Source: Alphaproteobacteria bacterium (GTDB lineage Bacteria > Pseudomonadota > Alphaproteobacteria > CAAHEQ01 > UBA3637). From it: a stretch of 64,000 nucleotides of DNA. A program made the position numbers and the translations under genes. This document shows positions 1 to 64,000 of this stretch, in pieces. Where the stretch lies: NCBI GenBank assembly GCA_045613285.1, contig JAZLAQ010000026.1, forward strand, positions 10,556 through 74,555, given 5' to 3'. The stretch's first letter is position 1, and each line of letters starts with the position of its first letter. The notes below the pieces were generated by a model. The model did no database searches, was not told where the DNA came from, and saw nothing but the letters and a program-made list of their open reading frames with translations.

Positions 1-3000
1 TTATCAATAACCAGTCTATTAAGGCGGGTGATACTATTGATAACGCAAGTGCGACTGGATTTAAAATGTATCTGAAGTCTAATCCGTATTTTGAAACGGA
101 TTTAGCTTTGTCAGACAGAAACGAAACGCATTTGAAGTATTTTACTAATAAAGAGGACGCAAAAGCGACCAGTAGTATGGATTTACCAACTGTTATAACT
201 GGTGAAATGTCATTAGGTGATAAAGCCTTTTTAAGGGCGGATCAGGGATCGATTATTTCAGCTGATAGTTTGATGGTTGGAGAACAGTCCGAAATTCAAC
301 TGGGGGCTGACTATTATTGGACAAGCGATTTGTATGAATCTGATATAGACGGGACTGGCTATAATTGGGAACGGGAAATAACCGTTGTAAAGGAAATTGG
401 AACGATTGAAGAAAAAGAAGTTGAACAAGAAGAAGGTGAAGGCGAGGAAGGAGGTACAACTCCACCGTCTGAACCTAAAACAGAAAAATATATTGAAATA
501 AAGGAAAAAGAAGAAAAAAGGGTTTTAGAGGTTATTCCCTTGGGGTCTGTAGTCGATGTTGATACCATTCAAACGGGAAAAGATAGTAAGTTGTCAGCTA
601 AATATACAACATTTGGCAGTAAAGATGTAACGTTTGGAGATAATAATACGGTCGTTTTTGAAGGAAGTGATGCCAGCATAGAAAATGTTGTTGCTTTTGG
701 TAAAAACGGAACTTTAAATTTAAATGGTGTTTGGCAAGAAAAAGTTATTTATTCTGATCATAACACTAAAATAGATCAGGAAGAATCTTTAGCACAGGAT
801 GAAATTGTTTATATTGAATCAAAAATGAATGCCCATAAAGAAGAAAACCTATTTGTAGCAGATAATATTTTTATGGGAGAAGGGGCAAAAATTACTTTAA
901 CTGGTATTACTGTCCCGAAAGATCCGGTAAATTCAAAATTGACAGATGATTCGGTTTTGTACGTAGCAAAAGAATTGAATGTGGGTGATAATAGCCAGAT
1001 TGTCTTATCCGGTTCTACATTGAGTGGATACAGTGCTGGAAATCCCGATATAAAATTAGGCGATAATTCATCTATCTTAACGGCAGATCAGACAAGTAAT
1101 ATTTTGAATGTTAAATCGGTTCAATTTGGTGATAAGGGGGCATATATAGGCTCAGCTGATTGGTTCCAAAGTGATGGAGAAGGTGGAGGTGTCTATCGGA
1201 TAGCAATGGAAGCCTATTTGGAAGGAGATATGATATTTGGAAATGACGGTTACTTTAAAAGTCAGTCTTACTTTGCTGCCCAAAAATTAGATATGAATGA
1301 TCGAGCAACCGTTGATATTTTTGGTTCGGAAACAATATCACCTGACGGGGAAAACGTTGTCCGTTTATCAGAAGTTGAAGCTGAAATAAATTTAGGTAGT
1401 AATTCGGTTGTCAATCTGAAAAATGCCGGTATTACAAACGGACTGTTTAAAAAAGAAGGTCGAAAAAACGTTAATGTTTATTCCAACAACAGTGCCTATG
1501 ATCTCGAAGGAAATCTGGTTGGTAATTATTTGTATAATGGTGTAACCGTAGATAATATCTTTATTCAAACCGGTGAATTGGTTATGGGTAAAAAAGACCT
1601 TTCTGCAAAGGGGGATATTTACGGCAAAATTTGGATGGATTCCAATACTGTTTTACATATCTATGGCGATGGTGTCAATGTTTGGGATCCGGTAAAAAGA
1701 AACGGAAATGCCGAAAACACAATGGTGTGGTTTGATTTAGCAGATCAAGGGGTATTTAATACCTTGAATACATTTGATACAGATGTGGCAAAAATCAGTA
1801 GTGGGGTCTTGAATGTTAAACATAAAATAACGGCAAATGATATCTTTTTGGATACGGCCGGTTCTTTGCGGGTGTTTGATACCAGTTTGATACAGGCTAA
1901 TGTGTCTGAATGGAAAACTACATCTGCTAATACGACTTTGTTTATAGCACCGAAAAACGGTGTGATGGATTCGTTTGGAACGGTATCTTTAGATCGATTG
2001 GTAATTGAAAACGGAACATTTAATGCTAATCATACATTATTCTTGCAAAGTGAACACAGCGGTATGCCAGAAGGCATCTGGTTGGATAATAATACAACTT
2101 TGAATATTAATAATGATGTTTTAACCAGTCAGATAGTCCGGCGTAAGGATGCTTCTGTTTTACCAATTGAGGACACAACGGTTGCCTTGAACAGAGGGTC
2201 TTTAACTATTAAACGGGCCGGTGATCTTGATAATTTGATTTTAAATAACGGAACATTTAAGTTCTTAAACGAAGGCTTGGTAACAGAAGATGATGTTGAT
2301 AAGAATCTGTATATTTCAAATGACATAACTGTCGGTAAAAATGTTGATTTTTACAGTTCCGGAAGTAATGATGTCGGTAGTGGTCAATTACATGTCGGTA
2401 GAGGTTTTGGAACATTGTTTGTTGATGGTTTAATTGGTGTTAATTCAGATTCTGTTGACACAACCGGTATTGGTGTTATGAAAATGAATACGAATTTGGT
2501 TATGCGTTCGGATTCAACGATAGATTTGCGAAATAGTGATGCCGGAACAGATACTATCCATGTTTCTGGACAGGCTGTCTTAAATGATGGTATTAATGTT
2601 ATTCTGCGGGGATTGAAAGAAGGAACATCTTATCAGATTTTAACGGCTGATAATGGTTTATCTGTTTCTCCGAATGCGTTAAAAACATCTTTCTTATGGC
2701 ATGATACAGACTTTTCTGTTACTGGTAATTCTTTATATCTAACAGTTGGACATTTGGAAAAATTGCCGAACGAATATAAAAATGCCGGTGTCAGTGGAAA
2801 TGTATTGGCTATGGCAGATGCTTTGGACCAACTGTGGGATGGTAATCGGGGATTGATGGATGCAGTCTTTTATGCTTCAAACGTAGAAGATTCCGTTAAA
2901 GCAACGGCAGAATATATTCCAGATGGGTTTATTAATGCCCCACAATCAGCTTTGCGGACAAGTACGGCCTTCCAAAATATTGCTTTGGGTGTGATAGATG

Positions 3001-3995
3001 ATACACGTCAGTTGTCCAAACAAGTATCAACTAAAAACAGAATTCGTCCGACCCGGCGAAATACCTATTATGGTCGTTCCGGTGGAGACAGAGCCTTGTA
3101 TCAGACATATGTTGGGCAACGTCAGGATAATAGATCGGTTTATATGAATCGTTCTAGAAAATTCTATCGGACGGATAAAGGGGGAATTTGGGCAAAACCG
3201 TTCTATGCCTCGATGACTCAGGATGATGTTGAATATACCAGTGGTTATGATTTTAATTCCTATGGTTTGGCTGTTGGGTTGGATAAAACGTTCGGTCGTT
3301 GGGCTTGGGGCTTATCCGGTTTATATGCAACCGGTGATTTTGAAACAACAAACGGTAGTATAAAAGCCGATACGGATACTTATGGTGTTGGTTTATATGG
3401 TAGTTATAGATCCGGAAGAACACCGTTCTTTATGGATTTATTTGCTTCCTATGTCGTAACGGGCAACGATTCAAAACATGCTATTCAGTCCTCGATATTA
3501 AAGGCTGATTATGATATTAAATCAATCGGAGCCGGTTTGTCTATGGGATATGATATTTCTTTGGGGGGAAAAGCTTTCCTAACACCGAAAGTCGGATTTA
3601 ACTGGACACGAATTTCTTCGGATAAGATAGAAGAAGAAGGAACCGCTCCGATTGTTATGGATATTGAAAATCCGGATATTGATTCTATGCAGATTCCAGT
3701 TGAAGTTCGTTTGGCTTTCCCTGTTCAAACAGCAACTTTTGAATTGATGCCGGAAATGCATTTCCGTTATACACATGATTTTGGTGATACGGATTATCGG
3801 ACAGAAGCAAAAATCAGAAATACCGATTTAACTGTTAAATTTGATAATATCGGTATGCCGGAAAATTTGTTCACTTTAGGGGGGTCTTTAGGCTTTACCA
3901 GTGGTGCACATGAATTTTCTGGCAGATATGATTACGAATTTGGGGATGACTTTGTCAGCCACTTATTCAATGTTGGATATAAATATCTGTTCTAG
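1..3995 (+). CDS. Autotransporter outer membrane protein (passenger + C-terminal beta-barrel); 5' end lies upstream of the window
   Basis: 1309-aa ORF from 66. The frame stays open back to nt 3 with no stop, and the M66 form has no signal peptide. The passenger is long, repetitive and Gly/Asn/Thr-rich. The C-terminal ~280 aa have alternating amphipathic beta-strand character and end in ...GYKYLF, the aromatic terminal residue typical of autotransporter beta-barrels. Confidence 0.7.
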   Translation, partial: INNQSIKAGDTIDNASATGFKMYLKSNPYFETDLALSDRNETHLKYFTNKEDAKATSSMDLPTVITGEMSLGDKAFLRADQGSIISADSLMVGEQSEIQLGADYYWTSDLYESDIDGTGYNWEREITVVKEIGTIEEKEVEQEEGEGEEGGTTPPSEPKTEKYIEIKEKEEKRVLEVIPLGSVVDVDTIQTGKDSKLSAKYTTFGSKDVTFGDNNTVVFEGSDASIENVVAFGKNGTLNLNGVWQEKVIYSDHNTKIDQEESLAQDEIVYIESKMNAHKEENLFVADNIFMGEGAKITLTGITVPKDPVNSKLTDDSVLYVAKELNVGDNSQIVLSGSTLSGYSAGNPDIKLGDNSSILTADQTSNILNVKSVQFGDKGAYIGSADWFQSDGEGGGVYRIAMEAYLEGDMIFGNDGYFKSQSYFAAQKLDMNDRATVDIFGSETISPDGENVVRLSEVEAEINLGSNSVVNLKNAGITNGLFKKEGRKNVNVYSNNSAYDLEGNLVGNYLYNGVTVDNIFIQTGELVMGKKDLSAKGDIYGKIWMDSNTVLHIYGDGVNVWDPVKRNGNAENTMVWFDLADQGVFNTLNTFDTDVAKISSGVLNVKHKITANDIFLDTAGSLRVFDTSLIQANVSEWKTTSANTTLFIAPKNGVMDSFGTVSLDRLVIENGTFNANHTLFLQSEHSGMPEGIWLDNNTTLNINNDVLTSQIVRRKDASVLPIEDTTVALNRGSLTIKRAGDLDNLILNNGTFKFLNEGLVTEDDVDKNLYISNDITVGKNVDFYSSGSNDVGSGQLHVGRGFGTLFVDGLIGVNSDSVDTTGIGVMKMNTNLVMRSDSTIDLRNSDAGTDTIHVSGQAVLNDGINVILRGLKEGTSYQILTADNGLSVSPNALKTSFLWHDTDFSVTGNSLYLTVGHLEKLPNEYKNAGVSGNVLAMADALDQLWDGNRGLMDAVFYASNVEDSVKATAEYIPDGFINAPQSALRTSTAFQNIALGVIDDTRQLSKQVSTKNRIRPTRRNTYYGRSGGDRALYQTYVGQRQDNRSVYMNRSRKFYRTDKGGIWAKPFYASMTQDDVEYTSGYDFNSYGLAVGLDKTFGRWAWGLSGLYATGDFETTNGSIKADTDTYGVGLYGSYRSGRTPFFMDLFASYVVTGNDSKHAIQSSILKADYDIKSIGAGLSMGYDISLGGKAFLTPKVGFNWTRISSDKIEEEGTAPIVMDIENPDIDSMQIPVEVRLAFPVQTATFELMPEMHFRYTHDFGDTDYRTEAKIRNTDLTVKFDNIGMPENLFTLGGSLGFTSGAHEFSGRYDYEFGDDFVSHLFNVGYKYLF

Positions 3996-4912
3996 ATATC
4001 TGTATCGTTGAAAATCCGATAGGGTTGGATAATGTTGTTAAGGCATTTACCCAACCCTATTATTTTATCTTGATATTTAAGGCAAAAAACGTTCTGTAAA
4101 TCGCTTGTTGCGGGTTGGATGGATAATTGCCTTACTGGAATTCGTTGTCCCTGTCTGAGGCGTTTTTCTTCTGTTTCAGATAACGTCAGTGTCGGAAAAT
4201 TATTTAAAGCTGTATTCATTGGTAGTAGTTTAATTGTGTCCAGCTTTGTTTCAAATATAGATAAGGGTGTAGTATCGCCGATTTGAAAAGGACCGCATTT
4301 AATTCGCCGTAAAACTGTAATATAGCCGAAGCAACCTAGCATACGCCCTATATCTCGACCTAGTGAACGGACATAAGTTCCTTTGCCGCAGGAAACTCGA
4401 AAATCAGCGGTATCTCCGGTAAAATTTAATAATTCCAGTGAATCAATTTGAATCGGACGGGGGGACAATTCCAAATGCTGACCACTTCTTGCTAAATCAT
4501 AGGCACGTTCTCCGTTGATTTTAAGGGCAGAATATATTGGTGGAACTTGAAGTATTGTACCAATAAAATGAGGAAGGATATTTTTAATTTCTTCTTCTGT
4601 TGGCCGATTGGAAGTTTGATTGATTATTTCACCGGCTGAGTCATCTGTTGATGTTTCATAACCAAAAGTAATCTGAAATTCATATGTTTTTTTACCGTCC
4701 ATAACAAATGGAATTAGCTTTGTTGCCTGTCCAAATGCGATAGGCAAAACACCGGTTGCCAAGGGATCTAGTGTCCCCGCATGTCCGATTTTGTTTGGGG
4801 ATAAAGACCATTTTAATTTAGATACAACCGGTGTTGAACCGATGTTTAATGGTTTATCTATGATCAACCACCCATTTAAATTTTTTTTAATCTTGAGCGT
4901 ATTTCTTGACAT
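3992..4912 (-). CDS. truB: tRNA pseudouridine(55) synthase TruB
   Basis: Motifs GWLIIDKP..GSTP and HAGTLDPLATGVLPIAFGQATK match the TruB catalytic-Asp region. The start was chosen at internal M (MSRNTLK); the ORF extends to 5002. It overlaps rbfA by a few bp, which is common. Confidence 0.85.
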   Translation of the reverse strand: MSRNTLKIKKNLNGWLIIDKPLNIGSTPVVSKLKWSLSPNKIGHAGTLDPLATGVLPIAFGQATKLIPFVMDGKKTYEFQITFGYETSTDDSAGEIINQTSNRPTEEEIKNILPHFIGTILQVPPIYSALKINGERAYDLARSGQHLELSPRPIQIDSLELLNFTGDTADFRVSCGKGTYVRSLGRDIGRMLGCFGYITVLRRIKCGPFQIGDTTPLSIFETKLDTIKLLPMNTALNNFPTLTLSETEEKRLRQGQRIPVRQLSIQPATSDLQNVFCLKYQDKIIGLGKCLNNIIQPYRIFNDTDI

Positions 4913-5279
4913 CGGCTTGAACCTTGGGATTATTGAGTAAATCATCCATGGCTTTGCTTTCTTCAAACTGGATGTCAGATTTGAAAATGATATCCGGTAC
5001 AATTCTTAATCGGATGGATTTGCCGATTCTGTATCTGAATTTTCCTTTGTTTTGATTTAATAATTCAACTTGTTCATCTGTATTAACAGGTGCAATGGAA
5101 CGAATAAATACGCTTGCATAAGATAAATCCGGAGAAATAGTAACATCTGTTATCATCGTATAAGCCGGTTTCAAACCGTTAATAAACAGGTTGTCTTCCA
5201 CAAACATCTGTCCCAATACATGACGGATTTCTTCTGCCACACGTAATTGTCTTTGTGAAGGTGCTTTACTTTGAACCAT
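4887..5279 (-). CDS. rbfA: Ribosome-binding factor A
   Basis: 130-aa protein with the RbfA pattern (QRQLRVAEEIRHVLGQ...). It lies in the conserved rbfA-truB order. Confidence 0.85.
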   Translation of the reverse strand: MVQSKAPSQRQLRVAEEIRHVLGQMFVEDNLFINGLKPAYTMITDVTISPDLSYASVFIRSIAPVNTDEQVELLNQNKGKFRYRIGKSIRLRIVPDIIFKSDIQFEESKAMDDLLNNPKVQADVKKYAQD

Positions 5280-5511
5280 ACCATATCCTCCTTTTGAATT
5301 TTGATGGGCATTATAACATATTTATTCGAAAAAGTCCAGTCCTTCTTTTTCGGTATAGGTATTTGTATGTTTATGAGTCTAGAATAAGTATTTTTTTTAA
5401 AAAAAGAGAAAAAAATCATTTTTTTTATTCTTTATGTTATTTTTTTGTTGACTTTATTCTCAGAATGTGTAAAACGCTTCAATAAGAAATATTTTTAAAA
5501 GGAGAATAAAA

Positions 5512-5871
5512 ATGACAAAACCAGAATGGGGATTAAAACGTAAATGCTTGAAGTGTGGTTCTTTTTTCTATGATATGAGAAAGAATTCATTTTCTTGTCC
5601 GAAATGTGGAAAAAAGTATTCTTTAGATTCTTATGAAGAAGATAAAATGAAGCAACTGCAAAAATTGGCACGAAAGGCAGCACCGAAAATCGATGATGAA
5701 AACTTGGATGAAGAAGCCTTATTACAAATGACGGAAGATGTTCCGTTCAGCGAAGAAGAAATCAGTTCGGATGATATTGATTTGTTGGAAGACGGTGATG
5801 AAATGGAAAATTCATCAACTGATTTAGGCGGTATTGTAGACGATTATAACGACGATAAAAATGAACAATAA
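5512..5871 (+). CDS. FYDLN_acid (TIGR02300) zinc-ribbon protein with acidic C-terminus
   Basis: N-terminus WGLKRKCLKCGSFFYDMRKNSFSCPKCGKKY carries CxxC...CxxC, followed by a long Asp/Glu-rich tail. This family is typical of alphaproteobacteria. Confidence 0.75.
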   Translation: MTKPEWGLKRKCLKCGSFFYDMRKNSFSCPKCGKKYSLDSYEEDKMKQLQKLARKAAPKIDDENLDEEALLQMTEDVPFSEEEISSDDIDLLEDGDEMENSSTDLGGIVDDYNDDKNEQ

Positions 5872-6436
5872 AGTCGTTAACTTTTATCCGTTAGTCGGAA
5901 AGTTATTGATTGCTAATCCCAATATTGATGATGTTCGATTTCATCGGTCTGTTATTTATATTTATGAGCATTCGGAAGAAAGAGGGGCTTTGGGGTTGGT
6001 TATCAATAAGCCTTCTGAAAAAATAAAATGTCAGGATATTTTCCAACAATTAGGATATCCTTTATCAGACAAAAAATTTCCGCCAATTTTGTTGGGTGGA
6101 CCGGAGCATATTAATAATGGTTTTATTTTACACACGGATGAGTATAAAAGAAATACAACGTTGTCAATAGATAATGGGGTCTGTTTAACGGAAACACAGG
6201 ATATTCTGTATGATATTGCAATAAACAGTGGGCCAGAAATGTTTCTATTGGCTTTGGGACGTGCTTCTTGGCGGGCCGGACAATTGGAAGATGAATTGAT
6301 GAGTAATGTTTGGATATCGGTGATACCTGATAGGGATGTTTTATTCCAAACACCTTATTCTCAAAGATGGGAATACGGCTTGTCCTTGTTGGGAATAAAG
6401 GCTCATCAATTATTTTCCGGCTTTGGAAAATCTTAA
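5861..6436 (+). CDS. YqgE/AlgH family protein (UPF0301)
   Basis: GKLLIANPNIDDVRFHRSVIYIYEHSEERGALGLVINKP matches the YqgE/AlgH N-terminus. It overlaps the previous gene by 11 bp. Confidence 0.8.
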   Translation: MNNKVVNFYPLVGKLLIANPNIDDVRFHRSVIYIYEHSEERGALGLVINKPSEKIKCQDIFQQLGYPLSDKKFPPILLGGPEHINNGFILHTDEYKRNTTLSIDNGVCLTETQDILYDIAINSGPEMFLLALGRASWRAGQLEDELMSNVWISVIPDRDVLFQTPYSQRWEYGLSLLGIKAHQLFSGFGKS

Positions 6437-6438
6437 TC

Positions 6439-7569
6439 TTAACCACCGATACCCATGCCAGATACCATTTGATCCTGCATCTCAAATGTTCCCATAACAG
6501 CCCAAGCTACTGTTGCAGCAATAGCTAGAATAGCAAAGTTGTTCAGCCACGCAGCCTTTTGTTCAATAACACGTACAGCATTTTCCATCCAGTCATCTGC
6601 CAAGTGAGACAAAGCTTCGGGAAAGTTATTTAGTTCAGCATAAATACGTAAATCACCGACAACTTCTTCATCAGGGAAACCTAATCGGGAACGATTAAGT
6701 GCATCCCCTAAGTTATCACCGTTATTGACAAAAACAAGAGTCCGATCAATGCGGTATAACAAATAAGGTGTGGCATCTGCCCGTAACAAACGTAATGCCC
6801 GAGAAACCGGGGTACCGGCTTTAATTAAAGCAGATAATGATAATAACCAGCCAACACCGACAAAAATACGATAAATTGACCAAGGCGGTATCTTGTCAAA
6901 CAAAGCACGCCAGCCACCTTTCCAACGGGGAAAAGTTAATGATATGAGCACAATGGCTATTGGAAGAGGTAAAAACAACCAATAGGGATGTTCTGCGACA
7001 AAATTAGATAAATTGACCAAGCTGGCAGCAAGGCCTTCCCACTGTAATCCGGGAACGGCATTAACCATAGGGGGAACCAAGAATTTACCAACACCCCATA
7101 TCAATAAAACAGTTAAAAACATCAAAAACATCGGATAAGAAACAGCTTCAATAACCGGTGCTTTCATCCGTCTCATACCTTCTACGACTTTAATTGTGTT
7201 TTCTAAAGCTAGTTCCAAGTTGGTAATATCACCGACAGATAACATTAAAAGTTCCGTAGAAGGTGCCCATCCCCGCAAAGCAACGGATAAGGAATCACCG
7301 CTTCGGATAGAAGCCATCCAGTGTGTAATGGCAATAGCCATTGTGTCATCCGGTTTTTTTCCATCCTTGGAAGCAATTTGGTACAAACGTTCCATAGCAT
7401 CCATTAAAGAAAATCGGTTGCGAACCAGTGCCATCAATTTTCGATAAACAGCCAATCGATCAGAAGTAAATAAACGAACGCACAGCTTGGCATAAGCCAG
7501 ATTGAGTGAATCCGCAGCTGATTTACCTTTATTTTTTTGTTTTTTTTCAACGCCTGCCGCTTCTGCCAT
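6439..7569 (-). CDS. Type II secretion system F family inner-membrane platform protein (PilC/GspF/PilR-like)
   Basis: 376 aa. It has cytoplasmic domains alternating with three hydrophobic segments, a GspF-like layout. It is the last gene of a seven-gene minus-strand operon and sits directly downstream of the ATPase, as in pilQ-pilR or gspE-gspF. Confidence 0.65.
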   Translation of the reverse strand: MAEAAGVEKKQKNKGKSAADSLNLAYAKLCVRLFTSDRLAVYRKLMALVRNRFSLMDAMERLYQIASKDGKKPDDTMAIAITHWMASIRSGDSLSVALRGWAPSTELLMLSVGDITNLELALENTIKVVEGMRRMKAPVIEAVSYPMFLMFLTVLLIWGVGKFLVPPMVNAVPGLQWEGLAASLVNLSNFVAEHPYWLFLPLPIAIVLISLTFPRWKGGWRALFDKIPPWSIYRIFVGVGWLLSLSALIKAGTPVSRALRLLRADATPYLLYRIDRTLVFVNNGDNLGDALNRSRLGFPDEEVVGDLRIYAELNNFPEALSHLADDWMENAVRVIEQKAAWLNNFAILAIAATVAWAVMGTFEMQDQMVSGMGIGG

Positions 7570-7581
7570 TTTTTTATTCCC

Positions 7582-9849
7582 TTACGCTAAAACCGGTTGA
7601 TCTAGTAATCCTGTCCATTTTTCAACCTCTTCAATATCTATGACACCGTCTAACATTCGGGTTATTGCATTTTCCCGAAGTGTGACTCCTTCCAAATCAT
7701 TTATCCAGTAATTCATAGCCTTTTGAGCTTCCCCGCGGACAGATAAATCCAATAAAGTGGCATCCGGTAAAATAAATTCACCGATAACAGTTCGTCCGCT
7801 AACTCCGCGGAAATCACAAAACTCACATCCCGGGCCACGTAAAAAAGAGCGTTCTAAAGCGATATCTCCAAAGGCTTGACGTAATCTCTGAACAGCCGGA
7901 TGGTTGAGTTGGTCCGCCGCTTTTATTCGACAATAAGGGCAAGCTTTTCGAAATAATCGTTGAGCCATCATCCCTTTTACAATACTGGGATCTCGTAGTT
8001 TAAAATCTTCTACCCCGATATCTTTTAAACGCATTAAAATTGAGGCCGCATCGTTTGCGTGAAGTGTTGTCCAAACGTTGTGGCCAGATAAAGCACCACG
8101 GAATGCTAAGTCGGCAGCTGATAAAGTACGGATTTCCCCGATCATCAAAGCATCTGGGTCAGAACGTAATGCAGCAGATAAAGCCTTTGTAAATTCACGT
8201 TCTTTTGCTTCTTCAATCATGGCATTTGTAACCGGCATCTGACGTGCCCCGGGAATAGGATATTCCGGTGGATCTTCTACTGTAATTAGGTTAATTTCAT
8301 AATTCCTTTCCCGTAACATGGAAATCATATTTCGTTGCAATGTGGTGGATTTACCGGAACCGGTCGGACCGGAAATCACAATAATCCCCGTTGGAAAAGA
8401 ACGCATTCGGTAGAATAAATCACATTCTTTTGGTGAAAACCCGAGAGTTCCCAGATTAGATGCTTCTACAATATCATCCTCGGCATACAGCAATCGCATA
8501 ATAACGTATCGGCTACCGAAAGCTATTGGGTTAAATTGTAAACGGATACCCAATACATTCCGAGGTAAAACCAAACGTCCACCGGATCCCCGCAATGGTG
8601 TTCGTCCTAGTTTTTGAGCTGCTTGATATTCATTTTGGGCATAGTTGGCATCTGAAATATCAGAGGAAGCAAAAGCGGCACGGACAAAACTTTCGCCCCA
8701 TTCTTTATTGTATTCCATTTCTGTTTGCATTAAACCGTTGTAACGGAACATAACTGTTGTATGATCTGCAACCACAATATGAATGTCAGAAACTTTCTTT
8801 AAAGCTGCTTGAGATACGATAGTAACAAAGTCACGCTGCATACGCACTTGTTCCTGAGTATCGCTTTCTGCTGTTGGAGGAATGAATTTTGACGATGTGT
8901 TTCTGGCAGCGTATTCATAAATGTCGTTAATAACAATGCTGGGAACATATTCCGGTTTTCCGATTTGCAAACGACGACGACGGGCAAGGTATTCAAAGCC
9001 TAAAACTTTTCCGTCAAATTTTGCAGATTCACTGACGAAAAAACGACCGTTCGTAAATAAAGCCAATAAAGTTCGAGTATCATCTTTGATCGGAAAACTG
9101 CCACTGGCGGTTGTTACGCATTCATTGCCTTTAGAAAATAAATCAGCTAAGAATTTTTCAGAACGGTAATCTAAAACGACTTCTTCTTCCTTGGGTAACT
9201 CGCTGTTTTCAACTGTTGTTTCAAGTGTTTCTGTCTGTGCTTGAGTATCATTAGATGTGTTATTTTCAGAAGATTGTTCTGATACGGTTTGTTCCACATT
9301 TGTGTCTTGTTTGGGTATCAACGTTGAAAATTCATCCGTCTTTATTTCCGGATTAGATATATCTTTTTCAGGAGAAGTAAACGTCAAAGAATTTGTTGGG
9401 ATTTCAGGAATACTAACAACCTCTGATTCTGGTAAAGCAGTTTTCTCTGTTGGTTGTATTTGTTCGTTTGGTTGAGGGATTTCCAAAGAAACCGGTTCTG
9501 TCCTTTCTTCTGAAATAACCGTTTCTGGTGGAATGACAGAAACTACAGGTCTTGTAGGTGGTTGAGGCATAAATCTTTCTTCAGATTCTTTATCTTCCAC
9601 AGTATTTTCCGGTTCTTTATTAGTAGGAAGTTCATCCTCCTCAGAAAAAGGAGTCGTGTAGGGATGTGCTTCGCTTAAAAATGACGGATAGGATTGGGGC
9701 TCATCATCTTTCTGAATGGATTCTTCCACTGGAATATTAGGTATAACGGGTGGCAGAATCGGTGACATTGCCACAGTATCAGATACTGTTTCTTCCTTTG
9801 TCAATATATCGTGTTCGTTTTGCGCATCCTGAAACATTAGAAAACCCAT
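7582..9849 (-). CDS. GspE/PilB-family secretion or type IV pilus assembly ATPase with long disordered N-terminal extension
   Basis: Walker A GPTGSGKST, Asp box TVEDPPEYP, His box TTLHAND, and the SDIHI motif of the N2 domain. The C-terminal tetracysteine CPYC...CEFC is a GspE/PilB hallmark and is absent from Tad TadA/CpaF. The first ~230 aa are Pro/Glu/Thr-rich low complexity. Confidence 0.85.
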   Translation of the reverse strand: MGFLMFQDAQNEHDILTKEETVSDTVAMSPILPPVIPNIPVEESIQKDDEPQSYPSFLSEAHPYTTPFSEEDELPTNKEPENTVEDKESEERFMPQPPTRPVVSVIPPETVISEERTEPVSLEIPQPNEQIQPTEKTALPESEVVSIPEIPTNSLTFTSPEKDISNPEIKTDEFSTLIPKQDTNVEQTVSEQSSENNTSNDTQAQTETLETTVENSELPKEEEVVLDYRSEKFLADLFSKGNECVTTASGSFPIKDDTRTLLALFTNGRFFVSESAKFDGKVLGFEYLARRRRLQIGKPEYVPSIVINDIYEYAARNTSSKFIPPTAESDTQEQVRMQRDFVTIVSQAALKKVSDIHIVVADHTTVMFRYNGLMQTEMEYNKEWGESFVRAAFASSDISDANYAQNEYQAAQKLGRTPLRGSGGRLVLPRNVLGIRLQFNPIAFGSRYVIMRLLYAEDDIVEASNLGTLGFSPKECDLFYRMRSFPTGIIVISGPTGSGKSTTLQRNMISMLRERNYEINLITVEDPPEYPIPGARQMPVTNAMIEEAKEREFTKALSAALRSDPDALMIGEIRTLSAADLAFRGALSGHNVWTTLHANDAASILMRLKDIGVEDFKLRDPSIVKGMMAQRLFRKACPYCRIKAADQLNHPAVQRLRQAFGDIALERSFLRGPGCEFCDFRGVSGRTVIGEFILPDATLLDLSVRGEAQKAMNYWINDLEGVTLRENAITRMLDGVIDIEEVEKWTGLLDQPVLA

Positions 9850-9858
9850 AACGTGTGA

Positions 9859-10863
9859 TTACTTGGTAAGGGTTGGTCGGAAAATCAGTTGATCAATACG
9901 ATTTCCGAATGCAACGGTTACTGTATCTTTTTTTATCTCACGAATGACATGACCAGATGGCAATATATCATTTTTCTTGACGATAATTTCTTCATTGTTT
10001 TCTTTGTTCTTTAACCGAGCAGATAAATCATTACCGACACCTTTTATACTGATAATTGTGTATAATTCTTCAATCATTGGTGCTGTGTAATCCGTTTCGG
10101 AGACAGGCATATCCGCTGTTGCTTCGGTAATTGATGCTGTCGGATTTTTTAATCGATTCATAGCTTCTGTTCGAGCTTGCTCACGAATAGCTTCCTGTTC
10201 GGAAATTTTACGTGCCAGTTCTTCCTCTTCCATTTTTTTCTTTTCAATTTCCAATCGCAGATTTTCCTGTTCTTGCCACCATTGGATACGACTGCGGACA
10301 ACATCTTCACGTTTGGCAATTTCATCCAAACGATCTTGACGATAAACAGCTTTTAAATCTTCTAAATCATTTTTTAATTTTTCTTTTTCTAATTGAAGTT
10401 TTAAGAAAGTATTTCCCCGTTCTAAATCAGCCATTTCTTGGAAAACTTCCGGTGTAATACGACCAAGTAATTGTTCATTCGGCATATCTTTCCCTGAAAC
10501 AGACGGAGCCATTGGTAATGGACCATCCAGCGGTGTTTCAACGATTCCCGGCAAGGGGGCTAATTCTAAGCTACCCAAAGAGGGTCGGTTTGGAAAGTCA
10601 ACAATGCTTTTTCCTGCGATATTTGGGACTTTTAAAGTTTCTTCTAATCGACGTTTATTTTCTGCCTGTATATCGGTATCTGATAAACCTTCAGGGCTTT
10701 TTATATCAGGTAGAGCGACAGGCATTGGTAAATCAGATACAGCTTCAGGCGCCGGGATAGCCATTGGTTCCCCTTTTAGTTCTGTTTGAGTCATACCTAA
10801 TTTAGGCATGGTGCTGAATGCAGTTAAAACCAAGAATAATGTTAAGAATTTTTTATTTTGCAT
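9859..10863 (-). CDS. Periplasmic coiled-coil protein of the pilus/secretion operon (PilP-position component)
   Basis: Signal peptide MQNKKFLTLFLVLTAFS, then a charged coiled-coil segment (LQLEKEKLKNDLEDLKAVYRQDRLDEIAKRED...). Assignment is by position in the operon only. The start was chosen at the internal Met. Confidence 0.5.
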   Translation of the reverse strand: MQNKKFLTLFLVLTAFSTMPKLGMTQTELKGEPMAIPAPEAVSDLPMPVALPDIKSPEGLSDTDIQAENKRRLEETLKVPNIAGKSIVDFPNRPSLGSLELAPLPGIVETPLDGPLPMAPSVSGKDMPNEQLLGRITPEVFQEMADLERGNTFLKLQLEKEKLKNDLEDLKAVYRQDRLDEIAKREDVVRSRIQWWQEQENLRLEIEKKKMEEEELARKISEQEAIREQARTEAMNRLKNPTASITEATADMPVSETDYTAPMIEELYTIISIKGVGNDLSARLKNKENNEEIIVKKNDILPSGHVIREIKKDTVTVAFGNRIDQLIFRPTLTK

Positions 10864-12178
10864 AGATTTTCCCCTCATAAGTCCATTTGTTTTTTGAGCC
10901 AATTGTCGGATCGTAACTGATTTTTACAAATTCCAATCCTGAAAATTTATCAAAGAAAGTTTTCCATTCCCAAGGTGAATATGGAGAACTAACAGATATT
11001 GTATAGTATCTGTATACCGTTTGATTTAATGGTGCCGTGCCATCCGGATTATCGGGCGGATCTTTGACAGTTTGTTCTGAAAATTGTATCGGTAGTCCGG
11101 TAGCTTGTTTGATATCCGTCAATTGTTCTTTTAGCTGACTGGTTGTTAATGACGGTAAAGAAACAATCAATGGAATATCGGAATAAGTAATACTGGCACT
11201 GGCTGATGTTCCGGAAGTATCCCGTGAAATATTAACTTTACTCATTTGATATTCTTCCAAAGCCGTTTTTAACCAAGATAATCTGGCACCGCGTTCATTT
11301 GTAATGCTCCAGTTAGTGGTTAGGCCTGTTGGCGTACAATCAATTTTGCCGATTTTCCAGTATGGAATGGTAACAGAACTAAGCTGATACGCATTATTCC
11401 AACAACGGCTTAGAAATGCATTCGTTTCAGGCATTCTTTCCCACGGTTTTGGTTTTTCCGGAACCGGTTCAATCGGACGAACAACATCCGGTTTTGGCAA
11501 GGTTATAATCTCATCCGGTTCAAAAACACTAATCAAGAAAGAAAATGCCAGATAAAGTAAGAAACCTACTGCTGCAAGAACGCCAATAGCTAGAAAGACC
11601 AATATTTGAGTTCTTTTGGCTGCACTCAATTCAAATAAACGAGTCTTACGAACGTTTGCAATTAAACTTTTTAATTCTTGTTGAACACTACCTTCAACAC
11701 CCCATTCGGCGGGCACGATTTTTATATCCCAATCCGGAACAGCCATCATAGCAAAAAAGGTTCGTTTTGCTTCATCTTCTGTTTCAAATAGAACATCTTC
11801 TTCTGCTAAAATCAAGTCATTTCGGATAGCAACAAACCACCAACCCTCAGGGACTTTAAAAATACAGCAGGCAGAGGTTTTGCTGGATAATGCCGTTGCA
11901 ACAGAAGCAGCTAAAGCGGGTTCACCGCTGTAATGACCTAGAGTTGTTTTACCTAAACCGTATTGAGGTGTGGTGGAAATACGTTGACAGTAAAGGTCTG
12001 CACCAGGCTCTGATTCCATAGCCTCCCGGATTTCTGGAATGGAGTCATCTTGATTCTGGATGGGAGCCCACACTAAACCAACGGCATATTTTGTGTCGTT
12101 AACCGTAACACACCCAACCGACTTTGTCGGTCTATCCGATGTTTGTAAACTATCCAAACGGTCCGTTGTTTCTGCCAT
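10853..12178 (-). CDS. Bitopic inner-membrane protein of the pilus/secretion operon (PilO/BfpC/GspL-position component)
   Basis: 441 aa. A ~190-aa cytoplasmic domain is followed by one TM (LVFLAIGVLAAVGFLLYLAFSFLISVF) and a ~220-aa periplasmic domain. This topology and size fit R64 PilO or GspL-like assembly proteins. No motif-level identification was possible. Confidence 0.45.
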   Translation of the reverse strand: MAETTDRLDSLQTSDRPTKSVGCVTVNDTKYAVGLVWAPIQNQDDSIPEIREAMESEPGADLYCQRISTTPQYGLGKTTLGHYSGEPALAASVATALSSKTSACCIFKVPEGWWFVAIRNDLILAEEDVLFETEDEAKRTFFAMMAVPDWDIKIVPAEWGVEGSVQQELKSLIANVRKTRLFELSAAKRTQILVFLAIGVLAAVGFLLYLAFSFLISVFEPDEIITLPKPDVVRPIEPVPEKPKPWERMPETNAFLSRCWNNAYQLSSVTIPYWKIGKIDCTPTGLTTNWSITNERGARLSWLKTALEEYQMSKVNISRDTSGTSASASITYSDIPLIVSLPSLTTSQLKEQLTDIKQATGLPIQFSEQTVKDPPDNPDGTAPLNQTVYRYYTISVSSPYSPWEWKTFFDKFSGLEFVKISYDPTIGSKNKWTYEGKIYAK

Positions 12179-12186
12179 GATTTCTC

Positions 12187-13833
12187 CTAAAACTCACGCA
12201 TTCTTGCTTCTGGTGACATCGGGGATTCTAAAACCTCCGGCGTCATTAAAATAACGATGACGTCTCGACGATTGCTGTTGTAAGCACGGCCACCTAATAA
12301 GCTCATTTTTGCTTGTCCGATACCGGATGTATTCATTGAATCATTGACTTGTTCAAAACCAGTCAAGACCAAAGTAGAACCGGACTTCATGGCAATTTCC
12401 TGCATAAAGCCACGCATTTGCATTTTAGGTAATTGTACCGTTGTGGATTCTTGGTTTGTACTGTCTTCATCGTCATCCTCATTTTCATTATCGTTATTTG
12501 TGTCTTTTGTGCTGGATGAGAATGTTTCCAGAGCCAATAAATCAGAAATCGTCATGGAAAACAGAACAATTAAACGGCCATGATCTAATATTCTAGGCAA
12601 GATTTCCATCGTGAAACCGTAGTTCAGTGTATCCGTTTGCATATCAATTTCGGAATCATTGTCATCCGAACCACTATAGTTCGTCACATTGACTTCCTTT
12701 ACATAGTTTTGCGAGGTAGTAATTTGAACCGGAGCCACTTTATTGTTTAAGGTTGTAACACTGGAACTGGTTACTAAAGATGTTTTCCCTTGTGTTGAAA
12801 AAGCTTCAATCAGAGCAGATGAATCTTTCCAGTCAGAACTGGGGCGGAGTAATGTCATAGACAATAAACCGGCACCAACACCTGTTGTAGAGGCGATTGT
12901 ATAGGGACTGGCAAATGTAGATGCAATATTTTTAGAATTAAAGACAGCTTGCAAATCTAGACCATAATTGTCCGTGTTGTCCAGTTGAACCTGTAATACT
13001 TTGACTGAAATGGCGACCTGACGGGACAGTTTTTCGTTCCAGTTAGCAATATAAGAAGCAACTTTTTGCATCATATATGGACTGGCTGTAACGGTTATTG
13101 TACCTGCTACACGACTGAATGACAAAGTTCCGTTTTCACCAACAACCTGTTTAACACCTTCTTCAATGCTGTCCCACAGAGCTAAATTGGCAGATGTGGA
13201 CAAAGAAGATGATGTATTCCCACCGGCACCGTTGCTGGTTCCACTACCCATTGTCGTACCTTGTAAATCGGCAGACATTGTTGTTTCTGTTGGCAAAGCG
13301 TAGATGGTAAAAACGCGAGTTTCTTTTGTGAAGAAATTGATGCTGCCGTTTTTATAACGCCACCAGACACCGTATCTATTGGATATGTAGTTTAACAACC
13401 CACTCAATTTTCCGGCATAATTTACCGGAACGGTCTCCGTTGGGACGGCTGATTCGGACTTTAAGTCATCCAAACGGACAGTAATGCCTGTCATGTCTGT
13501 GATTTCTTGTGCTAATGCTTGTAATGTAGCACTTTCTGAAATCATTAAAGTAATACTGTCATCTTGTTCCAGTTGAATAGGCAAGGGATCGCCTTCCATA
13601 ATCTTAACGCTGGAATTACCTAACCAGATGTCATTTTGCATCCGAACCGTATCCACAGGAGTCGGCATATCCGGTATGGTTGCCTGTAATTGATATTCTT
13701 CAATCCGTTCCAAGGCAGTTTCAATTTTTTCGTTTGTTTTTGCTACATATCTATCACAACCGGACAACATAAATATACCGCCGATTAAACCCAATAAAAT
13801 ACCTTTTTTGAATGAATTAACGTTCATTTTCAT
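12187..13833 (-). CDS. Secretin (lipoprotein type, PilN/BfpB/TcpC-like)
   Basis: N-terminal lipobox ...IFMLSGC. The Gly/Ser/Thr-rich C-terminal half ends in the secretin-like ...RRDVIVILMTPEVL motif. 548 aa is typical of type IVb lipoprotein secretins. Confidence 0.7.
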   Translation of the reverse strand: MKMNVNSFKKGILLGLIGGIFMLSGCDRYVAKTNEKIETALERIEEYQLQATIPDMPTPVDTVRMQNDIWLGNSSVKIMEGDPLPIQLEQDDSITLMISESATLQALAQEITDMTGITVRLDDLKSESAVPTETVPVNYAGKLSGLLNYISNRYGVWWRYKNGSINFFTKETRVFTIYALPTETTMSADLQGTTMGSGTSNGAGGNTSSSLSTSANLALWDSIEEGVKQVVGENGTLSFSRVAGTITVTASPYMMQKVASYIANWNEKLSRQVAISVKVLQVQLDNTDNYGLDLQAVFNSKNIASTFASPYTIASTTGVGAGLLSMTLLRPSSDWKDSSALIEAFSTQGKTSLVTSSSVTTLNNKVAPVQITTSQNYVKEVNVTNYSGSDDNDSEIDMQTDTLNYGFTMEILPRILDHGRLIVLFSMTISDLLALETFSSSTKDTNNDNENEDDDEDSTNQESTTVQLPKMQMRGFMQEIAMKSGSTLVLTGFEQVNDSMNTSGIGQAKMSLLGGRAYNSNRRDVIVILMTPEVLESPMSPEARMREF

Positions 13834-14704
13834 CCTCCACCGTATTGATGACTAAAACTCTGTTCCCCTGATAGAATGTTCCAATTGGTGCTGGGGTTGC
13901 CCTTGCAAATGACCGAATTAATGCAGATGAAGCATCTGTAAACGTGCCACGGAAAATAACACCTGCTTCTAAATGATAATCACGATCCAGTTTCCAAACA
14001 ACTGTCCAACCGGATTTTCCACCCCAATCCAACAATAGTTCGCGTAATGTGGCACCGGCATAAGCTTCCCAATCATGAACCGATGTCCCGTAAGCCAGTT
14101 TTTCATTCAGTGTATCCCCTGTTTTGATATGATCATCGGTCTGACTCTTCTGAATTTTCGTTGTTGTTTCAGTTATTGTTGTTTTAACTTTCTTTAACGG
14201 AATCTTGTTACTGGGAATTGTAATAAAAGCCTCATCTTTTGCGGACAGGTTTTCTTCTGCAGGTGGATATTGTTTTGCCACAAGTTCTTCCGTCAAAATT
14301 TCGTCAGTAAGAGTATCTGCTTTATCTGTTTCAATTGTTGTCAGTTCTTCTTCATCGAAGGAAATATAAAGATTATCGGATACGTCTTCTTGTTTCATGC
14401 TTTCACGAACGGATGTTGTCTGGTATCCTGCAGGTCGGGATAAAGACACAACATCATCCCAAGAATCCTCTTCCTCAACAATCTGAATAAAATCGGAATC
14501 TTCATCACAAGGTTCTTCGGTTACTTCCACCCAGTCAGAATCATCTTCGAATGTATCTGCTAAAAACATATCACTTTCTAATACGTTTTCATCAAAGAAA
14601 GCAACTTCTTCGGCACGAACAGAGCCTCCGGCCAAAATGAGGGCCGTTCCCAACAAGAACGCTTTTCTAAAATTATTTTGCTTTTTCATGTTTAACTCCT
14701 TCAT
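13817..14704 (-). CDS. Acidic periplasmic protein of the pilus/secretion operon, possibly a secretin-associated (TcpQ/pilotin-like) component
   Basis: Signal peptide (FLLGTALILAGGSVRA), then a very acidic middle, then a conserved-looking C-terminal domain (WTVVWKLDRDYHLEAGVIFRGTFTDASSALIRSF). It lies immediately upstream of the secretin and the two genes overlap. Confidence 0.4.
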   Translation of the reverse strand: MKELNMKKQNNFRKAFLLGTALILAGGSVRAEEVAFFDENVLESDMFLADTFEDDSDWVEVTEEPCDEDSDFIQIVEEEDSWDDVVSLSRPAGYQTTSVRESMKQEDVSDNLYISFDEEELTTIETDKADTLTDEILTEELVAKQYPPAEENLSAKDEAFITIPSNKIPLKKVKTTITETTTKIQKSQTDDHIKTGDTLNEKLAYGTSVHDWEAYAGATLRELLLDWGGKSGWTVVWKLDRDYHLEAGVIFRGTFTDASSALIRSFARATPAPIGTFYQGNRVLVINTVEDENER

Positions 14705-14713
14705 GTTTTATCC

Positions 14714-15739
14714 TTACCACCGAACAACCCGAGCCATACTTTTAGGTAATTTTTCGTCTTTTTTAGCCAGTTCTGTTTGGGCTGTTTCTTGGGCGGGAAT
14801 AGCCCTTAATAACATCGTATCAATAGGTCTGTTTGTATGTGAAACGATAATTTGATGTTGTGATAAACCCACACTTTTTAACACATTTTCCAACAATAAG
14901 ATCCGTTTATCCTGTAACCCAGCTTGTGCGCAACTGGTACGAATTTCAACAACTAAACGTGGGTCCTGCAAGGCCGCAACACCGAAAGCTTTTACCCACT
15001 TTAATGTTTGTCCTGAAACGGCACTTTCATTTGGATAAAATTTGATTCGCATTTCCTGAGGCATTAAGAACGGAACTTTATCACCGTTTCTTAAACGATT
15101 CGCCATTTGGTCGGCATATTCAGAAACAACAACAAATTTTTGTTTTCTTTCCAAAACAGGCTCTTCCATTTCAACATCCGGAACCTGAGCTAATGGTATC
15201 AGTAATTTACCTTTACGAGTTGGTTGTGAAACAGCAGTCGCTTTTGCCTTTGGAATTTGATGACCTGTTCCGATTTTTTTGGGTGATATAGATTTTGTTT
15301 GTTGAACCAATAAATCTAAATCCGTTTGTTCTTGTTGAATAATTTGTTTACGAACAACAGGTTTTGTTTCTAAAACCGGCCCTTTTTCTTCAACCAGATA
15401 ATTTTTTTCCAATGTTGTAATCACGGTTGGAGTAGGAGCCTTCTGTATTTGTACAGGAACTGTTTTTTCAGATTGAACAACTTTTTTTTCAACTGTTCTG
15501 GTAACAACAGCCGTTTCACCAGGTAACATATATGTCGGCAACAAGAAATCGCCATCTGCGGTAACGGTTGCTACGGAATCTTCTTTTAAGACATTTTGTT
15601 CATCCGGTAATAAGTCGTCAGAAAAAACAGATAAATCAGTATCTTCTGAATAGTATCCATCAGCAAAAACAGTATTTCCGGACAGCATCAGAAATAAAGC
15701 AGAAGTAATCCAAGTTGTTTGTTTTAAATAGTATTTCAT
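14714..15739 (-). CDS. Periplasmic protein, first gene of the pilus/secretion operon
   Basis: Signal peptide MKYYLKQTTWITSALFLMLSGNTVFA. An RBS (AAGGAAA) sits upstream of the start at 15739. The gene is followed by an AT-rich intergenic region. Function is unknown. Confidence 0.45.
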   Translation of the reverse strand: MKYYLKQTTWITSALFLMLSGNTVFADGYYSEDTDLSVFSDDLLPDEQNVLKEDSVATVTADGDFLLPTYMLPGETAVVTRTVEKKVVQSEKTVPVQIQKAPTPTVITTLEKNYLVEEKGPVLETKPVVRKQIIQQEQTDLDLLVQQTKSISPKKIGTGHQIPKAKATAVSQPTRKGKLLIPLAQVPDVEMEEPVLERKQKFVVVSEYADQMANRLRNGDKVPFLMPQEMRIKFYPNESAVSGQTLKWVKAFGVAALQDPRLVVEIRTSCAQAGLQDKRILLLENVLKSVGLSQHQIIVSHTNRPIDTMLLRAIPAQETAQTELAKKDEKLPKSMARVVRW

Positions 15740-15896
15740 ATTCATTTCCTTTTCGGCCAAAAGTTGGAATTGATAGAACATCTTTCGTCAAGCATACAAG
15801 ATAAATGTTTAACAATTTATTAACAGAATATTATTTTTTATTTATTTTTGCAAGAAAAATTTATTTTTTTTTAATTTTTTTACGAAATATCTTTTT

Positions 15897-15936
15897 TTTT
15901 AAATAAAAATGCCCTACCAAACACATGGTAGGGCAT
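15897..15936 (-). terminator. Rho-independent terminator for the small secreted-protein gene
   Basis: Stem atgccctacc/ggtagggcat with an 8-nt loop, followed on the minus strand by a T-run (ttttattt). Confidence 0.6.
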
Positions 15937-15953
15937 TGATTCTTTTTGATTTT

Positions 15954-16301
15954 TTAATCGTCATAAACGGTAACTTCTTCTACCCACCATCCTTCTGTCG
16001 GTGCAGGTGTGTATATAATTTCAACCCAATCATCTTCTTCCAATAAGGGTTTGTAGTATGAATCACCCTTGTTTAATTTCTTACCATGGTGCATTTTGCT
16101 ATATTTAAGTATTTTTTTCTTGCGATAAGTGGTGTTGTCATTTAATTGCATTGATTTTTCTGAACCATCTTGTGCTTTAACGGTGATGTCATTGCCGTTT
16201 TTTTGAATAACCTGACCGGAAACTGTTTCGGCGTGTCCTAAAGTTGTCATACTTAAACCGATAGTCATGATACCAAACATAAGTGCAGTATTGAATTTCA
16301 T
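15954..16301 (-). CDS. Small secreted protein (hypothetical)
   Basis: 115 aa with an N-terminal signal peptide (MKFNTALMFGIMTIGLSMTTLGHA). A terminator lies downstream. Confidence 0.5.
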   Translation of the reverse strand: MKFNTALMFGIMTIGLSMTTLGHAETVSGQVIQKNGNDITVKAQDGSEKSMQLNDNTTYRKKKILKYSKMHHGKKLNKGDSYYKPLLEEDDWVEIIYTPAPTEGWWVEEVTVYDD

Positions 16302-16439
16302 TTTTTCCTCCTTTTTAGAAATAATACCTTAAATCATTTAATGTATTTTTCTGTTATGTACCAGTCGTCTTTTGTCTAGATTGTCAGTTTTCATTTGCTC
16401 TATTATTTTATAAGAGGTCAAATAACAAAGGAGGAAAAA

Positions 16440-17024
16440 ATGACTTATGGAACAAGATATCCGACATTAGCTTTTTACACAGGTGGCGCCGGTCAGGCAG
16501 AAGATGGTATCCCGCCACAACCGTTTGAAACATTTTGCTATGATTCGGCATTGACACAGGCAAAGATTCAGGATTTTAATGTTATCCCTTATACATCTGT
16601 TTTGCCACCGGAATTATTTGGAAATATTGTCCCGGTGGATCAGGTGGCTCATACCTTTAAACATGGTGCCGTTTTGGAAGTTATTATGGCTGGAAATGGT
16701 GCCAGACGGGAAGAACACAAAGCGATCGCGACGGGTGTTGGTATTGTGTGGGGTAAAAAAGGAAATAACTTTATCGGTGGTTGGGCGGCAGAGTACGTTG
16801 AGTATTTTGATACTTATATAGATGATGATATCGCAAAAGCCCATGCGGAAATGTGGTTGACAAAGTCTTTGAACCACGAATTAGAATTGCGGGGAATGAA
16901 ACAACACAGTGACTTTCAGTTTTTTCATAACTTTGTCAATATTGAACAGGCTTTTGGATATTCATTGACAGCATTGGGATTTATCAATTTTGAAAATGCA
17001 CCGGCCGTTGAAATTCAAAAATAA
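16440..17024 (+). CDS. Pyruvoyl-dependent arginine decarboxylase-like protein (PdaD/AaxB family)
   Basis: ~194 aa. RBS AGGAGGA is 7 nt upstream of the ATG. The motif [13 protein letters not shown] parallels the self-cleavage site of pyruvoyl arginine decarboxylases (Ser-Ser in archaeal PdaD, Thr-Ser in chlamydial AaxB). It is adjacent to an ArcD-family antiporter. Confidence 0.55.
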
Positions 17025-17099
17025 GCTGCTTTTTTAAAAGAACAGGGCGTTCGGGAAATTTTTTCCGATTCGCCCTTATTTAATAATAAGGAAAAAAAG

Positions 17100-18563
17100 A
17101 TGAAAAAAAATAAAATTCAAAAAACAACTGCGATCGGTAAGCTTGGCGTTTTTGGGTTAGCCGGTATTGTGGTTAGCTCCATGATTGGTGGAGGGATTTT
17201 TTCTTTGCCTCAGAATATGGCACAAAGCGCTTCGGTAGGCGCCGTTATTTTAGCATGGATTATCACAGGTTTTGGAATGTATTTTATTGCGAATACATTT
17301 CGAATACTATCTGATTCTCGTCCAGATTTAACATCTGGTATTTATATGTATGCCCGAACAGGATTTGGACCTTATATGGGATTTAATATCGGGTGGAGTT
17401 ATTGGCTTTGTCAAATTTTTGGTAATGTCGGTTATGCCGTTATTACAATGGATGCCTTTAACTATTTCTTTCCAGGAGTGTTTACTGGTGGTAATAACCT
17501 GTATTCCATTATTGGTGGGTCTTTCTTGATTTGGTTCTTTAATTGGTTGGTTTTACGTGGAGTTAAACAAGCTACTTTAATTAATTTAATTGTAACAATT
17601 GCTAAAATTGTTCCATTAGTTTTATTTATTGTTATTATGGCTATTGTCTTTAATCGTGATAAGTTTGACTTTGATTTTTGGGGTAGGTTGAGTACGGATA
17701 AATTGGGTGATATCGGGACGCAAATTAAAAACACGATGTTAGTGACCTTGTGGGCATTTATCGGGATTGAAGGGGCAGTGGTTCTGTCAGGACGTGCTGA
17801 AAAACAAACAGATGTCGGACGAGCAACTTTGATTGGTTATTTAGGATGTTTGGCAATTTATGTTTTGTTGTCAATCTTACCATTTGGGTTTATGGACAGA
17901 GAACAATTGGCTGTTATTGCCAATCCATCGACAGCAGGTGTTTTGGAACAAGTTGTCGGTCCTTGGGGGGCTTGGTTAATGAATGCAGGTGTGATTGTTG
18001 CTATTTTAGCAAGTTGGTTGTCTTGGACAATGATTGTTGCAGAAATGCCGCATGCAATGGCTAAAAACGGAACATTCCCGAAATTTTTCAGTCATGAAAA
18101 TAAAAATGGTTCACCAAATGTTTCTTTATGGATTACCAGCTTATTAATGCAGTCAGCGATGATCTTGGTTTATTTTGCTAACAATGCTTGGAATACAATG
18201 CTTTCAATTACGGGGGTCATGGTGTTGCCGGCGTATTTGATGTCTTGTGTTTTCCTATGGAAACTGTGTGCCGATCATGAATATTCGAGTAAAACAGCCG
18301 GTGTTAGTCGGTTTTCAGCGTTGATGACGGCAATTTTTGGAACGGGATATGCTATTTGGCTGTTATATGCTGCCGGTTTGGAATACCTGTTGATGGCGGT
18401 TATCTTTATTGCCTTTGGAATACCGGTATACGTTTGGGCTTGTCATGATAATAAAGTTAAAACACCTTGGTTTGACGAGCCGGAAAGGGCTTTGATGATT
18501 GCTATTTTAGCGATTTCTTGTGTAGCGATTTATGCTTTTACGCATGGGTTGATTACTTTGTAA
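17100..18563 (+). CDS. APC-superfamily arginine/ornithine or arginine/agmatine antiporter (ArcD/AaxC-like)
   Basis: 487 aa, about 12 TMs. GGGIFSLPQNMAQ and NTMLVTLWAFIGIEGAVVLSGRA closely match ArcD signature regions. Confidence 0.8.
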   Translation: MKKNKIQKTTAIGKLGVFGLAGIVVSSMIGGGIFSLPQNMAQSASVGAVILAWIITGFGMYFIANTFRILSDSRPDLTSGIYMYARTGFGPYMGFNIGWSYWLCQIFGNVGYAVITMDAFNYFFPGVFTGGNNLYSIIGGSFLIWFFNWLVLRGVKQATLINLIVTIAKIVPLVLFIVIMAIVFNRDKFDFDFWGRLSTDKLGDIGTQIKNTMLVTLWAFIGIEGAVVLSGRAEKQTDVGRATLIGYLGCLAIYVLLSILPFGFMDREQLAVIANPSTAGVLEQVVGPWGAWLMNAGVIVAILASWLSWTMIVAEMPHAMAKNGTFPKFFSHENKNGSPNVSLWITSLLMQSAMILVYFANNAWNTMLSITGVMVLPAYLMSCVFLWKLCADHEYSSKTAGVSRFSALMTAIFGTGYAIWLLYAAGLEYLLMAVIFIAFGIPVYVWACHDNKVKTPWFDEPERALMIAILAISCVAIYAFTHGLITL

Positions 18564-18582
18564 TAGGATAAAAGATATTGAA

Positions 18583-18610
18583 CAGAGGGGGAAATCTCCT
18601 CTGTTTTTTT
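18583..18610 (+). terminator. Rho-independent terminator after the antiporter gene
   Basis: cagagg-gggaaatct-cctctg hairpin followed by T7. Confidence 0.7.
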
Positions 18611-18663
18611 ATTGTTTTTAAACTTTAGAAATCTATTTGTTTTTCAATTTGATATGCATGAAA

Positions 18664-18694
18664 TAACTATATTAAATCTAGACGGTCGTCTAGA
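18664..18694. promoter_or_regulatory. Operator-like motif copy 1, containing a near-perfect 18-bp palindrome tctagacggtcgtctaga
   Basis: The motif aactatattaaatctagacg recurs at 18810-18834, overlapping the -10 region of a TTGTCA promoter upstream of pilin-like gene 1. A gatatgcatgaaa/gatatacatgaaa element lies beside each copy but on opposite sides. Confidence 0.45.
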
Positions 18695-18809
18695 CTTCAT
18701 ATATTATCAACTTATTTAATTTTAAAAAATAAGTCAAGAAAAAAATAAAAAACGGCCTGTATTTCTGTCAATTTTTAAAATGCATGTTTCTTTTGTCAAA
18801 AATAGGGAT

Positions 18810-18834
18810 ACTATATTAAATCTAGACGACCGTT
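18810..18834. promoter_or_regulatory. Operator-like motif copy 2, overlapping the putative promoter of pilin-like gene 1
   Basis: actatattaaatctagacgaccg is a direct repeat of copy 1. TTGTCA at 18793-18798 lies just upstream. Confidence 0.4.
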
Positions 18835-18861
18835 TATTGATATACATGAAAGGATAAAACA

Positions 18862-21030
18862 ATGGATAAAAATATAAAAAATACAATACAGAATAAACAA
18901 ACGACGACCGAATCCGGTCGGAGTATGGTGGAAATGCTGGGTGTACTGGCAGTTGTTGGGTTTTTATCTGTTGGGGGAATTGTAGGTTATACCCATGCAA
19001 TGAACAAATATCATGCCAATGAGATTGTTAGCGAAGTATCTATGATGGCAGTAACGGCATCGCAAGGATTGTTGCTAAACGGTGATTTTACATTAGATGA
19101 ATATGGTGATGAGGTTGCCGGTTATTCGTATGACTACAACGTTGATTTTGGCGGAACAGAAGATCGTTTCAGTATTACGGTTCAGGGTGTAGAAGACGGT
19201 GTATGTGAAAACATAAAGAATATGAACTTCAGTGCATTAAATCAAATTCTTGTCAATGGGACAGCAGACGGAGATTGCACTGATCCCAGTGATGTCGAGT
19301 TTGTCTTTTATGATGATTTTGGCGATTCTTATGAAGGAGAAAACGGTGAAGGAGAAGGAGAACAGCACCTTTCTTGTAATGAAGAACGATGTATGACTTG
19401 CCCAGCTGGAAAAGAAATTTCATGTAAAGATGATTTTAGCGATTGTGCATGTGCAACGAATCCGGAAGATCCAGACAGTTGGGCATGTTATTATATGGAT
19501 TCAGGAAAGAAGAACTGTATTGAATGTCCAGAAGGACAAAAAGTAGTTTTTGATTATGGAAAAGGTTATTGTGTTGATTCTGAGGTAAATGCAAAAGTAT
19601 GTTACGGAGAAATATGCGAGTGTTCAGAGGATGAAACACCTGTTTGTGTAAAGGATGGTTGTGCTTGTGCAAAAGAAAATGAAACAGTTGAGTGTAACCA
19701 TCGAGGATGTATTGTTTGTCCTGAAGGAGAAACACCAAAATGTCCAGCAACGATTGGGAATGAAATAGGTTGCGCATGTATACCACATGTAGAAGATGAA
19801 ACGACTTGGACATGTCGGAGACGTGCATGTATTGGGTGTCAGAAAGGTGAAACACCAATGTGCCCCGAATATGGAGACGGGGAAGAAGCTTGCACCTGTA
19901 TTAAAGCGGGGGAAGAGTGGACGTGTAGTATTAATTATTGTCTGAGTTGTCCAGAAGGGTTCACTCCTCAAGGAGTTCCTGGTTGGGGAAATACCCCTTT
20001 TGTTTGTGTAGATAAGACTAAACCAGATAGTTGGGCATGTGGTGGGTCAGAGTGTATCTCGTGCAATGAAGGTGAAAAACCATTGTGTGGCTCGACCTGT
20101 GTCTGTGTTCCGGATGGTGTTTCTGCTGCATGTAATAGAGGAAACTGTATTACTTGTCCGGTTGGGAAAAAAGCTGTCTGTGGTGATGATGCAGATTTAG
20201 AATATAGTCTTAATTGTTCTTGTATTGATGAAAGTTCTTCTAGTTGGGCGTGCAGTGAAGAAAAGTGTATTGGGTGCCCTGAAGGAAAAATAGCGCATTG
20301 TGATGGATACTCCTGTGTTTGTCTTTCTGAGGAGGCAAAGGAAAATGAGGATTGGGCTTGTAGTGGCTATTCTTGTATTGTCTGCCCCGAAGGGAAGACC
20401 GCCAAGTGTCCTGAATGGGGTGGGTATGAAAACGCCTGTGTTTGTCTTTCTGAGGGGGCAAAGGAAAATGAGGATTGGGCTTGTAATGATAACGTATGTA
20501 TTGAATGTCCTGAAGGTAAAAAAGCTATGTGTTCTGATTATGGGGATGATGAAAGTGCTTGTGTCTGTATATCAGCTAATGCTGTAAAAGGTGAAGATTG
20601 GAATTGTAGTGAAAGTAACTGCGTTACCTGTTCTAATGGGACAATTGCAATATGTGGAGATTATACTTGTAAATGCATTATTGATACTGGAAATGAGGAC
20701 AGTTGGGCATGTAGTTCAGAAGAGTGTATCGAGTGCCCTGAAGGGAAGATACCAAAGTGTTCTGATTGGGGAAATTGTATCTGTATTTCAAAAGATTCTG
20801 AGGAAGGAAGAGATTTCTTATGTGCTCCAGATATGTGTGTCAGCTGTACCAACGGAAAAAAACCGGTATGTGCCGATGATTATGATGGTTATGATACCTG
20901 CATCTGTGTTACCGATATAGATGACGAGGATAGTTGGGAATGTAATTCTGCCGACTGTATTGATTGCCCCGGTGGATATGCAAGATGTCCGAGTAACTAC
21001 GGTGGTTACGGTGATTGTTATTGTACGTAA
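18862..21030 (+). CDS. Giant type IV pilin-like protein with cysteine-rich repeat C-terminal domain (pilin-like adhesin candidate 1)
   Basis: Leader MDKNIKNTIQNKQTTTESG, then cleavage-site G|RSMVEML with Glu at +5 and a hydrophobic helix (GVLAVVGFLSVGGIVGY). A ~130-aa pilin-like globular region follows, then about 14 Cys-rich ~40-aa modules (WAC..C..CPEGK..C..C.C) that include near-identical 123-bp tandem copies. An RBS is present upstream. Confidence 0.75.
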   Translation: MDKNIKNTIQNKQTTTESGRSMVEMLGVLAVVGFLSVGGIVGYTHAMNKYHANEIVSEVSMMAVTASQGLLLNGDFTLDEYGDEVAGYSYDYNVDFGGTEDRFSITVQGVEDGVCENIKNMNFSALNQILVNGTADGDCTDPSDVEFVFYDDFGDSYEGENGEGEGEQHLSCNEERCMTCPAGKEISCKDDFSDCACATNPEDPDSWACYYMDSGKKNCIECPEGQKVVFDYGKGYCVDSEVNAKVCYGEICECSEDETPVCVKDGCACAKENETVECNHRGCIVCPEGETPKCPATIGNEIGCACIPHVEDETTWTCRRRACIGCQKGETPMCPEYGDGEEACTCIKAGEEWTCSINYCLSCPEGFTPQGVPGWGNTPFVCVDKTKPDSWACGGSECISCNEGEKPLCGSTCVCVPDGVSAACNRGNCITCPVGKKAVCGDDADLEYSLNCSCIDESSSSWACSEEKCIGCPEGKIAHCDGYSCVCLSEEAKENEDWACSGYSCIVCPEGKTAKCPEWGGYENACVCLSEGAKENEDWACNDNVCIECPEGKKAMCSDYGDDESACVCISANAVKGEDWNCSESNCVTCSNGTIAICGDYTCKCIIDTGNEDSWACSSEECIECPEGKIPKCSDWGNCICISKDSEEGRDFLCAPDMCVSCTNGKKPVCADDYDGYDTCICVTDIDDEDSWECNSADCIDCPGGYARCPSNYGGYGDCYCT

Positions 21031-21037
21031 GTTCCTG

Positions 21038-21070
21038 ATATCCCCCGCCTTGTGTGGGGGATATTTATAA
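21038..21070 (+). terminator. Hairpin terminator after pilin-like gene 1
   Basis: 9-bp stem atatccccc/gggggatat with a 9-nt loop, followed by an A/T-rich tail. The U-run is weak. Confidence 0.45.
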
Positions 21071-21127
21071 GGTTGGGGTATACGGACCTTATCCGCTGGT
21101 TTTCCCCATTCAGTTGGAAATAGTAAG

Positions 21128-21540
21128 TTGATTTTCATGTGTTTACTGCATCCTCGGGTTAAGTCCGAGGATGACAGACCGTATAAATGTCATTGCGAAC
21201 GCAGTGTGGTAATACCCTTTAGTCATTGCGAGGGCTGTAGCCCGTGGCAATCTTTGGAAAATACAGCGTTGGCGTCAAGAGATTACTTCGTCATTACATT
21301 CCTCGTAATGACGGTTGAAGTTAAGAGATTACTTCGTCGTTGCACTCCTCGTAATGACGGTGAAGTTAAGAGATTATTTCGTCGTTGCACTCCTCGTAAT
21401 GACGATTAAGGTTAAGAGATTACGTCGTCGTTATACTCCTCGTAATGACGATTAAGGTTAGGAGATTACTTCGTCGTTATACTCCTTGTAATGACGGTAA
21501 ATATACATCGTCATTGCGAACGCAGTGTGGCAATCTCGTA
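21128..21540. repeat. Array of a structured repeat family: five tandem ~45-bp units (aagagattacttcgtcgttgcactcctcgtaatgacgg...) bracketed by ~24-bp direct repeats (gtcattgcgaacgcagtgtgg.aat)
   Basis: The units start near 21277, 21323, 21367, 21414 and 21459. Flanking direct repeats lie at 21189-21214 and 21508-21538. An internal palindromic element is agcccgtggcaatc. The same motif family recurs after pilin-like gene 2. Confidence 0.8.
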
Positions 21541-21572
21541 AAAGGGCACTGTTTTCTATTTTGAGTTTTCTC

Positions 21573-22127
21573 TTACTTTTCCAGTCGGTCTAAAATATAA
21601 TGGTAGGCTTCATTAAGCTTTTTAAACCGGCGTTCGGCTTCCTTGTCACCTTTATTGACATCCGGATGACATTTTTTTGCCAGTATTTTAAAACGCTTTT
21701 TGACTTCGCTGATTGTAAACGGTGGGGTAATCCCCATTAAATCTAATGCTGTTTGCATTTTCTTTTCAAATTGAGGAGCTTTCGGTGGTGGGTTGTATTT
21801 ACCGTCCATTCCCAGACCGACATCTTCCCTGACATTAAAATAATCTTTTATTTTCGGGTCTGTTTTTACACCCCCATGTCCCAGTTTCCATGTTGGCCGT
21901 TGCCAAGTGGTGTCGTTTTGTAGGTGCTCTTCTATTTCTTCGGCAGATAAGCCCTGTAAAAAATTCCAATTTTTATTGTATTCTTTTACATGCTTTAAAC
22001 AAAAATAGTAGTAATCCTGTAGATTTCTATCCTTTGGTGCCCGATATTCACCCGCTTCTTCACAATTCGGATGATCACATTTACGGGTTGTTTGGGGTTT
22101 TGTGTTCTTTTTTTGTCTTAATCTCAT
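21573..22127 (-). CDS. J-domain protein with N-terminal Cys/His-containing domain
   Basis: The C-terminal J domain carries the HPD motif (KKCHPDVNKGDKEAERRFKKLNEAYHYI). The N-terminus has CDHPNCEE...FCLKH. Confidence 0.7.
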   Translation of the reverse strand: MRLRQKKNTKPQTTRKCDHPNCEEAGEYRAPKDRNLQDYYYFCLKHVKEYNKNWNFLQGLSAEEIEEHLQNDTTWQRPTWKLGHGGVKTDPKIKDYFNVREDVGLGMDGKYNPPPKAPQFEKKMQTALDLMGITPPFTISEVKKRFKILAKKCHPDVNKGDKEAERRFKKLNEAYHYILDRLEK

Positions 22128-22366
22128 CGAAAAAAATATCTAAAAAGTTTTCAGCCAAGAAAAAACTATATAAAATATTCAGTCAAAAGTCAAGAAAAAA
22201 GAAACAATCATCCTTGTAACAGTCGAAAGTATAGTTTATTTTTTATTTAAAAACAAATAATTATAATTTTTTGTCAAAAATAATGTTTTTTTTCTTGCGG
22301 GGGGCTTTCAAAATAAAAAAAAGTGTGATATAATGCCTCTATCATCAGAAATAAGGAGAACATGAT

Positions 22367-22882
22367 ATGTCAAAAGACTACACATTTAATCCTGGAGATT
22401 TTGTGGTTTATCCCGCACATGGCGTCGGGCAAGTTAAAGAAATTCAACAAACGGCTGTTGCCGGACAAAGTCTGGATTTAATTGCTATTAATTTTAATAA
22501 AGATAAAATGATGTTGCGTATTCCGTTAAATAATGCCCGCAAAAGTGGATTGCGTCAGATATCGCATGCCTCGGTTATGGCAGATGCTATTACAACGTTG
22601 CAAGGAAAAGCAAAGGCTAAACGGGGACAATGGAGTAAACGGTCTCAAGAATATATGTCTAAAATTAATTCCGGTGATCCGATCTCTGTTGCAGAAGTTG
22701 TTCGGGATTTATATAAGGATCCGATAAATTCGGAACAAACTTACAGTGAACGGCAAATATATGATTTTGCTATGAGTCGTTTGTCTTCTGAATATGCTGC
22801 CGTTCATGCTATTCAGGAAAAAGAAGCTCAATCCCAGATTGAATCTATCTTGCGTAGCAAATCTGTGAAAAGTGATGTATAA
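22367..22882 (+). CDS. CarD/CdnL family transcriptional regulator
   Basis: The N-terminus FNPGDFVVYPAHGVGQVKEI is the RNAP-interacting domain typical of CarD_CdnL. Length is 171 aa. Confidence 0.8.
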   Translation: MSKDYTFNPGDFVVYPAHGVGQVKEIQQTAVAGQSLDLIAINFNKDKMMLRIPLNNARKSGLRQISHASVMADAITTLQGKAKAKRGQWSKRSQEYMSKINSGDPISVAEVVRDLYKDPINSEQTYSERQIYDFAMSRLSSEYAAVHAIQEKEAQSQIESILRSKSVKSDV

Positions 22883-23171
22883 GACAGCTTTATTTGCATC
22901 TTTATTTTTTATTTTTTCTTTAACCGCTTGTTCGGAGTTTCGTCCGTTTATTGATACCAGACGAGAGGCTGGTATGGTTCAGCCTGTGGGGCAATCAAGG
23001 CCTGACAGAATAGCGGTGTGTTATAATCCGGTTTGGGATAATGAATCCGACTATGAGGGATTGGCCCGTCAAGCCTGTGCAGAACAAGGGAAAATAGCTG
23101 TTTATGATACAACGGCTTATTTTAACTGTCGTTTGTTGTTGCCGAATACAGCTTTTTATCGCTGCCAATAG
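22872..23171 (+). CDS. Small lipoprotein (hypothetical)
   Basis: Signal peptide with lipobox LTAC; 99 aa. Confidence 0.45.
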   Translation: MMYKTALFASLFFIFSLTACSEFRPFIDTRREAGMVQPVGQSRPDRIAVCYNPVWDNESDYEGLARQACAEQGKIAVYDTTAYFNCRLLLPNTAFYRCQ

Positions 23172-23172
23172 T

Positions 23173-23763
23173 TTATTTATAGCACCAAATCGGTATATTC
23201 ATCATATTCAGGCATCCGTTTTTAGGATGAATTTTTGTTGATAAGGTGCTGTCCTTTAAAAAAGTGCTCAACAAAAAATAGTCTGAAAAATTTTTTCGAA
23301 TATAGGTTTTAAGACCTTTTGTCTCTATACTTATTAAACCACTTTCATTTTTTAAGTTCAGAGTGCCAGCTGCCTGAAAAGTCAATTGTAAAATTTGACC
23401 GGACAGTTGTCGAATCTGTATTTCATCCGGATATAGTTTTATATCCGCCGTCAGAGGATTTTTAGTGAAACTTTTTATCTGCACGCTTGGAGGGAGTAAA
23501 GAAAATTTTAAATAAAAATTACCTAATAAAATAGGTTGTATCTGTTTTAAAGTTACATTTTGCAAGGTAAAGTGAAACGGATTGAGTCCAGTTGTTATCT
23601 TTTCAATGTGAATGGGTATGTTGTGTTGATTTAGCTCTGTTTCTAGTCTATGTCTAACCCAGTATTGAATACCATACAATGTTAAACAAAATAAAATAAA
23701 AATAGTGCATAAGATAATCAAAGTTTTTTTATGTTTTTTTGTCATTTGGGTAGTATAGTACAA
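23173..23763 (-). CDS. Membrane-anchored hypothetical protein
   Basis: 196 aa with a single N-terminal TM (TLIILCTIFILFCLTLYGIQYW). Confidence 0.4.
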   Translation of the reverse strand: MYYTTQMTKKHKKTLIILCTIFILFCLTLYGIQYWVRHRLETELNQHNIPIHIEKITTGLNPFHFTLQNVTLKQIQPILLGNFYLKFSLLPPSVQIKSFTKNPLTADIKLYPDEIQIRQLSGQILQLTFQAAGTLNLKNESGLISIETKGLKTYIRKNFSDYFLLSTFLKDSTLSTKIHPKNGCLNMMNIPIWCYK

Positions 23764-23816
23764 AATGTTTTTCTTGACAAGTCAGAAAAAAAGGAGTATA
23801 AACAAATTTATTCTTT

Positions 23817-23892
23817 GGGGCTGTAGCTCAGCTGGGAGAGCGCTGCGTTCGCAATGCAGAGGCCAGGGGTTCAATCCCCCTCAGCTCCACCA
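23817..23892 (+). tRNA. tRNA-Ala (anticodon CGC as read)
   Basis: Clover-leaf read by eye: acceptor GGGGCTG/CAGCTCC, D-arm GCTC-AGCTGGGA-GAGC, anticodon stem-loop CTGCG-TTCGCAA-TGCAG, T-arm AGGGG-TTCAATC-CCCCT, then ACCA. A G3:U70 pair, the Ala identity element, is present. Confidence 0.85.
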
Positions 23893-23921
23893 AAATCACC
23901 TTTTTATGGGTGATTTTTTTT
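23893..23921 (+). terminator. Terminator after tRNA-Ala
   Basis: aaatcacc-tttttatg-ggtgattt hairpin followed by T8. Confidence 0.65.
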
Positions 23922-24364
23922 GTTTCTGAATTTTAAAAAATAAAAAACTTGACAAAAATAATAAGAGGTGATAAAATACATTCGGTTTAAATTAAAAGGG
24001 GAGAAAGTGACATGGCTGAAACACCTGAAAATGAATTTGGTGACAGAATTGGTAAAACCGAAATTTGCCAAGGTATTTTGATTTGGAGCGGATTGATTGT
24101 ATGGGCTGTGTGTGCCTGCTTGCGTGGTTGTCAGGAAAAAACTGAAAAGAAAGAAAGCACTATTCAGAAAAATCAAACGGTCGAACAAGTGAAAAAGATT
24201 GTCGAGACTAATCGGGTGTCTTATATCGACTTAACACAAAGACAGAGATAAGTTTTACCATTATTAAAATCATTTAGAAGCTTTTCTCTATATGGATAAG
24301 ACTGGTGAAATTTTTTTAACAGAATAATGTTTTGATATTATATCACGGGCTGGATTTATCTTTC

Positions 24365-25051
24365 TTATAGTTCGCGGATATTTCTTTGGGTAAACAGACG
24401 GAAAAGTAAACCAATAACTCTGATCGTAACGGAGTAAATTATATGTGCAAAAAATACAAAAAACAGACCAAAAATAATGGGGTCTTTTTGTAATTTTTTT
24501 GGGATGTAATCCACTAAATTATGCTCGGATAAAAAACGGTATATTAAATCAGGTCGAAACATACCCAGATAAGTTGTACCGAGGAAGAAAACAATTCCGA
24601 TCACAGACGTAATAAAATTCTTTTTTTTCTGTTTTTTTATGGTTTTTTGTGTTTCACTTATCGGAAACTCGGCTGAAGTCGTTAGTTTTTCCGATATTAA
24701 TATATCTTCAAACTTGTCTGAATTCATAACACCGGCTGCATATAGGACAAATGAAACAATACAGCAAAGAAAGGTGGTAGAAATATTTAAAGACGACATC
24801 AGTTGTTTTATTGCCAATAAAATAAAGAATACTGCAGCAATATACATAATGATGGTTAATTGTCTGATTTCTTTGTCCGGCAATACCATATTCCTGTCAT
24901 CTTCATCTTTAAAGCGGAGGGAAATATTGTTTTTTTGACATTCCTTTTTTATCAGTGATGACAGTTTTTCATGAAGTTTTTTCAGTTTTGGAAAACAGGA
25001 TAATAGTTTTCCCCCTTTTTGATACATCCAAATTTCCCAATTTTGTTTCAT
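24365..25051 (-). CDS. Hypothetical multi-pass membrane protein
   Basis: 228 aa with about 4 hydrophobic segments. It lies in an AT-rich region between tRNA-Ala and tRNA-Met. Confidence 0.35.
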   Translation of the reverse strand: MKQNWEIWMYQKGGKLLSCFPKLKKLHEKLSSLIKKECQKNNISLRFKDEDDRNMVLPDKEIRQLTIIMYIAAVFFILLAIKQLMSSLNISTTFLCCIVSFVLYAAGVMNSDKFEDILISEKLTTSAEFPISETQKTIKKQKKKNFITSVIGIVFFLGTTYLGMFRPDLIYRFLSEHNLVDYIPKKLQKDPIIFGLFFVFFAHIIYSVTIRVIGLLFRLFTQRNIREL

Positions 25052-25509
25052 TTTTTTTCTTTCATTTCAATTAGTAGTTAGTATATTTATGATAATATCT
25101 AACATTTTATTAAAAATCAATAGAAATATTCTTTTATAAAAAAATAAGGTATGAAAATAAATCGAAAAATGGTGAATAGGGGTTTATCTGCTTACATGGT
25201 TAGCCATATTAGAAAGATACAAATCCAAGTAAAAGATATGAATAAAACAAAAAACAAAATACATGTTTTTTGAAAATAATTTGCAGTTTTCCACCTTATT
25301 CCTTTGTCGAAGAGATAAGGTATATAGTGATGTATAAATAACACAAAAGGAACTATATAAAGTATTGCTTCAAATGCAGTTAGCGCAAAAGTAAGGATAA
25401 GATAGATAGGTATATACAAAAAATACATAATAATAGGCATAATAAAATTATATACAAATTTTATTTATGAGTCAAGAATAAATTTCTATTTCTAACGACT
25501 TGTGTTTTT

Positions 25510-25529
25510 TGGTTGCAGGGGTGGGATTT
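25510..25529 (-). repeat. 20-bp direct duplicate of the 3' end of the downstream tRNA-Met gene (tggttgcaggggtgggattt), an att-site-like scar
   Basis: It is identical to 25673-25692, the 3' terminal 20 nt of tRNA-Met including CCA. The two copies are 143 bp apart. Confidence 0.7.
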
Positions 25530-25672
25530 ATTCGCGCAAAAGCGCTCACCCTACGGGCTGTTTCGCATTGCTCAACATTGCCTACATTTCATTTCGGCCG
25601 AACCAGTGGTTCATTCACCTCACCCCCCGATCATAAACAAACACGCCCCGATAAACGGGACGTTTTCCTTTA

Positions 25673-25750
25673 TGGTTGCAGGGGTGGGATTTGAACCACA
25701 CGACCTCCAGGTTATGAGCCTGGCAAGCTACCGGACTGCTCTACCCTGCG
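25673..25750 (-). tRNA. tRNA-Met (anticodon CAT), probably initiator type
   Basis: The minus strand reads CGCAGGG-TA-GAGC-AGTCCGGTA-GCTT-G-CCAGG-CTCATAA-CCTGG-AGGTC-...TTCAAAT...-CCCTGCA-ACCA. It aligns almost position-for-position with E. coli tRNA-fMet, including the unpaired C1:A72. Confidence 0.8.
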
Positions 25751-25877
25751 ATAAGAACGAACATATAATATACTTTTTTATTTCGTTTGTCAAGACATTC
25801 TTTCTTCTTTTTTTATTTTTTTGTTTTTGGATATGAAAAACGGGCCGATAAACAGCCCGTTTCGGAAGCAAAACTTG

Positions 25878-26948
25878 TTAGGCGGTTCGGGTGTCTTCAT
25901 GTTGACGGAACAGCGGATTGACTTGTTCTTTCCCGTTTTCACCCCGAGCCCGATTCAAATTTGCCCGATCTTGTGATAACGAATCTTGATCGGCACGGTA
26001 ACGGTTTGTCTGGTCCTGAACACGACTGATACGTTCTTTTAATCCGGCGGTGGAAATTGCTTGTCCCACAATCGGATCGTTTAAAGAAGCATTTTTAATC
26101 ATATCCATTGTGTTGGCGCCCGTCAAGGCTTTTAAACCGTTTTTAACAAAGGTATCAAATTCGCCACTGGTGATTTCACGATTTCCGCACATGGAAGATA
26201 AAATCGCCCGATAGGTATTTTTAACCAGACTATCCGTCTGCATTACCCGTAATGCATCGCGACGTGTTTCCTTTGTAATCGGTTTACCCATGTGTTTTGC
26301 CATTTGCGGATGATCCGCAAGACAGGTCCACATTGCCATGTCTTTATGGGCACCAGTGACACCTAAGTCTTTATCAAAGGTGGCTACACGTTCGTTATAA
26401 GTGTCGTTAATACGTTTTTTTTCGGCTTGATTGTGTTTTAGTTTATTGGCAATTAAGTCTAACGGAAGTTCAAACATTGCCCAAAACATATTTTCGGCAA
26501 TTTGATCGGCAGAACCGCCTTTTAATGCATTGTCAATGGAAGATTCAACTGTTCCCCAGAATCCTTTTTCAACCGCTGGATCCAAATAACTTTTCTTTTT
26601 CGGTTTAAATGAATCGGCCGATATCATTACGGGGGCCTGAGGTTGTTCTTGTGTTTGTTCTTGTTCGGGGGCAGGGGCTTCAACTTGTTCGTCTGGTTGT
26701 TCCTGTTCAGCTGTGGAAGCGTCATTCATAACTTCTTCCAGTGGTTTGTCACCAATATTTGTCTGGCCACTTTCAGAGACATCATCCGTGTGGTCGTTAT
26801 CTTGGGCAATCTCATCAGCATTATGTGCGTTTTGAGCGACCTCTTCTTGAACTCTTTTTTGATGCTCCATAAACTCTTCTATTTGAGCTTCCGGAGATTG
26901 CATGTCGTTTTGTTCATAGTATTTTTTAGTTTCTTCTGCGTGATCCAT
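25878..26948 (-). CDS. Hypothetical protein with highly acidic, low-complexity N-terminal half
   Basis: 356 aa. The N-terminal ~110 aa are rich in Glu/Gln/Asp/Pro; the C-terminal half looks globular. No recognisable motifs. Confidence 0.45.
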   Translation of the reverse strand: MDHAEETKKYYEQNDMQSPEAQIEEFMEHQKRVQEEVAQNAHNADEIAQDNDHTDDVSESGQTNIGDKPLEEVMNDASTAEQEQPDEQVEAPAPEQEQTQEQPQAPVMISADSFKPKKKSYLDPAVEKGFWGTVESSIDNALKGGSADQIAENMFWAMFELPLDLIANKLKHNQAEKKRINDTYNERVATFDKDLGVTGAHKDMAMWTCLADHPQMAKHMGKPITKETRRDALRVMQTDSLVKNTYRAILSSMCGNREITSGEFDTFVKNGLKALTGANTMDMIKNASLNDPIVGQAISTAGLKERISRVQDQTNRYRADQDSLSQDRANLNRARGENGKEQVNPLFRQHEDTRTA

Positions 26949-27046
26949 AGTATTTCCTCCTGTGTTTTCTATATACTTTCATTATACACCGAAAACATTT
27001 TTTTGTCAAATCTCTTTTTATTTTTTTAAAAATGTGAGAAAAATGT

Positions 27047-27075
27047 TTGACACATTTTAAATCCAAGGTTATACT
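27047..27075 (+). promoter_or_regulatory. Near-consensus sigma70 promoter of pilin-like gene 3 (TTGACA-17-TATACT)
   Basis: -35 at 27047-27052, a 17-nt spacer, -10 at 27070-27075. RBS GGGAG is 8 nt upstream of the ATG at 27100. Confidence 0.6.
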
Positions 27076-27099
27076 GTAAGTATGAAGGGAGAAATTCTT

Positions 27100-29166
27100 A
27101 TGCAGAATTGTAAACAGGATGAGCGTGGTTCTCTGATGGTTGAGGTTCTGGCCGTTGTTGCCTTGTTGGGCTTGGTCGGGACGGTTTTGTATCGTCAGAT
27201 TGATAACCGAAATAAAGAACTGGATAATATTAATATGGCTTCTGAAACCCGTATGGTAAAAGAAGCTGTTAAAGCCTATATTCAGGCTAATCATGCTTGG
27301 TTGGAAGAACAATGTCGGGCAAGTATTGACGATGGGTATTGTGAACTTGGGGAAGTTGATGATGATACTCGTTCAGATATTGATTTGTATATGCCGGCTT
27401 ATGCAGCTTGCTATGATGGCGATGGCAATTGCTTGTTGAATAATTATGATATTTATATGAGCGGTTATGTTGTGGATGCTGATTTATCCCCACGGGTGGC
27501 CTTGTATGCAACTATCAAACCGAATTATCAGTTGATTGGTGGATTAAAACGGGCGGCCCGTATTGCCAACCTGATTGGTACGGATGGTGGTGTTTTTGAT
27601 GGTGAGGACGGATCAACCTTGTACGGAACTATGGGGGCATGGGAAACAGCTTGTCCATGGGGAGATTGTGATCAAGGCGATGGTGCTTATTTTGTGGCGA
27701 CAACGGGGATGGATATCTATATTCCAGAAACAGAAAATAATGCCGATAATGTGGTGGCTTTCCCGAAAAAATTAGCCTTAACGGAATTGCATGGTGCTAA
27801 CTATTTGTCTGTTGGTGGTAATTGTGTGACTTTAACGGAAGGTGGCTATTTCTTGCATGAAGCCGGTATAAAGGATGGAAAGGCAACAGACGATAGTGTT
27901 AAACGTGTCGGGACTGATTTATGTGATCCGTTATTTTGGGTCGGGTCTGTATCCGGTGTCGGTTCAGATAAGTCGGAAGCCGGTCAGGTTTATATGAAAA
28001 ACGGTTTGTACATCGGACGGGATAATGCCAATGACAAGCAAGCTATTGCTTTAGAAAAAACAAAGGTCGGCGCCGGTAAAATTACCGTTTTTGATGAAAC
28101 GGGTGATGAACGGTTGGTTTTGAATGCCAGTGGTAAAATTGTCGGTCGAACGAATGATGTCACCGGAAAAGGATTCCAGTTAGATGCTAAAAGTGGGTCT
28201 TTGATTTTGTTTGAAGAAAAGAATGTAACAATAGGTGGAGAGTCCCGCCGTGTTCAGGTCCAAAATACCCGTATTAAAGACGGTGTTCTGGAAACGGGAA
28301 TAGAGTATACCTATAAGGATGATGCTGGAAATAATAGAACGGAAAACTTTAAAGTAGATCCGGCCTATACATCTGTTATGAATGACATTCGGTTGGCTTC
28401 CCGCGGTGGGGCAAGATTGAGTGATATCCTGCCTGATTATATTTTAAAGGGAATGCATACGGTTGAACACTGTGTAGCCAATAATTCTGGTGTGTCAATT
28501 CCAAAGCCACCTTGTCCGGCGGGATATACGCGGGCAATAACGTTTACGTTGACCAGTTTTCCTGTAGGGATTTCCGATATTACTTTAGATTTACCGCCAG
28601 TGACAGTTAATCCGAATGGAGAAGATGGGTCTGTAACCGTTGATCCTGCTGCTGTTCAAGGGCTTGTTAAAACAACGGGTAATAATGTGATAGCTGGTGT
28701 AAACGGTAGTCCTTTGCAGGTAACGCAAATCGGATATCCTTGGATAAAAATTACTGATGATAATAGTAATTGGAATATTCAAATTTTTAATGAAAATGAT
28801 TTACCAAATAGGGCTGATTGTCTGGATGGGAATTATGGATTGGCACAAACATATTGTGTGTTTTCTGAAAGTAATATTAATGCAGAAGATGGTCTTAATG
28901 GTTTTGGGTTGAGTCGAGAAGCGTTTGAGGCACCTGATCTTCCTGATGCGGACAGAGGATGTACTTCAAACACGGATTGTACCAATACGGAAACGTGTGT
29001 CAGTAATGTCTGTACGCCGTTGGGAACTTGTACAAAAAGTGATGGATCATTTGAAGGTGGCAATGTTTACTGCATCGATGGGCAGAAAGTTTATATGGAC
29101 TGTGGTTTGAGTGAGAGTGATACTTGTGAAGACGGAAAAAACTGCGTTAACTATCGTTGTGAATAA
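27100..29166 (+). CDS. Large type IV pilin-like protein (pilin-like adhesin candidate 3) with C-terminal Cys-rich knot
   Basis: Leader MQNCKQDERG, then cleavage-site G|SLMVEVL with Glu at +5 and a hydrophobic helix AVVALLGLVGTVLY. A ~650-aa extracellular region follows. The last ~75 aa carry 12 Cys (GCTSNTDCTNTETCVSNVCTPLGTC...CVNYRCE). The 27082 ATG has no RBS, so 27100 is preferred. Confidence 0.7.
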   Translation: MQNCKQDERGSLMVEVLAVVALLGLVGTVLYRQIDNRNKELDNINMASETRMVKEAVKAYIQANHAWLEEQCRASIDDGYCELGEVDDDTRSDIDLYMPAYAACYDGDGNCLLNNYDIYMSGYVVDADLSPRVALYATIKPNYQLIGGLKRAARIANLIGTDGGVFDGEDGSTLYGTMGAWETACPWGDCDQGDGAYFVATTGMDIYIPETENNADNVVAFPKKLALTELHGANYLSVGGNCVTLTEGGYFLHEAGIKDGKATDDSVKRVGTDLCDPLFWVGSVSGVGSDKSEAGQVYMKNGLYIGRDNANDKQAIALEKTKVGAGKITVFDETGDERLVLNASGKIVGRTNDVTGKGFQLDAKSGSLILFEEKNVTIGGESRRVQVQNTRIKDGVLETGIEYTYKDDAGNNRTENFKVDPAYTSVMNDIRLASRGGARLSDILPDYILKGMHTVEHCVANNSGVSIPKPPCPAGYTRAITFTLTSFPVGISDITLDLPPVTVNPNGEDGSVTVDPAAVQGLVKTTGNNVIAGVNGSPLQVTQIGYPWIKITDDNSNWNIQIFNENDLPNRADCLDGNYGLAQTYCVFSESNINAEDGLNGFGLSREAFEAPDLPDADRGCTSNTDCTNTETCVSNVCTPLGTCTKSDGSFEGGNVYCIDGQKVYMDCGLSESDTCEDGKNCVNYRCE

Positions 29167-29317
29167 TATGACATAATAAAAAGGTTGTTTTTTTTGGGGA
29201 TGATTGGTTCTTGAGCCATTCATCCTTTTTTATTCATTTTTTTTGGGGTTGACTTTTTTTAAAAAATCGGGTATATGGATAGTACCTGAATTATCAGGTT
29301 GAATTAGGAGAAAGAAA

Positions 29318-29737
29318 ATGTCTATTGTTACTTTGCCCCCGAATTATAAACCTTCTAAAAAAGAAGAATACATGAATGAAATGCAGTTGGAGTATTTCAA
29401 ACGCAAATTGTTGGATTGGCGTTCCGAATTGATGAAGGAATCCGAAACAACTTTGCAGGATTTGAAAGAAACAAATCTGGCAGAAGCTGATGCTAATGAT
29501 CGGGCCAGTAGTGAAACAGATCAATCTCTGGAGTTGAGAACACGGGACAGAATGCGTAAACTGATAAAAAAAATCAATCAGGCTCTGGATAGAATAGAAG
29601 CCGGTACTTACGGTTATTGTGAAGAGACAGGGGAACCCATCGGATTGGCTCGTTTGGAAGCTCGTCCGGTTGCAACTTTAAGCATTGAAGCCCAAGAACG
29701 GCATGAACGCAAGGAAAAAAACTTTGCTGAAGAATAA
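29318..29737 (+). CDS. dksA: RNA polymerase-binding transcription factor DksA
   Basis: Coiled-coil region with DxxDxA-like acidic tip (ADANDRASSETD). C4 zinc finger GTYGYCEETGEPIGLARLEARPVA. RBS AGGAGA upstream. Confidence 0.85.
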   Translation: MSIVTLPPNYKPSKKEEYMNEMQLEYFKRKLLDWRSELMKESETTLQDLKETNLAEADANDRASSETDQSLELRTRDRMRKLIKKINQALDRIEAGTYGYCEETGEPIGLARLEARPVATLSIEAQERHERKEKNFAEE

Positions 29738-30320
29738 CCTCTGGAAACTGAAACAGGATTTTATTTTAGCATCCGGATCACCTCAGCGTTTGCGGTTGCT
29801 GGATTGTGCAGGATTTCATCCGGCGGAAATTATAACCGCAGATGTAGATGAAACACCTCTGCCGAAAGAATTGCCTGCCCGTTATGTTCATCGAATTGCC
29901 ATTAAAAAAGCAATGGCGGTTGCTGAATTGAAACCAAATACTTGTATCTTGGGGGCGGATACCGTTATTGCGGTCGGAAAACGTATTATCCGAAAGGCTA
30001 AAACAAAAGATGAGGCTGAACAAAACCTAAAACTTTTATCCGGTCGTCGTAGTCGTGTTATTACAGGTTTCTGTGTGATTACACCCGCCGGAAAGCAAAT
30101 TGCAAAGGTTGTTCAAACAACCGTTGAAATTAAAAATATGGACCCTTCGGATATACAAGCCGTCCTGGATTCCGGTGAATGGGAAAATGTAGCCGGTTAT
30201 CGGATAGAAGGTGTCTTGTCTGCTTGTGTGCGGAAAATTATCGGCTCTCATCCGAATATTGTTGGCTTGCCGATTTTTGAGGTGGCTCAGGTTCTGAAGG
30301 GTGTTTTGCGTCAGGAATGA
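29685..30320 (+). CDS. maf: Maf-like nucleotide pyrophosphatase (septum formation protein Maf)
   Basis: ILASGSPQRLRLL...ILGADTVIAVGKRII...GLPIFEV are Maf motifs. The annotated ATG overlaps the dksA 3' end by ~50 bp. The true start may be a downstream TTG, so the 5' end is uncertain. Confidence 0.75.
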   Translation: MKPKNGMNARKKTLLKNNLWKLKQDFILASGSPQRLRLLDCAGFHPAEIITADVDETPLPKELPARYVHRIAIKKAMAVAELKPNTCILGADTVIAVGKRIIRKAKTKDEAEQNLKLLSGRRSRVITGFCVITPAGKQIAKVVQTTVEIKNMDPSDIQAVLDSGEWENVAGYRIEGVLSACVRKIIGSHPNIVGLPIFEVAQVLKGVLRQE

Positions 30321-31234
30321 AAATCTTTCAAAATAATGAATGTGGTGAAAATCGTGTTGCCCTGAGCGACGGGAAAACTGTTCTGGCGGTGTCTGTTAAA
30401 CAAGATATTGTTTTGAATGTTGGGGAAATCATATCGGCACAAATAACAGATTATCATACAGGATTAAAAGGATACTTTGCTCAAACAGAAAAGGGGGCTG
30501 TTTTTCTGCCGACCAGTGTTCCTTTGACGCAGGGGCAAACTGTTTATGTCCAAATCACCAAAGAGGCCCGTCAGGATAAAGATGCAACGGCTGTTTTAAC
30601 AGACGAAACACCCAGACCGGCACCGGATATGGCTGAACTGTGGGCTGAACGTTATCAAATCGATATTATCCCCGTATCCGCCGAAGACATGGATGAAATG
30701 ATTGAAGATGCTTTAGCGGGAAATATAACTTTATCCGGTGGTGAAACATTGCATATTGAACGGACAAAAGTGTGTTGGACTATTGATGTGGATACGGCTA
30801 AGTCTCATGATGATTTATTAACCGTTAATCGGCGGGTTGTTCCGGAAATCCTGAAACAAATAACCCTTAAAAATATGGGTGGGGTGATTCTGGTCGATTT
30901 TGCCGGCAGTAAACGGGGTAAAATTAAACATATTATAGAACGGGAATTAAAATCTCTTGTTTCAGATGATATGACTGTTTTGGGTGGTTGGACGTCTATG
31001 GGGCTTTATGAGATACAAAGAAAACGGGAATGTGCCGCTTTGTGGGATAAATGTGCTACGGATAATCCGATTTCAGTATACTATCGAATCTTACGTGCTG
31101 TGAAAAAATGCCGGTGTGGGGATAGTGTTATAGAGGCTTCCCCGATAATTTTACCTCTTTTGCATAAAAAAAACTTGAAATGCGTTCCTGTTTTTGATAA
31201 AACAGTATCTTATTTTGAAATTAAGGAGAAATGA
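30317..31234 (+). CDS. Compact RNase E/G-family ribonuclease (Rng-like, 305 aa)
   Basis: S1-like N-terminus with DNase-I-like catalytic motifs TIDVDTAKS and GGVILVDFAGS. It sits in the conserved maf-rng-yacG context and overlaps maf by 4 bp (ATGA). Confidence 0.7.
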   Translation: MKIFQNNECGENRVALSDGKTVLAVSVKQDIVLNVGEIISAQITDYHTGLKGYFAQTEKGAVFLPTSVPLTQGQTVYVQITKEARQDKDATAVLTDETPRPAPDMAELWAERYQIDIIPVSAEDMDEMIEDALAGNITLSGGETLHIERTKVCWTIDVDTAKSHDDLLTVNRRVVPEILKQITLKNMGGVILVDFAGSKRGKIKHIIERELKSLVSDDMTVLGGWTSMGLYEIQRKRECAALWDKCATDNPISVYYRILRAVKKCRCGDSVIEASPIILPLLHKKNLKCVPVFDKTVSYFEIKEK

Positions 31235-31440
31235 TTATGAAGGAAACACCAAATTTACATGCTAAATGTCCCGTTTGTGGACAGCCGGTAACCTTGGAAT
31301 ATAAGCCTTTTTGCAGTAAGCGTTGTGCCGATGTAGACTTGGGACGTTGGATGAAAGGTTGCTATGTTGTTCATACGGAAGAACGGCCGATCGTGTCGGA
31401 TTTAGACATCCTGATTGGTGAGTTTGGGCAGAAAAATTAA
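31231..31440 (+). CDS. yacG: DNA gyrase inhibitor YacG (zinc-ribbon)
   Basis: CPVCGQPVTLEYKPFCSKRCADVDLGRWM matches YacG CxxC...CxxC; 69 aa. Confidence 0.8.
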   Translation: MIMKETPNLHAKCPVCGQPVTLEYKPFCSKRCADVDLGRWMKGCYVVHTEERPIVSDLDILIGEFGQKN

Positions 31441-31514
31441 AAAAAATTAAAAAAAGTAAAAAAAAGACTGGACTTTTGAATCATTTTGGTGTATATATTC
31501 AAAATCAGGTTTTG

Positions 31515-31590
31515 GCCTGGGTAGCTCAGTCGGTAGAGCAAGGGACTGAAAATCCCTGTGTCGGCGGTTCGATTCCGTCCCCAGGCACCA
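31515..31590 (+). tRNA. tRNA-Phe (anticodon GAA)
   Basis: GCCTGGG-TA-GCTC-AGTCGGTA-GAGC-A-AGGGA-CTGAAAA-TCCCT-GTGTC-GGCGG-TTCGATT-CCGTC-CCCAGGC-ACCA. It aligns closely with E. coli tRNA-Phe. Confidence 0.9.
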
Positions 31591-31597
31591 TGTATTA

Positions 31598-31629
31598 TAG
31601 CCCTCAAAAAAATGAGGGCTTTTTCTTTT
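31598..31629 (+). terminator. Terminator after tRNA-Phe
   Basis: tagccctca-aaaaaa-tgagggct hairpin followed by a T-run. Confidence 0.7.
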
Positions 31630-31688
31630 AATCGCAAGCTATTCGGTCAGTCCGATAGTCCGATTGTTAAAAATCGTTAAAATTCACT

Positions 31689-31702
31689 AATTATCGGACT
31701 AT
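31689..31702. repeat. Left copy of a 14-bp perfect inverted repeat (attatcggactatt) flanking the GNAT gene; right copy at 32328-32341
   Basis: The two 14-mers are exact reverse complements. Related hairpins (agccctca...gagggct) at 31598-31620 and 32365-32390 lie outside them in inverted orientation. The agtccgat 8-mer recurs at 31648 and 31657. Confidence 0.55.
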
Positions 31703-32247
31703 TTCAAATCAGCTCTTAATTTCGAAAAAATATTTTGATCACGATACCGCTTTTGAGAAATAGAATAAATATTCTGTCTCAAAACACCTTCAAATTTATA
31801 CCCTGCCTTTATGGCAACATTGGCAGAACGCTGATTTAAAACATCTGTATGTATAACAATTCGGTTAAAATCATTATCAAACAATTCTTTTTCTATAAGT
31901 GCAACTGCTTCACTCATATAGCCTTTTCCAGTATAGTCCGTATCTAACCAATAGCCGATTTCTGCACGTTTATGTTGCCATGCTACGTTTATTACACTAA
32001 TCAAACCGATGAATTTTTTTCCCATATATATTTCATATACAAATTGGGCATTATTGTCCCAATCAACATTGACTTTTTCTAAAAATTTCAAAATATTCTC
32101 TGGGGAGTGTGTTTCCTCTACCCAACCAAGCCAAGGGGAAAATACATCTCTACATTTATCAATGGTTGCATATATCCGTTCAGCTGTTTCCACATTAAAT
32201 GTTGCTCTCTTTAATGCTATACGCTCGCTCAGTATGTTTTCACGCAT
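31699..32247 (-). CDS. GNAT family N-acetyltransferase (RimL/RimJ-like)
   Basis: 182 aa. The GNAT core (IGLISV...RAEIGYWLDTDYTGKGYMSEAV...) resembles the ribosomal-protein-acetyltransferase subfamily. Confidence 0.75.
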   Translation of the reverse strand: MRENILSERIALKRATFNVETAERIYATIDKCRDVFSPWLGWVEETHSPENILKFLEKVNVDWDNNAQFVYEIYMGKKFIGLISVINVAWQHKRAEIGYWLDTDYTGKGYMSEAVALIEKELFDNDFNRIVIHTDVLNQRSANVAIKAGYKFEGVLRQNIYSISQKRYRDQNIFSKLRADLK

Positions 32248-32327
32248 GAATACTTCCTCCTAAAACCTCTTTAAGTTTAGCAAAAATTTGAATAGATTAC
32301 AACTGTATTTTTTCCAATTTTTCTGTA

Positions 32328-32341
32328 ATAATAGTCCGATA
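32328..32341. repeat. Right copy of the 14-bp inverted repeat (aatagtccgataat) flanking the GNAT gene
   Basis: Reverse complement of 31689-31702. Confidence 0.55.
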
Positions 32342-32361
32342 ATCGCAAAGCAGCGCGCACC

Positions 32362-32397
32362 ATGTTTTAAAGCCCTCATTTAAACGAGGGCTTTTTA
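32362..32397 (+). terminator. Orphan hairpin and T-run (agccctcatttaaacgagggct-ttttatttt), an inverted partner of the tRNA-Phe terminator hairpin
   Basis: Perfect 7-bp stem followed by T-rich sequence. No plus-strand gene lies immediately upstream. Confidence 0.4.
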
Positions 32398-32544
32398 TTT
32401 TATCCGACATACGGAAACACCATAAAAACATTAAAAACGTATAAAAATAAACACTTCACAATTCTTGGTGAGCATATTTTTTTAGTATTTGGATGAAATG
32501 AGCAAGTCATTATTTGTTTAGCTCCTCAAAAAAAATTAATTACT

Positions 32545-32580
32545 TGACAATTTTTTTTTCTCATGTTAAACTGAATATAA
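32545..32580 (+). promoter_or_regulatory. Putative promoter (TTGACA ... TGnTAAACT) for the 339-aa hypothetical gene
   Basis: -35 TTGACA with a 17-nt spacer, then an extended -10-like tgttaaact. RBS GGAGG lies before the ATG at 32597. Confidence 0.4.
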
Positions 32581-32596
32581 AGGCAGGAGGTTTATC

Positions 32597-33616
32597 ATGA
32601 TATATTCAGAAGAAGTCCCCTTTGATAAAGTTAGATTAATGTTATTTCGAGATAATAATCTGATGGAAGGTTGGGTAAATCCATTACCTCCTGAGAGTTG
32701 GAAACCTTGTTGGGGGTCATCTCTGAATGCAAATGGCGTTATCCATACCATTGAAGCCCGCAAAAGTCCTAGAGAATTTAATATTACTCAAACCTTTCAA
32801 AATGGTTCTGAAATTAAGACAAGGATGTCTAAAGGAGAGTTTAAATGGGATATTAAATCTGAAAATGATGCACAGAAGACGAAGATGTTTCGTTCACCTA
32901 AGGGGGTTATTCAGCACAGCGAAAATGAAGATTTTTTATGGAAAAGACAATTTCTACAAAATGGTGATGCATCTATTACTACAATTAACAAAAAGACCAA
33001 GGAAATGACACGGACATTACTAAAAAATCCAAGTCTTGAAAGTGAAAAAAATGTAGGATTAAAGTGTGTTTTATCCCGTAGTTCTCAAAAAAACACATCC
33101 GCTGGTGTAAATATAACAAATCCTCTTAGAAATACAATAAAAGCTGGTATTCAAACCGCCATAATTACAGAAGGTTTTACTCAATGGGATAAACTTTTAT
33201 CACATCCTGAGGTAGCAGTGGATGCTATTCAAGGAGCTAAATACTTTTATCAAGATATTAAAAATTTACCACCAGATCAGCAAAAACAAGCAATGAAAAA
33301 GGTGGCTATACAAGTGACCAAAGAAGTTGGAAAAACCTTTAAAGATGAAGCAATTGAAACGGTAGAAAAAGGGTGTGGAATTGCACGTGATTTATATGAA
33401 ATGGATTCTGAAACACGCTCTCAATTTTTGAAAGATGTGTGTGTAGGAACAGTTAAAGATCTTAACAATATGAAGCAATCAGTAAAAGAATTGATAGATC
33501 TTCCTTTTTCAGATAAAATATCAATTGCAAAGAATATTGGAAATAAAGGTATTGAAAAAGGAAAAACACTATTGGCTGGAGCTAAAAAGATTTATGATGC
33601 AATAACGTCAAGGTAA
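32597..33616 (+). CDS. Hypothetical protein (339 aa, Lys-rich, AT-rich gene)
   Basis: Strong RBS and no signal peptide. No recognisable motifs. It lies in a tRNA-Phe-adjacent islet with the GNAT gene. Confidence 0.5.
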   Translation: MIYSEEVPFDKVRLMLFRDNNLMEGWVNPLPPESWKPCWGSSLNANGVIHTIEARKSPREFNITQTFQNGSEIKTRMSKGEFKWDIKSENDAQKTKMFRSPKGVIQHSENEDFLWKRQFLQNGDASITTINKKTKEMTRTLLKNPSLESEKNVGLKCVLSRSSQKNTSAGVNITNPLRNTIKAGIQTAIITEGFTQWDKLLSHPEVAVDAIQGAKYFYQDIKNLPPDQQKQAMKKVAIQVTKEVGKTFKDEAIETVEKGCGIARDLYEMDSETRSQFLKDVCVGTVKDLNNMKQSVKELIDLPFSDKISIAKNIGNKGIEKGKTLLAGAKKIYDAITSR

Positions 33617-33798
33617 TTAAAAAACGTAATAAATACGGTTTTTATGGTTGAAAGGGACATGTAATGTACGATTCAACTGTTTGATGACATTTTAATAAAT
33701 TTTTGATGTTATGTTAATAAAAAATAACATTGATTCTACCAAAACTGAAGTAAAAAAACACCCCACCGACAGGCAGGGCGTTTTTTGTTTAGATAATC

Positions 33799-34860
33799 TT
33801 ATTTAACAATCCGAGGATTTAATTCGCCGGAAGCATATCTTTTGGCCATATCTGCCAAAGAAATGGCTTTAATCTTGTCCCCATGGCCGGCGGCGCCGAA
33901 TTCCTGATAACGGGCTTCACAAACAGCCTGCATAGCATCCATTGCCGGTTTTAAATATTTACGCGGATCAAATTCTTCCGGTTTCGTTACATAAACCTTG
34001 CGAATAGCACCAGTCATTGCCATACGTAAATCTGTATCTACGTTGACTTTGCGAACACCGTACTTGATGGCTTCTTGAATTTCTTCAACAGGAACACCGT
34101 ATGTTTGAGGCATTTTACCACCGTATGTGTTGATGATATCTTGTAAATCTTGCGGAACGGAAGAAGAACCGTGCATAACCATGTGAGTGTATGGTAATTT
34201 TTCGTGAATCTTTTTGATTGTATCAATAGACAAAATGGCCCCGTCCGGTTTACGTGTGAATTTGTAAGCCCCGTGTGATGTCCCAATGGCAACTGCCAAA
34301 GCATCCACATGTGTTTCTTCCACAAAACGAACGGCATCATCCGGATCTGTTAATAATTTAGATTTGTCAATTTCACCATCAAAGCCGTGGCCGTCTTCTT
34401 TTTCGCCTTTACCTGTTTCCAAAGAACCGATACAGCCGAGTTCGCCTTCAACGGAAACACCAACAGCGTGGGCAACATCTGTTACTTGCTTTGTAACACA
34501 AGCGTTATATTCATGGCTGGCCGGTGTGCCGTCCGGCATTAAAGATCCGTCCATCATAACGGAAGTAAAGCCATTGGTCATAGCTGAGTAGCAAACATTC
34601 GGAGTTGGACCATGATCTTGGTGAACACAAATCGGTAATTCCGGATACATTTCAACACCGGCCATCATTAAATGTTTTAAAACGGCGTCATTTGCATAAC
34701 CGCGAGCCCCTTTGGAGGCTTGAATAATAACAGGGGCGTTTACTTTTTTAGCAGCGGCCAGAATAGCCAAAACCTGCTCCATGTTATTAACGTTAAAAGC
34801 CGGAATACCATAGTTGTATTCGGCAGCGTGATCCAGTAATTGTCTTAAAGAAACTAACAT
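33799..34860 (-). CDS. fbaA: Class II fructose-bisphosphate aldolase
   Basis: MLVSLRQLLDHAAEYNYGIPAFNVNN..., with the conserved HQDHG and HGSS motifs of class II FBA. Confidence 0.9.
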   Translation of the reverse strand: MLVSLRQLLDHAAEYNYGIPAFNVNNMEQVLAILAAAKKVNAPVIIQASKGARGYANDAVLKHLMMAGVEMYPELPICVHQDHGPTPNVCYSAMTNGFTSVMMDGSLMPDGTPASHEYNACVTKQVTDVAHAVGVSVEGELGCIGSLETGKGEKEDGHGFDGEIDKSKLLTDPDDAVRFVEETHVDALAVAIGTSHGAYKFTRKPDGAILSIDTIKKIHEKLPYTHMVMHGSSSVPQDLQDIINTYGGKMPQTYGVPVEEIQEAIKYGVRKVNVDTDLRMAMTGAIRKVYVTKPEEFDPRKYLKPAMDAMQAVCEARYQEFGAAGHGDKIKAISLADMAKRYASGELNPRIVK

Positions 34861-35059
34861 ATCTTTTCCTTTCTGTTGTTGTTGTTTAAGTGTGTGTGTT
34901 TATATCATATCTTGAAACTGAAATCAAGTCTTTTGTTTTTTTGAACAAAACATTTTTGTGATACTTTTTTGACAATTATCTACTTTAAAACGGGTGGACT
35001 TGACAGATACCCCTTTTTTATGCTATAAAACATACGTTTTTATTTAGAAAGGATATTTC

Positions 35060-38000
35060 ATGCCAAAACAAATTATTAAAAATCGTTCATTTTTACCCTT
35101 GTGGTTTTCACAATTTTTATCTGTTATTAATGACGGTTTTATCCGAACGGTCTTTTTATTCTATGTGTCTTATCAAATGGTAAATGCCGGTAGTATGTTT
35201 TTGATCACTTCGGTTATCTTATATGCTTTATGCTTTTGTGGAGCTAGTTTATATGCTGGACAAATTGCAGATAAAATATCTCGTGTTCGCTTTTTGAAAT
35301 TGGTTCGTTTTGCCGAAATCGGTTTAATGTTGATGGCTTTATTGTTCGTCTTTTTGGATTCCAAATTCTTATTGATTCTGATTTGGGGATGTTTGGGGAT
35401 AACAATGGCTTGCCTGCGGGTTATTAATAACGCATTATTACCGACAATATTGGATAAAAATCATTTAAACTTCGGGAATATTTGGATGAAATCTTTATCT
35501 GTTGTTGGTGCCGGTTTCAGTACGGTGTTACTGATGTTCATTCTGAAATTTGATGCGGCAGCCGATATTATTTGTTTAGTTGCCGTTATTTCAGCCTGTA
35601 TTAGTTTTGTGGCTACATTGAAAATGAAAGCGGATAAACCAGCCGATGAGGAAGCAACATTTAGTTATAATCCCATTCCGGCATTTTATGAAGTCTTTCA
35701 ATCTTTAAAACACCAATTTGATAAATGGGCTTACTTGGTTGGTATAGCTTGGTTCTGGATTTTGGGTGGTCTGTTGTTATTTTTCTCTGCCGAGTACGGA
35801 CATTCTGTTTTAAATGCCCGTTGGTCTGTTGTTTCCTTTTTAAGTGCCGGTGTTTTTACAATTGGTTATGTTGTGGGGGCTTGTGTCTATGCAAAAGCAA
35901 CCCGAAAGGGAAACCTGTTTTCTTATACCGTTTGGGCCGGATTGGGAATTTCTGTAGTTTTGATTGACTTGATTTTAGCAGGTGGTTCTATCATGAAAAG
36001 TTCGGCAGTTAATGTAACCATTCACGATATGTTGGTTGGTGGTCTGGATTACTGGCGGGTTATCATTGATACTTTCTTGTTAGGAGGATTATCTGCTGTT
36101 TATATTATCCCATTCTATACAATGATACAAAAGACAACACCCAATCAAATATTGGGTCGGGTTATGGCTTTGAGCAGTGTTATTAATGCTATGGGTATTG
36201 TGGCAGCCTTTTTGATTGTCCTGTGTTTTTCGTTATTGTTTATTGATTTATTGAGTATTGTGTTACTGTTTGCTGTTGCCAATATTTTTGTAGCAATTTA
36301 TATGGTTCGATTGCTACCGATTGAAACCAGAAGACATGTTTTTCGGGTTGTTTTAAAAAAACTGTTTAAGGTTCGTATTGAAGGGTTGGAAAATCTGAAA
36401 AAAGTCGGTAAGAAAGCATTGATTGTCACAAATCATACTTCTTATTTGGATGTACTTTTGATTTCAGCTTTCATTGACCGTAAAATTGTTTTTGCCATTA
36501 ACAACAGGCTGATTGATAAAAGTTTTGTTAAATTTATGACAAATTTGGTTGATGTCCGTCCGATGGATCCGGTCAGTCCTTTTGCTGTGAAAGATATGGT
36601 GGAAGAACTGAATAAAGATCAATTGTGTATGATTTTTACAGAAGGTGTCATTGAAGGTGGTAATACCAATATGAAAATCTATGAAGGACCGGCAATGATG
36701 GCAGTAAAAAGTAATGCACCGATTGTGCCGATACAGATTACCGGTGCCGGTTATGCAATCTTTTCCCGTATTTTGGGTAAAAAAGCGGATTTCCGTTGGC
36801 TTCCTGAAATTTCATTGAAAGTTTTACCGCCGGTACAATTTGATAATTATCCAGAAGATATGCCGACGCGTGAAATTCGTGAGCGGTCCAGCTCTAAACT
36901 GTATGATATTATGTCCGACATGGTTTTTGATGCCAGTGAAAAACATAAACCGGTATTTGAAACTTTTATTCATAGTATGCGTATGGTTGGTCGGTTTAAA
37001 CCGATATTGGAAGATACTGCCCGTAAACCGGTCAAGTTTATGATGGTGTTTTTAAAGTCCTTTATTTTAGGAAAACTGATAAATCGTACTATTCCGGATG
37101 AAAAACGGGTTGGAGTTATGATACCGACATCCAATGCCTGTGCAATGGTCTTTTTAGGATTGCATGCTTATGGGAAAGTACCGGCAATGCTCAACTTTAC
37201 TTCCGGTCCGAAACAGGTTATCGCAACCTGTCAGACTATTGGGTTAAAGACAGTTGTAACGGCTAAAAAAGTTGTGGCTTTGGCTAAGTTAGAAAATTTG
37301 GTTGCTGCTTTGGAAGATGCCGGTATACGAATTGCTTATTTGGAAGATATGGCAACAACGTTGACCCTGAAAGATAAGTTGATAGGTATCTGGGAAGCTT
37401 TATTCCCATTGCGGGCTTACAAAAAGAATAGTGGTGGACAGGTTAAATCCGATGATCCGGCTGTTATTTTGTTCACATCCGGTTCGGAAGGTTTCCCAAA
37501 GGCGGTTTTCCTGTCGCACAATAATTTGATTTCGAATGCCTATCAGGTGCCGGCCCGTATTGATATCCTGCCGTCGGATATTTTCCTGAACGTGTTGCCG
37601 ATGTTCCATTCTTTTGGTTTGGTTGGTGGCTTTATTTTGCCGATATTGACAGGTGTTAAAACCGTTTTATATCCGACGCCACTTCATTATCGGGTTATTC
37701 CGCAATTGTGTGCATCGACAAAAGCAACCATTTTCTTTGGAACGGATACATTCTTGTCCGGTTATGCAAAATGTGCCAATCCATATGACTTTAACAGTTT
37801 GCGTTTGGTCGTTGTCGGGGCTGAAAAATTAAAAGAAGAAACCCGCAGAGTCTGGTCTGAAAAATTTGGTGTCCGTGTTCTGGAAGGATATGGGGCAACT
37901 GAATGTTCTCCGTTTATTTCGGTCAATACGTTCCTGCATCAGAAAAAAGGTTCTGTTGGTCGTGCTTTACCGCAAATTACTTGCGAATTGAAACCAGTTG

Positions 38001-38485
38001 AAGGTATTACGGAAGGGCGTGAGTTATGGGTAACCGGTCCAAATGTGATGAAAGGCTATATGCGATATGATAAGCCTATGGAATTGGATCCACCTAAAGA
38101 TAACTGGTATGATACAGGGGATATCGTTCATGTGGACGAAGACGGATATATCTTTATTAAAGGACGATGTAAGCGTTTTGCTAAAATTGGTGGAGAAATG
38201 GTTTCTTTATTGGCTGTGGAAGGTGTAATTACTAAAAAATGGCCTGACTATATTTCCGGTGCCGTCAATATTCCGGATGCTAAAAAGGGGGAACAAATTG
38301 TTCTGATTACAACCTGTAAGGATATTACAAGGGATGAAATGATTGCCGCCTTTAAAGCAGCCGGTATTACCGAATTGGGTATACCAAGTCGTGTTATCGT
38401 AACCGATACACCACCGATTTTGGGTACAGGTAAGTTTGACTATGTCTCGGCCAAAGAAATGGCATTGAAGGAAGTCAACGGATAA
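35060..38485 (+). CDS. aas: Fused lysophospholipid transporter LplT (MFS) plus bifunctional Aas (2-acyl-GPE acyltransferase / acyl-ACP synthetase)
   Basis: 1141 aa. About 12 N-terminal TMs are followed by the PlsC-type acyltransferase motif VTNHTSYLDVLL (HX4D) and an adenylate-forming domain (ILFTSGSEGFPKAVFLSHNN; GYGATECSP). Confidence 0.8.
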   Translation: MPKQIIKNRSFLPLWFSQFLSVINDGFIRTVFLFYVSYQMVNAGSMFLITSVILYALCFCGASLYAGQIADKISRVRFLKLVRFAEIGLMLMALLFVFLDSKFLLILIWGCLGITMACLRVINNALLPTILDKNHLNFGNIWMKSLSVVGAGFSTVLLMFILKFDAAADIICLVAVISACISFVATLKMKADKPADEEATFSYNPIPAFYEVFQSLKHQFDKWAYLVGIAWFWILGGLLLFFSAEYGHSVLNARWSVVSFLSAGVFTIGYVVGACVYAKATRKGNLFSYTVWAGLGISVVLIDLILAGGSIMKSSAVNVTIHDMLVGGLDYWRVIIDTFLLGGLSAVYIIPFYTMIQKTTPNQILGRVMALSSVINAMGIVAAFLIVLCFSLLFIDLLSIVLLFAVANIFVAIYMVRLLPIETRRHVFRVVLKKLFKVRIEGLENLKKVGKKALIVTNHTSYLDVLLISAFIDRKIVFAINNRLIDKSFVKFMTNLVDVRPMDPVSPFAVKDMVEELNKDQLCMIFTEGVIEGGNTNMKIYEGPAMMAVKSNAPIVPIQITGAGYAIFSRILGKKADFRWLPEISLKVLPPVQFDNYPEDMPTREIRERSSSKLYDIMSDMVFDASEKHKPVFETFIHSMRMVGRFKPILEDTARKPVKFMMVFLKSFILGKLINRTIPDEKRVGVMIPTSNACAMVFLGLHAYGKVPAMLNFTSGPKQVIATCQTIGLKTVVTAKKVVALAKLENLVAALEDAGIRIAYLEDMATTLTLKDKLIGIWEALFPLRAYKKNSGGQVKSDDPAVILFTSGSEGFPKAVFLSHNNLISNAYQVPARIDILPSDIFLNVLPMFHSFGLVGGFILPILTGVKTVLYPTPLHYRVIPQLCASTKATIFFGTDTFLSGYAKCANPYDFNSLRLVVVGAEKLKEETRRVWSEKFGVRVLEGYGATECSPFISVNTFLHQKKGSVGRALPQITCELKPVEGITEGRELWVTGPNVMKGYMRYDKPMELDPPKDNWYDTGDIVHVDEDGYIFIKGRCKRFAKIGGEMVSLLAVEGVITKKWPDYISGAVNIPDAKKGEQIVLITTCKDITRDEMIAAFKAAGITELGIPSRVIVTDTPPILGTGKFDYVSAKEMALKEVNG

Positions 38486-38546
38486 AAATAAAAATCCCTG
38501 TATTTTTTACGGGGATTTTTGTTATTATTTTTTAAAGAAAAAAAAG

Positions 38547-38575
38547 TTGCACAAAATGACAAAATATGGTAAAAT
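38547..38575 (+). promoter_or_regulatory. Sigma70-like promoter of pilin-like gene 2 (TTGCAC-17-TAAAAT)
   Basis: -35 at 38547-38552, a 17-nt spacer, -10 at 38570-38575. RBS AAGGGGGA lies before the ATG at 38615. Confidence 0.5.
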
Positions 38576-38614
38576 AAAAGAATAGTGAGAAGATATGAGA
38601 CATAAGGGGGATTT

Positions 38615-41185
38615 ATGATTAAAAGAATCATTCACAAATTCAAATCAGGTGAAGCCGGGCGGAGTATGGTAGAGATGCTGGCAGTTTTGGCGATAATAGG
38701 TGTATTGACGATAGGTGCGATGGCTGGTTATCGGTATTCGCTTGAAGTGATTATGGCGAACAATATTGTGAATGGTGTGACGGCACGGTCTGTTATAATC
38801 GGTCAACAACGCGTGTTGGGACGGCCGTTAAATTTGAAGGAATTTCATCCGAATAGCAGTAAGGACTTAATATACGACCGTTTCGAGGTGGAGGTATATG
38901 AAGATTATTATGAAGACGGGACGAACATACAGGCCTTGGAGGTAAGGGATATACCGCAGAATGTTTGTAAGCGGGTTGTAAAGACAGAGTTTCCGGATAT
39001 GGCGACGGTGGCAGTTAATGATGTTGTGGACGGAGAGTGTGATATACCGGACGGAGATAAGATATGTAGTAGTTTTACGTGTAGTGAAGAGTTTTTGTCC
39101 CGGGAATATCATAATACGGTCGCGTTTATTTTTGGTGAAGGTGGATACACAGGGTTTTGTGAGAAACGGACGGATTGTCCGTACCCGATATGTCAAAAAT
39201 GTCAGGAGGGTGTTTGTGTAGCCAATACCGACCAGGACGGAGAGCCTTGTTCAACGGCAGCTGGACTTTGCTGTATGGATGGTGTATGTATATCGGATGA
39301 AAGCTGTGGCTATGAACCATCGGACGGCGAAGAATCTTGTGGAGAGGTCAAGCATGGCGAACAATACAATGATTGCGGATTATGTGACAACGGAACGGTT
39401 ATCATGGGTGAAGAAATAACGGATCCGTGTGTTCAATGTGATTTGCATACAGATTATAAAAAGACGCCTCGTGCAGATGGAACAGGACAGTCTGACGGAA
39501 AATGTTGTGTTGGCGGAGAGTTGAAGTATGATGCAACACACTGTCCGGCGACATGTGAGGGGATGGGAACAGCCTGTCAAGTATGTGACGGCAATACCGG
39601 AAATTGGATTTTTAAAGACAACACAAAAACAAAAGTATGCGGAACAGAATGTTGCGGTAGTGAGGGATGTAACAGTCTTGGAACAGGATGTAAAAAGTCA
39701 TGTGAAGGAACAGGGAATGCCTGTCAAACATGCGATGATACAACGGGTGAATGGGTCTTAAATGATAGTGGTAAGACCAATGTCTGTGGAACAGAATGTT
39801 GCGGTAGTGAGGGATGTAACAGTCTTGGAACAGGATGTAAAAAGTCATGTGAAGGAACAGGAAACGCCTGTCAGGTATGTGACGGCAATACCGGAAATTG
39901 GGTTTTAAAAGACAATACAAAAACAAAAGTCTGTGGAACAGAATGTTGCGGTAGTGAGGGGTGTAATAGCCTTGGAACAGGATGTAAAAAGGCTTGTACA
40001 GGGACAGGTAATATCTGTCAGGTATGTGATGATACAACGGGTGAATGGAAAACTGTTGAGGACGGTTCTAATAAACAAGATGACGGCAGATGTTGTATTG
40101 ATGGTGCGCTTGCGTATGATGCAGAATTGTGTCCGGCAAAGGACTGTATTTTTGACGGAATAACCTATTACCATGGAGAGAGTATTCGTGCTTGTGGTAT
40201 ATGTGTTGATGGTGAAATTCAGGAAGACACATCCAAAACATCGGTGTGTAAATGTGATAAAACGACTTGGAGGGCAGACCATAGCATGACAGATCCTGCC
40301 ATCAGACGAGAAGACGGATCATGTTGTGTTGCTGGATATTTTCAACAACACTATGTCATATGTAAAACATGTACCGTAGATGGAAAAACTTATTTACATA
40401 ATGAAGATATTCCCCCCTGCAAATATTGTTTCGGAGGCCGAGTTTATAAGTATGATTCTAGAAGGCCCGACGGAACATGTTGTGTTGATGGTGAGGTAGT
40501 GCTTGATCCGGTTGAAATGACGTATTGGCCACAGTGTATGGCATGTACGTTCAACGGGTATGGCTATGAAAACGGTGCCAGTATTGGTACTTGCGGAAAA
40601 TGTGTTGATGGTGAAATTCAGGAAGATACATCCAAGGTATCGATGTGTCAAACATGTGATACAAGTACTTGGACGTTGACAAATGTAGCGAATGGCTCAA
40701 AACCACAGAGCGATGGCAGATGTTGTGTTGATGGAGAGTTAAAGTATGATGAAGCATGCCCTCCTGTTGGTGGGGATGGTGAAGAAGATAAGTGTCCAGA
40801 AAGTGCAACATTTGTTGGTGGTACCTGTTGTGTGGGACATCGCTATTGGTCTGATACTTATGATAAATGGATAGAATCTAGTGGCGTTGATGCGGTTTGC
40901 CGTTGTGTAGGAGAAGTAGGAAATGTTATTTATGATAGGGAGGCAGAATTCTGCTTTAAATGTTTTTCAACAGAGTATTCGGGTGCAGGCACCTGTCCTG
41001 TAGGAAAGTACATGATAGATTACGATGAATGCATAGCTGAAGATAAAATTGGACTTGTAAGAGAGTGTTGTGCTGTAGTTGGAGGAGAATTCTGTGAGCC
41101 GGCTGGTATATGTCTATTAAAAGATCATGTGTGTTGCGAAAATGGCTCTGTAGCCTTGAAATCAGTTGGATGCCCCTTACTTTGA
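38615..41185 (+). CDS. Giant type IV pilin-like protein with cysteine-rich repeat C-terminal domain (pilin-like adhesin candidate 2)
   Basis: Leader MIKRIIHKFKSGEAG, then G|RSMVEML with Glu at +5 and helix AVLAIIGVLTIGAMAGY. A pilin-like globular region follows, then ~650 aa with more than 100 Cys. These include 3.3 near-identical 147-bp tandem repeats (CEGTGNACQVCDGNTGNW..KVCGTECCGSEGCNSLGTGCKKS). Confidence 0.75.
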   Translation: MIKRIIHKFKSGEAGRSMVEMLAVLAIIGVLTIGAMAGYRYSLEVIMANNIVNGVTARSVIIGQQRVLGRPLNLKEFHPNSSKDLIYDRFEVEVYEDYYEDGTNIQALEVRDIPQNVCKRVVKTEFPDMATVAVNDVVDGECDIPDGDKICSSFTCSEEFLSREYHNTVAFIFGEGGYTGFCEKRTDCPYPICQKCQEGVCVANTDQDGEPCSTAAGLCCMDGVCISDESCGYEPSDGEESCGEVKHGEQYNDCGLCDNGTVIMGEEITDPCVQCDLHTDYKKTPRADGTGQSDGKCCVGGELKYDATHCPATCEGMGTACQVCDGNTGNWIFKDNTKTKVCGTECCGSEGCNSLGTGCKKSCEGTGNACQTCDDTTGEWVLNDSGKTNVCGTECCGSEGCNSLGTGCKKSCEGTGNACQVCDGNTGNWVLKDNTKTKVCGTECCGSEGCNSLGTGCKKACTGTGNICQVCDDTTGEWKTVEDGSNKQDDGRCCIDGALAYDAELCPAKDCIFDGITYYHGESIRACGICVDGEIQEDTSKTSVCKCDKTTWRADHSMTDPAIRREDGSCCVAGYFQQHYVICKTCTVDGKTYLHNEDIPPCKYCFGGRVYKYDSRRPDGTCCVDGEVVLDPVEMTYWPQCMACTFNGYGYENGASIGTCGKCVDGEIQEDTSKVSMCQTCDTSTWTLTNVANGSKPQSDGRCCVDGELKYDEACPPVGGDGEEDKCPESATFVGGTCCVGHRYWSDTYDKWIESSGVDAVCRCVGEVGNVIYDREAEFCFKCFSTEYSGAGTCPVGKYMIDYDECIAEDKIGLVRECCAVVGGEFCEPAGICLLKDHVCCENGSVALKSVGCPLL

Positions 41186-41199
41186 TTAAGTGATATTCC

Positions 41200-41630
41200 C
41201 GCACAGGTGTTAATAGATTACTTCGTCGCTTTGCTCCTCGTAATGACGGTTGAATCATCGTCATTGCGAACGTAGTGAAGCAATCTGTTGAGAGATTGCC
41301 ACGGGCTGATTCCCTTGCAATGACGGGAAATGTCAAGAGATTACTTCGTCGCTTTGCTCCTCGTAATGACGGTTGAATCATCGTCATTGCGAACGCAGTG
41401 AAGCAATCTGTTGAGAGATTGCCACGGGCTGATGTCCTCGCAATGACAGAAAATATCAAGAGATTACTTTGTCGCTCTGTTCCTCGTAATGACGGTTGAA
41501 TCATCGTCATTGCGAACGCAGTGAAGCAATCTGTTGAGAGATTGCCACGGGCTGATGCCCTTGCAATGACGGGAAATATCAAGAGATTACTTCGTCGCTT
41601 TGCTCCTCGTAATGACAGGAGAGGGGCGGG
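41200..41630. repeat. Array of 3.3 tandem copies of a 124-125-bp structured repeat immediately downstream of pilin-like gene 2
   Basis: The unit is agattacttcgtcgctttgctcctcgtaatgacggttgaatcatcgtcattgcgaacgcagtgaagcaatctgttgagagattgccacgggctgat.cccttgcaatgacgggaaat.tcaag, with copies starting near 41214, 41339, 41463 and 41587. It contains internal hairpins (gcaatct/agattgc and cgtaatgacg/cgtcattgcg). Its motifs are shared with the 21128-21540 array. Confidence 0.85.
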
Positions 41631-41861
41631 ATGACAGAGAAAAAAAGGAAGGGACAAAAGAAGAGATAGATCGAAAATAGCAGACGGGGGTAGATGATAT
41701 TTCAACTTGGATATCATCTTCCATACCTTACATTTATACTATCTTAAACGATATTTTTCCTTTTTAAATTGTTAGTGAGCAGATATAAATTACCGGTAGC
41801 TAAGATTTCTTGGGTACCGGTTTAAATAATTTATTGTATTTTATTTATTTTATTGATAGGT

Positions 41862-42215
41862 CTAAAGGTCTGTTCCCAGTTGTTCCCCGCCCAAAATATG
41901 AGCATGTAGGTGCGGGACTTCCTGACCGGAATCTTTACCTGTATTGAACACAATACGGTATCCGGTTTCGGCAACACCCAAAATTTCAGCAGTCTTTAAT
42001 ACAGCACGGGAATAACCGGCAATTTCGTCGTCTGTTGAATGATTGACAAAATCATTGTAATCAACAAACATTCCCTTGCAAATGACCAAAGCATGAATTT
42101 TGGCTTTGGGTTTGATGTCATAAAAAGCCAGTGCATAATCATCTTCATAAATCTTATTGCAAGGAATTTCTCCACGTAAGATTCGCGCAAAAATATTGTC
42201 CGCATTATATTCCAT
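41862..42215 (-). CDS. HIT family protein (HinT-like histidine triad hydrolase)
   Basis: Histidine triad HLHAHILGG. RBS GGAGAA is 5 nt before the ATG at 42215; the ORF upstream of that has no RBS. Confidence 0.8.
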   Translation of the reverse strand: MEYNADNIFARILRGEIPCNKIYEDDYALAFYDIKPKAKIHALVICKGMFVDYNDFVNHSTDDEIAGYSRAVLKTAEILGVAETGYRIVFNTGKDSGQEVPHLHAHILGGEQLGTDL

Positions 42216-42302
42216 AAATTTTCTCCATAAAAAAATGTTGCTCTTTTTAAATTCTTTTGCTAGAATATCAGGAAAAAATAAGGAGTGCAATAAAAAAATA
42301 AA

Positions 42303-43379
42303 ATGAAAATTAAAATTTTATGTTTTATCGGTGCGTTTTTTGGGTTTGTCGGTATGGTCAAAGCTGACTTGTATGACGTGCAGGGGGTTCCTGTATCGGC
42401 CGAGCTTGATTCGCCCAATGAAGCACGAGAAATGGCAATTGCTAACGGGCAGGTTGATGCTTTCTGGAAACTGATGCAAAAAATGATTTCTGAATCTGAT
42501 TTACAGTACGTCCCAATGATGGATTCGGAAAAAGTATTGAACTTGGTTCAAAATGTGTCTTTGTCCGATGAAAAAGCAACAGCAACTAAATATATGGCAA
42601 CTTTAGATGTACGGTTTAAGCCGACTGCCGTTCAGGATTTTTTATCACAAAACAGGATTCCTTTTTTAATACAGGATTTAACACCGACGGTTCTAATACC
42701 TATTTTTCAAAAGGATGGAGAAATATTCCTTTTGGATGATAATAATCCGGTCTATCAATTCTTGAAAGAAAGGGAATTGTCTGGTGCTGTTTGGGATGTT
42801 ATTGTGCCGACCGGTGATTTGGAAGAAATGATGCTTGCACGTCAAATTTGGACGGGTGGCGATATGTCGGCTTGGGATGTATTTGCCCGCAGGTATAATC
42901 GTAAACGGGTCGTTTTGATGACGGTTGTTCAGCGTGGCCCTTATGTGACAGTTAAGGTTTTAGGTCCCGCCGTTCAGGATATGCCGGCTGAACAGACATT
43001 TGATATAATGCTTCCTTTTGGTGATATTACGGCGGAAATGGACAATATTTGGAAACAGGTTGTTTCATTACAGGAAAATGCTTGGCGAATGGTTCAGACA
43101 AATGATTTTAGTACACCTCAAACTTTTTGGGTTAGTGTTCCCATTTCTGATTTATCCGAATGGGTTTTATTACAGGAAAAAATAAAACAAGCAGATTTCT
43201 TGTCCGGCTTTGATGTTCGTGGTTTTCAGCCTAACGATGTCCTGATAGTCTTGCAGTACAAGGGTGGTGGGGAACAGTTAAATGAAAAATTAAAAACGAT
43301 CGGATTGACTTTGACAGAACCAAAAAATGGTAATTTGTGGGAATTGTCAGTGTATGTTGCTGAAGAGGAAGGAGTCTAA
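42303..43379 (+). CDS. Conserved periplasmic hypothetical protein
   Basis: 358 aa. Signal peptide (FIGAFFGFVGMVKA). No motifs recognised. Confidence 0.45.
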   Translation: MKIKILCFIGAFFGFVGMVKADLYDVQGVPVSAELDSPNEAREMAIANGQVDAFWKLMQKMISESDLQYVPMMDSEKVLNLVQNVSLSDEKATATKYMATLDVRFKPTAVQDFLSQNRIPFLIQDLTPTVLIPIFQKDGEIFLLDDNNPVYQFLKERELSGAVWDVIVPTGDLEEMMLARQIWTGGDMSAWDVFARRYNRKRVVLMTVVQRGPYVTVKVLGPAVQDMPAEQTFDIMLPFGDITAEMDNIWKQVVSLQENAWRMVQTNDFSTPQTFWVSVPISDLSEWVLLQEKIKQADFLSGFDVRGFQPNDVLIVLQYKGGGEQLNEKLKTIGLTLTEPKNGNLWELSVYVAEEEGV

Positions 43380-43381
43380 GG

Positions 43382-44458
43382 ATGAAGTCTTATTTAACAA
43401 GAACAAATATCTTTTTATTGTTTGTTTGTTTATGTGTTATTTGTTTTATCGGTGCTGTTCAGGCGATTTTACTACCGTTTGTGTTATCTTTTATATTGGC
43501 ATATATTTTACATCCTTTGTCGGCAAAATTGGAAAAATGTCGTATTAGTCAAGGATTTTCCAGCCTGTTGGTGACTTTTGGTTTTTGCTGCTTGGTTGTA
43601 ATGGTTTTCTTAATCGTTGTGCCGATTTTACAGGCTCAAGTTGTTGATTTTATGCGTCGTATTCCGCAGTTTTCATCTTCTGTCTGGGATTATTTAAAGG
43701 GGGTTATTTCCTATACAAAAGAAAATATTACATCGGAACAAATGTCTGAATTATCTGTTGCTGTTCGGGATTCCGTCGTTAATGTTTTAATGGCGATTGG
43801 GGCCGGGCTCAGTCAGATTTTATCCAGCGGTATTGCTATCTTTAATGTATTGGCTTTGATTGTGATTACGCCGGTGGTATTGTTTTACATCCTTCGGGAT
43901 TGGGGAAAAATACAACGACAGGTTAAGAGCGTTATTCCAAAAGATAAAGAGGACCTAGTACAATCCGTCTGGAAAGAAATTAATAACACATTATCTGGAT
44001 TTATTCGAGGGCAGGCTATGGTTTGTCTGCTTTTAGGTATTTTTTACGGTATTGGCTTGTCGGCAGTTGGTTTAGATTTTGGTATGTTGGTTGGTTTATT
44101 GGCCGGTGTTTTGTCTTTTGTGCCATATTTTGGTTTTGGAACCGGATTGGTTTTAAGTGTGTTTTTGGCTTTAATGCAAAACTTTACCATGGGACAATGG
44201 GGGGGATTGGCTGCTATATTTATTGTTGGTCAGGTTTTGGAAAGTTATATTCTAACGCCTTATCTGGTTGGAGATAAAGTCGGTTTACATCCTGTTTGGG
44301 TTATTTTTGCTTTGTTGGCTGGTGGTGTATTAGCAGGGTTTATCGGTATTTTGATTGCCGTTCCGACTGCCGGTGTGATTGGTGTTTTGTTGCGTCGTTT
44401 CTTAAAATGGTACCGGACAACTGATTTTTATCTGGGGACAGGAAAGGTAAAAAAATGA
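43382..44458 (+). CDS. AI-2E family transporter (PerM/YhhT-like, UPF0118)
   Basis: 358 aa, about 8 TMs with a long cytoplasmic loop. The topology and Gly-rich C-terminal TMs are typical of UPF0118. Confidence 0.65.
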   Translation: MKSYLTRTNIFLLFVCLCVICFIGAVQAILLPFVLSFILAYILHPLSAKLEKCRISQGFSSLLVTFGFCCLVVMVFLIVVPILQAQVVDFMRRIPQFSSSVWDYLKGVISYTKENITSEQMSELSVAVRDSVVNVLMAIGAGLSQILSSGIAIFNVLALIVITPVVLFYILRDWGKIQRQVKSVIPKDKEDLVQSVWKEINNTLSGFIRGQAMVCLLLGIFYGIGLSAVGLDFGMLVGLLAGVLSFVPYFGFGTGLVLSVFLALMQNFTMGQWGGLAAIFIVGQVLESYILTPYLVGDKVGLHPVWVIFALLAGGVLAGFIGILIAVPTAGVIGVLLRRFLKWYRTTDFYLGTGKVKK

Positions 44459-45102
44459 TGGATTTTGTTCAACTGCCTTTGGCACTTTCTTACCGAAAAG
44501 CCTTTGGTCGTTCGGACTTTATCGTTGCTCCTTGTAATCGGGAGGCTGTTTCTTGGATAGATAGATGGCCCTCTTGGCCGTTTCCTGCTGTATTAATTTA
44601 TGGAGAAAAAGGTTCTGGAAAATCTCATCTAGCTGGTATTTTTTCGGAATATCGGATAGAAGCTTCGGAATTGACGGATGATTTTTTTCCTTATTTTCAA
44701 AAAAAAATCGTTGTGGAAAATTTGGAAAATCTGAACAGTGAAATAGCTTTATTTCATTTGTTTAATTTTGTTCGGGATTTGGGTGGTTCGTTGCTGATGA
44801 CGGCTAATCAGGTTCCAGATTTTCGTTTGCCTGATTTACGTTCGCGAATGATGGCAGTGCCAAAGGCTGCTATTGTTTTGCCGGATGAAAAATTTGTGGC
44901 AGAAGTTTTAAAGCGTGCTTTTCAAGAAAGACATATATTGGTAGACGAATCTGTCTTATCTTATGCTGTTACGCATATGGCACGTTCTTTTAAAATGATA
45001 CAGGACGTTATTCAAACAGCAGATGAACTTTCTTTGTCGGAAGGGCGAAAAATAACTATACCGGTTATTAAGGAAACATTAAAAAGGATAGGGGGATATT
45101 AA
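44455..45102 (+). CDS. hdaA: DnaA regulatory inactivator HdaA/Hda-like AAA+ protein
   Basis: 215 aa. Walker A YGEKGSGKSHL. It has DnaA-domain-III-like architecture without a DNA-binding domain. Confidence 0.7.
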   Translation: MMDFVQLPLALSYRKAFGRSDFIVAPCNREAVSWIDRWPSWPFPAVLIYGEKGSGKSHLAGIFSEYRIEASELTDDFFPYFQKKIVVENLENLNSEIALFHLFNFVRDLGGSLLMTANQVPDFRLPDLRSRMMAVPKAAIVLPDEKFVAEVLKRAFQERHILVDESVLSYAVTHMARSFKMIQDVIQTADELSLSEGRKITIPVIKETLKRIGGY

Positions 45103-47298
45103 ATGAAATTTATGGTTGTGCTCAAATCATTTTTTTGGTTGGGGTTAGGTGTGTTTTTAGCTGTTTCCTGTTGGTCTTATAATATTTCTGATTCTTCTTG
45201 GAATACGGCAGGTATTCAGAACAAAAATATTTTTGGGAGCGTTGGTTCTATAACAGCTGATTTGATGTGGCAGTTTTTAGGCTGGATGACAGTCTTGGTT
45301 ATTTTTTCTTGCTTCTTATGGTCTTTTCACAGTATTAAAAACAAAGTTATTCGATATAAAAAAACGGTTTTGGTTTTAGCGATTTTATTGGGAAGTTGGC
45401 TGTCAGTTTCGTTCCCTGTTGACGGTACGCGTTACTTTCCTGTCGGAAAAGGTGGTTATATCGGTTTGTTCTTGGGTAGTTGGGGTGTTTTTTCTCAAGG
45501 TTGGATACGATTTATATTGTGGTTAATTTGGTGTGTATTGATTATTTATGTGTTGGCTTTACCCGTTCGGTGGAGTGGTAGGGTTGCCTTTAAAATGATT
45601 CGTTTGTCGTTTAAAGGAATGAAATTTTTATTGTCGGAAATGTTGAAAGTATTCCCCTTTATGCGACGGATGAAACCCGTTATTCAAAAGGCTGAGCAAG
45701 TTGTTGAACCACTGAAAAAAATAAGAATTAAAAAAGAAAAAAAAGAGGTCAAAACTTCGGTTAAAAAAGTCCCTGAACCGACGCAAGTTAATCGATTCCA
45801 ATTACCTAGTGAAGATTTATTGGCACCAGCAAAAACAATGGGGGCTACGATATCTCGAGAGGCAATCGCAACAAATTCTCGGGCATTGGAAGTTGTTTTG
45901 TCACAATTTGGTATTAGCGGTAAGATTGTCGGGGCTCAACCCGGTCCGGTTGTAACCTTATATGAATTTGAACCGGCATCAGGTATCAAAACGGCCCGTG
46001 TTATTGCTTTATCTGATGATATTGCCCGTGAAATGAAGGCTTTGTCAGTTCGTATTTCTGTTATTCCAGGCTCTAATGTTATAGGGATTGAAATGCCAAA
46101 TTCAAAGCGGGATACGGTTTATATTCGTGAGTTAGTCGAATCGGATAAGTTTAAAGCCCATACCGGTGCTTTGCCTTTGATATTGGGTAAAGATATCGGT
46201 GGTGGGGTTACATATGCTGATTTGTCCAAGATGCCACACTTGTTAGTAGCTGGGACAACAGGTTCCGGTAAATCTGTAGCTATCAATACGATGATTTTAT
46301 CATTACTTTATCGGTTTACACCGGCAGAATGTCGGTTGATTTTGGTTGATCCGAAAATGGTTGAATTATCTGTTTACAATAATATTCCACACTTATTGAC
46401 ACCGGTCGTAACAGAAGCTCCAAAAGCCGTTGTGGCTTTGAAATGGGCTGTTCGGGAAATGGAAGATCGTTATCGATCTATGAGTCAATTAGGTGTTCGA
46501 AATATTGATGGCTATAATCAAAAGTTATTGCAGGCTGCTCGTAGCGGGCAGGTTTTGAAACGACGTGTTCAAACCGGTTTTGATCCGCAAACGGGAAAAC
46601 CGATTATTGAAGAACAGGTTCTTGATTTAACTCCTATTCCTTATATTGTTATGATTGTGGATGAAATGTCGGATTTAATGGGGCAATGTGGTAAAGAAGC
46701 TGAACCTCCGATTTTGCGATTGGCACAAATGGCACGTGCTGTTGGTATTCACTTGATATTGGCAACGCAACGACCCAGTGTTGATGTTATTACAGGTTTG
46801 ATTAAAGCAAACTTCCCGACAAGAATATCCTTCCAAGTAACTAATAAGATAGACAGTCGGACAATTTTAGATGAACAAGGAGCTGAACGTTTATTAGGAC
46901 GGGGGGATATGCTTTATCGTCCCGCAGGTTCAAATCCGATACGATTGCATGGGCCTTTTGTCAGTGATGAGGAAGTGGAAAAAGTGGTTAATTTCTGGCG
47001 TAATCAAGGGGAACCCGAATATGTGGATGCCGTTATTACCGACATCGATTCTGGTGGTGGTTTGTCTGCTCCATCCGGTCAAGGTGATGTCGGTGGTGAA
47101 AGTGGTGATTTATACGATAAAGCCGTGGCCATAATTTTGAGGGATAAAAAAGTGTCCACCAGTTATGTTCAACGTCAGTTACGTATCGGATATAATAGGG
47201 CGGCCGATCTGATTGATAGAATGGAAAGCGAAGGGATTATTTCTAAACCTAATATTGCCGGTAAGCGTGAAATTTTAGTCCCGACTGATAATGCTTAG
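45103..47298 (+). CDS. ftsK: DNA translocase FtsK
   Basis: N-terminal TMs followed by a linker. The motor domain has Walker A GTTGSGKS and the C-terminal gamma winged helix (YDKAVAIILRDKKVSTSYVQRQLRIGYNRAADLIDRME). Confidence 0.9.
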   Translation: MKFMVVLKSFFWLGLGVFLAVSCWSYNISDSSWNTAGIQNKNIFGSVGSITADLMWQFLGWMTVLVIFSCFLWSFHSIKNKVIRYKKTVLVLAILLGSWLSVSFPVDGTRYFPVGKGGYIGLFLGSWGVFSQGWIRFILWLIWCVLIIYVLALPVRWSGRVAFKMIRLSFKGMKFLLSEMLKVFPFMRRMKPVIQKAEQVVEPLKKIRIKKEKKEVKTSVKKVPEPTQVNRFQLPSEDLLAPAKTMGATISREAIATNSRALEVVLSQFGISGKIVGAQPGPVVTLYEFEPASGIKTARVIALSDDIAREMKALSVRISVIPGSNVIGIEMPNSKRDTVYIRELVESDKFKAHTGALPLILGKDIGGGVTYADLSKMPHLLVAGTTGSGKSVAINTMILSLLYRFTPAECRLILVDPKMVELSVYNNIPHLLTPVVTEAPKAVVALKWAVREMEDRYRSMSQLGVRNIDGYNQKLLQAARSGQVLKRRVQTGFDPQTGKPIIEEQVLDLTPIPYIVMIVDEMSDLMGQCGKEAEPPILRLAQMARAVGIHLILATQRPSVDVITGLIKANFPTRISFQVTNKIDSRTILDEQGAERLLGRGDMLYRPAGSNPIRLHGPFVSDEEVEKVVNFWRNQGEPEYVDAVITDIDSGGGLSAPSGQGDVGGESGDLYDKAVAIILRDKKVSTSYVQRQLRIGYNRAADLIDRMESEGIISKPNIAGKREILVPTDNA

Positions 47299-47337
47299 CT
47301 AAACAGGAAAATACTTTTATACAGAAGAGGAATTGAA

Positions 47338-47955
47338 ATGAAAAAAATTATTTTATTTATTGGGTTGATTTTATCTTTTTCAGCTGAAGCTGTTTTAGAA
47401 ACATCTGTGGATACGCCATATAACAGAAATATTTTGGAAAAAGTTGAAAAGTCGTATAACCAAATGAAAACAATAACGGCACAATTTGCACAATTTAATT
47501 CGAAGACGGAAGATGATTTACAAACAGGTGTTTTATATTTAAAACGCCCAGGTCAGTTGCGATTGGTCTATGAAAAGGGATCCCCTTTAGAGTTTTATGC
47601 AACGGATGGATTTTTAATTTATCATGACAAAGAATCCAAAGAAGTCAGCTATTTTGAATTATCGCAGACCCCTGTTGAACTTATCTTAAAAAAAGAATTA
47701 AAATTTGATGATCCGGCTTTTGTTGTAACTGATGTTCAAGATGTTTTGGATGAATACTATGTAACCGCCCATAAAAAAGATGCTAAAGAATTGGGGAGTC
47801 TGACTTTGGTTATTGATAAAGAAACATTACAATTAAAACAATGGGAAATATTAGATATGCAAGGAATAAAATCAACAGTTTCATTATTTGATATTGAAAT
47901 CAATAAACCTGTTGACAATTCGCTTTTTATTTTTTACAATCCTTATCAGGAATAG
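47338..47955 (+). CDS. lolA: Outer-membrane lipoprotein carrier protein LolA
   Basis: Signal peptide and the LolA fold signature (FAQFNSKTEDDLQTGVLYLKRPGQLRLVYEKGSPLEFYATDG). ftsK-lolA synteny. Confidence 0.8.
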   Translation: MKKIILFIGLILSFSAEAVLETSVDTPYNRNILEKVEKSYNQMKTITAQFAQFNSKTEDDLQTGVLYLKRPGQLRLVYEKGSPLEFYATDGFLIYHDKESKEVSYFELSQTPVELILKKELKFDDPAFVVTDVQDVLDEYYVTAHKKDAKELGSLTLVIDKETLQLKQWEILDMQGIKSTVSLFDIEINKPVDNSLFIFYNPYQE

Positions 47956-47965
47956 GAGGTTTATG

Positions 47966-48637
47966 ATGAAAAAAACAGTTTTTTTGATTTTGGCTATGTT
48001 GTTATTACAATCAAGTGCTTATGCACAGAAAACGGCTAAAAAAGCAGTGGCCAATACCCCAAGTGTTTGTATCTATACACCTATGCAAAAATTGATCCGT
48101 GATGCCAGAAATGCTGATCAGATTTTTGAATTGATAAAAGGTGAATATCAACTTCAAGATGATACAATCACATGTGGTGGTTCTCTAGTACAATTGGCTG
48201 TTCGACGGGGGATCCCTCAAATTTTATATGCAATCGGTGTTCAGGATAATGAACGTTTGAATCAGGATGTTTCTTTGAAAGGTTTTTCTATTCCTGGGGC
48301 TCCGGATGAAATTCCGGCTATTTTATTTGCCGCTTATTATGCCCCATCCGCAGAAATTTTTAAAGTATTTATGGATTTAAAGGCCGATATGACAAAACGG
48401 GATTCTTTGGGGCATGATATTTTGTGGTATCTGGATAAAAACCCGGTTTTACGGCAGACGGAATTGGAAGATAAAATCCGTTTCATGTTGCCGACTTTAT
48501 CTTTCGAAAAACTGCAAGAAAGAATACAAGTGGCTAAACCTGTTCCAGTACAGAAGTTGGATGATAAATTGGGGGCTGATACGGAAACAGGTGTCGATTT
48601 TGAACAGCAGATACAGGATAGTACCCTTAGTCTTTAA
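47966..48637 (+). CDS. Secreted hypothetical protein (possible ankyrin-like repeat)
   Basis: RBS GGAGG and signal peptide MKKTVFLILAMLLLQSSAYA. The segment GGSLVQLAVRRGIPQILYAIG resembles one ANK repeat. Otherwise unassigned. Confidence 0.4.
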   Translation: MKKTVFLILAMLLLQSSAYAQKTAKKAVANTPSVCIYTPMQKLIRDARNADQIFELIKGEYQLQDDTITCGGSLVQLAVRRGIPQILYAIGVQDNERLNQDVSLKGFSIPGAPDEIPAILFAAYYAPSAEIFKVFMDLKADMTKRDSLGHDILWYLDKNPVLRQTELEDKIRFMLPTLSFEKLQERIQVAKPVPVQKLDDKLGADTETGVDFEQQIQDSTLSL

Positions 48638-49196
48638 TTAGACGGTAACCGGTTGGTGTACTTTCAATCAGAAAATTTGAATGGTCTCCGACCTTTTGTC
48701 GTAGTGTGTATATGTGGCTTTCTACTGTATGTGTTTCTAAATCCGGTTTATAATTCCAAACAATGGTTAGTAAATCTTCCTTGGATACGGCGTTGGGAAA
48801 AGAATCAGCCAACGTTTTTAGTAATTGATTTTCTTTTTCAGTTAGTGCAATATTATTCTGGTTTTTTTTTACGGTTAAAAGTCTTTTGTTTTCCTGAAAA
48901 ATAAAATAAGTGTTTTCAAAGGTAATTGTTTTTTCTGCCGTTATTAAAAATGGTCGTATTTCTTGTATCAGTTTTTGCGGATGAACGGGAATTTGAATAA
49001 CTTTGCAAGATAATGGAAATTTAATGCCTAATGATATAACTGGAATTTTTACGTCTTTCCATGAATCTGGTAAGGGTTCTGTTGTTAGAATGAGCCGATA
49101 ATTTTGTTTTTCGGAAAAATCTTCTGCCTTAAATTCGGATAAAATGCCAATAAGAGTGTTTTTTAAAATATTATTTTGTGTGATTATGCCAATCAT
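48627..49196 (-). CDS. Orphan OmpR/PhoB-type winged-helix transcriptional regulator with degenerate receiver-like N-terminus
   Basis: C-terminal trans_reg_C-like region (LLTIVWNYKPDLETHTVESHIYTLRQKVGD...GYRLI). The N-terminal 90 aa lack the conserved Asp pair of a phospho-receiver. Confidence 0.55.
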   Translation of the reverse strand: MIGIITQNNILKNTLIGILSEFKAEDFSEKQNYRLILTTEPLPDSWKDVKIPVISLGIKFPLSCKVIQIPVHPQKLIQEIRPFLITAEKTITFENTYFIFQENKRLLTVKKNQNNIALTEKENQLLKTLADSFPNAVSKEDLLTIVWNYKPDLETHTVESHIYTLRQKVGDHSNFLIESTPTGYRLIKD

Positions 49197-49261
49197 TTGT
49201 TGCCTTTTTTTAAAAGTTGTTTTACAATATCTGTTAGTTAAAAAATTATAAAGGATATTTT

Positions 49262-50530
49262 ATGAAGTTATTTATTATCTTATACCGCATTTTAATGCTT
49301 TTGGCAATGCCTTTTATTTATATTTGGTTATTTATTCGGAAGAAAAAAGGAAAAGAAGATAAAAAAAGGTTTAATGAGCGGCTGGGAAAAAATTTGCCTC
49401 CTCGCCCATCGGGAAAATTGATTTGGATGCATGGGGCTAGTGTTGGGGAATGCTTGTCTATGCAACCGCTGATTAAGCAGATATTATCAAAAAATAAAGA
49501 TGTTCATATTATGGTTACATCCGGAACGGTAACTTCTGCCGAATTGATGGCTAAGCGTTTACCTGAAAGAGCTTTTCATGTTTATATACCGGTTGATTTT
49601 TCACGTTTTGCCAAGCGTTTTGTTTCTCATTTTAAGCCTGATGCCGTTTTATGGTTTGAATCAGAATTTTGGCCAAATATTTTGTTTGAAATTAATCAGG
49701 CCGGTCATCCTTTGGTTCTGTTGAATGGTCGTATTTCGGATAACTCATTCAGAAGGTGGAAAAAATTTACATGGGTTATTCGTTTTATTCTGGGGCAATT
49801 TACACTGGTTTTCGGGCAGACAAAGGAAGATGCCAGAAGATTACAGATATTAGGGGCAAAAGAAGCTGTCTGTGTCGGTAATTTAAAATGTGCGGCTCCA
49901 CCAGCACCGTTTGATGATGATGATTTAAAGGATTTACTGCGCCAAATAGGAAAACGTCCTTGTTGGATAGGGGGTAGTACACATCCGGATGAAGAATCTC
50001 AAATGGCAGATATTCATTTAAAAGTAATGGAAAAATTCCCTGATTTATTGACGATATCTGCCCCCCGCCATCCGAATCGGCGGACGGAAATCTGTCAGGC
50101 ATTCCAAAAACGGGGATTGTCTGTTGCCGTTCGGACGCAAAATGAAAAGATAACACCAGAAACACAGGTATATCTGGCTGATACGTTAGGGGAGATGGGA
50201 TTAATTTATCGGTTGGCACCAATTGTTTTTGTGGGCGGTTCTTTAATTAAGTTTGGCGGCCAAAATATGTTAGAGCCTATGCGATTGGGACGAAGTGTTT
50301 TGATTGGTCCGCATGCCTTTAATTTTCGGGAAATTGTAGCAACAGGAAAAGAAAAACAGGCTCTGATTGAAGTGGTAGACAAAAATGAAATGGCAGAAAA
50401 AATACTGTTTTATCTTTCTCATCCCGAAGAAATGGTCGTTTTAGGAGCTCGAGCAGAGGAATTGGCTTGCTCTGAAATGGCGGTTTTAGAGCGAGTCTAT
50501 GATGCCTTGTCAGAAAGGAGTTTTGTATGA
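49262..50530 (+). CDS. waaA: 3-deoxy-D-manno-octulosonic acid (Kdo) transferase
   Basis: N-terminal TM, then LIWMHGASVGE and a GT30-like C-terminal domain; 422 aa. Confidence 0.85.
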   Translation: MKLFIILYRILMLLAMPFIYIWLFIRKKKGKEDKKRFNERLGKNLPPRPSGKLIWMHGASVGECLSMQPLIKQILSKNKDVHIMVTSGTVTSAELMAKRLPERAFHVYIPVDFSRFAKRFVSHFKPDAVLWFESEFWPNILFEINQAGHPLVLLNGRISDNSFRRWKKFTWVIRFILGQFTLVFGQTKEDARRLQILGAKEAVCVGNLKCAAPPAPFDDDDLKDLLRQIGKRPCWIGGSTHPDEESQMADIHLKVMEKFPDLLTISAPRHPNRRTEICQAFQKRGLSVAVRTQNEKITPETQVYLADTLGEMGLIYRLAPIVFVGGSLIKFGGQNMLEPMRLGRSVLIGPHAFNFREIVATGKEKQALIEVVDKNEMAEKILFYLSHPEEMVVLGARAEELACSEMAVLERVYDALSERSFV

Positions 50531-51498
50531 AAACACCTGATTTTTGGTATAAGAAAAAGTCTTTTTTAAGTCGCCTGTTAAAACCAATTGGTAAAATTTA
50601 TGGTTGGACAGTAGCCCGCAGATTTAAAAAAACAAAGCCATATCAAACAGACATTCCTGTTATCTGTGTTGGAAATTTATCTGTTGGTGGTACAGGGAAA
50701 ACACCTGTTTGTCTAGCGTTAGGTAAGATTTTACAGGAAAAAGGAATCCGTTTCTTTTTTCTAAATCATGGATATAAGGCTCAAAAAAAAGGAGTTATTG
50801 TCGATACGCATCAAATGACATCTGTGGATGTTGGCGATGAAGCATTATTGATGGCAGAAAATGCACCGACGGTTGTGGATAATCATCGGGCAAGGGGGGC
50901 ACAGATTGCCTTACGACACAAGGCTGAAGCCATTATTATGGATGATGGTTTCCAAAATCCCAGTTTAATTAAAACACTTTCTTTTGTTGTTGTGGATGGT
51001 AAAACAGGTTTTGGTAATGGTGAAATGATACCGGCCGGACCATTACGGGAGCCTGTAGAAAAAGGGTTGTTGCGGGCAGATGCTGTTATTATTGTCGGGG
51101 AAGATAAAACGAATATTTATCAGGATATTCAAAAAATAGATAATGAATTACCTATCTTTATGGGACATTTTGAACCGGATAAGCGAACAATATCATCTTT
51201 GGTTGGAAAAAATATTATTGCCTTTGCCGGTATCGGGCAACCGAATAAGTTTTTTGATATGCTGACCGAAAAAGGGATAAATATTGTTAAGAAAGTTTCT
51301 TTCCCGGATCATTATTCATACACTCGTTTTGATATTGAACAGTTGATGAATGATGCAGGGGGATTACCTCTTGTTACGACAACAAAAGATTTTGTTAAAG
51401 TTCCGGTGGATATGCGTTCGGGGGTTCGAGTTATATCTGGTGAATTTATCTTTGATAAACCGGAAGAAATTGAAAATTTAATACAGGGGATTTTATAA
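50527..51498 (+). CDS. lpxK: Tetraacyldisaccharide 4'-kinase
   Basis: P-loop VGNLSVGGTGKTP near the N-terminus; 323 aa. It overlaps waaA by 4 bp. Confidence 0.85.
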   Translation: MKTPDFWYKKKSFLSRLLKPIGKIYGWTVARRFKKTKPYQTDIPVICVGNLSVGGTGKTPVCLALGKILQEKGIRFFFLNHGYKAQKKGVIVDTHQMTSVDVGDEALLMAENAPTVVDNHRARGAQIALRHKAEAIIMDDGFQNPSLIKTLSFVVVDGKTGFGNGEMIPAGPLREPVEKGLLRADAVIIVGEDKTNIYQDIQKIDNELPIFMGHFEPDKRTISSLVGKNIIAFAGIGQPNKFFDMLTEKGINIVKKVSFPDHYSYTRFDIEQLMNDAGGLPLVTTTKDFVKVPVDMRSGVRVISGEFIFDKPEEIENLIQGIL

Positions 51499-51500
51499 AT

Positions 51501-52409
51501 ATGGTACACCATGATGATACAATTCGCCAGTCTGAAAGAACTTTTTTTCAACGTTTTTTTACAGATCCTTTGACGGCTTTTTTTGCTTATCTTTTTTGGC
51601 TTATTTTTAAAATATTACCGGTTAGGGTTGCTTCATTGATTGGTGCCTGTTTAGGGCGTTTTGTCGGTTTTTTGGCTGTTCGTCGGAATCATATCGCGTT
51701 AATCAATTTAAAGGTGGCTTTTCCGGATAAAACAGATGCAGAGCGTACTGAAATTTTAAAAAAGATGTGGAAACATTGGGGACGATTTTATGCGGAAATG
51801 CCTCATTCTAAACAATTATATAAACAGGCAACTGTAGTCGGTTTAGATAACCTAAAAAAGGCATCTGCTACTGGTAAAGGTGGCTTTGTGTGTTCTGCTC
51901 ATTTGGGCAATTGGGAGTTAGCCGTATCACAACCTTTATTTGATGATTTTTACCTCAATCCGGTATATCGGCGCGCAAATAATCCTTGGCTGGATAAGTT
52001 GATGTTCCAAAGGCGAAAGGGAGTCCTTATTCCTAAAGGACAAGCAGGTGCCAGAAAAATATTGGAAGTTTTGCGAAATAAGGGATTTATTGTTATGTTA
52101 TGTGACCAAAAATTACGGGAAGGTTTATCTGTTCCGTTTTTTGGGAAGCCTGCAATGACGCCATCGGCTATTGCAAATTTAGCTCTTAAATTTAAAGTGC
52201 CTATTATTATGGCACGTTCCGTTCGACAACCAGATGGACATTTTTTAGTGGAAGTATCTAAACCATTGTCATTACCGACAGAAAAAGATAATGAAGTAGC
52301 AGTTTACCAGATAATGCTGACAATCAATCAAATTTATGAAAAATGGATACGAGAAAATCCTGAACAGTGGTTGTGGATACATCGTCGATTTGACAAGTCA
52401 GATTATTGA
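51501..52409 (+). CDS. lpxL: Lipid A biosynthesis lauroyl/myristoyl acyltransferase (LpxL/HtrB family)
   Basis: 302 aa with an N-terminal TM and the HX4D-like motif (SAHLGNWEL). It lies in a waaA-lpxK-lpxL cluster. Confidence 0.75.
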   Translation: MVHHDDTIRQSERTFFQRFFTDPLTAFFAYLFWLIFKILPVRVASLIGACLGRFVGFLAVRRNHIALINLKVAFPDKTDAERTEILKKMWKHWGRFYAEMPHSKQLYKQATVVGLDNLKKASATGKGGFVCSAHLGNWELAVSQPLFDDFYLNPVYRRANNPWLDKLMFQRRKGVLIPKGQAGARKILEVLRNKGFIVMLCDQKLREGLSVPFFGKPAMTPSAIANLALKFKVPIIMARSVRQPDGHFLVEVSKPLSLPTEKDNEVAVYQIMLTINQIYEKWIRENPEQWLWIHRRFDKSDY

Positions 52410-52412
52410 AGT

Positions 52413-54590
52413 TTAACTGCGTTTATGTTCAGTTAATTCTTGCTTCAATTGTTTTGTCAGCTTTTTAATATAGCTGGCATGTTCCATCCGATAAGCAGAA
52501 TCACGTTCACAACCAGGGAAAATATAAAGAGTTTCTCCATGCGTAATATAAGGGACACGCCATGCTTTTTGGTGGAAGGTTGTTTTGAATGCTGGTGCAG
52601 AATAATGGTGTTCTTTCATTTCCCGATGTTGTTTTTCTTGTATTTCAGGTGAGTATGGATCAGGGAAAGTTTGAATTTCTTGTTTTAATACGGATAAATA
52701 ATTTTCATCTTTCCAGTAAGGATCATGACCACGATATTTTACAGTCCATTCTTTTTTAGCAACAACAGTGGCAGTTTCTTTTTTAATTTCTGTTTTTTCT
52801 TGTGGTGTAACAGGTGTTTTCTTTTCCTCAGAAGATTGTTTAACGTATTCGGCAAAAATTCCCTGTTTTTTTAAGATTTGTTCAATCTGTGGTATTTTAG
52901 CTGTTAGGTATTTTAAAAATTTTAAATCACCGTTGACATACTCCAAGGGGGTTTTCCCGTCATTATCTTTTATTTGACAGCAGCTTAAAAACGCTTCTGT
53001 CAGAAATTTTAAATCTTTACGAAATAAGGATTTTTCTTTATTTTTACAAACATAATGCCATAATGTTTTACCACAGTCATCTTGTTGATTTGATAGTAAA
53101 AGACCTGTTTTTTTATTTATTAAACAAGGGGGATTTTGTGTATTAAGAACATCTTTTCCGTAAAAGAAAGATAAAATTGAAATAAAATCATTATTCTGGG
53201 CAAATTGATTTAATACTTTATTTTTTCGGATAAAGTATGATCTAAAAGAAGGTGATTCAATAAAAGATTTGACAGAATGATATAATGTGTCATCATTTCC
53301 TTTTCTTTGGAATGAATTGATAAAAGCATACGCTTGTTGTGGTTGATCGGAAAAATATCCTTTTAAATCTGAAAAGCAAGGGATTTCTGATGAAAAAAGC
53401 ATATCTTTTTTTGCAAACAGGAAATTATTTTTTTTCTGCAAAATAGCCTGTTTAATAATTTGAGATAAATCATCATTGTTTAATAATCCTTTGCGGTATA
53501 ATCCCCAAACAACACTATTTTGATTACTGTCTTTTAAATCAAAGAGTTTATTCCAATCATGCGATAATAAAGTTAGTTGAATGATAGATTTATATTCTTC
53601 ATCGGAAAATTTTAAAGCCTTCAGCCTACCCCAGAAAAGAGGATATATGTGCTTTAAAAAGGATGCCAGTTCTTTTTTTAAAATAGGAGATCTCGCTTGT
53701 GTCAGTAAAGCTTTGATCTTTTGCATATCGTATATTTCTTCGTTGTTTTTAAGTCCTTCATTCAGAACACTATTGATAAATAGTACCAGGACATTAGATA
53801 TATCAGCTTGTTTTTTAGCAGGTAATTTTTCAATAACACGAATAAAAGCAATCAGATTTTGCTCTGAATTATTTTTATGCATGGCATTGGACCCCATTGC
53901 TAAAAGCATATTATGGTTTAGATCATTAACAGGAATTGTTGAACGTAAGGTAGAAGCAAATAAATTGTTGTGTAAAATAAAGTCATAGCCTATGGGTGTT
54001 TTTATGGATTTATCCTGCTCGGATAAAATAGAAGTCTGTATTAAAAAATCATTTCTTTTTTCTAACCAACAGTTAAATATGGAAATGTCACGCTTAAAAA
54101 CATCCATTGCATATTGCGTTAATAATGGACTTCCTTTAGCAAAACAGTTATCGAAAAAAGGGGTGTTAAATAACATCTTTTTGGCTAACGTATCATTACC
54201 ATAGCCTTGTAAAAAGGATAATAGAGTTTTTTCATCCTTATTGTCAATTTGTTGAAGTTGTGGATTACAAACACGGTTAACAGCTGGGAATAATTGTTGT
54301 CTGTATTGCCGAAGAGTCTTAAAAAACTTGATAATATCTTGTTCAGTATTTGTTTTTTTAGGAGGATGTTTTTTATCTAGAATAATTTTTAATAAATCAA
54401 AAAACAATTTCTGGGTTTTAGAATCAATATGTTCAATCATATCAATGACTGAATCATCCATTTCATTCATAAATTTATTCCATTCTCTTTGCCAATTTAT
54501 TTCAAATTGAATGGTTGAACTTAAATCATTTTTCTTAAATAAATTATTCTGTTTAGGTGTTAAACTAAACCATGAATTAAACATATACAA
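52413..54590 (-). CDS. Large hypothetical protein (725 aa, Lys/Asn/Phe-rich, no signal peptide)
   Basis: Long ORF with very AT-rich codon usage. No recognisable catalytic motifs. It lies between the lipid A genes and clpB. Confidence 0.5.
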   Translation of the reverse strand: MYMFNSWFSLTPKQNNLFKKNDLSSTIQFEINWQREWNKFMNEMDDSVIDMIEHIDSKTQKLFFDLLKIILDKKHPPKKTNTEQDIIKFFKTLRQYRQQLFPAVNRVCNPQLQQIDNKDEKTLLSFLQGYGNDTLAKKMLFNTPFFDNCFAKGSPLLTQYAMDVFKRDISIFNCWLEKRNDFLIQTSILSEQDKSIKTPIGYDFILHNNLFASTLRSTIPVNDLNHNMLLAMGSNAMHKNNSEQNLIAFIRVIEKLPAKKQADISNVLVLFINSVLNEGLKNNEEIYDMQKIKALLTQARSPILKKELASFLKHIYPLFWGRLKALKFSDEEYKSIIQLTLLSHDWNKLFDLKDSNQNSVVWGLYRKGLLNNDDLSQIIKQAILQKKNNFLFAKKDMLFSSEIPCFSDLKGYFSDQPQQAYAFINSFQRKGNDDTLYHSVKSFIESPSFRSYFIRKNKVLNQFAQNNDFISILSFFYGKDVLNTQNPPCLINKKTGLLLSNQQDDCGKTLWHYVCKNKEKSLFRKDLKFLTEAFLSCCQIKDNDGKTPLEYVNGDLKFLKYLTAKIPQIEQILKKQGIFAEYVKQSSEEKKTPVTPQEKTEIKKETATVVAKKEWTVKYRGHDPYWKDENYLSVLKQEIQTFPDPYSPEIQEKQHREMKEHHYSAPAFKTTFHQKAWRVPYITHGETLYIFPGCERDSAYRMEHASYIKKLTKQLKQELTEHKRS

Positions 54591-54693
54591 TATTCCTTTC
54601 TATCTTTCCCGATAGGCTAGAGTATATCGTAAAAATGAAATTTTGTCAAGTTTTATTTCATTTCTTTAATTGTTTCAGAATATTATTCGAACA

Positions 54694-57198
54694 TTAGTCT
54701 AATTTAAGCCCTGTTTTATCAGCAGATATTGTAATGGTTGAACCTTCTTGTATTTGTCCGGATAACAGTAAAACAGCTAATTTATTTTCTAGTTCTTGTT
54801 GGATAAGGCGTTTGAGCGGTCTGGCTCCGAATTCTGAATCATAACCGTTTTCGACAAGCCAGTCTTTTGCTTTATCTGTTAAGTTCAGGCTAATGTGATG
54901 TTCGTCCAGTCTTTTTTGAAGACGAGACAGTTGGATATCCGTTATTTGACGAATATCTTCTTTCTTTAACGGATGAAACTTGATAATTTCATCCAACCGA
55001 TTTAAAAATTCCGGTTTAAAAAAGGTTTTCAGTTTTGTTATAATATCTTTTTCTTTTTCATCCACAATTAAATTGGATGTTAAAATAATAAAGGTATTTT
55101 TAAAATCTACAATCCGACCTTTACTATCTGTTAAACGGCCATCGTCCAAAATTTGTAGTAAGACATTAAAAATATCCGGATGAGCTTTTTCCACTTCGTC
55201 AAACAGGATGACCTGATAAGGGCGACGACGGACAGCCTCTGTTAAAACACCACCTTCGTCATAACCGACATATCCCGGAGGCGCCCCAATTAAACGGGCA
55301 ACAGCATGTTTTTCCATATATTCTGACATATCTATACGAATATAGGCACTTTCTTCATCAAACAGGAAGTTTGCTAATGCTTTTGCTAATTCTGTTTTAC
55401 CAACACCGGTTGGACCTAAAAACAAAAAAGAACCAATCGGACGATTAGGGTCTTTTAATCCGGCACGTGATCGGCGGACGGCATTTGCAACAGCGGTAAT
55501 AGCTTGGTTTTGGCCAACAACGCGTTCGGCAATTTTTGTTTCAATTTGAAGTAATTTTTCCCGTTCTGAACTCATCAGTTTATCTACCGGGATTCCGGTC
55601 CATTTTGATACGACACCAGCAATCAAATCCGGTGTTACGATTTCATGTGCAGAATGTTGTTGATTGATTTTATCTAATTCAGACAATCTGTTTTGCATGT
55701 CAGGAATGTCTTTATATTGTAGACGACCGGCTAAATCATAATTGCCTTCACGGAAAGCTTTGTCAATTTCAATTTTGGCATTATCAATTTTTTCCCGTAT
55801 CGTATTGGCCTCTTTTACGGAGTTTTTAGCAGTCATCCACTTGGCAGACATGTCGGCAGATTCTTTTTCCATAACAGGTATTTTATCCTCAATTTGTTTC
55901 AGACGTTCCTGTGATGCTTTATCTTTTTCTTTTTTCAGAGCTTCACGTTCTATTTTTAACTGTAATAATTTTCTATCTAATTCATCCAATGCTTCAGGTT
56001 TTGAGTCCAAAGCCATTTTTAGTTTACTGGCGGCTTCATCAATTAAATCAATTGCTTTGTCTGGTAAAAAGCGGTCGGCAATATACCGATTTGACATAAC
56101 AGCAGCCGATACCAAAGCCGCATCTGATATACGAACACCATGATGAATTTCATATTTTTCTTTGATACCACGCAGGATAGATATAGTATCTTCTACATTT
56201 GGTTCATTAATATAAACCGGTTGAAATCGACGGGCAAAGGCAGTGTCTTTTTCAATATATTTTTGATATTCCTTTAATGTTGTCGCTCCGATGCAATGCA
56301 GTTCTCCTCGTGCTAAAGCCGGCTTTAACAAATTAGATGCATCCATAGACCCTTCATTGGCACCAGCCCCGATAACGGTGTGCATTTCATCAATAAACAG
56401 GATGACTTCACCATTTGAAGAAGACACTTCCTGTAAAACAGCCTTAAATCGTTCTTCAAATTCGCCTCGATATTTTGCACCGGCAATCAAAGCTCCCATA
56501 TCCAGACTCATCAGGCGTTTATGGGATAAACTTTCCGGTACATCGCCGTGAATAATACGCAGAGCCAATCCTTCTACAATGGCTGTTTTACCAACGCCAG
56601 GTTCTCCGATTAAGATAGGATTGTTTTTTGTTCGACGGGAAAGGACCTGAATTGTGTGGCGGATTTCTTCATCACGACCGATAACGGGATCTAATTTTCC
56701 CTGACGGGCCCGTTCGGTAAAATCAACGGCGAAACGTTTTAATGCTTCAAAGTTATCTTCGGCTGATGGTGATTCGGCTGTTCTACCTTGACGCATTTTA
56801 TTGATGACTTCATTTAATTTTTTTAAATCAACATCATAGTTTTTTTCGGTCAATAAAGCTTGTAAAATACGTTCTACCGTTACATAGGAATCTTTAGATT
56901 TTTTTGCAATTTGTTCTGCTAAATCAATGACTTTTAGAAAGTCTTGTGAAGCAGAAACCTGAACGGAAGAACCTGAAACTTTTGGTAGTTTTCCTAAATC
57001 CTCATTGACTTGAGTTGAAATTTTTTCAACATCAATTCCAGTTTGTGTCAGTAATTGTGTGGCTAATCCTTGTCGGTCATCCAACAGAACACGTAATAGG
57101 TGTGTTGGTGTTAGGTAGGGATTACTTTCCCGAACGGCTAAGTTCTGTGCTGATTGTAAAAAGCCTTTTGCTCTGTCTGTTAATTTTTCTAAGTCCAT
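54694..57198 (-). CDS. clpB: Chaperone ClpB (Hsp104-type disaggregase)
   Basis: 834 aa with two AAA+ modules ([15 protein letters not shown] and [15 protein letters not shown]), a long middle coiled-coil, and the N-terminal Clp_N domain. Confidence 0.95.
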
Positions 57199-57510
57199 AT
57201 TTTTACCTCGCTGGTAAAGACATAATTATTTATTCTGAAATTTTCAAGAGATTATTAAAAAAATATACGAAAGGGATCTTTGAAATATTTTAAATCATTT
57301 TAAAAAAGTCAAAAAAATAGGTTCAAAAATGTCAAATAAAAAGTGGAAATACAAAAAATTGACATAATTATTTTAAATCGTATATCATATTGATTTTAAA
57401 TAATATTTATTTGCATAAAAATCTGTTTATATGCAATATTTATCGTATTTTTAACTTGACTTTTTTCTTGTTTTTATGTAAAATACCGAAAATTTTTGAA
57501 AGGTAATACG

Positions 57511-58653
57511 ATGAAGTCAATGAAGTTAAAACAAAAGAAAATATTGGTAAATACTGTTATTGGGGTCAGTTTGATTGCCGTCGGTTTTTTTCTGAACGGT
57601 TGGTTGTCTCCTAAAACATCAGGTAGTATGCCTATGTTTAAAGATATTTCTGTTTCCGTACAATCACTTGAAAGAGAAGATTTGACGGATAAAAAGAAAT
57701 TTATTGCAGTGGTTGAGGCTATTAATAGTGTTGATATAGTTCCGCAGGTTTCAGGATATATTGAAGAAGTTCGTTTTAAAGACGGTTCTTATGTAAACGA
57801 AGGTGATGTCCTGTTTGTTATTGAACAAAATAAATTCCAAGCAAATGTCAATGTTGCTGAAGCTAATTTGGAAAAAGCTAAGTCGGATTTAGAACAGATT
57901 TCAAGTGATTTTAAACGACAAGAAAAATTGTATAAAGAACGCATTATTCCTAAAGCAGATTTGGAAATTGCCGAAAATAAACTTAATCAGGCAAAAGCAA
58001 ATATTAAACAAGCCGAGGCTAATTTAAATTTAGCTCAAATCAATCTGGGATATTCTGAAATTAAAGCACCAATTAGCGGTTATATCGGGAAGGCATTGAT
58101 TACAAAAGGAAACTATGTCAGTCCTTCAATTAAAAGTTTGGCCAAGATTGTCCAAATGGATCCGATACGGGTTGTTTTTTCCGTTTCTGATAAAGAACGC
58201 ATTACTTTTTTAAAGGATATCCATACCGAACAGACAAATGTTAAATTTGAAATTGTTTATCCTGATGGTAAAACGGAAGAGATACAGGCCGAACAGTTCT
58301 TTTCGGATAATGAAATAAATCCGGAAACAGCTACGTTGGCTATTTATCTGGATTATAAAAATGCAGATAATCTCTTGATACCAGGGAACTATGTAGATAT
58401 TCTAGTTGGGACGAAAGGTCAGGAAAAATCATTGGTTGTACCGATTGTTGCTTTGGGTAAAGATATCAACGGGACTTATGCCATGGTAGTTGAACCTGAT
58501 AACACCGTTCGTCAGGCCTATTTGGAACTGGGACGTATATCTGGAAACGTTCAGGAAGTTTTAAGTGGTTTAACCGATGAGGATAAGGTCATTGTTCAAG
58601 GTCTTCAAAAAGTGCAAGACGGTATGACTGTAAAACCGATTTTAGTGAAGTAG
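57511..58653 (+). CDS. RND efflux periplasmic adaptor (AcrA/MexA family)
   Basis: Signal/TM anchor, an alpha-hairpin coiled-coil (ANLEKAKSDLEQISSDFKRQEKLYK...) and beta-barrel/MP domains. The ATG at 57511 has RBS GAAAGG; the upstream TTG start seems less likely. Confidence 0.8.
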   Translation: MKSMKLKQKKILVNTVIGVSLIAVGFFLNGWLSPKTSGSMPMFKDISVSVQSLEREDLTDKKKFIAVVEAINSVDIVPQVSGYIEEVRFKDGSYVNEGDVLFVIEQNKFQANVNVAEANLEKAKSDLEQISSDFKRQEKLYKERIIPKADLEIAENKLNQAKANIKQAEANLNLAQINLGYSEIKAPISGYIGKALITKGNYVSPSIKSLAKIVQMDPIRVVFSVSDKERITFLKDIHTEQTNVKFEIVYPDGKTEEIQAEQFFSDNEINPETATLAIYLDYKNADNLLIPGNYVDILVGTKGQEKSLVVPIVALGKDINGTYAMVVEPDNTVRQAYLELGRISGNVQEVLSGLTDEDKVIVQGLQKVQDGMTVKPILVK

Positions 58654-58665
58654 GGAGTTTTTCTG

Positions 58666-61600
58666 ATGTTTTCAAACTTTTTTATCCGCCGTCCGCGGTT
58701 TGCTATTGTGCTGTCTATTGTTATTACATTGGCAGGTGTGATTTCGTTGTTTAAATTACCGATAGCTTTATATCCGGAGGTAACTCCGCCGGAAATTTCG
58801 GTTTCTGCTAATTATCCGGGGGCAAGTGCCGAAGTTATATCTCAAACAGTCGGTATTCCTTTGGAAGATGAAATCAATGGGGTTGAAGATATGCTTTATA
58901 TGGCGTCTTCATCTAATGACGGTTCTTATTCCTTGACAATTACTTTTAAAACAGGAACTAATCCGGATATTGCTTTGGTCAAAGTACAAAGTCGTGTACA
59001 ACAGGCTACTTCAAAATTACCGGTAGAAGTTAGTCGTCAAGGTTTGACGGTTCGACGTAAATCTTCCAATAATTTGGCATTTATTGCGTTTATGTCGCCG
59101 GATAACTCTTTGAACAGTATGCAAATCAGTGATTATGTTTTTAATAATGTATCTCGGAAGTTGGGTAAGGTTGAAGGGGTTGGATCTGCTGATGTTCACG
59201 GCTCACGTTTAAGTATGCGTGTTTGGTTAGATACTGATAAAATGGCTGCCTTAAAAATTCCTGTCAAAGTAGTACGTTCTGCTATAGAAAGTCAAAATTA
59301 TCAGCCTTCTTTGGGAAAAATTGGTGCTATGCCGATTGGAACAAGTGTGCCGATGGTTTATTCTTTACAAACACAAGGTCGTATCAATGATGTTGACTCC
59401 TTTGAAAATATTATTATCCGGACGGCTGAACAAGGAGGATTACTCCGTTTAAAAGATATTGCCCGTGTAGAGGTTGGTCAGGAAAATTATAGTGTGTCCA
59501 GTCTGTTTAACGGTAAAAATACGATTGCTATGTCAATTTCTTTGACAACAGGAGCAAATGCATTGGATACCATTAAAAAATTAAAAGCGGAATTGGAAAA
59601 TTTAAAACAGTTTTTCCCTGCCGGTTTGGACTATGTTATTGGGTATGATGCAACAGAATATATTGATGCATCTGTTGAAGAAGTGGTTCTAACACTTCTT
59701 TTAACTTTTGCTTTAGTTATTTTTGTTTGTTATATTTTCTTGCAAGATTGGCGTTCTACATTGGTCCCATCGGCTACTATTCCCGTTTCTTTAGCAGGAA
59801 CTTTTGCCGTTATTTTGGCTTTGGGATACAGTTTGAATATGTTTACACTGTTTGGATTGTTGTTGGCTATAGGTGTGGTAGTTGATGATGCAATTGTTGT
59901 GATTGAACGGGTTATTTACCTGATGCAGACAGAAAAAATGAATGCTAAAGATGCAACATACCAGACAATGAAAGAAGTTAGTGGTGCTTTGGTTGCGACG
60001 GCTTTGGTTTTGCTGGCTGTGTTTGTTCCGATTGGTTTTATGGATGGTATTGTCGGTGAAATTTATAAGCAATTTTCCGTCACGATTTCAACGGCTGTAT
60101 TATTTTCGGCATTGAATGCTTTAACATTATCTCCGGCATTGACATCGATTATTTTGAAAAATACTAAACCCAAGACAAAGGGGTGCTTGGGTTTGTTCAA
60201 TAAAGTTATTCAAAAATCAACACGTGGATATATGGGGGTTGCCGGATTATTGGCTCGCCACTTGGGAATGGTTACGGTTATTTTTGTTGTTTTTACGGGA
60301 ATTTTAATCGGTTTATTTAAAATAACACCGACCTCCTTTATTCCTGAAGAAGACCAAGGGGTTATTGTGATGAATATGCAATTACCGGAAGGGGCTTCTA
60401 TGATAAGAACATCAGCGTTGTTAAATCGCGTTGAGGAAATTATCCGTTCTGAAACGGCGGTTAAAAGTACACAGATTATTAGTGGTTTCAGTTTTGTCGG
60501 CGGACGTGGAGAAAATATTGTTATGACTTTTATTGTGTTGAAGCCGTGGAATGAACGTGGTCCGGAGGATTACTCCACTCTTGTTTTAAACAGACTTCGG
60601 GCAAAGTTGTCCGTCATCAATGAAGCAGAGTTTCAATTGTTTGAAATGCCTGCTATTCCCGGTTTAGGGATGGTTGGAGGATTGGATATCCGATTGCAGG
60701 CATTGAATGATATGGATTCTTCTAAATTAGATGCAGTGACTCAGTCTTTTTTAAGTAAGCTGAATCAAAATCCATCATTTAAGTATGCTTTTACATCATA
60801 CACATCCAAGACCCCCAATATCTATGTTGATGTCGATAGAAGTAAGGCAGAACAAATGCATGTACCGGTATCTAATATTTTTTCAACGATGGAAAATTAT
60901 TTGGGTTCAGGCTATGTCAATGATGTCAATTTTGGTACACAGGTTAACAAGGTCATGATACAGTCTGATTGGCAATATCGTTCGGACAGGGAAAGTATCA
61001 ATGAACTTTATGTTCCTAATACACAGGGCAAGATGATACCGTTGCGCGGTTTGGTAACTTTAAAGGATATTTTGACCCCTCGGATTATCAGCCGATATAA
61101 TCAATATCCCAGTGCCGGTATTTCGGCTTTTGCCCGTGAAAATGTCAGTACCGGAGATGCTATGGAAACGGTGAAAGAACTTTCAAAAACATTACCGAAA
61201 GGGTATACATTTGAATGGTCGACAATGAGTTATCAGGAAGACACAACACAAGGACAAATCGGTTATTTGATTGCGTTGGCAATTGTTTTTGCCTATTTGT
61301 TTTTGGTGGCTCAGTACGAAAGTTTCATTATGCCTGTTTCGGTATTGATGTCGTTGGTTGTCGTGATGGTTGGGGCAATGTTAGGTCTGTTGATAAAAGG
61401 ACTTCCTTTAAGTATTTATGCTCAGTTAGGGTTGATTTTATTGATTGGGTTGGCCAGTAAAAACGCCATTTTAATTGTGGAATTTGCCAAAGAAGAACGG
61501 GCAAAAGGGCGGTCAATCATTACCGCTGGTTTGACAGGGCTTCGGGAAAGGTTTAGGGCGGTTTTGATGACGGCATTTACCTTTATTTTGGGTGTTTTCC

Positions 61601-61761
61601 CGATGATTGTAGCAACAGGGGCCGCCTGTAATTCCAGAATTTCTCTGGGGGTTCCAGTCTTTTATGGTATGTTGTTGGGTACTTTTTTGGGATTATTGAT
61701 GATACCTTTGTTGTATATTTTGGTTCAGACTGTTTCGGAGAGAATCTTAAAAAAGAAATAG
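58666..61761 (+). CDS. RND multidrug efflux transporter (AcrB/MexB family)
   Basis: 1031 aa and 12 TMs with two large periplasmic loops. The N-terminus [42 protein letters not shown] is the canonical AcrB start. Confidence 0.9.
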
Positions 61762-61839
61762 TGTCATATTATTTTTTCTTGAACTCTTGTAAAAAGGAAG
61801 TTATACTTTTTTATGTATCATTTTTTTAAGGAGAGAACA

Positions 61840-62604
61840 ATGAAAAAAAGTATTATGATGGGTTTAATGTTATTGTCAACCAGCGTCATGGCACAGGTTA
61901 TTATTGACAAAAGGGTTGATTTTGTTGAAAAACCGTCTGCTGATGTAATCGTTTCTGCCGATAGACAAGGACTGAATATTGATACAGAAAAAGTCGGAAC
62001 CGGTAAAGGATTTAAAGCTAATGTTCGTAGTTCTGGAAATGGCGATATGAATATGATTGCCCGTGATAAAAGGACCGGTAAAGTTATCAGTAAAATGGAA
62101 GGTCGTGAAGGACAGTATGCAAAAGGTTATGCTGATACCGAGGCTTTTTATCAGAAAATTGATTTGAAGGAAAAAAATGGGGATGTTGTTGGTAATATAC
62201 AGTTTTCAAATAAAGTTACAGGGGAACATTTTGATTTAAAAACTTTTGATGAAAATAATCGGACACTTGCTCAGACAAAAGGTGGATATAAAATGGATAT
62301 CAGTGTTCGGGCAAATGGGGCAATGACGGTAAAGGTTACGGATATACGGACAAAACAGGTAATCTGTTATGCTGATGAAAAAGGAAATAATTCATATCTT
62401 TATGATGCACAGGGTAAAGTAATTGCCAAAGGTCTAGTTAATGATGATCCGGAAGATTATACTGTTTATAATAAACAGGCTGTTGCTGCCTGTGAAAAGG
62501 CTTTAGCTGTTTTTGAAGAAGATGAAGAAGATGAAAATTATGAAGATTACGATGAAGGTTCTGATTTAGATAATTTTAAAGAATTTTTAGGTTTCTTTAT
62601 GTAA
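61840..62604 (+). CDS. Secreted hypothetical protein with acidic C-terminal tail
   Basis: RBS AAGGAGA and signal peptide MKKSIMMGLMLLSTSVMAQ. The C-terminus is EEDEEDENYEDYDEGSDLDNF. Confidence 0.5.
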   Translation: MKKSIMMGLMLLSTSVMAQVIIDKRVDFVEKPSADVIVSADRQGLNIDTEKVGTGKGFKANVRSSGNGDMNMIARDKRTGKVISKMEGREGQYAKGYADTEAFYQKIDLKEKNGDVVGNIQFSNKVTGEHFDLKTFDENNRTLAQTKGGYKMDISVRANGAMTVKVTDIRTKQVICYADEKGNNSYLYDAQGKVIAKGLVNDDPEDYTVYNKQAVAACEKALAVFEEDEEDENYEDYDEGSDLDNFKEFLGFFM

Positions 62605-62700
62605 TCGGATGCGTTTTTCATTTTAATAAAGAAAGTTTTTTAGATACCACTGACTTGGTCGGTGGTATCTTTATGTAAAGTTATATTTATTATTCAGATA

Positions 62701-62727
62701 ACAAAAAACCCTGTCATTGGACAGGGG
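62701..62727 (-). terminator. Terminator of rpsT, possibly bidirectional
   Basis: ccctgtc-attgga-cagggg hairpin. A T-run follows on the minus strand (aaaaaa on the plus strand). Confidence 0.6.
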
Positions 62728-62748
62728 TATTTTGTATAACCACCAAAC

Positions 62749-63018
62749 TTATTTAGTAAATAAGCTTTTAACGGCTTTTGCCAAGCGGGAAATATGACGA
62801 GAAGCAGTTTTCTTGTGCATTGTTCCTTTGCCGGCAGCACGAGCCAAAGCAGATTCAGCCCCTTTGAAAGCAACTTTAGCGGCTTCTTTATCGCCAGCGG
62901 CAACTGCTTTACGGGTTTTCTTTTCAGCTGTACGAACCGAATTCAAGCGGTCTAAATTGATTTTTTCACGTTTAGCATTGCGCTTAACACGTGTTTTTGC
63001 TGATTTAATGTTTGCCAT
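62749..63018 (-). CDS. rpsT: 30S ribosomal protein S20
   Basis: MANIKSAKTRVKRNAKREKINL... is the canonical S20 sequence. The start was chosen at the Met of MANIKS. Confidence 0.9.
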   Translation of the reverse strand: MANIKSAKTRVKRNAKREKINLDRLNSVRTAEKKTRKAVAAGDKEAAKVAFKGAESALARAAGKGTMHKKTASRHISRLAKAVKSLFTK

Positions 63019-63165
63019 TTTATTCCTCAAAATGTAATTATAAAAAGCTTTGCGTATACTTTATATCCGAAATCGAAAAAAAAGTCAAGCATTTTTTTTA
63101 TCTATTGACTTTTATTAAAAAAAATGATAGGAATAATGTACATTTTTAACACAAGGAGAAGAAGA

Positions 63166-63993
63166 ATGTCTAAAATTATGGAAGGTAAAAAAGGTTTAAT
63201 TATGGGGGTCGCCAATGATCACTCAATTGCTTGGGGGATTGCTAAGGCATTGGCTGATCAGGGGGCAGAGATTGCCTTCACATATCAGGGAGAATCTTTG
63301 TTAAAACGGGTTCAACCTTTAGCCGAATCGGTGGGATCAGATATTGTTATTCCGTGTGATGTAACAAATAAGGAATCTATGGATAGTGCATTTCAAACAC
63401 TGAAAGATAAATGGGGCAAGTTGGATTTTGTTGTTCATGCGATTGCTTTTTCGGATAAGAATGAGCTGAAAGGGCGGTATGTAGATACGACACCGGAAAA
63501 TTTTTCTAATTCCATGTTGATATCCTGTTATTCATTTACGGAAGTTTGTCGTCGGGCATCTGAATTGATGACGGACGGTGGGGCTTGTTTGACATTGTCT
63601 TATCTGGGGGCAGAAAAATATGTGCCGAATTATAATGTCATGGGGGTTGCTAAAGCGGCTTTAGAAGCATCCATTCATTATATTGCTTTTGATTTAGGGG
63701 ATAAAAACATTCGTGTCAATGCTATTTCGGCTGGTCCTGTTCGGACTTTGGCTGCTGCCGGTATCGGTGATTTCAGACAGATATTCGGATGGGTTGAAAA
63801 TAACTCGGCTCTGTGTCGGAATATTACGATTGAGGATGTTGGTAAAACCGGTATGTTCTTGTGCAGTGATTTAGCTTCGGGTGTAACGGGTGAAGTTATC
63901 CACGTAGATGCCGGATATAATATGAACGGTATGATAAATCCGAAGAATGCTTTGAAATCTGCTGAATTATTGGCAACTTTCAAGTGTGAATAA
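63166..63993 (+). CDS. fabI: Enoyl-[acyl-carrier-protein] reductase (NADH) FabI
   Basis: MSKIMEGKKGLIMGVANDHSIAWGIAKA... is the classic FabI N-terminus. RBS AGGAGAAG lies before the ATG at 63166. The C-terminus has the Y-x6-K region. Confidence 0.9.
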   Translation: MSKIMEGKKGLIMGVANDHSIAWGIAKALADQGAEIAFTYQGESLLKRVQPLAESVGSDIVIPCDVTNKESMDSAFQTLKDKWGKLDFVVHAIAFSDKNELKGRYVDTTPENFSNSMLISCYSFTEVCRRASELMTDGGACLTLSYLGAEKYVPNYNVMGVAKAALEASIHYIAFDLGDKNIRVNAISAGPVRTLAAAGIGDFRQIFGWVENNSALCRNITIEDVGKTGMFLCSDLASGVTGEVIHVDAGYNMNGMINPKNALKSAELLATFKCE

Positions 63994-64000
63994 ATCGTTC

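What the first reader, a model, noticed from the sequence alone, without database searches (positions are those of the whole stretch)
6439..15739. Seven-gene type IVb pilus / T2SS-like operon with R64 thin-pilus-like gene order but no pilin or peptidase
All seven genes run on the minus strand with little or no intergenic spacing and are bounded by AT-rich terminator-containing DNA. The gene order is: periplasmic protein, acidic periplasmic protein, lipoprotein secretin (548 aa), bitopic membrane protein (441 aa), coiled-coil periplasmic protein, a GspE/PilB-class ATPase, and a GspF-class platform protein (376 aa). The ATPase carries the CPYC...CEFC tetracysteine motif. This motif, together with the lipoprotein secretin, argues against a Tad/Flp system and for a type IVb (R64 PilN-O-P-Q-R, Bfp/Tcp-like) or T2SS-derived machine. 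From memory, the sizes and order resemble pilN-pilO-pilP-pilQ-pilR of IncI1/PAPI-type islands. However the downstream pilS (pilin), pilU (peptidase) and pilV (tip adhesin) genes are missing here; a housekeeping gene (yqgE) follows on the opposite strand. Three PilV-like giant pilin genes are scattered elsewhere in the window. This is either a decayed mobile-element pilus adopted by the chromosome or an undescribed split secretion/pilus system.
Basis: partly seen in the sequence, partly recalled or inferred. Interest (0 to 1): 0.75.

Follow-up and report, generated by a model that had tools for sequence, protein, structure and literature searches.

The report
Gut alphaproteobacterial type IVb pilus machine
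This is an intact, conserved operon for a type IVb pilus assembly machine (closest to the E. coli bundle-forming pilus and the plasmid R64 thin pilus) in an uncultured gut alphaproteobacterium. Its pilin genes have moved out of the operon, and three very large cysteine-rich pilin-like genes lie elsewhere in the window.

Summary
Seven tightly packed minus-strand genes (6439-15739) encode six type IVb pilus parts: a TcpQ/PilL-domain protein, a PilN-family lipoprotein secretin, PilO/BfpC, a PilP-like protein, a BfpD/PilQ-type ATPase with a CPYC...CEFC motif, and a PilR/BfpE platform. A seventh protein has a C-terminal fold like OmpA peptidoglycan-binding domains and was found only in these bacteria.

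It is not a decayed mobile-element remnant. The same seven genes occur in 56 of 68 related gut and rumen alphaproteobacterial genomes, and most of the other 12 loci are visibly cut by contig ends. All 67 ATPase orthologues keep Walker A and the four cysteines.

In the sister clade (38 genomes in the tree), one to four small PilS/bundlin-type pilin genes follow the platform gene in most loci, and a short second ATPase in 20. In the window's clade (28) that tail is gone. A profile of the small pilins matches two of the three giant pilin-like genes (E 1e-23 and 1e-14). These are 694-856 aa; two have about 90 cysteines each.

No prepilin peptidase lies in the window or within 10 kb of any related operon; the rest of the genome could not be searched.

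Verdict: a new variant of a known kind, of moderate interest.

The parts
14714..15739 (-). g1: periplasmic protein (signal peptide, a conserved short motif at about residues 55-73, a disordered linker, and a C-terminal OmpA-like domain at about residues 205-325). It is a component found only in this lineage.
13817..14704 (-). g2: acidic periplasmic protein with a C-terminal TcpQ domain (PilL / BfpG / TcpQ equivalent, a secretin partner).
   Evidence: PF10671 TcpQ 64.5 bits, cut-off 27. BLASTP to the Bosea TcpQ-family protein 41% and to IncI PilL 33% over the C-terminal domain. pI 4.3.
12187..13833 (-). g3: PilN-family outer-membrane lipoprotein secretin.
   Evidence: TIGR02520 300.6 bits, cut-off 287.65. 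PF00263 Secretin. LSGC lipobox. The only PDB relative is BfpB, 9u5s, E 3.9e-48.
10853..12178 (-). g4: bitopic inner-membrane protein PilO / BfpC.
   Evidence: PF06864 PAP_PilO 91.9 bits over its full length. The N-terminal domain matches BfpC, 3vhj, E 7.7e-7. 25% identity to pilO2 of the Bosea plasmid.
9859..10902 (-). g5: PilP-like periplasmic protein with a long charged, helix-prone N-terminal extension. The likely start is the ATG at 10863.
   Evidence: TIGR03021 pilP_fam 27.4 bits, below the 34.65 cut-off. 31 of 33 orthologues match pilP_fam, best E 5.7e-10.
7582..9849 (-). g6: extension ATPase of the BfpD / PilQ type. It has a variable, acidic, Pro/Glu/Ser/Thr-rich N-terminal extension of about 230 aa and a CPYC...CEFC motif.
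   Evidence: PF00437 219.8 bits. BfpD, 8dze, 299.6 bits over residues 241-747. All 67 orthologues keep Walker A and CxxC...CxxC. Composition of the extension.
6439..7569 (-). g7: inner-membrane platform protein PilR / BfpE (GspF class).
   Evidence: PF00482 T2SSF, two stretches. 38% identity to the Bosea plasmid platform protein, 31% to the BFP-like E. coli one, 25% to IncI PilR.
15740..15937 (-). AT-rich leader and presumed promoter region of the operon. It holds a 30-bp AT-rich tandem repeat (15827-15901). Upstream of it is the terminator of the preceding gene (15908-15937).
   Evidence: No promoter was identified with confidence.
18862..21030 (+). GP1: 722-aa modular pilin-like protein. It has a class III signal (G|RSMVEML), a pilin module, an acidic linker and 13 CxxC-x-G cysteine-rich repeats (88 Cys).
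   Evidence: A profile of the operon-linked small pilins of relatives matches it at E 1.1e-23. AF2 gives an alpha1 helix at 21-73 and a beta head with block-mean pLDDT mostly above 90. The top Foldseek hits are TcpA pilin, probability 0.99, E about 0.1.
27082..29166 (+). GP2: 694-aa pilin-like protein with a different class III signal (G|SLMVEVL) and a mostly non-repetitive body.
   Evidence: It matches the small-pilin profile only marginally (E 0.022). Its own family has 451 representative clusters with lengths up to 1441 aa among those listed. Its link to the operon is inferred only.
38615..41185 (+). GP3: 856-aa modular pilin-like protein with a class III signal (G|RSMVEML) and cysteine-rich repeats (90 Cys, 49-aa tandem units).
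   Evidence: The small-pilin profile matches it at E 1e-14. Its N-terminus is 29% identical to GP1.

Best explanation
The seven genes encode a working, chromosomally inherited type IVb pilus assembly machine of the bundle-forming-pilus / R64-thin-pilus kind.

Inferred roles, by homology:
- The lipoprotein secretin (g3) forms the outer-membrane channel.
- The TcpQ-domain protein (g2) stabilises or localises the secretin.
- The bitopic PilO/BfpC protein (g4) and the PilP-like protein (g5) link the secretin to the inner-membrane platform (g7).
- The BfpD-like hexameric ATPase (g6) powers the platform.
- g1, found only in this lineage, has an OmpA-like C-terminal domain. It probably ties the envelope-spanning complex to peptidoglycan.

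The substrates are pilins made elsewhere in the genome. In the sister clade, small PilS/bundlin-type pilins, and in 20 of the 68 loci a short second ATPase, follow the platform gene. In the window's clade this tail has been lost from the operon.

GP1 and GP3 carry the same N-terminal pilin signal and helix as those small pilins. They are most likely processed by an unlinked prepilin peptidase and incorporated by this machine. They would probably act as tip or low-abundance modular pilins that present cysteine-rich adhesive modules for attachment in the gut.

Shown: gene content, homology, conservation, the pilin-module fold of GP1, and the OmpA-like fold of g1.
Inferred: peptidoglycan binding, use of the giant pilins by this machine, their position in the filament, and the adhesion function.
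For: - **Component identities.** (TcpQ 64.5 bits; PilN-family 300.6 > 287.65; PAP_PilO 91.9; T2SSE 219.8; T2SSF); 31 of 33 g5 orthologues hit pilP_fam; the best or only solved relatives are BfpD, BfpB and BfpC; 25-41% identity to Bosea plasmid, BFP-like E. coli plasmid and IncI pil proteins, in the same order as.
- **Conservation.**: 68 loci in gut and rumen alphaproteobacterial MAGs; all seven genes in 56 of 68 loci, with most of the rest visibly cut by contig ends. In L001 the secretin, PilO and platform proteins are 70-79% identical to the window's, similar to the neighbouring permease (79%). All 67 ATPase orthologues keep Walker A and the four cysteines.
- **Pilin link.**: one to four pilins of about 165-200 mature residues, with a nearly invariant GRSMVEMLGVLAIIGVLSV, follow PilR in the far clade; the one tested (locus L041) matches Pfam PilS at 67.8 bits and Bundlin at 54 bits; their profile hits GP1 (1e-23) and GP3 (1e-14), and also the E. 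coli BFP-like pilin and IncI PilS.
- **GP1 fold.**: pilin module, with TcpA as the top match.
- **Direction of change.**: the near and far clades are reciprocally monophyletic and the plasmid systems are outgroups. Linked pilins are therefore ancestral.
Against: - No prepilin peptidase was found in the 64-kb window or within 10 kb of any of the 68 operons. The rest of the genome could not be searched.
- No small major pilin was found in the window.
- No retraction ATPase was found in the window. No lytic transglycosylase was found either, apart from one weak tblastn match in related locus L042.
- The link between the giant pilins and this machine rests on N-terminal similarity only. Another type IV filament system elsewhere in the genome could use them.
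- The Foldseek E-values for the GP1 pilin module are weak (about 0.1), because the model is large and multi-domain.
- In a by-eye comparison with the OmpA motif, g1 keeps the arginine (R279, nearly invariant) but seems to lack the aspartate. Peptidoglycan binding is therefore uncertain.
- The window's g5 scores below the PilP cut-off.
Confidence: 0.72

Rival explanations
1. The operon assembles a pilus from an ordinary small PilS/bundlin-type major pilin encoded elsewhere in the genome. The three giant pilin-like proteins belong to a different type IV filament system, or are only occasional minor subunits.
For: One near-clade relative (L054) has a small 208-aa pilin just upstream of the operon. 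Every characterised type IVb pilus has a small major pilin (established knowledge). GP2 barely matches the small-pilin profile (E 0.022). GP2-family genes sit in unrelated contexts.
Against: GP1 and GP3 share the leader and alpha1 helix of the operon-linked pilins at E 1e-23 and 1e-14. Giant pilin genes lie directly upstream of the operon in L002 and L018. No second machine is seen in the window.
Confidence: 0.25
2. In the window's clade the machine works as a type II secretion-like display or secretion device rather than as a long pilus. A short pseudopilus pushes or presents the giant cysteine-rich proteins, or secretes other substrates, through the secretin.
For: There are no linked small pilins and no short second ATPase in the near clade. 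The ATPase has a tetracysteine motif like GspE. From established knowledge, the type IVb systems TCP and CFA/III secrete TcpF and CofJ.
Against: Every component is closest to pilus systems (BfpB, BfpC, BfpD, PilN, PilO) rather than Gsp proteins. The GspE model scores 228.6 against a cut-off of 630, and the GspF model 45 against 424. No GspC, GspL or GspM match was found for the seven operon proteins, and the window holds no small class-III-signal ORF that could be a pseudopilin. The sister clade has a classical pilin set.
Confidence: 0.12
3. The operon is a decaying remnant of a conjugative-plasmid or ICE thin pilus that has lost its pilin, peptidase and adhesin genes and no longer functions.
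For: The gene order is that of IncI pilL-N-O-P-Q-R, and pilS, pilT, pilU and pilV are absent.
Against: All seven ORFs are intact in 56 of 68 species-level genomes. Catalytic motifs are conserved in 67 of 67 ATPases. Protein identities are comparable to the neighbouring housekeeping genes. All flanking genes identified are housekeeping genes, and none is a transfer or integrase gene. GC content is unremarkable. The gut alphaproteobacterial operons are monophyletic relative to the plasmid systems.
Confidence: 0.03

Closest known systems
Bundle-forming pilus of enteropathogenic E. coli (bfpA-G-B-C-U-D-E-F-P-H-I-J-K-L)
   Same: The order TcpQ-like (BfpG), lipoprotein secretin (BfpB), bitopic protein (BfpC), periplasmic protein (BfpU position), ATPase (BfpD), platform (BfpE) matches g2-g7. 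BfpD, BfpB and BfpC are the best or only solved relatives of g6, g3 and g4. A BFP-like E. coli plasmid locus shows 23-36% identity. The sister clade often has a short BfpF-like second ATPase.
   Different: In the window there is no linked bundlin, peptidase (BfpP), transglycosylase (BfpH), second ATPase or minor-pilin set. The window adds an OmpA-like first gene, an ATPase extension of about 230 aa and a PilP-like protein extended to 334-347 aa. It is chromosomal in a commensal gut alphaproteobacterium, not on a virulence plasmid.
Thin pilus of IncI-complex plasmids (R64 pilI-V) and the related PAPI-1-type pili annotated PilN/PilO2
   Same: It has a PilN-family secretin above the equivalog cut-off, full-length PAP_PilO, a TcpQ domain as in PilL, a PilP-family protein, and the PilQ-PilR order.
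   Different: Identity is only 25-33%. BLASTP found no counterparts of PilM, PilS, PilT, PilU or PilV, and no Rci recombinase or transfer genes were recognised among the window's ORFs. The ATPase and platform are closer to the BFP-like and Bosea systems than to IncI.
Plasmid-borne type IVb locus of Bosea sp. RAC05 (pBSY19_1) and similar loci in Methylorubrum and Rhizobium
   Same: This is the best plasmid match for PilO, the secretin, the ATPase (38%) and the platform (38%). The order is TcpQ, secretin, PilO2, hypothetical, ATPase, platform. Like the window, it has no annotated peptidase in the locus.
   Different: The Bosea locus continues with a second ATPase, a 199-aa protein and a 508-aa PilV-type adhesin. 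It has no g1 homologue by BLASTP.
Modular type IV pilins (Streptococcus sanguinis PilB/PilC; ETEC CofB, V. cholerae TcpB as large type IVb minor pilins)
   Same: An N-terminal pilin module is joined by a linker to bulky extra modules. PMC8179133 proposes that such pilins sit at the filament tip and mediate adhesion, and reports more than 1,200 of them in 264 architectures, the largest with 860 residues. GP1 has this layout in the AF2 model.
   Different: Here the extra modules are long arrays of cysteine-rich repeats (88-90 Cys). Family members match EGF, ephrin-receptor-like and TNFR-like Pfam models. Several such genes are scattered in the chromosome, and in this clade they replace any operon-linked pilin.

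Membership tests
Type IVb pilus machinery (BFP / R64 thin-pilus kind) | PilN/BfpB-family outer-membrane lipoprotein secretin | tested here: met
   TIGR02520 300.6 bits, above the 287.65 cut-off. LSGC lipobox. BfpB, 9u5s, E 3.9e-48.
Type IVb pilus machinery (BFP / R64 thin-pilus kind) | TcpQ/BfpG/PilL-domain protein encoded next to the secretin | tested here: met
   PF10671 64.5 bits, cut-off 27. It overlaps the secretin gene by 17 nt.
Type IVb pilus machinery (BFP / R64 thin-pilus kind) | PilO/BfpC bitopic inner-membrane protein | tested here: met
   PF06864 91.9 bits over positions 2-419 of 419. BfpC N-terminal domain E 7.7e-7.
Type IVb pilus machinery (BFP / R64 thin-pilus kind) | PilP-family periplasmic protein | tested here: inconclusive
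   The window protein scores 27.4 bits against a cut-off of 34.65. 31 of 33 orthologues match at E <= 0.01, best 5.7e-10.
Type IVb pilus machinery (BFP / R64 thin-pilus kind) | BfpD/PilQ-type extension ATPase and GspF-class platform | tested here: met
   BfpD 299.6 bits against 169 for GspE. T2SSF in two stretches. Motifs conserved in 67 of 67 orthologues.
Type IVb pilus machinery (BFP / R64 thin-pilus kind) | Type IVb major pilin (PilS/bundlin family) in the locus | tested here: not met
   None found in six-frame scans of the 64-kb window. It is present directly after PilR in most far-clade loci; the one tested matches PF08805 at 67.8 bits and PF05307 at 54 bits.
Type IVb pilus machinery (BFP / R64 thin-pilus kind) | Dedicated prepilin peptidase (A24 family) | tested here: not met
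   No tblastn match to an E. coli plasmid A24 peptidase, and no GxGDxK multi-pass membrane ORF, in the window or the 68 loci. Both tests are crude. The rest of the genome cannot be tested with these tools.
Conjugation-associated thin pilus of IncI plasmids / PAPI-1-type ICEs | Carried on a conjugative element, with PilM, the PilV shufflon adhesin, the PilT transglycosylase and the PilU peptidase | tested here: not met
   BLASTP found no match to IncI PilM, PilS, PilT, PilU or PilV. The flanking genes identified are truB, rbfA, algH/yqgE, an arginine decarboxylase and a permease. The operon is monophyletic within gut alphaproteobacteria.
Type II secretion system (Gsp) | GspE and GspF equivalogs, with GspC, GspL, GspM and pseudopilins GspG-K | tested here: not met
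   GspE model 228.6 bits against a cut-off of 630.25. GspF model 45 against 424. No GspC, GspL or GspM domains in the operon proteins. No small class-III-signal ORF in the window.
Tad/Flp pilus | TadA-type ATPase, paired TadB/TadC platforms, RcpA secretin and a short Flp pilin | tested here: not met
   The TadA-family model scores 43.5 bits against a cut-off of 373. There is a single platform gene, a lipoprotein PilN-type secretin and a tetracysteine ATPase.
Modular type IV pilins (PMC8179133) | Class III signal peptide and a pilin-fold module, followed by extra non-pilin modules | tested here: met
   G-x4-E followed by a hydrophobic stretch in all three proteins. The GP1 model has a 53-residue alpha1 helix and a beta head with block-mean pLDDT mostly above 90. 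The top Foldseek hits are TcpA at probability 0.99 but weak E of about 0.1. C-terminal cysteine-rich arrays. GP2 and GP3 were not modelled.
Modular type IV pilins (PMC8179133) | Incorporation into a filament assembled by the cognate machine | not testable with these tools
   The only evidence is N-terminal homology to operon-linked pilins of relatives.

The most novel reading that the evidence does not exclude
In the window's clade the type IVb machine may have given up a conventional small major pilin. It would then polymerise or display only giant modular pilins whose 500-700-residue cysteine-rich arrays have EGF-, TNFR- or ephrin-receptor-like modules in related family members. The result would be a 'bottle-brush' filament or a short display stalk, used to bind host epithelium, mucus or gut protists. 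The lineage-specific OmpA-like anchor and the extended ATPase would be adaptations to handling such bulky subunits.
Probability: 0.12. Interest if true: 0.75.

Novelty: new variant of a known kind. Interest (0 to 1): 0.45.

Why it matters
- Type IVb pili are known mainly from enteric pathogens and conjugative elements, where all genes sit in one cluster.
- Here a whole lineage of uncultured gut and rumen Alphaproteobacteria carries a vertically inherited version. It has an extra OmpA-like component. In one clade the pilin genes have left the operon and diversified into some of the largest pilin-like proteins described.
- Relatives of these giant pilins carry cysteine-rich modules otherwise typical of eukaryotic surface proteins.
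- This gives a concrete candidate for how these poorly understood commensals attach in the gut.
- It also offers a natural test of how bulky modular pilins are handled by a type IVb machine.

Tried and rejected
- **Source contig.** Exact-sequence look-ups of three window proteins, meant to read the rest of the 96,244-bp source contig, found nothing on record. The remaining 32 kb and the rest of the genome could not be searched for a peptidase or a small pilin.
- **R64 record.** Accession AP005147 is not in the plasmid collection. An IncK2/Z plasmid of the IncI complex was used instead.
- **PDB sequence searches.** g1, g5 and GP2 gave only chance-level hits.
- **Pfam on the giant pilins.** None of the three gave a hit. 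Only relatives of GP1 match EGF-, ephrin-receptor- or TNFR-like models.
- **Peptidase search.** A motif scan and a tblastn with an E. coli plasmid A24 peptidase found nothing in the window or in the 68 loci. Both tests are insensitive to distant A24 proteins.
- **GP2-family contexts.** Three look-ups gave short contigs with no pilus genes nearby.
- **Literature.** Searches for this pilus in gut Alphaproteobacteria found no description.
- **Readings rejected.** Tad, T2SS and the decayed-remnant reading were considered and rejected on profile scores and conservation.
Full report
**1. The observation**

The window has seven minus-strand ORFs between 6439 and 15739.
- Sizes are 341 aa (355 from an upstream ATG), 295, 548, 441, 347 (334 from the ATG at 10863), 755 and 376 aa.
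- Neighbouring genes are separated by -17 to +12 nt, which is the layout of a single operon.
- The ATPase contains CPYC...CEFC and the 548-aa protein has an LSGC lipobox.
- Upstream lies AT-rich DNA (GC 0.33). It has a 12-bp-stem terminator at 15908-15937 that closes the preceding gene, and a 30-bp AT-rich tandem repeat.
- Downstream there is no spacer. The platform gene's stop codon is 2 nt from the stop codon of a convergent AlgH/YqgE gene (PF02622).

**2. What the genes are**

Profile searches assign six of the seven.

| Gene | Assignment | Key score |
|---|---|---|
| g2 | TcpQ domain | PF10671, 64.5 bits |
| g3 | PilN-family type IVb secretin | TIGR02520, 300.6 vs cut-off 287.65 |
| g4 | PilO | PF06864, 91.9 bits, full length |
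| g5 | PilP family | TIGR03021, 27.4 vs cut-off 34.65 |
| g6 | T2SSE ATPase | 219.8 bits |
| g7 | T2SSF platform | two stretches |

- For g5, 31 of 33 orthologues match the PilP model, best E 5.7e-10.
- Against solved structures, the ATPase's best relative is BfpD (299.6 bits over residues 241-747), well above GspE at 169 bits and PilB/PilF.
- The secretin's only solved relative is BfpB, E 3.9e-48.
- The N-terminal domain of g4 matches BfpC, E 7.7e-7.
- The TadA-family model scores 43.5 bits. The GspE and GspF models fall far below their cut-offs.
- Three annotated plasmid loci show the same order: a Bosea plasmid, a BFP-like E. coli plasmid and an IncI-complex plasmid with pilL-M-N-O-P-Q-R-S-T-U-V.
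- Identity to them is 25-41%. It is highest to the Bosea and BFP-like systems and lowest to IncI.

**3. The unassigned first gene (g1)**

- g1 has no Pfam, NCBIfam or PDB sequence match.
- It has 63 homologues, all unannotated.
- An AlphaFold2 model built on 36 sequences is disordered over most of residues 22-177. The C-terminal domain is confident, with block-mean pLDDT of 87 or more over about residues 211-320.
- Read by eye against the OmpA motif L-S-x-x-R-A, g1 has L275-Q-D-K-R279-I. R279 is nearly invariant in the alignment. The aspartate of the usual binding pair seems to be missing. Peptidoglycan binding is therefore an inference.
- The invariant columns of the alignment cluster in a short motif at residues 57-73. 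I take this to be a docking peptide, which is also an inference.

**4. Conservation and origin**

- A scan of one genome per species found 68 loci encoding the ATPase at 55-83% identity. By record title, nearly all are MAGs from human, ruminant or bird gut samples; one is titled only 'Rhodospirillales bacterium'. Titles read 'Alphaproteobacteria bacterium', 'Proteobacteria bacterium CAG:495' or 'Candidatus Scatocola'.
- All seven genes are present in the same order in 56 loci. Most of the other 12 loci are visibly cut by a contig end.
- All 67 full-length ATPase orthologues keep Walker A and CxxC...CxxC.
- In the closest relatives (L001, L003, L067) the secretin, PilO and platform proteins are 67-82% identical to the window's. 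The adjacent permease is 76-79% identical.
- The window's flanks hold truB, rbfA, algH, an arginine decarboxylase with a permease, carD, dksA and similar genes.
- The operon's GC content is unremarkable.
- A neighbour-joining tree of the ATPase core plus platform, rooted on IncI, makes the gut alphaproteobacterial operons monophyletic relative to the three plasmid systems.
- This rules out a recently acquired, decaying mobile-element remnant.

**5. Where the pilins went**

The tree splits the operons into two reciprocally monophyletic clades.

- **Far clade (38 tips).** The platform gene is followed by three kinds of gene:
  - a PilS-like ORF of about 186 aa without a clear cleavage motif;
  - one to four tandem pilins of about 165-200 mature residues, with a nearly invariant GRSMVEMLGVLAIIGVLSV;
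  - in 20 of the 68 loci, a second ATPase of about 320-380 aa without the four cysteines. It is 33-38% identical to the second ATPase of the BFP-like plasmid.
- The small pilin tested, from L041, matches Pfam PilS (67.8 bits) and Bundlin (54 bits).
- **Near clade (28 tips, including the window).** Nothing pilin-like follows the platform gene, and the downstream neighbours differ from genome to genome.
- Pilin genes appear only occasionally upstream: a 208-aa one in L054, an 808-aa one in L018, and one of at least 975 aa in L002.
- Near-clade ATPases carry a variable acidic, Pro/Glu/Ser/Thr-rich N-terminal extension. They are 625-977 aa, against about 550 aa in the far clade.
- The far clade and all three outgroups have pilin genes linked to the machine genes. 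The unlinked state is therefore derived (inference by parsimony).

**6. The giant pilins**

- Six-frame scans find exactly three class-III-signal ORFs in the window, all very large. They find no PilS-type small pilin, no short ATPase and no A24-like peptidase.
- A profile built from 65 far-clade small pilins matches GP1 at E 1.1e-23 and GP3 at 1e-14 over the leader and alpha1 helix. It also matches the BFP-like plasmid pilin (E 1.8e-22) and IncI PilS (E 1.4e-12). It matches GP2 only marginally, at E 0.022.
- The GP1 model has a 53-residue alpha1 helix, a confident beta head, a disordered acidic linker and a long array of beta-hairpin repeats.
- Its best Foldseek matches are V. cholerae TcpA subunits (probability 0.99). 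E is only about 0.1 because the query is large.
- GP1 has 88 cysteines and 13 CxxC-x-G repeats. GP3 has 90 cysteines and 49-aa tandem units.
- The three window proteins have no Pfam hit. Members of the GP1 family match EGF, ephrin-receptor-like, TNFR-like and related models.
- GP2 belongs to a separate, large family: 451 representative clusters, with lengths up to 1441 aa among those listed.
- These proteins fit the published concept of modular pilins, in which a pilin module carries a grafted adhesive module, probably at the filament tip (PMC8179133). At 694-856 aa they are at the upper end of what that survey reported.

**7. How it most likely works**

- By homology with BFP and the R64 thin pilus (established knowledge of those systems), the secretin forms the outer-membrane channel, aided by the TcpQ-domain protein.
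- PilO/BfpC and the PilP-like protein connect the secretin to the platform. The BfpD-like ATPase drives pilin insertion into the growing filament.
- g1 probably anchors the complex to the cell wall.
- The pilins are cleaved by an unlinked A24 peptidase. The Bosea plasmid locus also has no annotated peptidase, so lack of linkage may not be unusual in this branch.
- GP1 and GP3 are the best candidates for substrates in this genome. They most likely act as adhesive modular pilins.
- Whether a small major pilin exists elsewhere in the genome is the main open point.

**8. Rivals**

- **The giants belong to another system and a small pilin exists elsewhere.** This stays plausible and overlaps partly with the main explanation.
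- **A secretion or display device instead of a pilus.** This is possible but not favoured by the homologies.
- **A decayed remnant.** This is contradicted by the conservation data.

**9. Verdict**

- This is a real, functional-looking type IVb pilus machine. It is a new variant of a known kind: chromosomal and vertically inherited in gut Alphaproteobacteria, with an added OmpA-like component.
- In this clade the pilin genes are uncoupled and have expanded into giant cysteine-rich modular pilins.
- No description of it was found in the searchable literature.
- Interest is moderate (0.45). It would be higher if the giants proved to be the only subunits.

Noticed in passing
L041:2180-2518(-) and 1715-2131(-); L065:2437-2820(-); L004:2644-3000(-); L054:3597-4025(-): In the three far-clade loci inspected and three of the seven near-clade loci inspected, one or two small genes lie just upstream of g1 and are transcribed divergently. 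The three tested with Pfam match TrbC/VirB2 (PF04956; two pass the cut-off, up to 48 bits, and the third falls just under it at 27.5 vs 27.9). No other type IV secretion genes are visible in the DNA held. The window has no counterpart by tblastn.
   Followed up: partly
window 21277-21498 and 41215-41616: Tandem repeats (46 bp x 4.8 and 123 bp x 3.3) share the core CTCCTCGTAATGACG. It occurs nine times in the window (0.06 expected), only directly downstream of GP1 and GP3. The 253-aa ORF at 40956-41717(-) overlaps this array, has no Pfam match, and looks like a read-through of the repeats. Their function is unknown; a terminator, a recombination site or a regulatory element are possibilities.
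   Followed up: partly
window 15827-15901: A 30-bp AT-rich tandem repeat (2.5 copies) lies in the leader or promoter region, between the upstream terminator and the first gene of the operon.
   Followed up: no
window 16395-18563: A pyruvoyl-dependent arginine decarboxylase (PF01862) is paired with an amino-acid permease. From memory this resembles the chlamydial AaxB/AaxC acid-resistance pair. It lies next to the operon and is syntenic in L001, L003 and L067.
   Followed up: partly
window 7582-9849, residues 1-230 of the ATPase: The near-clade ATPases have a cytoplasmic, acidic, Pro/Glu/Ser/Thr-rich N-terminal extension of very variable length (total length 625-977 aa). The far clade lacks it (about 550 aa).
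   Followed up: partly
L041:12731-13291(+) and equivalents directly after PilR in far-clade loci: An ORF of about 186 aa matches Pfam PilS (33 bits) and Bundlin (27 bits). It has a hydrophobic N-terminus but no recognisable G-x4-E cleavage motif. It may be an uncleaved pilin-like assembly factor.
   Followed up: partly
window 27082-29166 (GP2): GP2 belongs to a large unannotated family of pilin-like proteins: 451 clusters at 50% identity, with lengths of about 450 to 1,441 aa among those listed. They share the first 190-330 residues. One relative sits next to a Laminin_G_3 protein (L074).
   Followed up: partly
window 66-3995: A 1309-aa autotransporter (PF03797 beta-domain, 143 bits) is a second candidate adhesin in the same window.
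   Followed up: no
window 52413-54590(-): A 725-aa protein has a weak ankyrin-repeat match (E 0.0013, below the Pfam threshold) and lies in a low-GC stretch (0.29-0.30).
   Followed up: no
window 20301-20568 and 39614-40048: The cysteine-rich repeats of GP1 (123-bp units) and GP3 (147-bp units) are still 77-79% identical at the DNA level. This suggests recent internal duplication, or a repeat number that can change.
   Followed up: no

Follow-up and report, generated by a model that had tools for sequence, protein, structure and literature searches.

Large prepilin-like proteins with cysteine-rich extensions encoded near a type IVb pilus assembly operon in an alphaproteobacterium

Genes and features of the locus

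The stretch of DNA analysed here (64,000 nucleotides, referred to as the window), from an uncultured alphaproteobacterium of the gut, carries three large genes with prepilin-like N-termini, denoted P1, P2 and P3, as well as a type IVb pilus assembly operon on the opposite strand (Table 1). All three reading frames lie on the plus strand and are intact and frameshift-free. Positions and lengths agree with an earlier note on this DNA, except that P2 comprises 688 and not 689 residues. The start of P2 was set at position 27100, where a database protein of identical sequence (P0121) begins as well, since an ATG further upstream, at 27082, falls within the ribosome-binding site (RBS). Decay to pseudogenes, named in the earlier note as a possible objection, can be dismissed, as the reading frames are intact and P2 is conserved in hundreds of relatives across its full length or most of it.

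Table 1. Positions of genes, protein segments and sequence elements in the window
Feature	Position (nt or aa)	Strand	Remarks
Type IVb pilus assembly operon	6439..15781	-	Pfam T2SSF, T2SSE, PAP_PilO, Secretin, TcpQ
Platform protein (T2SSF)	6439-7569	-	
Assembly ATPase	7582-9849	-	Pfam T2SSE
PilP-like	9859-10902	-	PilP model scores weakly
PilO	10853-12178	-	Pfam PAP_PilO
PilN-family secretin	12187-13833	-	
TcpQ-domain protein	13817-14704	-	
ORF, function unassigned	14714-15781	-	
P1, modular pilin	18862..21030	+	722 aa; translation
P1 leader	aa 1-19 (18862-18918)	+	predicted cleavage between G19 and R20
P1 pilin module	aa 20-150 (18919-19311)	+	
P1 acidic/Gly linker	aa 151-171	+	
P1 repeat tail	aa 172-722 (19375-21027)	+	about 15 six-Cys modules of ~37 aa each
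123-bp tandem duplication within P1	20301-20568		TRF
46-bp-unit tandem array just 3' of P1	21277..21498	+	4.8 copies; TRF
P2 upstream, promoter-like	27047..27091	+	TTGACA (27047-27052), 17-nt spacer, TATACT (27070-27075); read from sequence
P2 RBS, GAAGGGAG	27084-27091	+	read from sequence
P2, large minor pilin of the PilV/TcpB/CofB kind	27100..29166	+	688 aa
P2 leader	aa 1-10	+	predicted cleavage between G10 and S11
P2 head	to about aa 200	+	long helix and alpha/beta head
P2 beta-rich middle	about aa 327-590	+	
P2 C-terminal 10-Cys knot	aa 621-687 (28960-29163)	+	
Hairpin terminator of gene upstream of P3	about 38488-38520	+	read from sequence
P3 upstream, promoter-like	38547-38552, 38570-38575	+	TTGCAC, 17-nt spacer, TAAAAT; read from sequence
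P3 RBS, AAGGGGGA	38604-38611	+	read from sequence
P3, modular pilin, P1 paralog	38615..41185	+	856 aa; translation
P3 leader	aa 1-15	+	predicted cleavage between G15 and R16
P3 pilin module	to about aa 150	+	contains C118-C142
147-bp tandem repeat within P3	39614-40048		3 copies; TRF
123-bp-unit tandem array just 3' of P3	41215..41616	+	3.3 copies, 93% match

A strong sigma70 promoter and an RBS had been ascribed to each of the three genes. Promoter-like hexamer pairs with good ribosome-binding sites are indeed found for P2 and P3, but upstream of P1 there is no clear −35/−10 pair, a consensus scan having returned fewer promoter-like sites than shuffles. Both P1 and P3 come after a hairpin terminator, and both are followed by a tandem array. 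The core of the 46-bp array, TTCGTCGTT..CTCCTCGTAATGACG, is common to the two arrays; a pattern search found nine copies in the window, all of them within the arrays, with none expected. A minus-strand reading frame at 40956-41717 was rejected as a gene, as it represents the 123-bp array read through.

The operon shows the gene order of the annotated type IVb operons of Bosea, Thalassospira and Salmonella plasmids, and its secretin scores 300.6 bits with the NCBIfam model TIGR02520 'PilN family type IVB' (cut-off 287.65). It contains neither a pilin gene nor a prepilin peptidase gene. A small major pilin gene is absent from the entire window, and a search of the same 64 kb for a prepilin peptidase by Pfam, by the motif GxGD[VI]K and by tblastn with the enzyme of a relative found none. 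The latter enzyme, a Peptidase_A24 protein, is encoded in a rabbit-gut metagenome-assembled genome (MAG; L023:2987-3691, E 1.6e-14) at a distance of 6.3 kb from a member of the pilin family and in a housekeeping context rather than in a pilus operon. Pilin genes and operon are unlinked in the window, and 80 related loci contain no operon homologs either; the assignment of P1, P2 and P3 to the machine of the window is therefore one by type rather than by linkage.

Prepilin N-termini

P1, P2 and P3 each start with a class III (prepilin) N-terminus, in which a short leader, predicted to comprise 19, 10 and 15 residues, respectively, ends with Gly−1 and precedes Glu+5 and a hydrophobic run of at least 20 residues. 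The regions around the predicted cleavage sites (arrows) read ..TESG↓RSMVEMLGVLAVVGFLSVGG in P1, ..DERG↓SLMVEVLAVVALLGLVGTVL in P2 and ..GEAG↓RSMVEMLAVLAIIGVLTIGA in P3, with arginine as residue +1 in P1 and P3 and serine in P2. Type IVb pilins are marked off from type IVa ones by a residue other than Phe at +1, a leader of about 15-30 residues, a larger mature size and their head topology. To our knowledge, no characterised type IV pilin has been reported with an arginine at +1. When the window was scanned in six frames for G-x4-E with at least 14 hydrophobic residues after it, only the three pilin genes and a single spurious frame of 83 codons were returned. Gly−1 and Glu+5 are invariant in 76 of 76 aligned P1/P3 homologs, in which the entire GRSMVEML stretch is unchanged, and in 72 of 72 homologs of P2 (as G10 and E15). 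Judged from these alignments, such invariance is not a product of chance.

The cut-offs of the prepilin models Pfam PF07963 (N_methyl) and TIGR02532 are reached by none of the three proteins. P3 scores 13.5 bits (cut-off 21.2) with the Pfam and 10.5 bits (cut-off 16.3) with the TIGR model, and P1 and P2 give no match to either. The sub-threshold scores are likely due to the atypical R/S-S/L-M-V-E motif, and the Pfam/TIGRFAM signature is a matter of operational definition rather than of biology.

Pilin heads and cysteine-rich tails of P1 and P3

The three proteins had been described as one family. This is refuted by their comparison, according to which they fall into two unrelated families, P1 and P3 being paralogs and P2 standing apart. 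The heads of P1 and P3 share 29% identity over 141 residues (E 2e-18), while P2 has only the leader and helix motif in common with them; the globular segment after the helix that was formerly attributed to P1 and P2 does exist, but it is shared by P1 and P3.

The AlphaFold2 model of P1 (pLDDT 80.7 overall, above 90 for most of the head) depicts a 53-residue helix running from position +1 (residues 20-72) and a four-stranded sheet formed by residues 88-95, 102-110, 128-131 and 143-150. Confidence is low for residues 151-172 or so, after which paired beta-hairpins follow. This predicted structure, suggested as a check in the earlier note, thus presents a pilin-like head, and its best Foldseek matches are type IVb pilins, namely CofA (prob 1.00), as present in the type IVb pilus of ETEC, and TcpA (prob 0.99). 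At the sequence level, the profile of the head family retrieved only insignificant pilin matches or none among PDB sequences (E 0.15-0.4) and did not match the annotated type IVb major pilins of the Thalassospira and Salmonella plasmids. C115-C139 of P1 and C118-C142 of P3 form a candidate D-region-like pair, the two columns being cysteine in 51 and 50 of 76 relatives.

The tail of P1 holds 86 of its 88 cysteines, as parsed by module, and follows the pattern W-x-C-x4-C-x2-C-P-E-G-x4-C-x(3-12)-C-x-C. The tail of P3 likewise has 88 cysteines, which are distributed over mixed modules: four CxGTGxxCxxCD units from residue 314 (three full copies of 49 residues and a fourth that diverges after about 20), five DGxCCxxG units and two CGxCVDG units. 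The repeat CEGTGNAC..KVCGTECCGSEGC, previously placed in P2, is this four-copy element of P3. Conversely, the terminal 12-Cys knot once assigned to P3 corresponds to the compact C-terminal knot of P2, which contains 10 cysteines.

The modules had been called EGF-like, which finds no backing: Pfam detected no family in P1 at E ≤ 1, and Foldseek matches to EGF, TNFR and furin-like repeats are weak (R-spondin Fu1-Fu2, 4-1BB and MSP1-19, prob ≤ 0.12). With about 37-49 residues, 6-8 cysteines and a modelled arrangement as stacked beta-hairpins, the modules of P1 and P3 do resemble such repeats, but the spacing C-x4-C-x2-C...C-x(3-12)-C-x-C in P1 is a pattern of its own. A profile of the P1 module found no match among PDB sequences either, and the repeat modules of both proteins are new, with no counterpart by sequence in Pfam, NCBIfam or the PDB.

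The number of cysteines in the predicted mature proteins is even in 99 of 110 reading frames of the P1/P3 family and in 115 of 119 proteins of the P2 family (P2 itself has 23, one of which lies in the leader, leaving 22), and this near-constant parity (90-97% of members) points to disulfides. Metal binding by the cysteine clusters appears less likely than disulfide formation in view of six cysteines per module, rather than four or eight, the export signal and the even parity. Among relatives, a gene for a DsbA-like Thioredoxin_4 protein adjoins tandem arrays of four small pilins.

The P1/P3 head family comprises at least 4,220 cluster representatives, and all named members stem from gut or rumen Alphaproteobacteria MAGs, one of which contains at least 12 paralogs. 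The bulk of the family consists of small pilins of 120-145 residues (leaders of ~7 residues, mature size 115-135), whose N-terminal helix alpha1 is nearly identical to that of P1 and P3. Of the sampled reading frames, 83 of 112 exceed 200 residues, and long cysteine-rich tails are the norm in this lineage. P3 homologs (n=23) range from 477 to 1259 residues, most of them having the same leader and 8-14% cysteine. No curated model exists for the P1/P3 family, and no literature was found on RSMVEML, on pili of RF32/Alphaproteobacteria or on pilins with cysteine-rich repeats in gut Alphaproteobacteria.

P2 resembles the large minor pilins of type IVb systems

P2 lies alone between an unannotated gene and dksA, in housekeeping surroundings and about 11 kb from the operon. 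Its AlphaFold2 model shows a helix (residues 7-74) and an alpha/beta head. Fold matches were obtained to CofB, TcpB, CofA and TcpA, CofB being the sole significant match in one Foldseek search. The profile of P2 aligns with a 473-residue pilin of Bosea (hhalign, prob 96.5%, E 1e-9) and matches it in two collinear HMM domains, and a BLASTP match covers the RLxDxLPxYxL..KPxC motif (E 5e-4). The matched Bosea protein is a large pilin in the PilV position at the end of a plasmid type IVb operon. Together with the fold matches this agrees with the idea of a PilV-style tip adhesin or minor pilin in the case of P2.

No HMM-level match was found to the Salmonella and Thalassospira counterparts, and the P2-family profile gave nothing significant against PDB sequences. 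A tblastn search of 72,556 plasmids with P2 returned no match, by which detectable sequence-level kinship with R64 PilV is ruled out. Consistently, the Pfam scan of P2 at E ≤ 1 yielded no Shufflon_N domain (PF04917), and neither a shufflon nor an inverted cassette nor an Rci recombinase was seen around the gene in reading-frame and Pfam scans.

Comparison with known pilus systems

Modular pilins, in which additional modules are grafted via a linker onto the N-terminal pilin module, have been described as a class and include a pilin of 860 residues with 12 repeats (PMC8179133). P1 and P3 share with the Streptococcus sanguinis proteins PilB and PilC the pilin head, a short or flexible linker, grafted modules and a predicted position at the tip. 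They differ in their type IVb-major-pilin-like head, in Arg+1 and in the new cysteine-rich modules, the InterPro/Pfam signature behind the published survey (PMC8179133) scores below cut-off on them, and their family is expanded to at least 12 paralogs per genome (one MAG). P1 and P3 thus fit the modular pilin concept as a new variant. The earlier remark that the architecture is not a commonly described family accordingly applies to the particular family, for which there is no curated model and no paper was found, but not to the design, as pilins with grafted modules have been described and long cysteine-rich tails are usual in the lineage.

Type IVb systems possess one large minor pilin that initiates assembly and is located at the tip (PMC5207764, PMC6048534). 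Like TcpB of the Vibrio cholerae TCP and CofB of ETEC CFA/III, P2 is very large and, as modelled, has a long alpha1 helix and a pilin head, succeeded by beta-rich domains. There is, however, no detectable sequence similarity between them; the matched chains solved comprise 390-496 residues, to which P2 with its 688 residues adds the C-terminal 10-Cys knot, and its gene stands apart instead of being within the operon by the major pilin gene.

The order TcpQ-domain protein, PilN secretin, PilO, PilP, ATPase and platform protein is that of the R64/IncI1 thin pilus (PilL-PilV) and of related PilN-type operons of plasmids and ICEs. Contrary to these, the operon of the window is chromosomal with no conjugation genes nearby, and it is devoid of a pilS-like pilin, a peptidase, a lytic transglycosylase and a second ATPase. 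A functional analogy is offered by the Kil (Tad) pilus of Myxococcus with its interchangeable minor-pilin tips (PMC12075869), where several large pilin-type proteins likewise serve as alternatives for one machine, their exposed variable domains conferring different target specificities. The analogy is confined to function, since the Kil pilus belongs to the Tad/Flp filament class, has multi-protein tips rather than single modular pilins and acts in predation.

Interpretation

The data are best explained if P1, P2 and P3 are subunits of a type IVb pilus system and belong to two classes, P2 being a large minor pilin and P1 and P3 modular pilins; we consider this probable, with due reserve. The core of the earlier reading, a prepilin module with a very large cysteine-rich extension and a connection to the pilus operon of the window, is upheld by the invariant Gly−1 and Glu+5, the modelled pilin head and the PilN-type operon. 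Sequence features, predicted folds, homology, gene context, family size and the parity of cysteine counts are shown by the data; we infer processing of the three proteins, their use of the machine in the window, a position in the filament and an adhesive function.

P2 would be the counterpart of PilV, TcpB and CofB in this system and, by analogy, would act as a primer of assembly located at the tip of the pilus. In P1 and P3 a head like that of type IVb major pilins would be joined by a flexible acidic linker to a long, thin tail in which beta-hairpin modules are locked by disulfides. All three would be inserted into the inner membrane in a Sec-dependent manner and cut after Gly−1 by an A24 prepilin peptidase with its gene beyond the window, which would expose Arg+1 in P1 and P3 and Ser+1 in P2. 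Upon oxidation of the cysteine pairs in the periplasm, the subunits would be extracted from the membrane and polymerised via helix alpha1 and Glu+5 by the PilN/O/P/ATPase/platform machine (6439-15781). The cysteine-rich rods would then be shown at or near the tip, or sparsely along the pilus, as interchangeable binding modules, and the many paralogs, differing in their tails, would allow one pilus machine to present a varied set of modules for adhesion or recognition. The P1/P3 family probably decorates or caps the type IVb pilus whose assembly genes are nearby. Points against this explanation are the lack of a prepilin peptidase gene and of a small major pilin gene in the window, the missing linkage of pilin genes and operon, the unprecedented Arg+1, the sub-threshold scores of the prepilin models and the type IVa-like traits of the canonical family members. 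In addition, a tail of 550-700 residues is hard to fit into a filament body that passes through the secretin.

The proteins might also be true prepilins that are assembled by another type IV filament machine encoded elsewhere (T4a, Tad or T2SS-like), with the PilN-type operon employing other subunits. Although we regard this as unlikely, the missing linkage of pilin genes and operon in the window and the related loci would agree with it, as would the housekeeping context of the only peptidase found in a relative and the weak resemblance of one protein, P0069, to the T4a-type pilin PpdD (E 1.8e-4, below cut-off). Moreover, the short leaders and small mature size of the canonical family members are type IVa-like, so that the label 'IVb' rests on the fold match and the operon. 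On the other hand, it is type IVb proteins specifically that P1 and P2 match best in structure, a pilin homologous to P2 is encoded inside the PilN-type operon of Bosea, and an unsystematic look at 1.2 Mb of related loci revealed no further type IV filament machinery; the operon of the window, having no pilins of its own, needs subunits encoded in trans.

A further reading is pilin-like processing without long fibres, the proteins serving as inner-membrane anchors or forming a short pseudopilus from which the rod spans the periplasm or protrudes via the secretin, a display or secretion device similar to T2SS pseudopilins. Bulky tails of 550-700 residues would clash sterically with packing in the filament body, an argument also made for PilB (PMC8179133), and a flexible linker of ~20 residues separates head and rod. 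The steric problem is, however, solved by placement at the tip, the near-identity of helix alpha1 with that of the small pilins of the family argues for co-polymerisation, and the operon with PilO, PilP and a TcpQ-domain protein has type IVb rather than T2SS GspC/L/M architecture, which makes such a device quite improbable. Even less credence, to the point of near dismissal, can be given to an ordinary Sec signal or signal-anchor on periplasmic, outer-membrane or secreted cysteine-rich proteins unrelated to pili. The scores of the N_methyl and TIGR02532 models and the lack of a peptidase gene in the window would be in line with it, but not so the acidic residue at a fixed position within the hydrophobic segment, the invariance of Gly−1 and Glu+5 in more than 140 homologs, a predicted helix that is continuous over 53 residues instead of a cleavable h-region with an AxA site, or a head fold matching CofA and TcpA.

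An extension of the preferred type IVb reading, which we put forward as a speculation with the odds against it, is a combinatorial pilus display in uncultured gut and rumen Alphaproteobacteria, in which one type IVb machine and a P2 primer serve a dozen or more fast-evolving interchangeable pilins per genome. The rods, of up to about 1,100 residues, may arise from tandem duplication of modules and may vary from paralog to paralog and from strain to strain. Their role would be that of variable receptors recognising host, mucus or microbes or of modules of antigenic variation, displayed at the tip and maybe also along the filament ('bottle-brush' pili), and a new subclass of prepilins would be marked by Arg+1.

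Type IV pili are major organelles of colonisation and recognition, and the determinants of their binding specificity are poorly understood. The gut-commensal lineage described here is almost unstudied, and thousands of its pilin genes escape the standard prepilin signatures; surveys based on these signatures probably miss most of them. Should the giant members turn out to be ordinary tip adhesins, the result would be a useful annotation of a large uncharacterised family with no new principle. Arg+1 would add to the range of substrates known for prepilin peptidases. If the giant cysteine-rich members are displayed on pili, they would provide a tractable case for how bulky subunits traverse a type IVb machine, and would amount to an extensive natural collection of small disulfide-rich binding modules on a single scaffold.

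Three large proteins with prepilin-like N-termini

The three large reading frames proposed in the earlier note, P1, P2 and P3, are present on the plus strand and uninterrupted. For P2 a longer frame opens at 27082, its ATG lying inside the ribosome-binding site (RBS) GAAGGGAG, and an identical protein in the database, P0121, begins at 27100. As had been proposed, all three proteins begin with a short polar leader ending in glycine, followed by four residues, a glutamate and at least 20 hydrophobic residues (P1 ..TESG/RSMVEMLGVLAVVGFLSVGG, P2 ..DERG/SLMVEVLAVVALLGLVGTVL, P3 ..GEAG/RSMVEMLAVLAIIGVLTIGA), and cleavage would occur at the slash, thus at G/R or G/S. When the entire 64 kb are scanned in six frames for G-x4-E followed by at least 14 hydrophobic residues, these three genes emerge together with a spurious frame of 83 codons.

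The globular segment described as common to P1 and P2 is instead shared by P1 and P3, over ~140 aa behind the helix (29% identity, E 2e-18), and P2 has only the leader and helix motif in common with either. The CEGTGNAC..KVCGTECCGSEGC repeat placed in P2 is located in P3, and the terminal cysteine knot ascribed to P3 is a compact 10-Cys knot of P2. Of the strong promoter and RBS assigned to each gene, promoter-like hexamers and an RBS can be recognized by eye for P2 (TTGACA-17-TATACT) and for P3 (TTGCAC-17-TAAAAT, behind a hairpin terminator separating it from the fusion gene upstream), but are unconvincing for P1, in whose region a consensus scan finds fewer promoter-like sites than in shuffled sequence.

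Coordinates and composition of the features discussed
Feature	Position	Strand	Description
P1	18862..21030	+	722 aa
P2	27100..29166	+	688 aa
P3	38615..41185	+	856 aa
Pilus operon	6439-15781	-	unknown ORF, TcpQ-domain protein, secretin, PAP_PilO, weak PilP, T2SSE ATPase, T2SSF platform protein
Tandem array directly 3' of P1	21277-21498		46-bp unit, 4.8 copies, core TTCGTCG..CTCCTCGTAATGACG
Tandem array directly 3' of P3	41215-41616		123-bp unit, 3.3 copies, core TTCGTCG..CTCCTCGTAATGACG
Autotransporter gene	66-3995		1,309 aa, beta-domain E 1.8e-41
Genes directly upstream of P1	16395-18563		pyruvoyl-dependent arginine decarboxylase, then amino-acid permease
Gene directly upstream of P3	35060-38485		1,141-aa fusion of MFS transporter, acyltransferase and AMP-binding enzyme

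The head family of P1 and P3

As judged from sequence, the first ~150 aa of P1 and P3 are part of a very large uncurated family, with 2,712 proteins in an indexed search and 4,220 at E <=1e-3 (852 at <=1e-10) when 1.84 billion cluster representatives were scanned exhaustively with HMMER. Canonical members comprise 120-145 aa with a ~7-aa leader and an invariant G/RSMVEMLG, the motif being present in 113 of the 120 matches listed. An alignment of 76 members shows the G, R, S, M, V, E, M and L of this motif to be invariant, together with Y43 and N53, and about two thirds of the members carry, towards the end of the head, two cysteines spaced by 15-25 residues, a pair which resembles the pilin D-region. 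To our knowledge, arginine at position +1 is unprecedented among characterised pilins, and no paper mentioning the family was found in the literature searched. One member resides on a 3.3-kb contig binned as 'Acidaminococcaceae' (JAZLLX010000012.1), all other matches being from Alphaproteobacteria MAGs, and is probably a binning error, not a real Firmicutes occurrence.

The AlphaFold2 model of P1 (aa 1-300, 122 sequences, mean pLDDT 80.7) agrees with the suspected pilin fold of the N-terminal part in that it predicts a single 53-residue helix (20-72) starting at the putative +1 position and a subsequent sheet. Up to aa 150 the model contains four strands and a short helix, most blocks having a pLDDT >90; an acidic/Gly linker (~aa 151-172) is disordered, and the tail forms a run of paired beta-hairpins (pLDDT ~77-88). 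The best Foldseek matches in the PDB are CofA, the type IVb pilus subunit of ETEC (9iuf_A, probability 1.00, E 0.011), and V. cholerae TcpA (8uhf, probability up to 0.99). The anticipated relationship of the tail to EGF- or TNFR-like repeats is not borne out, as Foldseek matches to furin-like, TNFR and EGF repeats are weak (probability <=0.12).

P2 resembles large type IVb minor pilins

P2 represents a separate, well-conserved family of 667 homologs, the best 120 of which comprise 470-768 aa and are 29-49% identical to P2, in most cases along 85-100% of the query. Among 72 homologs neither G10 nor E15 varies, and the C-terminal cysteine knot is found in the closer subgroup only. The AlphaFold2 model (pLDDT 74.5) depicts a helix spanning residues 7-74, an alpha/beta head to ~aa 200 (pLDDT ~90), beta-rich domains and a confident cysteine knot. 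Significant Foldseek matches are obtained for CofB only, the type IVb minor pilin of ETEC (5ypz_A, E 5.4e-4; 4qs4, 6.4e-4).

Structural comparison of P2
Structure	Score
CofA	6.6
TcpB C-terminal half	6.1
PilM (3eoi)	6.1
TcpA	6.0
TcpB	5.7
CofB	4.9
H-type lectins	about 4.1-4.2

The P2-family profile also aligns with a 473-aa large pilin of Bosea, encoded in the PilV position at the distal end of a type IVb operon (hhalign probability 96.5%, E 1e-9, 170 residues), and a second collinear motif, RLxDxLPxYxL...KPxC, is common to P2 and this pilin (BLASTP E 5e-4; two HMM domains). P2 gave no match to Shufflon_N, and none to the plasmid collection by tblastn.

Cysteine-rich tails and size of the family

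The P1 tail consists of ~15 modules in tandem, each ~37 aa long and containing six cysteines (W-x-C-x4-C-x2-C-P-E-G-x4-C-x(3-12)-C-x-C). The module has no sequence match in Pfam, NCBIfam or the PDB, and among all proteins collected it occurs in only five others; the tails are therefore highly diverse. The P3 tail is a mix of four CxGTGxxCxxCD units, three of them full copies of 49 aa, with five DGxCCxxG units and others. Both genes contain tandem DNA duplications of recent origin, 123 bp and 147 bp long.

Giant members are nothing unusual in this lineage. Related loci totalling ~1.2 Mb contain 112 complete family ORFs, of which 29 are shorter than 200 aa, 18 measure 200-350, 44 measure 350-500, 13 measure 500-700 and eight at least 700 aa, the largest having 1,005 aa, with tails of 8-12% Cys; homologs of P3 itself reach 1,259 aa, and one MAG contains at least 12 paralogs. 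Some loci (L033, L067, L080) harbor head-to-tail arrays of three or four large Cys-rich paralogs of 369-994 aa; in the window such genes are dispersed among housekeeping genes.

The cysteine count of the predicted mature protein is even in 99/110 P1/P3-family ORFs (22/22 of those <200 aa, p = 2e-7; 77/88 of the longer ones, p = 1e-13) and in 115/119 P2-family proteins (p = 1e-29), the pattern expected if these proteins are exported and fully disulfide-bonded. At a conserved site in two related loci (L083:10001-11758, L085:9114-10887), four small canonical GRSMVEML-type pilin genes (123-149 aa) in tandem adjoin a DsbA-like Thioredoxin_4 gene and ATP synthase a/c/b genes. The small pilins are candidates for the shaft pilin, and the Thioredoxin_4 protein is a candidate oxidase for their disulfides.

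Genomic setting and pilus operon

The window is chromosomal (G+C ~38%). Besides three tRNAs it contains housekeeping genes, among them truB, carD, dksA, maf, an RNase E/G-family gene, hda, ftsK, lolA, lpxK, clpB and fabI-like genes. The named relatives are all MAGs of an uncultured 'Alphaproteobacteria bacterium' recovered from the guts of humans, ruminants and rabbits.

The secretin of the pilus operon passes the cut-off of the NCBIfam 'PilN family type IVB' model (300.6 against 287.65 bits) and is ~29% identical to annotated plasmid PilN secretins. Gene order is the same as in the type IVb operons of Bosea, Thalassospira and Salmonella plasmids, which taken together add a prepilin peptidase, a major pilin and a large pilin, whereas the window operon contains none of the three and thus needs subunits and peptidase encoded in trans. 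No A24 peptidase is present in the 64-kb window, the sole place where one was found being locus L023 of a rabbit-gut MAG (Pfam Peptidase_A24, E 1.6e-14). This 234-aa peptidase gene (L023:2987-3691) lies among a cytidylate-kinase-like gene, rodZ, prfA and prmC, with a pilin-family gene 6.3 kb downstream of it, and DiS_P_DiS (the methyltransferase region) is not among its matches listed. Near the pilus operon, the autotransporter gene is a second gene for a large surface protein.

Repeats and neighbors of P1 and P3

The core of the arrays following P1 and P3 occurs in nine copies in the window (0 expected), only in these arrays, and is essentially absent from the ~1.2 Mb of related loci, hence lineage-specific; it could be a terminator, an mRNA-stabilising element or a recombination substrate. 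A 253-codon ORF overlapping the P3 end (40956-41717, minus strand) was rejected as a gene, being the 123-bp array read through, with 'SLRGAKRRSNLL..IARASARGNLSTDCFTAFAMTMIQP' three times in its translation. Short palindromic elements, CATCCTCGGGTTAAGTCCGAGGATG and GTCATTGCGAACGCAGTG, flank the P1-distal array (21140-21260 and 21500-21540). Upstream of P1, TATATTAAATCTAGACG occurs twice (18669-18697 and 18812-18834), the former copy holding the perfect palindrome TCTAGACG-gt-CGTCTAGA, and this may be an operator for a P1 regulator. The database homologs P0005 and P0242 have false N-terminal extensions ('SSSGLTRGSRN...') that seem to be elements like those flanking the P1-distal array read through; in that case, pilin-family genes of other genomes are also preceded by such repeats.

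The decarboxylase and permease genes preceding P1 resemble an arginine/agmatine acid-resistance module, plausible in a gut organism, and the fusion preceding P3 resembles a lysophospholipid transporter/Aas-type enzyme.

Proposed role in a type IVb pilus

The findings are most economically read as a type IVb pilus system with scattered subunit genes, served by the window operon. Among the alternatives, most weight is given to a different type IV filament machine: pilin genes are not linked to the operon in the window or in related loci, and canonical P1/P3-family members are IVa-like in leader length and size, so that the label 'IVb' rests on the fold matches and the operon. A non-polymerised pseudopilin-like anchor comes next and an ordinary signal anchor last; P1, P2 and P3 score below the cut-offs of curated prepilin models, and the AlphaFold2 models of P1 and P2 resemble type IVb pilins, at modest structural scores.

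In the scattered type IVb system, P2 would be the large minor pilin that primes assembly and caps the filament, by analogy with the priming and capping role of TcpB- and CofB-type minor pilins (PMC5207764, PMC6048534). Small GRSMVEML pilins encoded elsewhere would build the shaft, and P1 and P3 would enter the filament as modular pilins (PMC8179133) whose long disulfide-rich rods would be exposed. Their N-terminal alpha1 helix is that of the small pilins and would therefore be compatible with the same helical core. Filament growth begins at the tip and proceeds towards the base, and the tails are bulky, so that P1 and P3 most likely occupy the tip or its vicinity, the flexible linker of the model leaving open sparse incorporation in the filament body.

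The earlier view that this architecture is not a commonly described family overstated its conceptual novelty, modular pilins and large type IVb minor pilins being of a known kind, but the family itself is new. It combines an Arg+1 class III motif missed by signatures and a head like that of type IVb major pilins with previously unmodelled Cys-rich repeat modules, and is greatly expanded in little-known gut Alphaproteobacteria. Its repertoire of paralogs with divergent tails suggests interchangeable binding modules that may serve adhesion, for which the tips of the Myxococcus Kil pilus (PMC12075869) provide a functional analogy.

Follow-up and report, generated by a model that had tools for sequence, protein, structure and literature searches.

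Two described systems lie closest to the repeats analysed here. The CGTC-tagged REPs (families CGTC-1 to -4, which include Neisseria dRS3 and Rickettsia RPE-4 and RPE-6; Di Nocera, De Gregorio & Rocco, BMC Genomics 2013, PMC3733652) consist of a CGTC, TGTC or CCTC head, a stem of 8-9 bp that begins with AT, a loop of 4-5 nt and a short tail, and they form head-to-head dimers. They are frequent in alpha-proteobacteria and Bacteroidetes and are found downstream of ORFs, and many REPs have been argued to be transcribed (PMC3733652). Clusters of CGTC REPs are rare save in Neisseria and Wolbachia, bulged variants may have gone undetected, and a search for an associated transposase found none, leaving elements that 'apparently lack a dedicated transposase' (PMC3733652). 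The second system comprises the NTS (CGTCATTCCCGCGMAVGCGGGAATCYRG) and related SRM motifs, which flank ssnA, a gene encoding a 94-aa GIY-YIG protein (Chenal et al., Nat Commun 2025, PMC11893778). SsnA is specific for the single-stranded DNA form of the hairpin, does not bind RNA, and cuts on one strand, a few nucleotides upstream of the hairpin; the GTC before the palindrome is needed for cutting and the C after the palindrome is needed for binding. In Neisseria, NTS clusters adjoin surface-protein genes, dRS3/NTS relatives have been tied to variable surface genes and to recombination, and SsnA reduces transformation by NTS-bearing DNA. The same study describes SRMs as inverted repeats of 20-50 nt that fold into a hairpin, and curated 29 of them (PMC11893778).

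Here we describe two repeat blocks in a 64,000-nucleotide stretch of alphaproteobacterial DNA (hereafter the window), each of which follows one of two large pilin-like genes. The first-pass annotation had reported such blocks after both genes, and both are recovered by Tandem Repeats Finder and by motif counts. Array 1 spans 21277-21498 with a period of 46 bp (4.8 copies, 90% matches) and array 2 spans 41215-41616 with a period of 123 bp (3.3 copies, 93% matches). We put the probability at about three in four that these blocks are clusters of small DNA hairpin repeats belonging to the superfamily of CGTC-tagged REPs and NTS/SRM motifs, with a putative cognate Ssn. The modules of the window are a divergent subtype of this known repeat class, located in two convergent intergenic gaps, such that an apparent gene-specific regulatory array becomes an instance of a recently understood repeat system.

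Although the blocks are indeed made of repeats, they are not built from simple tandem units as had been described, and are instead mosaics in which three related hairpin modules of 26-32 nt, termed A, B and C, appear in two orientations (Table 1). The bracketing repeat CGTCATTGCGAACGCAGTG occurs in five copies distributed over both blocks (at 21188, 21509, 41259, 41382 and 41505), and allowing up to 3 mismatches yields 6 matches in the window against 0.01 expected. The sixth match lies inside a tRNA (23841-23859), where this B-like sequence, with 3 mismatches, coincides with the anticodon arm, and we regard it as chance. A second motif, AGATTACTTCGTCG, has 9 copies at 0-1 mismatch, all confined within the 64-kb window to the two arrays, and the element previously noted as 'palindromic agcccgtggcaatc' is part of the third module type, C (21222-21252), with 3 reverse-orientation copies in array 2. 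A structure-based detector (GTC, stem, variable interior, complementary stem, C) found 17 modules within the two arrays; two degenerate copies and a further hairpin that may be a module bring the total to approximately 20. The detector found no further copy in the 64 kb, in agreement with the earlier statement that nothing similar follows the other ~60 genes of the window; its 7 other matches there are AT-rich and compare with ~5.5 expected in shuffles. Array 1 is ordered B(+), C(+), five A(-) and B(+), while array 2 is a repeated trio of A(-), B(+) and C(-) in which A and B stand head-to-head across a 10-nt spacer and B and C stand tail-to-tail across a 6-nt spacer.

Table 1. Repeat modules of the two arrays and neighbouring features, in window coordinates.
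Feature	Position	Strand	Basis or remark
Pilin-like gene 1, 722 aa (context)	18862..21030	+	Prepilin-type N-terminus GRSMVEML, then Cys-rich repeats; no Pfam hit
Terminator-like hairpin, 12-bp stem, weak T-tract	21037..21065	+	Between gene 1 stop and array 1
Possible extra module, other subtype	21145..21176	-	Minus strand: tGTC-ATCCTCGG-acttaac-CCGAGGAT-gc; read by eye from the sequence
Module B, degenerate: GTCATTGCGAACGCAGTGTGGTAATA	21189..21214	+	Motif match
Module C: GTC-ATTGC-GA-GGGC-tgta-GCCC-GTG-GCAAT-C	21222..21252	+	Detector
Module A, copy 1 of 5, array 1	21281..21312	-	Minus strand: GTC-ATTAC-GA-...-GAA-GTAAT-C
Module A, copy 2, array 1	21327..21358	-	Tandem repeat, motif and detector
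Module A, copy 3, array 1	21372..21403	-	One proximal-stem mismatch
Module A, copy 4, array 1	21418..21449	-	Tandem repeat, motif and detector
Module A, copy 5, array 1	21464..21495	-	Tandem repeat, motif and detector
Module B, end of array 1	21510..21535	+	Preceding C completes the CGTC tag
Pilin-like gene 2, 856 aa (context)	38615..41185	+	N-terminal ~145 aa 29% identical to gene 1
Module A, array 2 unit 1	41216..41247	-	Tandem repeat, motif and detector
Module B, unit 1	41260..41285	+	Head-to-head with preceding A, 10-nt spacer
Module C, unit 1	41294..41324	-	Tail-to-tail with B, 6-nt spacer
Module A, unit 2	41339..41370	-	Tandem repeat, motif and detector
Module B, unit 2	41383..41408	+	Motif and detector
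Module C, unit 2	41417..41447	-	Detector
Module A, unit 3	41462..41493	-	Motif and detector
Module B, unit 3	41506..41531	+	Motif and detector
Module C, unit 3	41540..41570	-	Detector
Module A, last partial unit, array 2	41585..41616	-	Motif and detector

When read on the strand that carries GTC, all modules conform to a single scheme: (C)GTC / ATTGC or ATTAC / GA / variable mini-hairpin / GAA or GTG / GCAAT or GTAAT / C. The stem of a window module thus starts with AT and runs for 5 bp before it is interrupted by a GA/GAA internal loop, beyond which lies a distal stem of 1-4 bp. The order of GTC, stem, complementary stem and C is present in all 17 detector-found modules of the window, and the degenerate copies at 21189-21214 and 21372-21403 deviate in the 3' half-stem. 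CGTC heads occur at 21509, 41259, 41382 and 41505, and the A and C modules carry them on the minus strand (...AATGACG). The head is TGTC at 21188 and 41447 (minus strand) and, in one case, AGTC (21221). Module B has the core AC-gca-GT and module C the core GGGC-nnnn-GCCC; the core of module A is G-GA-GC-aaa-GC-GA-C in array 2 and G-GA-GT-gca-AC-GA-C in array 1, a difference that is compensatory.

Comparison between lineages supports this architecture through covariation of the proximal stem, which occurs as ATTGC/GCAAT, ATTAC/GTAAT, ATTCT/AGAAT, ATTCC/GGAAT and ATCCT/AGGAT. GA opens 107 of the 123 unique cores from ATTGC- or ATTAC-type modules, and the most frequent ending is GAA (61 cores), followed by GTG and GCG (24 each). 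A Watson-Crick pair closes 90 of 97 distal cores, compared to a mean of 25.9 and a maximum of 39 over 500 shuffles, and 46 of the 97 possess at least 2 closing pairs, compared to 6.5 in shuffles. By contrast, nearest-neighbour folding of single modules as DNA gives energies of -1.4 to -4.3 kcal/mol, which are not better than those of shuffles, and the stable DNA pairings that it predicts form between adjacent modules rather than inside single ones. Standard DNA folding parameters give no credit for sheared G.A pairs or GNA triloops. Because single modules fold no better than shuffles, the case for a single-module hairpin comes from covariation, not from energy, and the single-module DNA folds are too weak to tell the two strands apart when strand choice is made by energy.

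The modules resemble NTS and SRM motifs in possessing a GTC directly 5' of an AT-starting hairpin stem and a C immediately 3' of it, which together form a directional, non-palindromic tag, as well as in flanking ~95-aa single-domain GIY-YIG genes on both sides and in being intergenic at hundreds to thousands of loci in many phyla, with clusters beside surface-protein genes. They differ in that the canonical NTS is an uninterrupted 8-bp stem (ATTCCCGC) with a 4-nt loop, whereas in the window modules a conserved GA/GAA (or GTG) internal loop separates a 5-bp proximal stem from a variable distal mini-hairpin, and in that long regular tandem arrays such as those found here (46 bp x5 and 123 bp x3.3) are absent from the description in PMC11893778. 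In line with this divergence, the published SRM pattern HGTCWYN(0-2)YYVSBRHN(0-5)WNVSBRGN(0-2)RNCYNB, which does match the canonical NTS and the flank of one GIY-YIG locus from our survey (L242), has 0 sites in the window and matches 0 of 7 representative modules. With CGTC REPs the modules share an unpaired CGTC or TGTC head, a stem that starts with AT, a short unpaired tail that begins with C, head-to-head dimers, a position downstream of ORFs in tandem or convergent gaps and an occurrence in alpha-proteobacteria and Bacteroidetes, all of which fits the published traits of that class (PMC3733652); unlike CGTC REPs, which have a perfect 8-9-bp stem and a 4-5-nt loop, they lack a perfect stem and pair over 5 bp before the internal loop. 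A broader likeness exists to the NIMEs of Neisseria and the BIMEs of E. coli, which are likewise mosaic, noncoding intergenic arrays of short hairpins in alternating orientation and have as a partner a small gene, for a nuclease or a transposase, which the repeats flank in turn. The arrays differ from BIME/RAYT systems in lacking a GTAG tag and a RAYT, an IS200/IS605-type tyrosine transposase, and in having a partner of the GIY-YIG rather than the HUH fold. The 20-bp dRS3 sequence ATTCCC-N8-GGGAAT, which bounds NIME units, is matched nowhere in the window with 1 mismatch or fewer, and Rfam returned no match for either array, be it at gathering thresholds or at E<=10. We also considered a CRISPR array and rejected it, given that the 'spacers' are the repeated modules themselves and that the only CRISPR-DR hit scores 14.6 bits against a gathering score of 38. 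Literature searches with the literal repeat sequences returned primers only.

We examined how widely the modules are distributed by scanning one genome per species for an 18-mer of module B, which returned at least 120 loci. The matches listed fall in Bacteroidota, Alpha-, Beta-, Gamma- and Deltaproteobacteria, Chloroflexota, Bacillota, Nitrospinota, Elusimicrobiota and other taxa. An estimate that assumes uniform composition places the number of chance 18-mer hits at ~35; nearly all of the listed matches extend to one 27-mer, GTCATTGCGAACGYAGTGAAGCAATCY, for which chance is no explanation. After many B copies, at a distance of 6-35 nt, comes the complementary arm GATTGCTTC...TCGCAATGAC, and the common full element is therefore a long imperfect hairpin of two modules. 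The two outer half-sites, the partner being TCGCAATGAC, occur 278 times in 856 kb, 137 of these by construction, against a chance expectation of ~1.6. Tandem arrays of modules are present in other genomes too (L085, with 43 bp x5, and L036, L091 and L105). Among the matches listed from other genomes, 117 of 137 B copies fall in no ORF of 110 aa or longer, and convergent gaps are somewhat over-represented, accounting for 31% of classifiable copies compared to 18% of gaps; copies in divergent gaps also occur. Orientation relative to the neighbouring gene shows no bias among these matches (21 same, 26 opposite), and the neighbours of the listed B copies are unrelated genes in many phyla. No locus retrieved belongs to the organism of the window, the best match being an alphaproteobacterial MAG at 66% nucleotide identity.

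All-against-all clustering of the 3144 ORFs of the 120 listed loci identified a single recurrent small family, a GIY-YIG protein of ~95 aa. Its gene is present in 5 of the 120 loci, and modules abut each one. A sample that is independent of the repeats, assembled through exact-protein look-ups, comprised four further loci (L201, L211, L221 and L222), and all four are flanked. At L221, 7 nt separate the end of the 5' arm from the ATG, while the 3' arm begins right after the stop codon, and because the arms adjoin both ends of the gene in this way, it occupies the loop of a long hairpin. Visual reading of 34 GIY-YIG loci on viral contigs, several of which have one-sided sequence, places CGTC/GTCA-type hairpins beside essentially all of them, and some of these loci carry the canonical NTS sequence CGTCATTCCCGCGAAGGCGGGAATCCAG. 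ATTGC-type modules flank GIY-YIG genes in L014, L007, L227, L262, L263, L265 and L266; in the subclade nearest to L014 they flank 4 of 4 loci, and in L263 and L265 the gene lies between the arms. The canonical NTS flanks members of the same protein family (L242, L243 and L248). The proteins, 94-100 aa in length, were assigned by PF01541, size and flanks. Of all neighbours, the GIY-YIG gene alone accompanies the modules consistently, and it is flanked by them at every locus inspected. This association, which we derived from the module survey, has already been published, in that PMC11893778 describes NTS and SRM motifs flanking ssnA.

These observations suggest how the arrays of the window could have arisen. 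In other genomes, ATTGC-type modules stand as a pair of inverted arms on either side of a ~95-aa GIY-YIG gene, putatively of the Ssn family, with gene-less arm pairs and single arms dispersed in intergenic DNA. Modules such as those of the window are most likely non-autonomous relatives of these arm-ssn-arm cassettes, from which they would derive. Once single-stranded, a module would fold and be bound by a cognate Ssn nuclease, which would cut a few nucleotides 5' of the GTC, and modules may multiply and cluster head-to-head and tail-to-tail in permissive gaps, here at two convergent gene ends. The 64-kb window contains no GIY-YIG/ssn gene, and the cognate enzyme for its arrays is therefore assumed: the source genome would carry a matching Ssn, and the arrays may influence recombination or transformation near the two surface-protein genes. 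The anatomy of the modules, their spread across phyla, their exclusive tie to GIY-YIG genes and the absence of a general tie to pilin-like genes come from the present analysis, while the binding and cutting of single-stranded DNA and the dependence on GTC and C come from PMC11893778.

The placement of the arrays beside pilin-like genes was the feature on which the first-pass annotation had built a gene-specific function. Both genes encode Cys-rich proteins with the prepilin-type N-terminus GRSMVEML, a type of N-terminus borne by these two genes only within the window, and the two proteins have in common an N-terminal domain of ~145 aa with 29% identity; neither was matched by Pfam. The arrays sit in the 2 gaps 3' of the only 2 pilin-like genes, and both gaps are convergent. 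The chance of this placement is 1/45 if the 10 convergent gaps are considered or 1/946 if all 44 gaps are considered. A neutral model does not account for this coincidence and we do not dismiss it, and a possible link to surface-protein genes has a literature precedent in Neisseria (PMC11893778).

We then asked whether relatives of the two genes are followed by repeats as well. A metagenome scan with the shared N-terminal domain yielded 80 loci from gut, rumen and similar samples, from which we counted 73 pilin-like genes whose 3' end is complete and whose flank measures 150 bp or more. Repeats follow 1 of these 73 genes, at L187, where a terminator comes after a 115-aa pilin-like gene and modules C, C, B and A come next, oriented as they are in array 1. 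A loose prepilin pattern has one match among the 120 listed repeat loci (L004), which is not a pilin gene. In alphaproteobacterial MAGs, the modules are flanked by ORFs that we take, from their N-terminal sequences only, to resemble housekeeping genes such as alaS, rpoN, fabI, infC, mreB and accC. Given that 1 of 73 relatives carries repeats and that copies adjoin unrelated genes, the repeat family is not tied to pilin-like genes, and the gene-specific regulatory reading of the arrays is not supported as stated. The earlier interpretation is partly borne out: the proposed specificity holds inside the window, where each array follows one of the two genes, and is lost across the family, with at least 120 loci and unrelated neighbours; at that level, the occurrence of the module B 18-mer in more than 120 loci is essentially the pattern of many copies with no gene-class bias that the first-pass annotation had named as the mark of a generic dispersed repeat. 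Among the three functions that had been suggested for the blocks, a MITE family comes closest, in that the family is dispersed and MITE-like.

A bolder version of our reading holds that the bipartite ATTGC-GA...GAA-GCAAT hairpin is a distinct target class of an Ssn subclade, present in many phyla and outside the published SRM census, and that in a low-GC, gut-type alphaproteobacterial host giant, variable pilin-like surface-protein genes had arrays positioned on purpose at their 3' ends, where the arrays would act as punctuation for ssDNA cleavage that limits or shapes the recombination of incoming DNA. We regard this combination as unlikely; if true, it would carry the idea of transformation control by NTS and SsnA beyond Neisseria, into a lineage unrelated to it and a motif of new architecture.

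A role as stem-loops in 3'-UTRs is a classic proposal for REP/BIME elements. Applied to the window, it would make the arrays RNA stem-loops of the pilin-like mRNAs that block 3' exonucleases or aid termination and thereby tune surface-protein expression, which we consider unlikely. The arrays do start 30-100 nt past the stop codons, on the gene-strand side, and the RNA of array 1 folds better from the + strand (-180.8 kcal/mol, z = -6.0, partly through G.U pairs) than from the minus strand (-141.3 kcal/mol, z = -3.7); transcription has also been argued for many REPs (PMC3733652). However, module orientations are mixed inside each array, the copies among the loci listed have no orientation bias relative to the upstream gene, with divergent gaps also occupied, and neither array has an Rfam match. 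Moreover, array 1 and the array of L187 lie past a terminator-like hairpin, which in the case of array 1 (21037-21065) directly follows the stop codon of gene 1 (21028-21030) and fails a terminator scan because its T-tract is short. An identity of 27 nt across phyla indicates recognition by a protein rather than a generic stem-loop, and the characterized partner enzyme is specific for single-stranded DNA and does not bind RNA (PMC11893778). This candidate function of the earlier annotation is therefore disfavoured.

We give still less weight to the idea that the arrays are dedicated recombination substrates for the pilin-like genes, serving as acceptor sites or homology blocks for cassette exchange and antigenic variation in the manner of the repeats downstream of Neisseria pilE/pilS. 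The presence of one repeat family 3' of two different, highly variable, Cys-rich pilin-like genes would suit such a role, as would the ties of dRS3/NTS relatives to variable surface genes and recombination (PMC11893778). Against it, the window holds no silent copies or fragments of either gene elsewhere, which also leaves the suggested silent cassettes without a counterpart in the window, the metagenomic survey places repeats at a single one of 73 related pilin-like genes, and modules in other genomes flank apparent housekeeping genes. The notion that the repeats are ordinary MITEs or REPs moved by a conventional transposase (DDE or HUH-type RAYT) and unrelated to GIY-YIG proteins is the least credible, since the inverted-repeat architecture, short length, intergenic position and BIME-like clustering that favour it are met by the absence of a GTAG head from both arrays, by no recurrent transposase or RAYT family among the 3144 neighbouring ORFs of the 120 listed loci, by the earlier search that linked no transposase to CGTC REPs (PMC3733652) and by the GIY-YIG gene as sole consistent partner.

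Reading the blocks as members of the CGTC REP and NTS/SRM superfamily has consequences beyond this locus. Current counts of Ssn targets are probably underestimates, because the widespread ATTGC-type modules, with an exact 27-mer found across phyla, escape the published SRM pattern. Each motif subtype, together with the ssn gene that it flanks, represents a candidate new specificity and a potential source of ssDNA-cutting tools. Recognizing the repeats would also improve annotation, as they create spurious ORFs and lengthen GIY-YIG gene calls, and they probably break assemblies. Many database GIY-YIG ORFs extend into the repeats in this manner, ending in tails that read ...RDSSLMLRMTKK or starting with N-termini that read CHSERSEES.

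In several genomes, the arms of a long hairpin that elsewhere contains no gene exactly bracket a GIY-YIG gene, which is the layout to expect if an autonomous element has given rise to miniature derivatives. Among the matches listed for the repeat loci (L001-L120), the 27-nt sequence GTCATTGCGAACGYAGTGAAGCAATCY is identical in genomes of many phyla (e.g. L005, L018, L042 and L065), implying either that the protein recognising it imposes very strong constraint or that the cassettes often spread horizontally. The exact module B 18-mer is also present in five IMG/VR viral contigs (L257-L261), and ssn-like GIY-YIG genes with flanking hairpins occur in 34 viral contigs; spread of the repeat/ssn system may therefore be aided by phages or by regions next to prophages.

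The hairpin repeats are translated as protein by gene callers, yielding spurious ORFs, and database GIY-YIG ORFs run on into them (P0002-P0008, P0027, P0031 and P0098), acquiring repeat-derived tails (...RDSSLMLRMTKK and EILRCAQNDK) or a repeat-derived N-terminus (CHSERSEES). That many ssn genes lie on contigs shorter than 2 kb suggests assembly breaks at the repeats.

The two pilin-like genes of the window (18862-21030 and 38615-41185) belong to a large uncharacterised family that combines a prepilin-type N-terminus with a ~145-aa N-domain, and metagenomes yielded 299 confirmed relatives. Neither window gene has a match in Pfam, and both join the N-domain to long tandem repeats rich in Cys. 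Relatives at the metagenome loci (L121-L200) are mostly small (110-400 aa), and relatives often occur in runs of three to four consecutive copies (L148, L153, L155 and L169).

Features of the window and of the compared loci
Feature	Location	Strand	Details
Cys-rich tandem repeat	window 20301-20568		123 bp x2.2; within pilin-like gene 1
Additional hairpin, shortly before array 1	window 21145-21176	-	reads tGTC-ATCCTCGG-acttaac-CCGAGGAT-gc
Cys-rich tandem repeat	window 39614-40048		147 bp x3; within pilin-like gene 2
Spurious ORF spanning array	window 40956-41717	-	253 aa
Spurious ORF spanning repeat array	L187 (metagenome locus) 791-955		
Hairpin arms around GIY-YIG gene	L221 1468-1500 and 1822-1850		
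Hairpin arms around GIY-YIG gene	L265 and L263, flanks of 701-1003		

The further hairpin near array 1 resembles the modules flanking the GIY-YIG gene in L201 and looks like a candidate module of a different (ATCCT) subtype. A module B match with three mismatches at 23841-23859 of the window lies within a tRNA (23817-23889), on its anticodon arm, and we judge this match to be due to chance.
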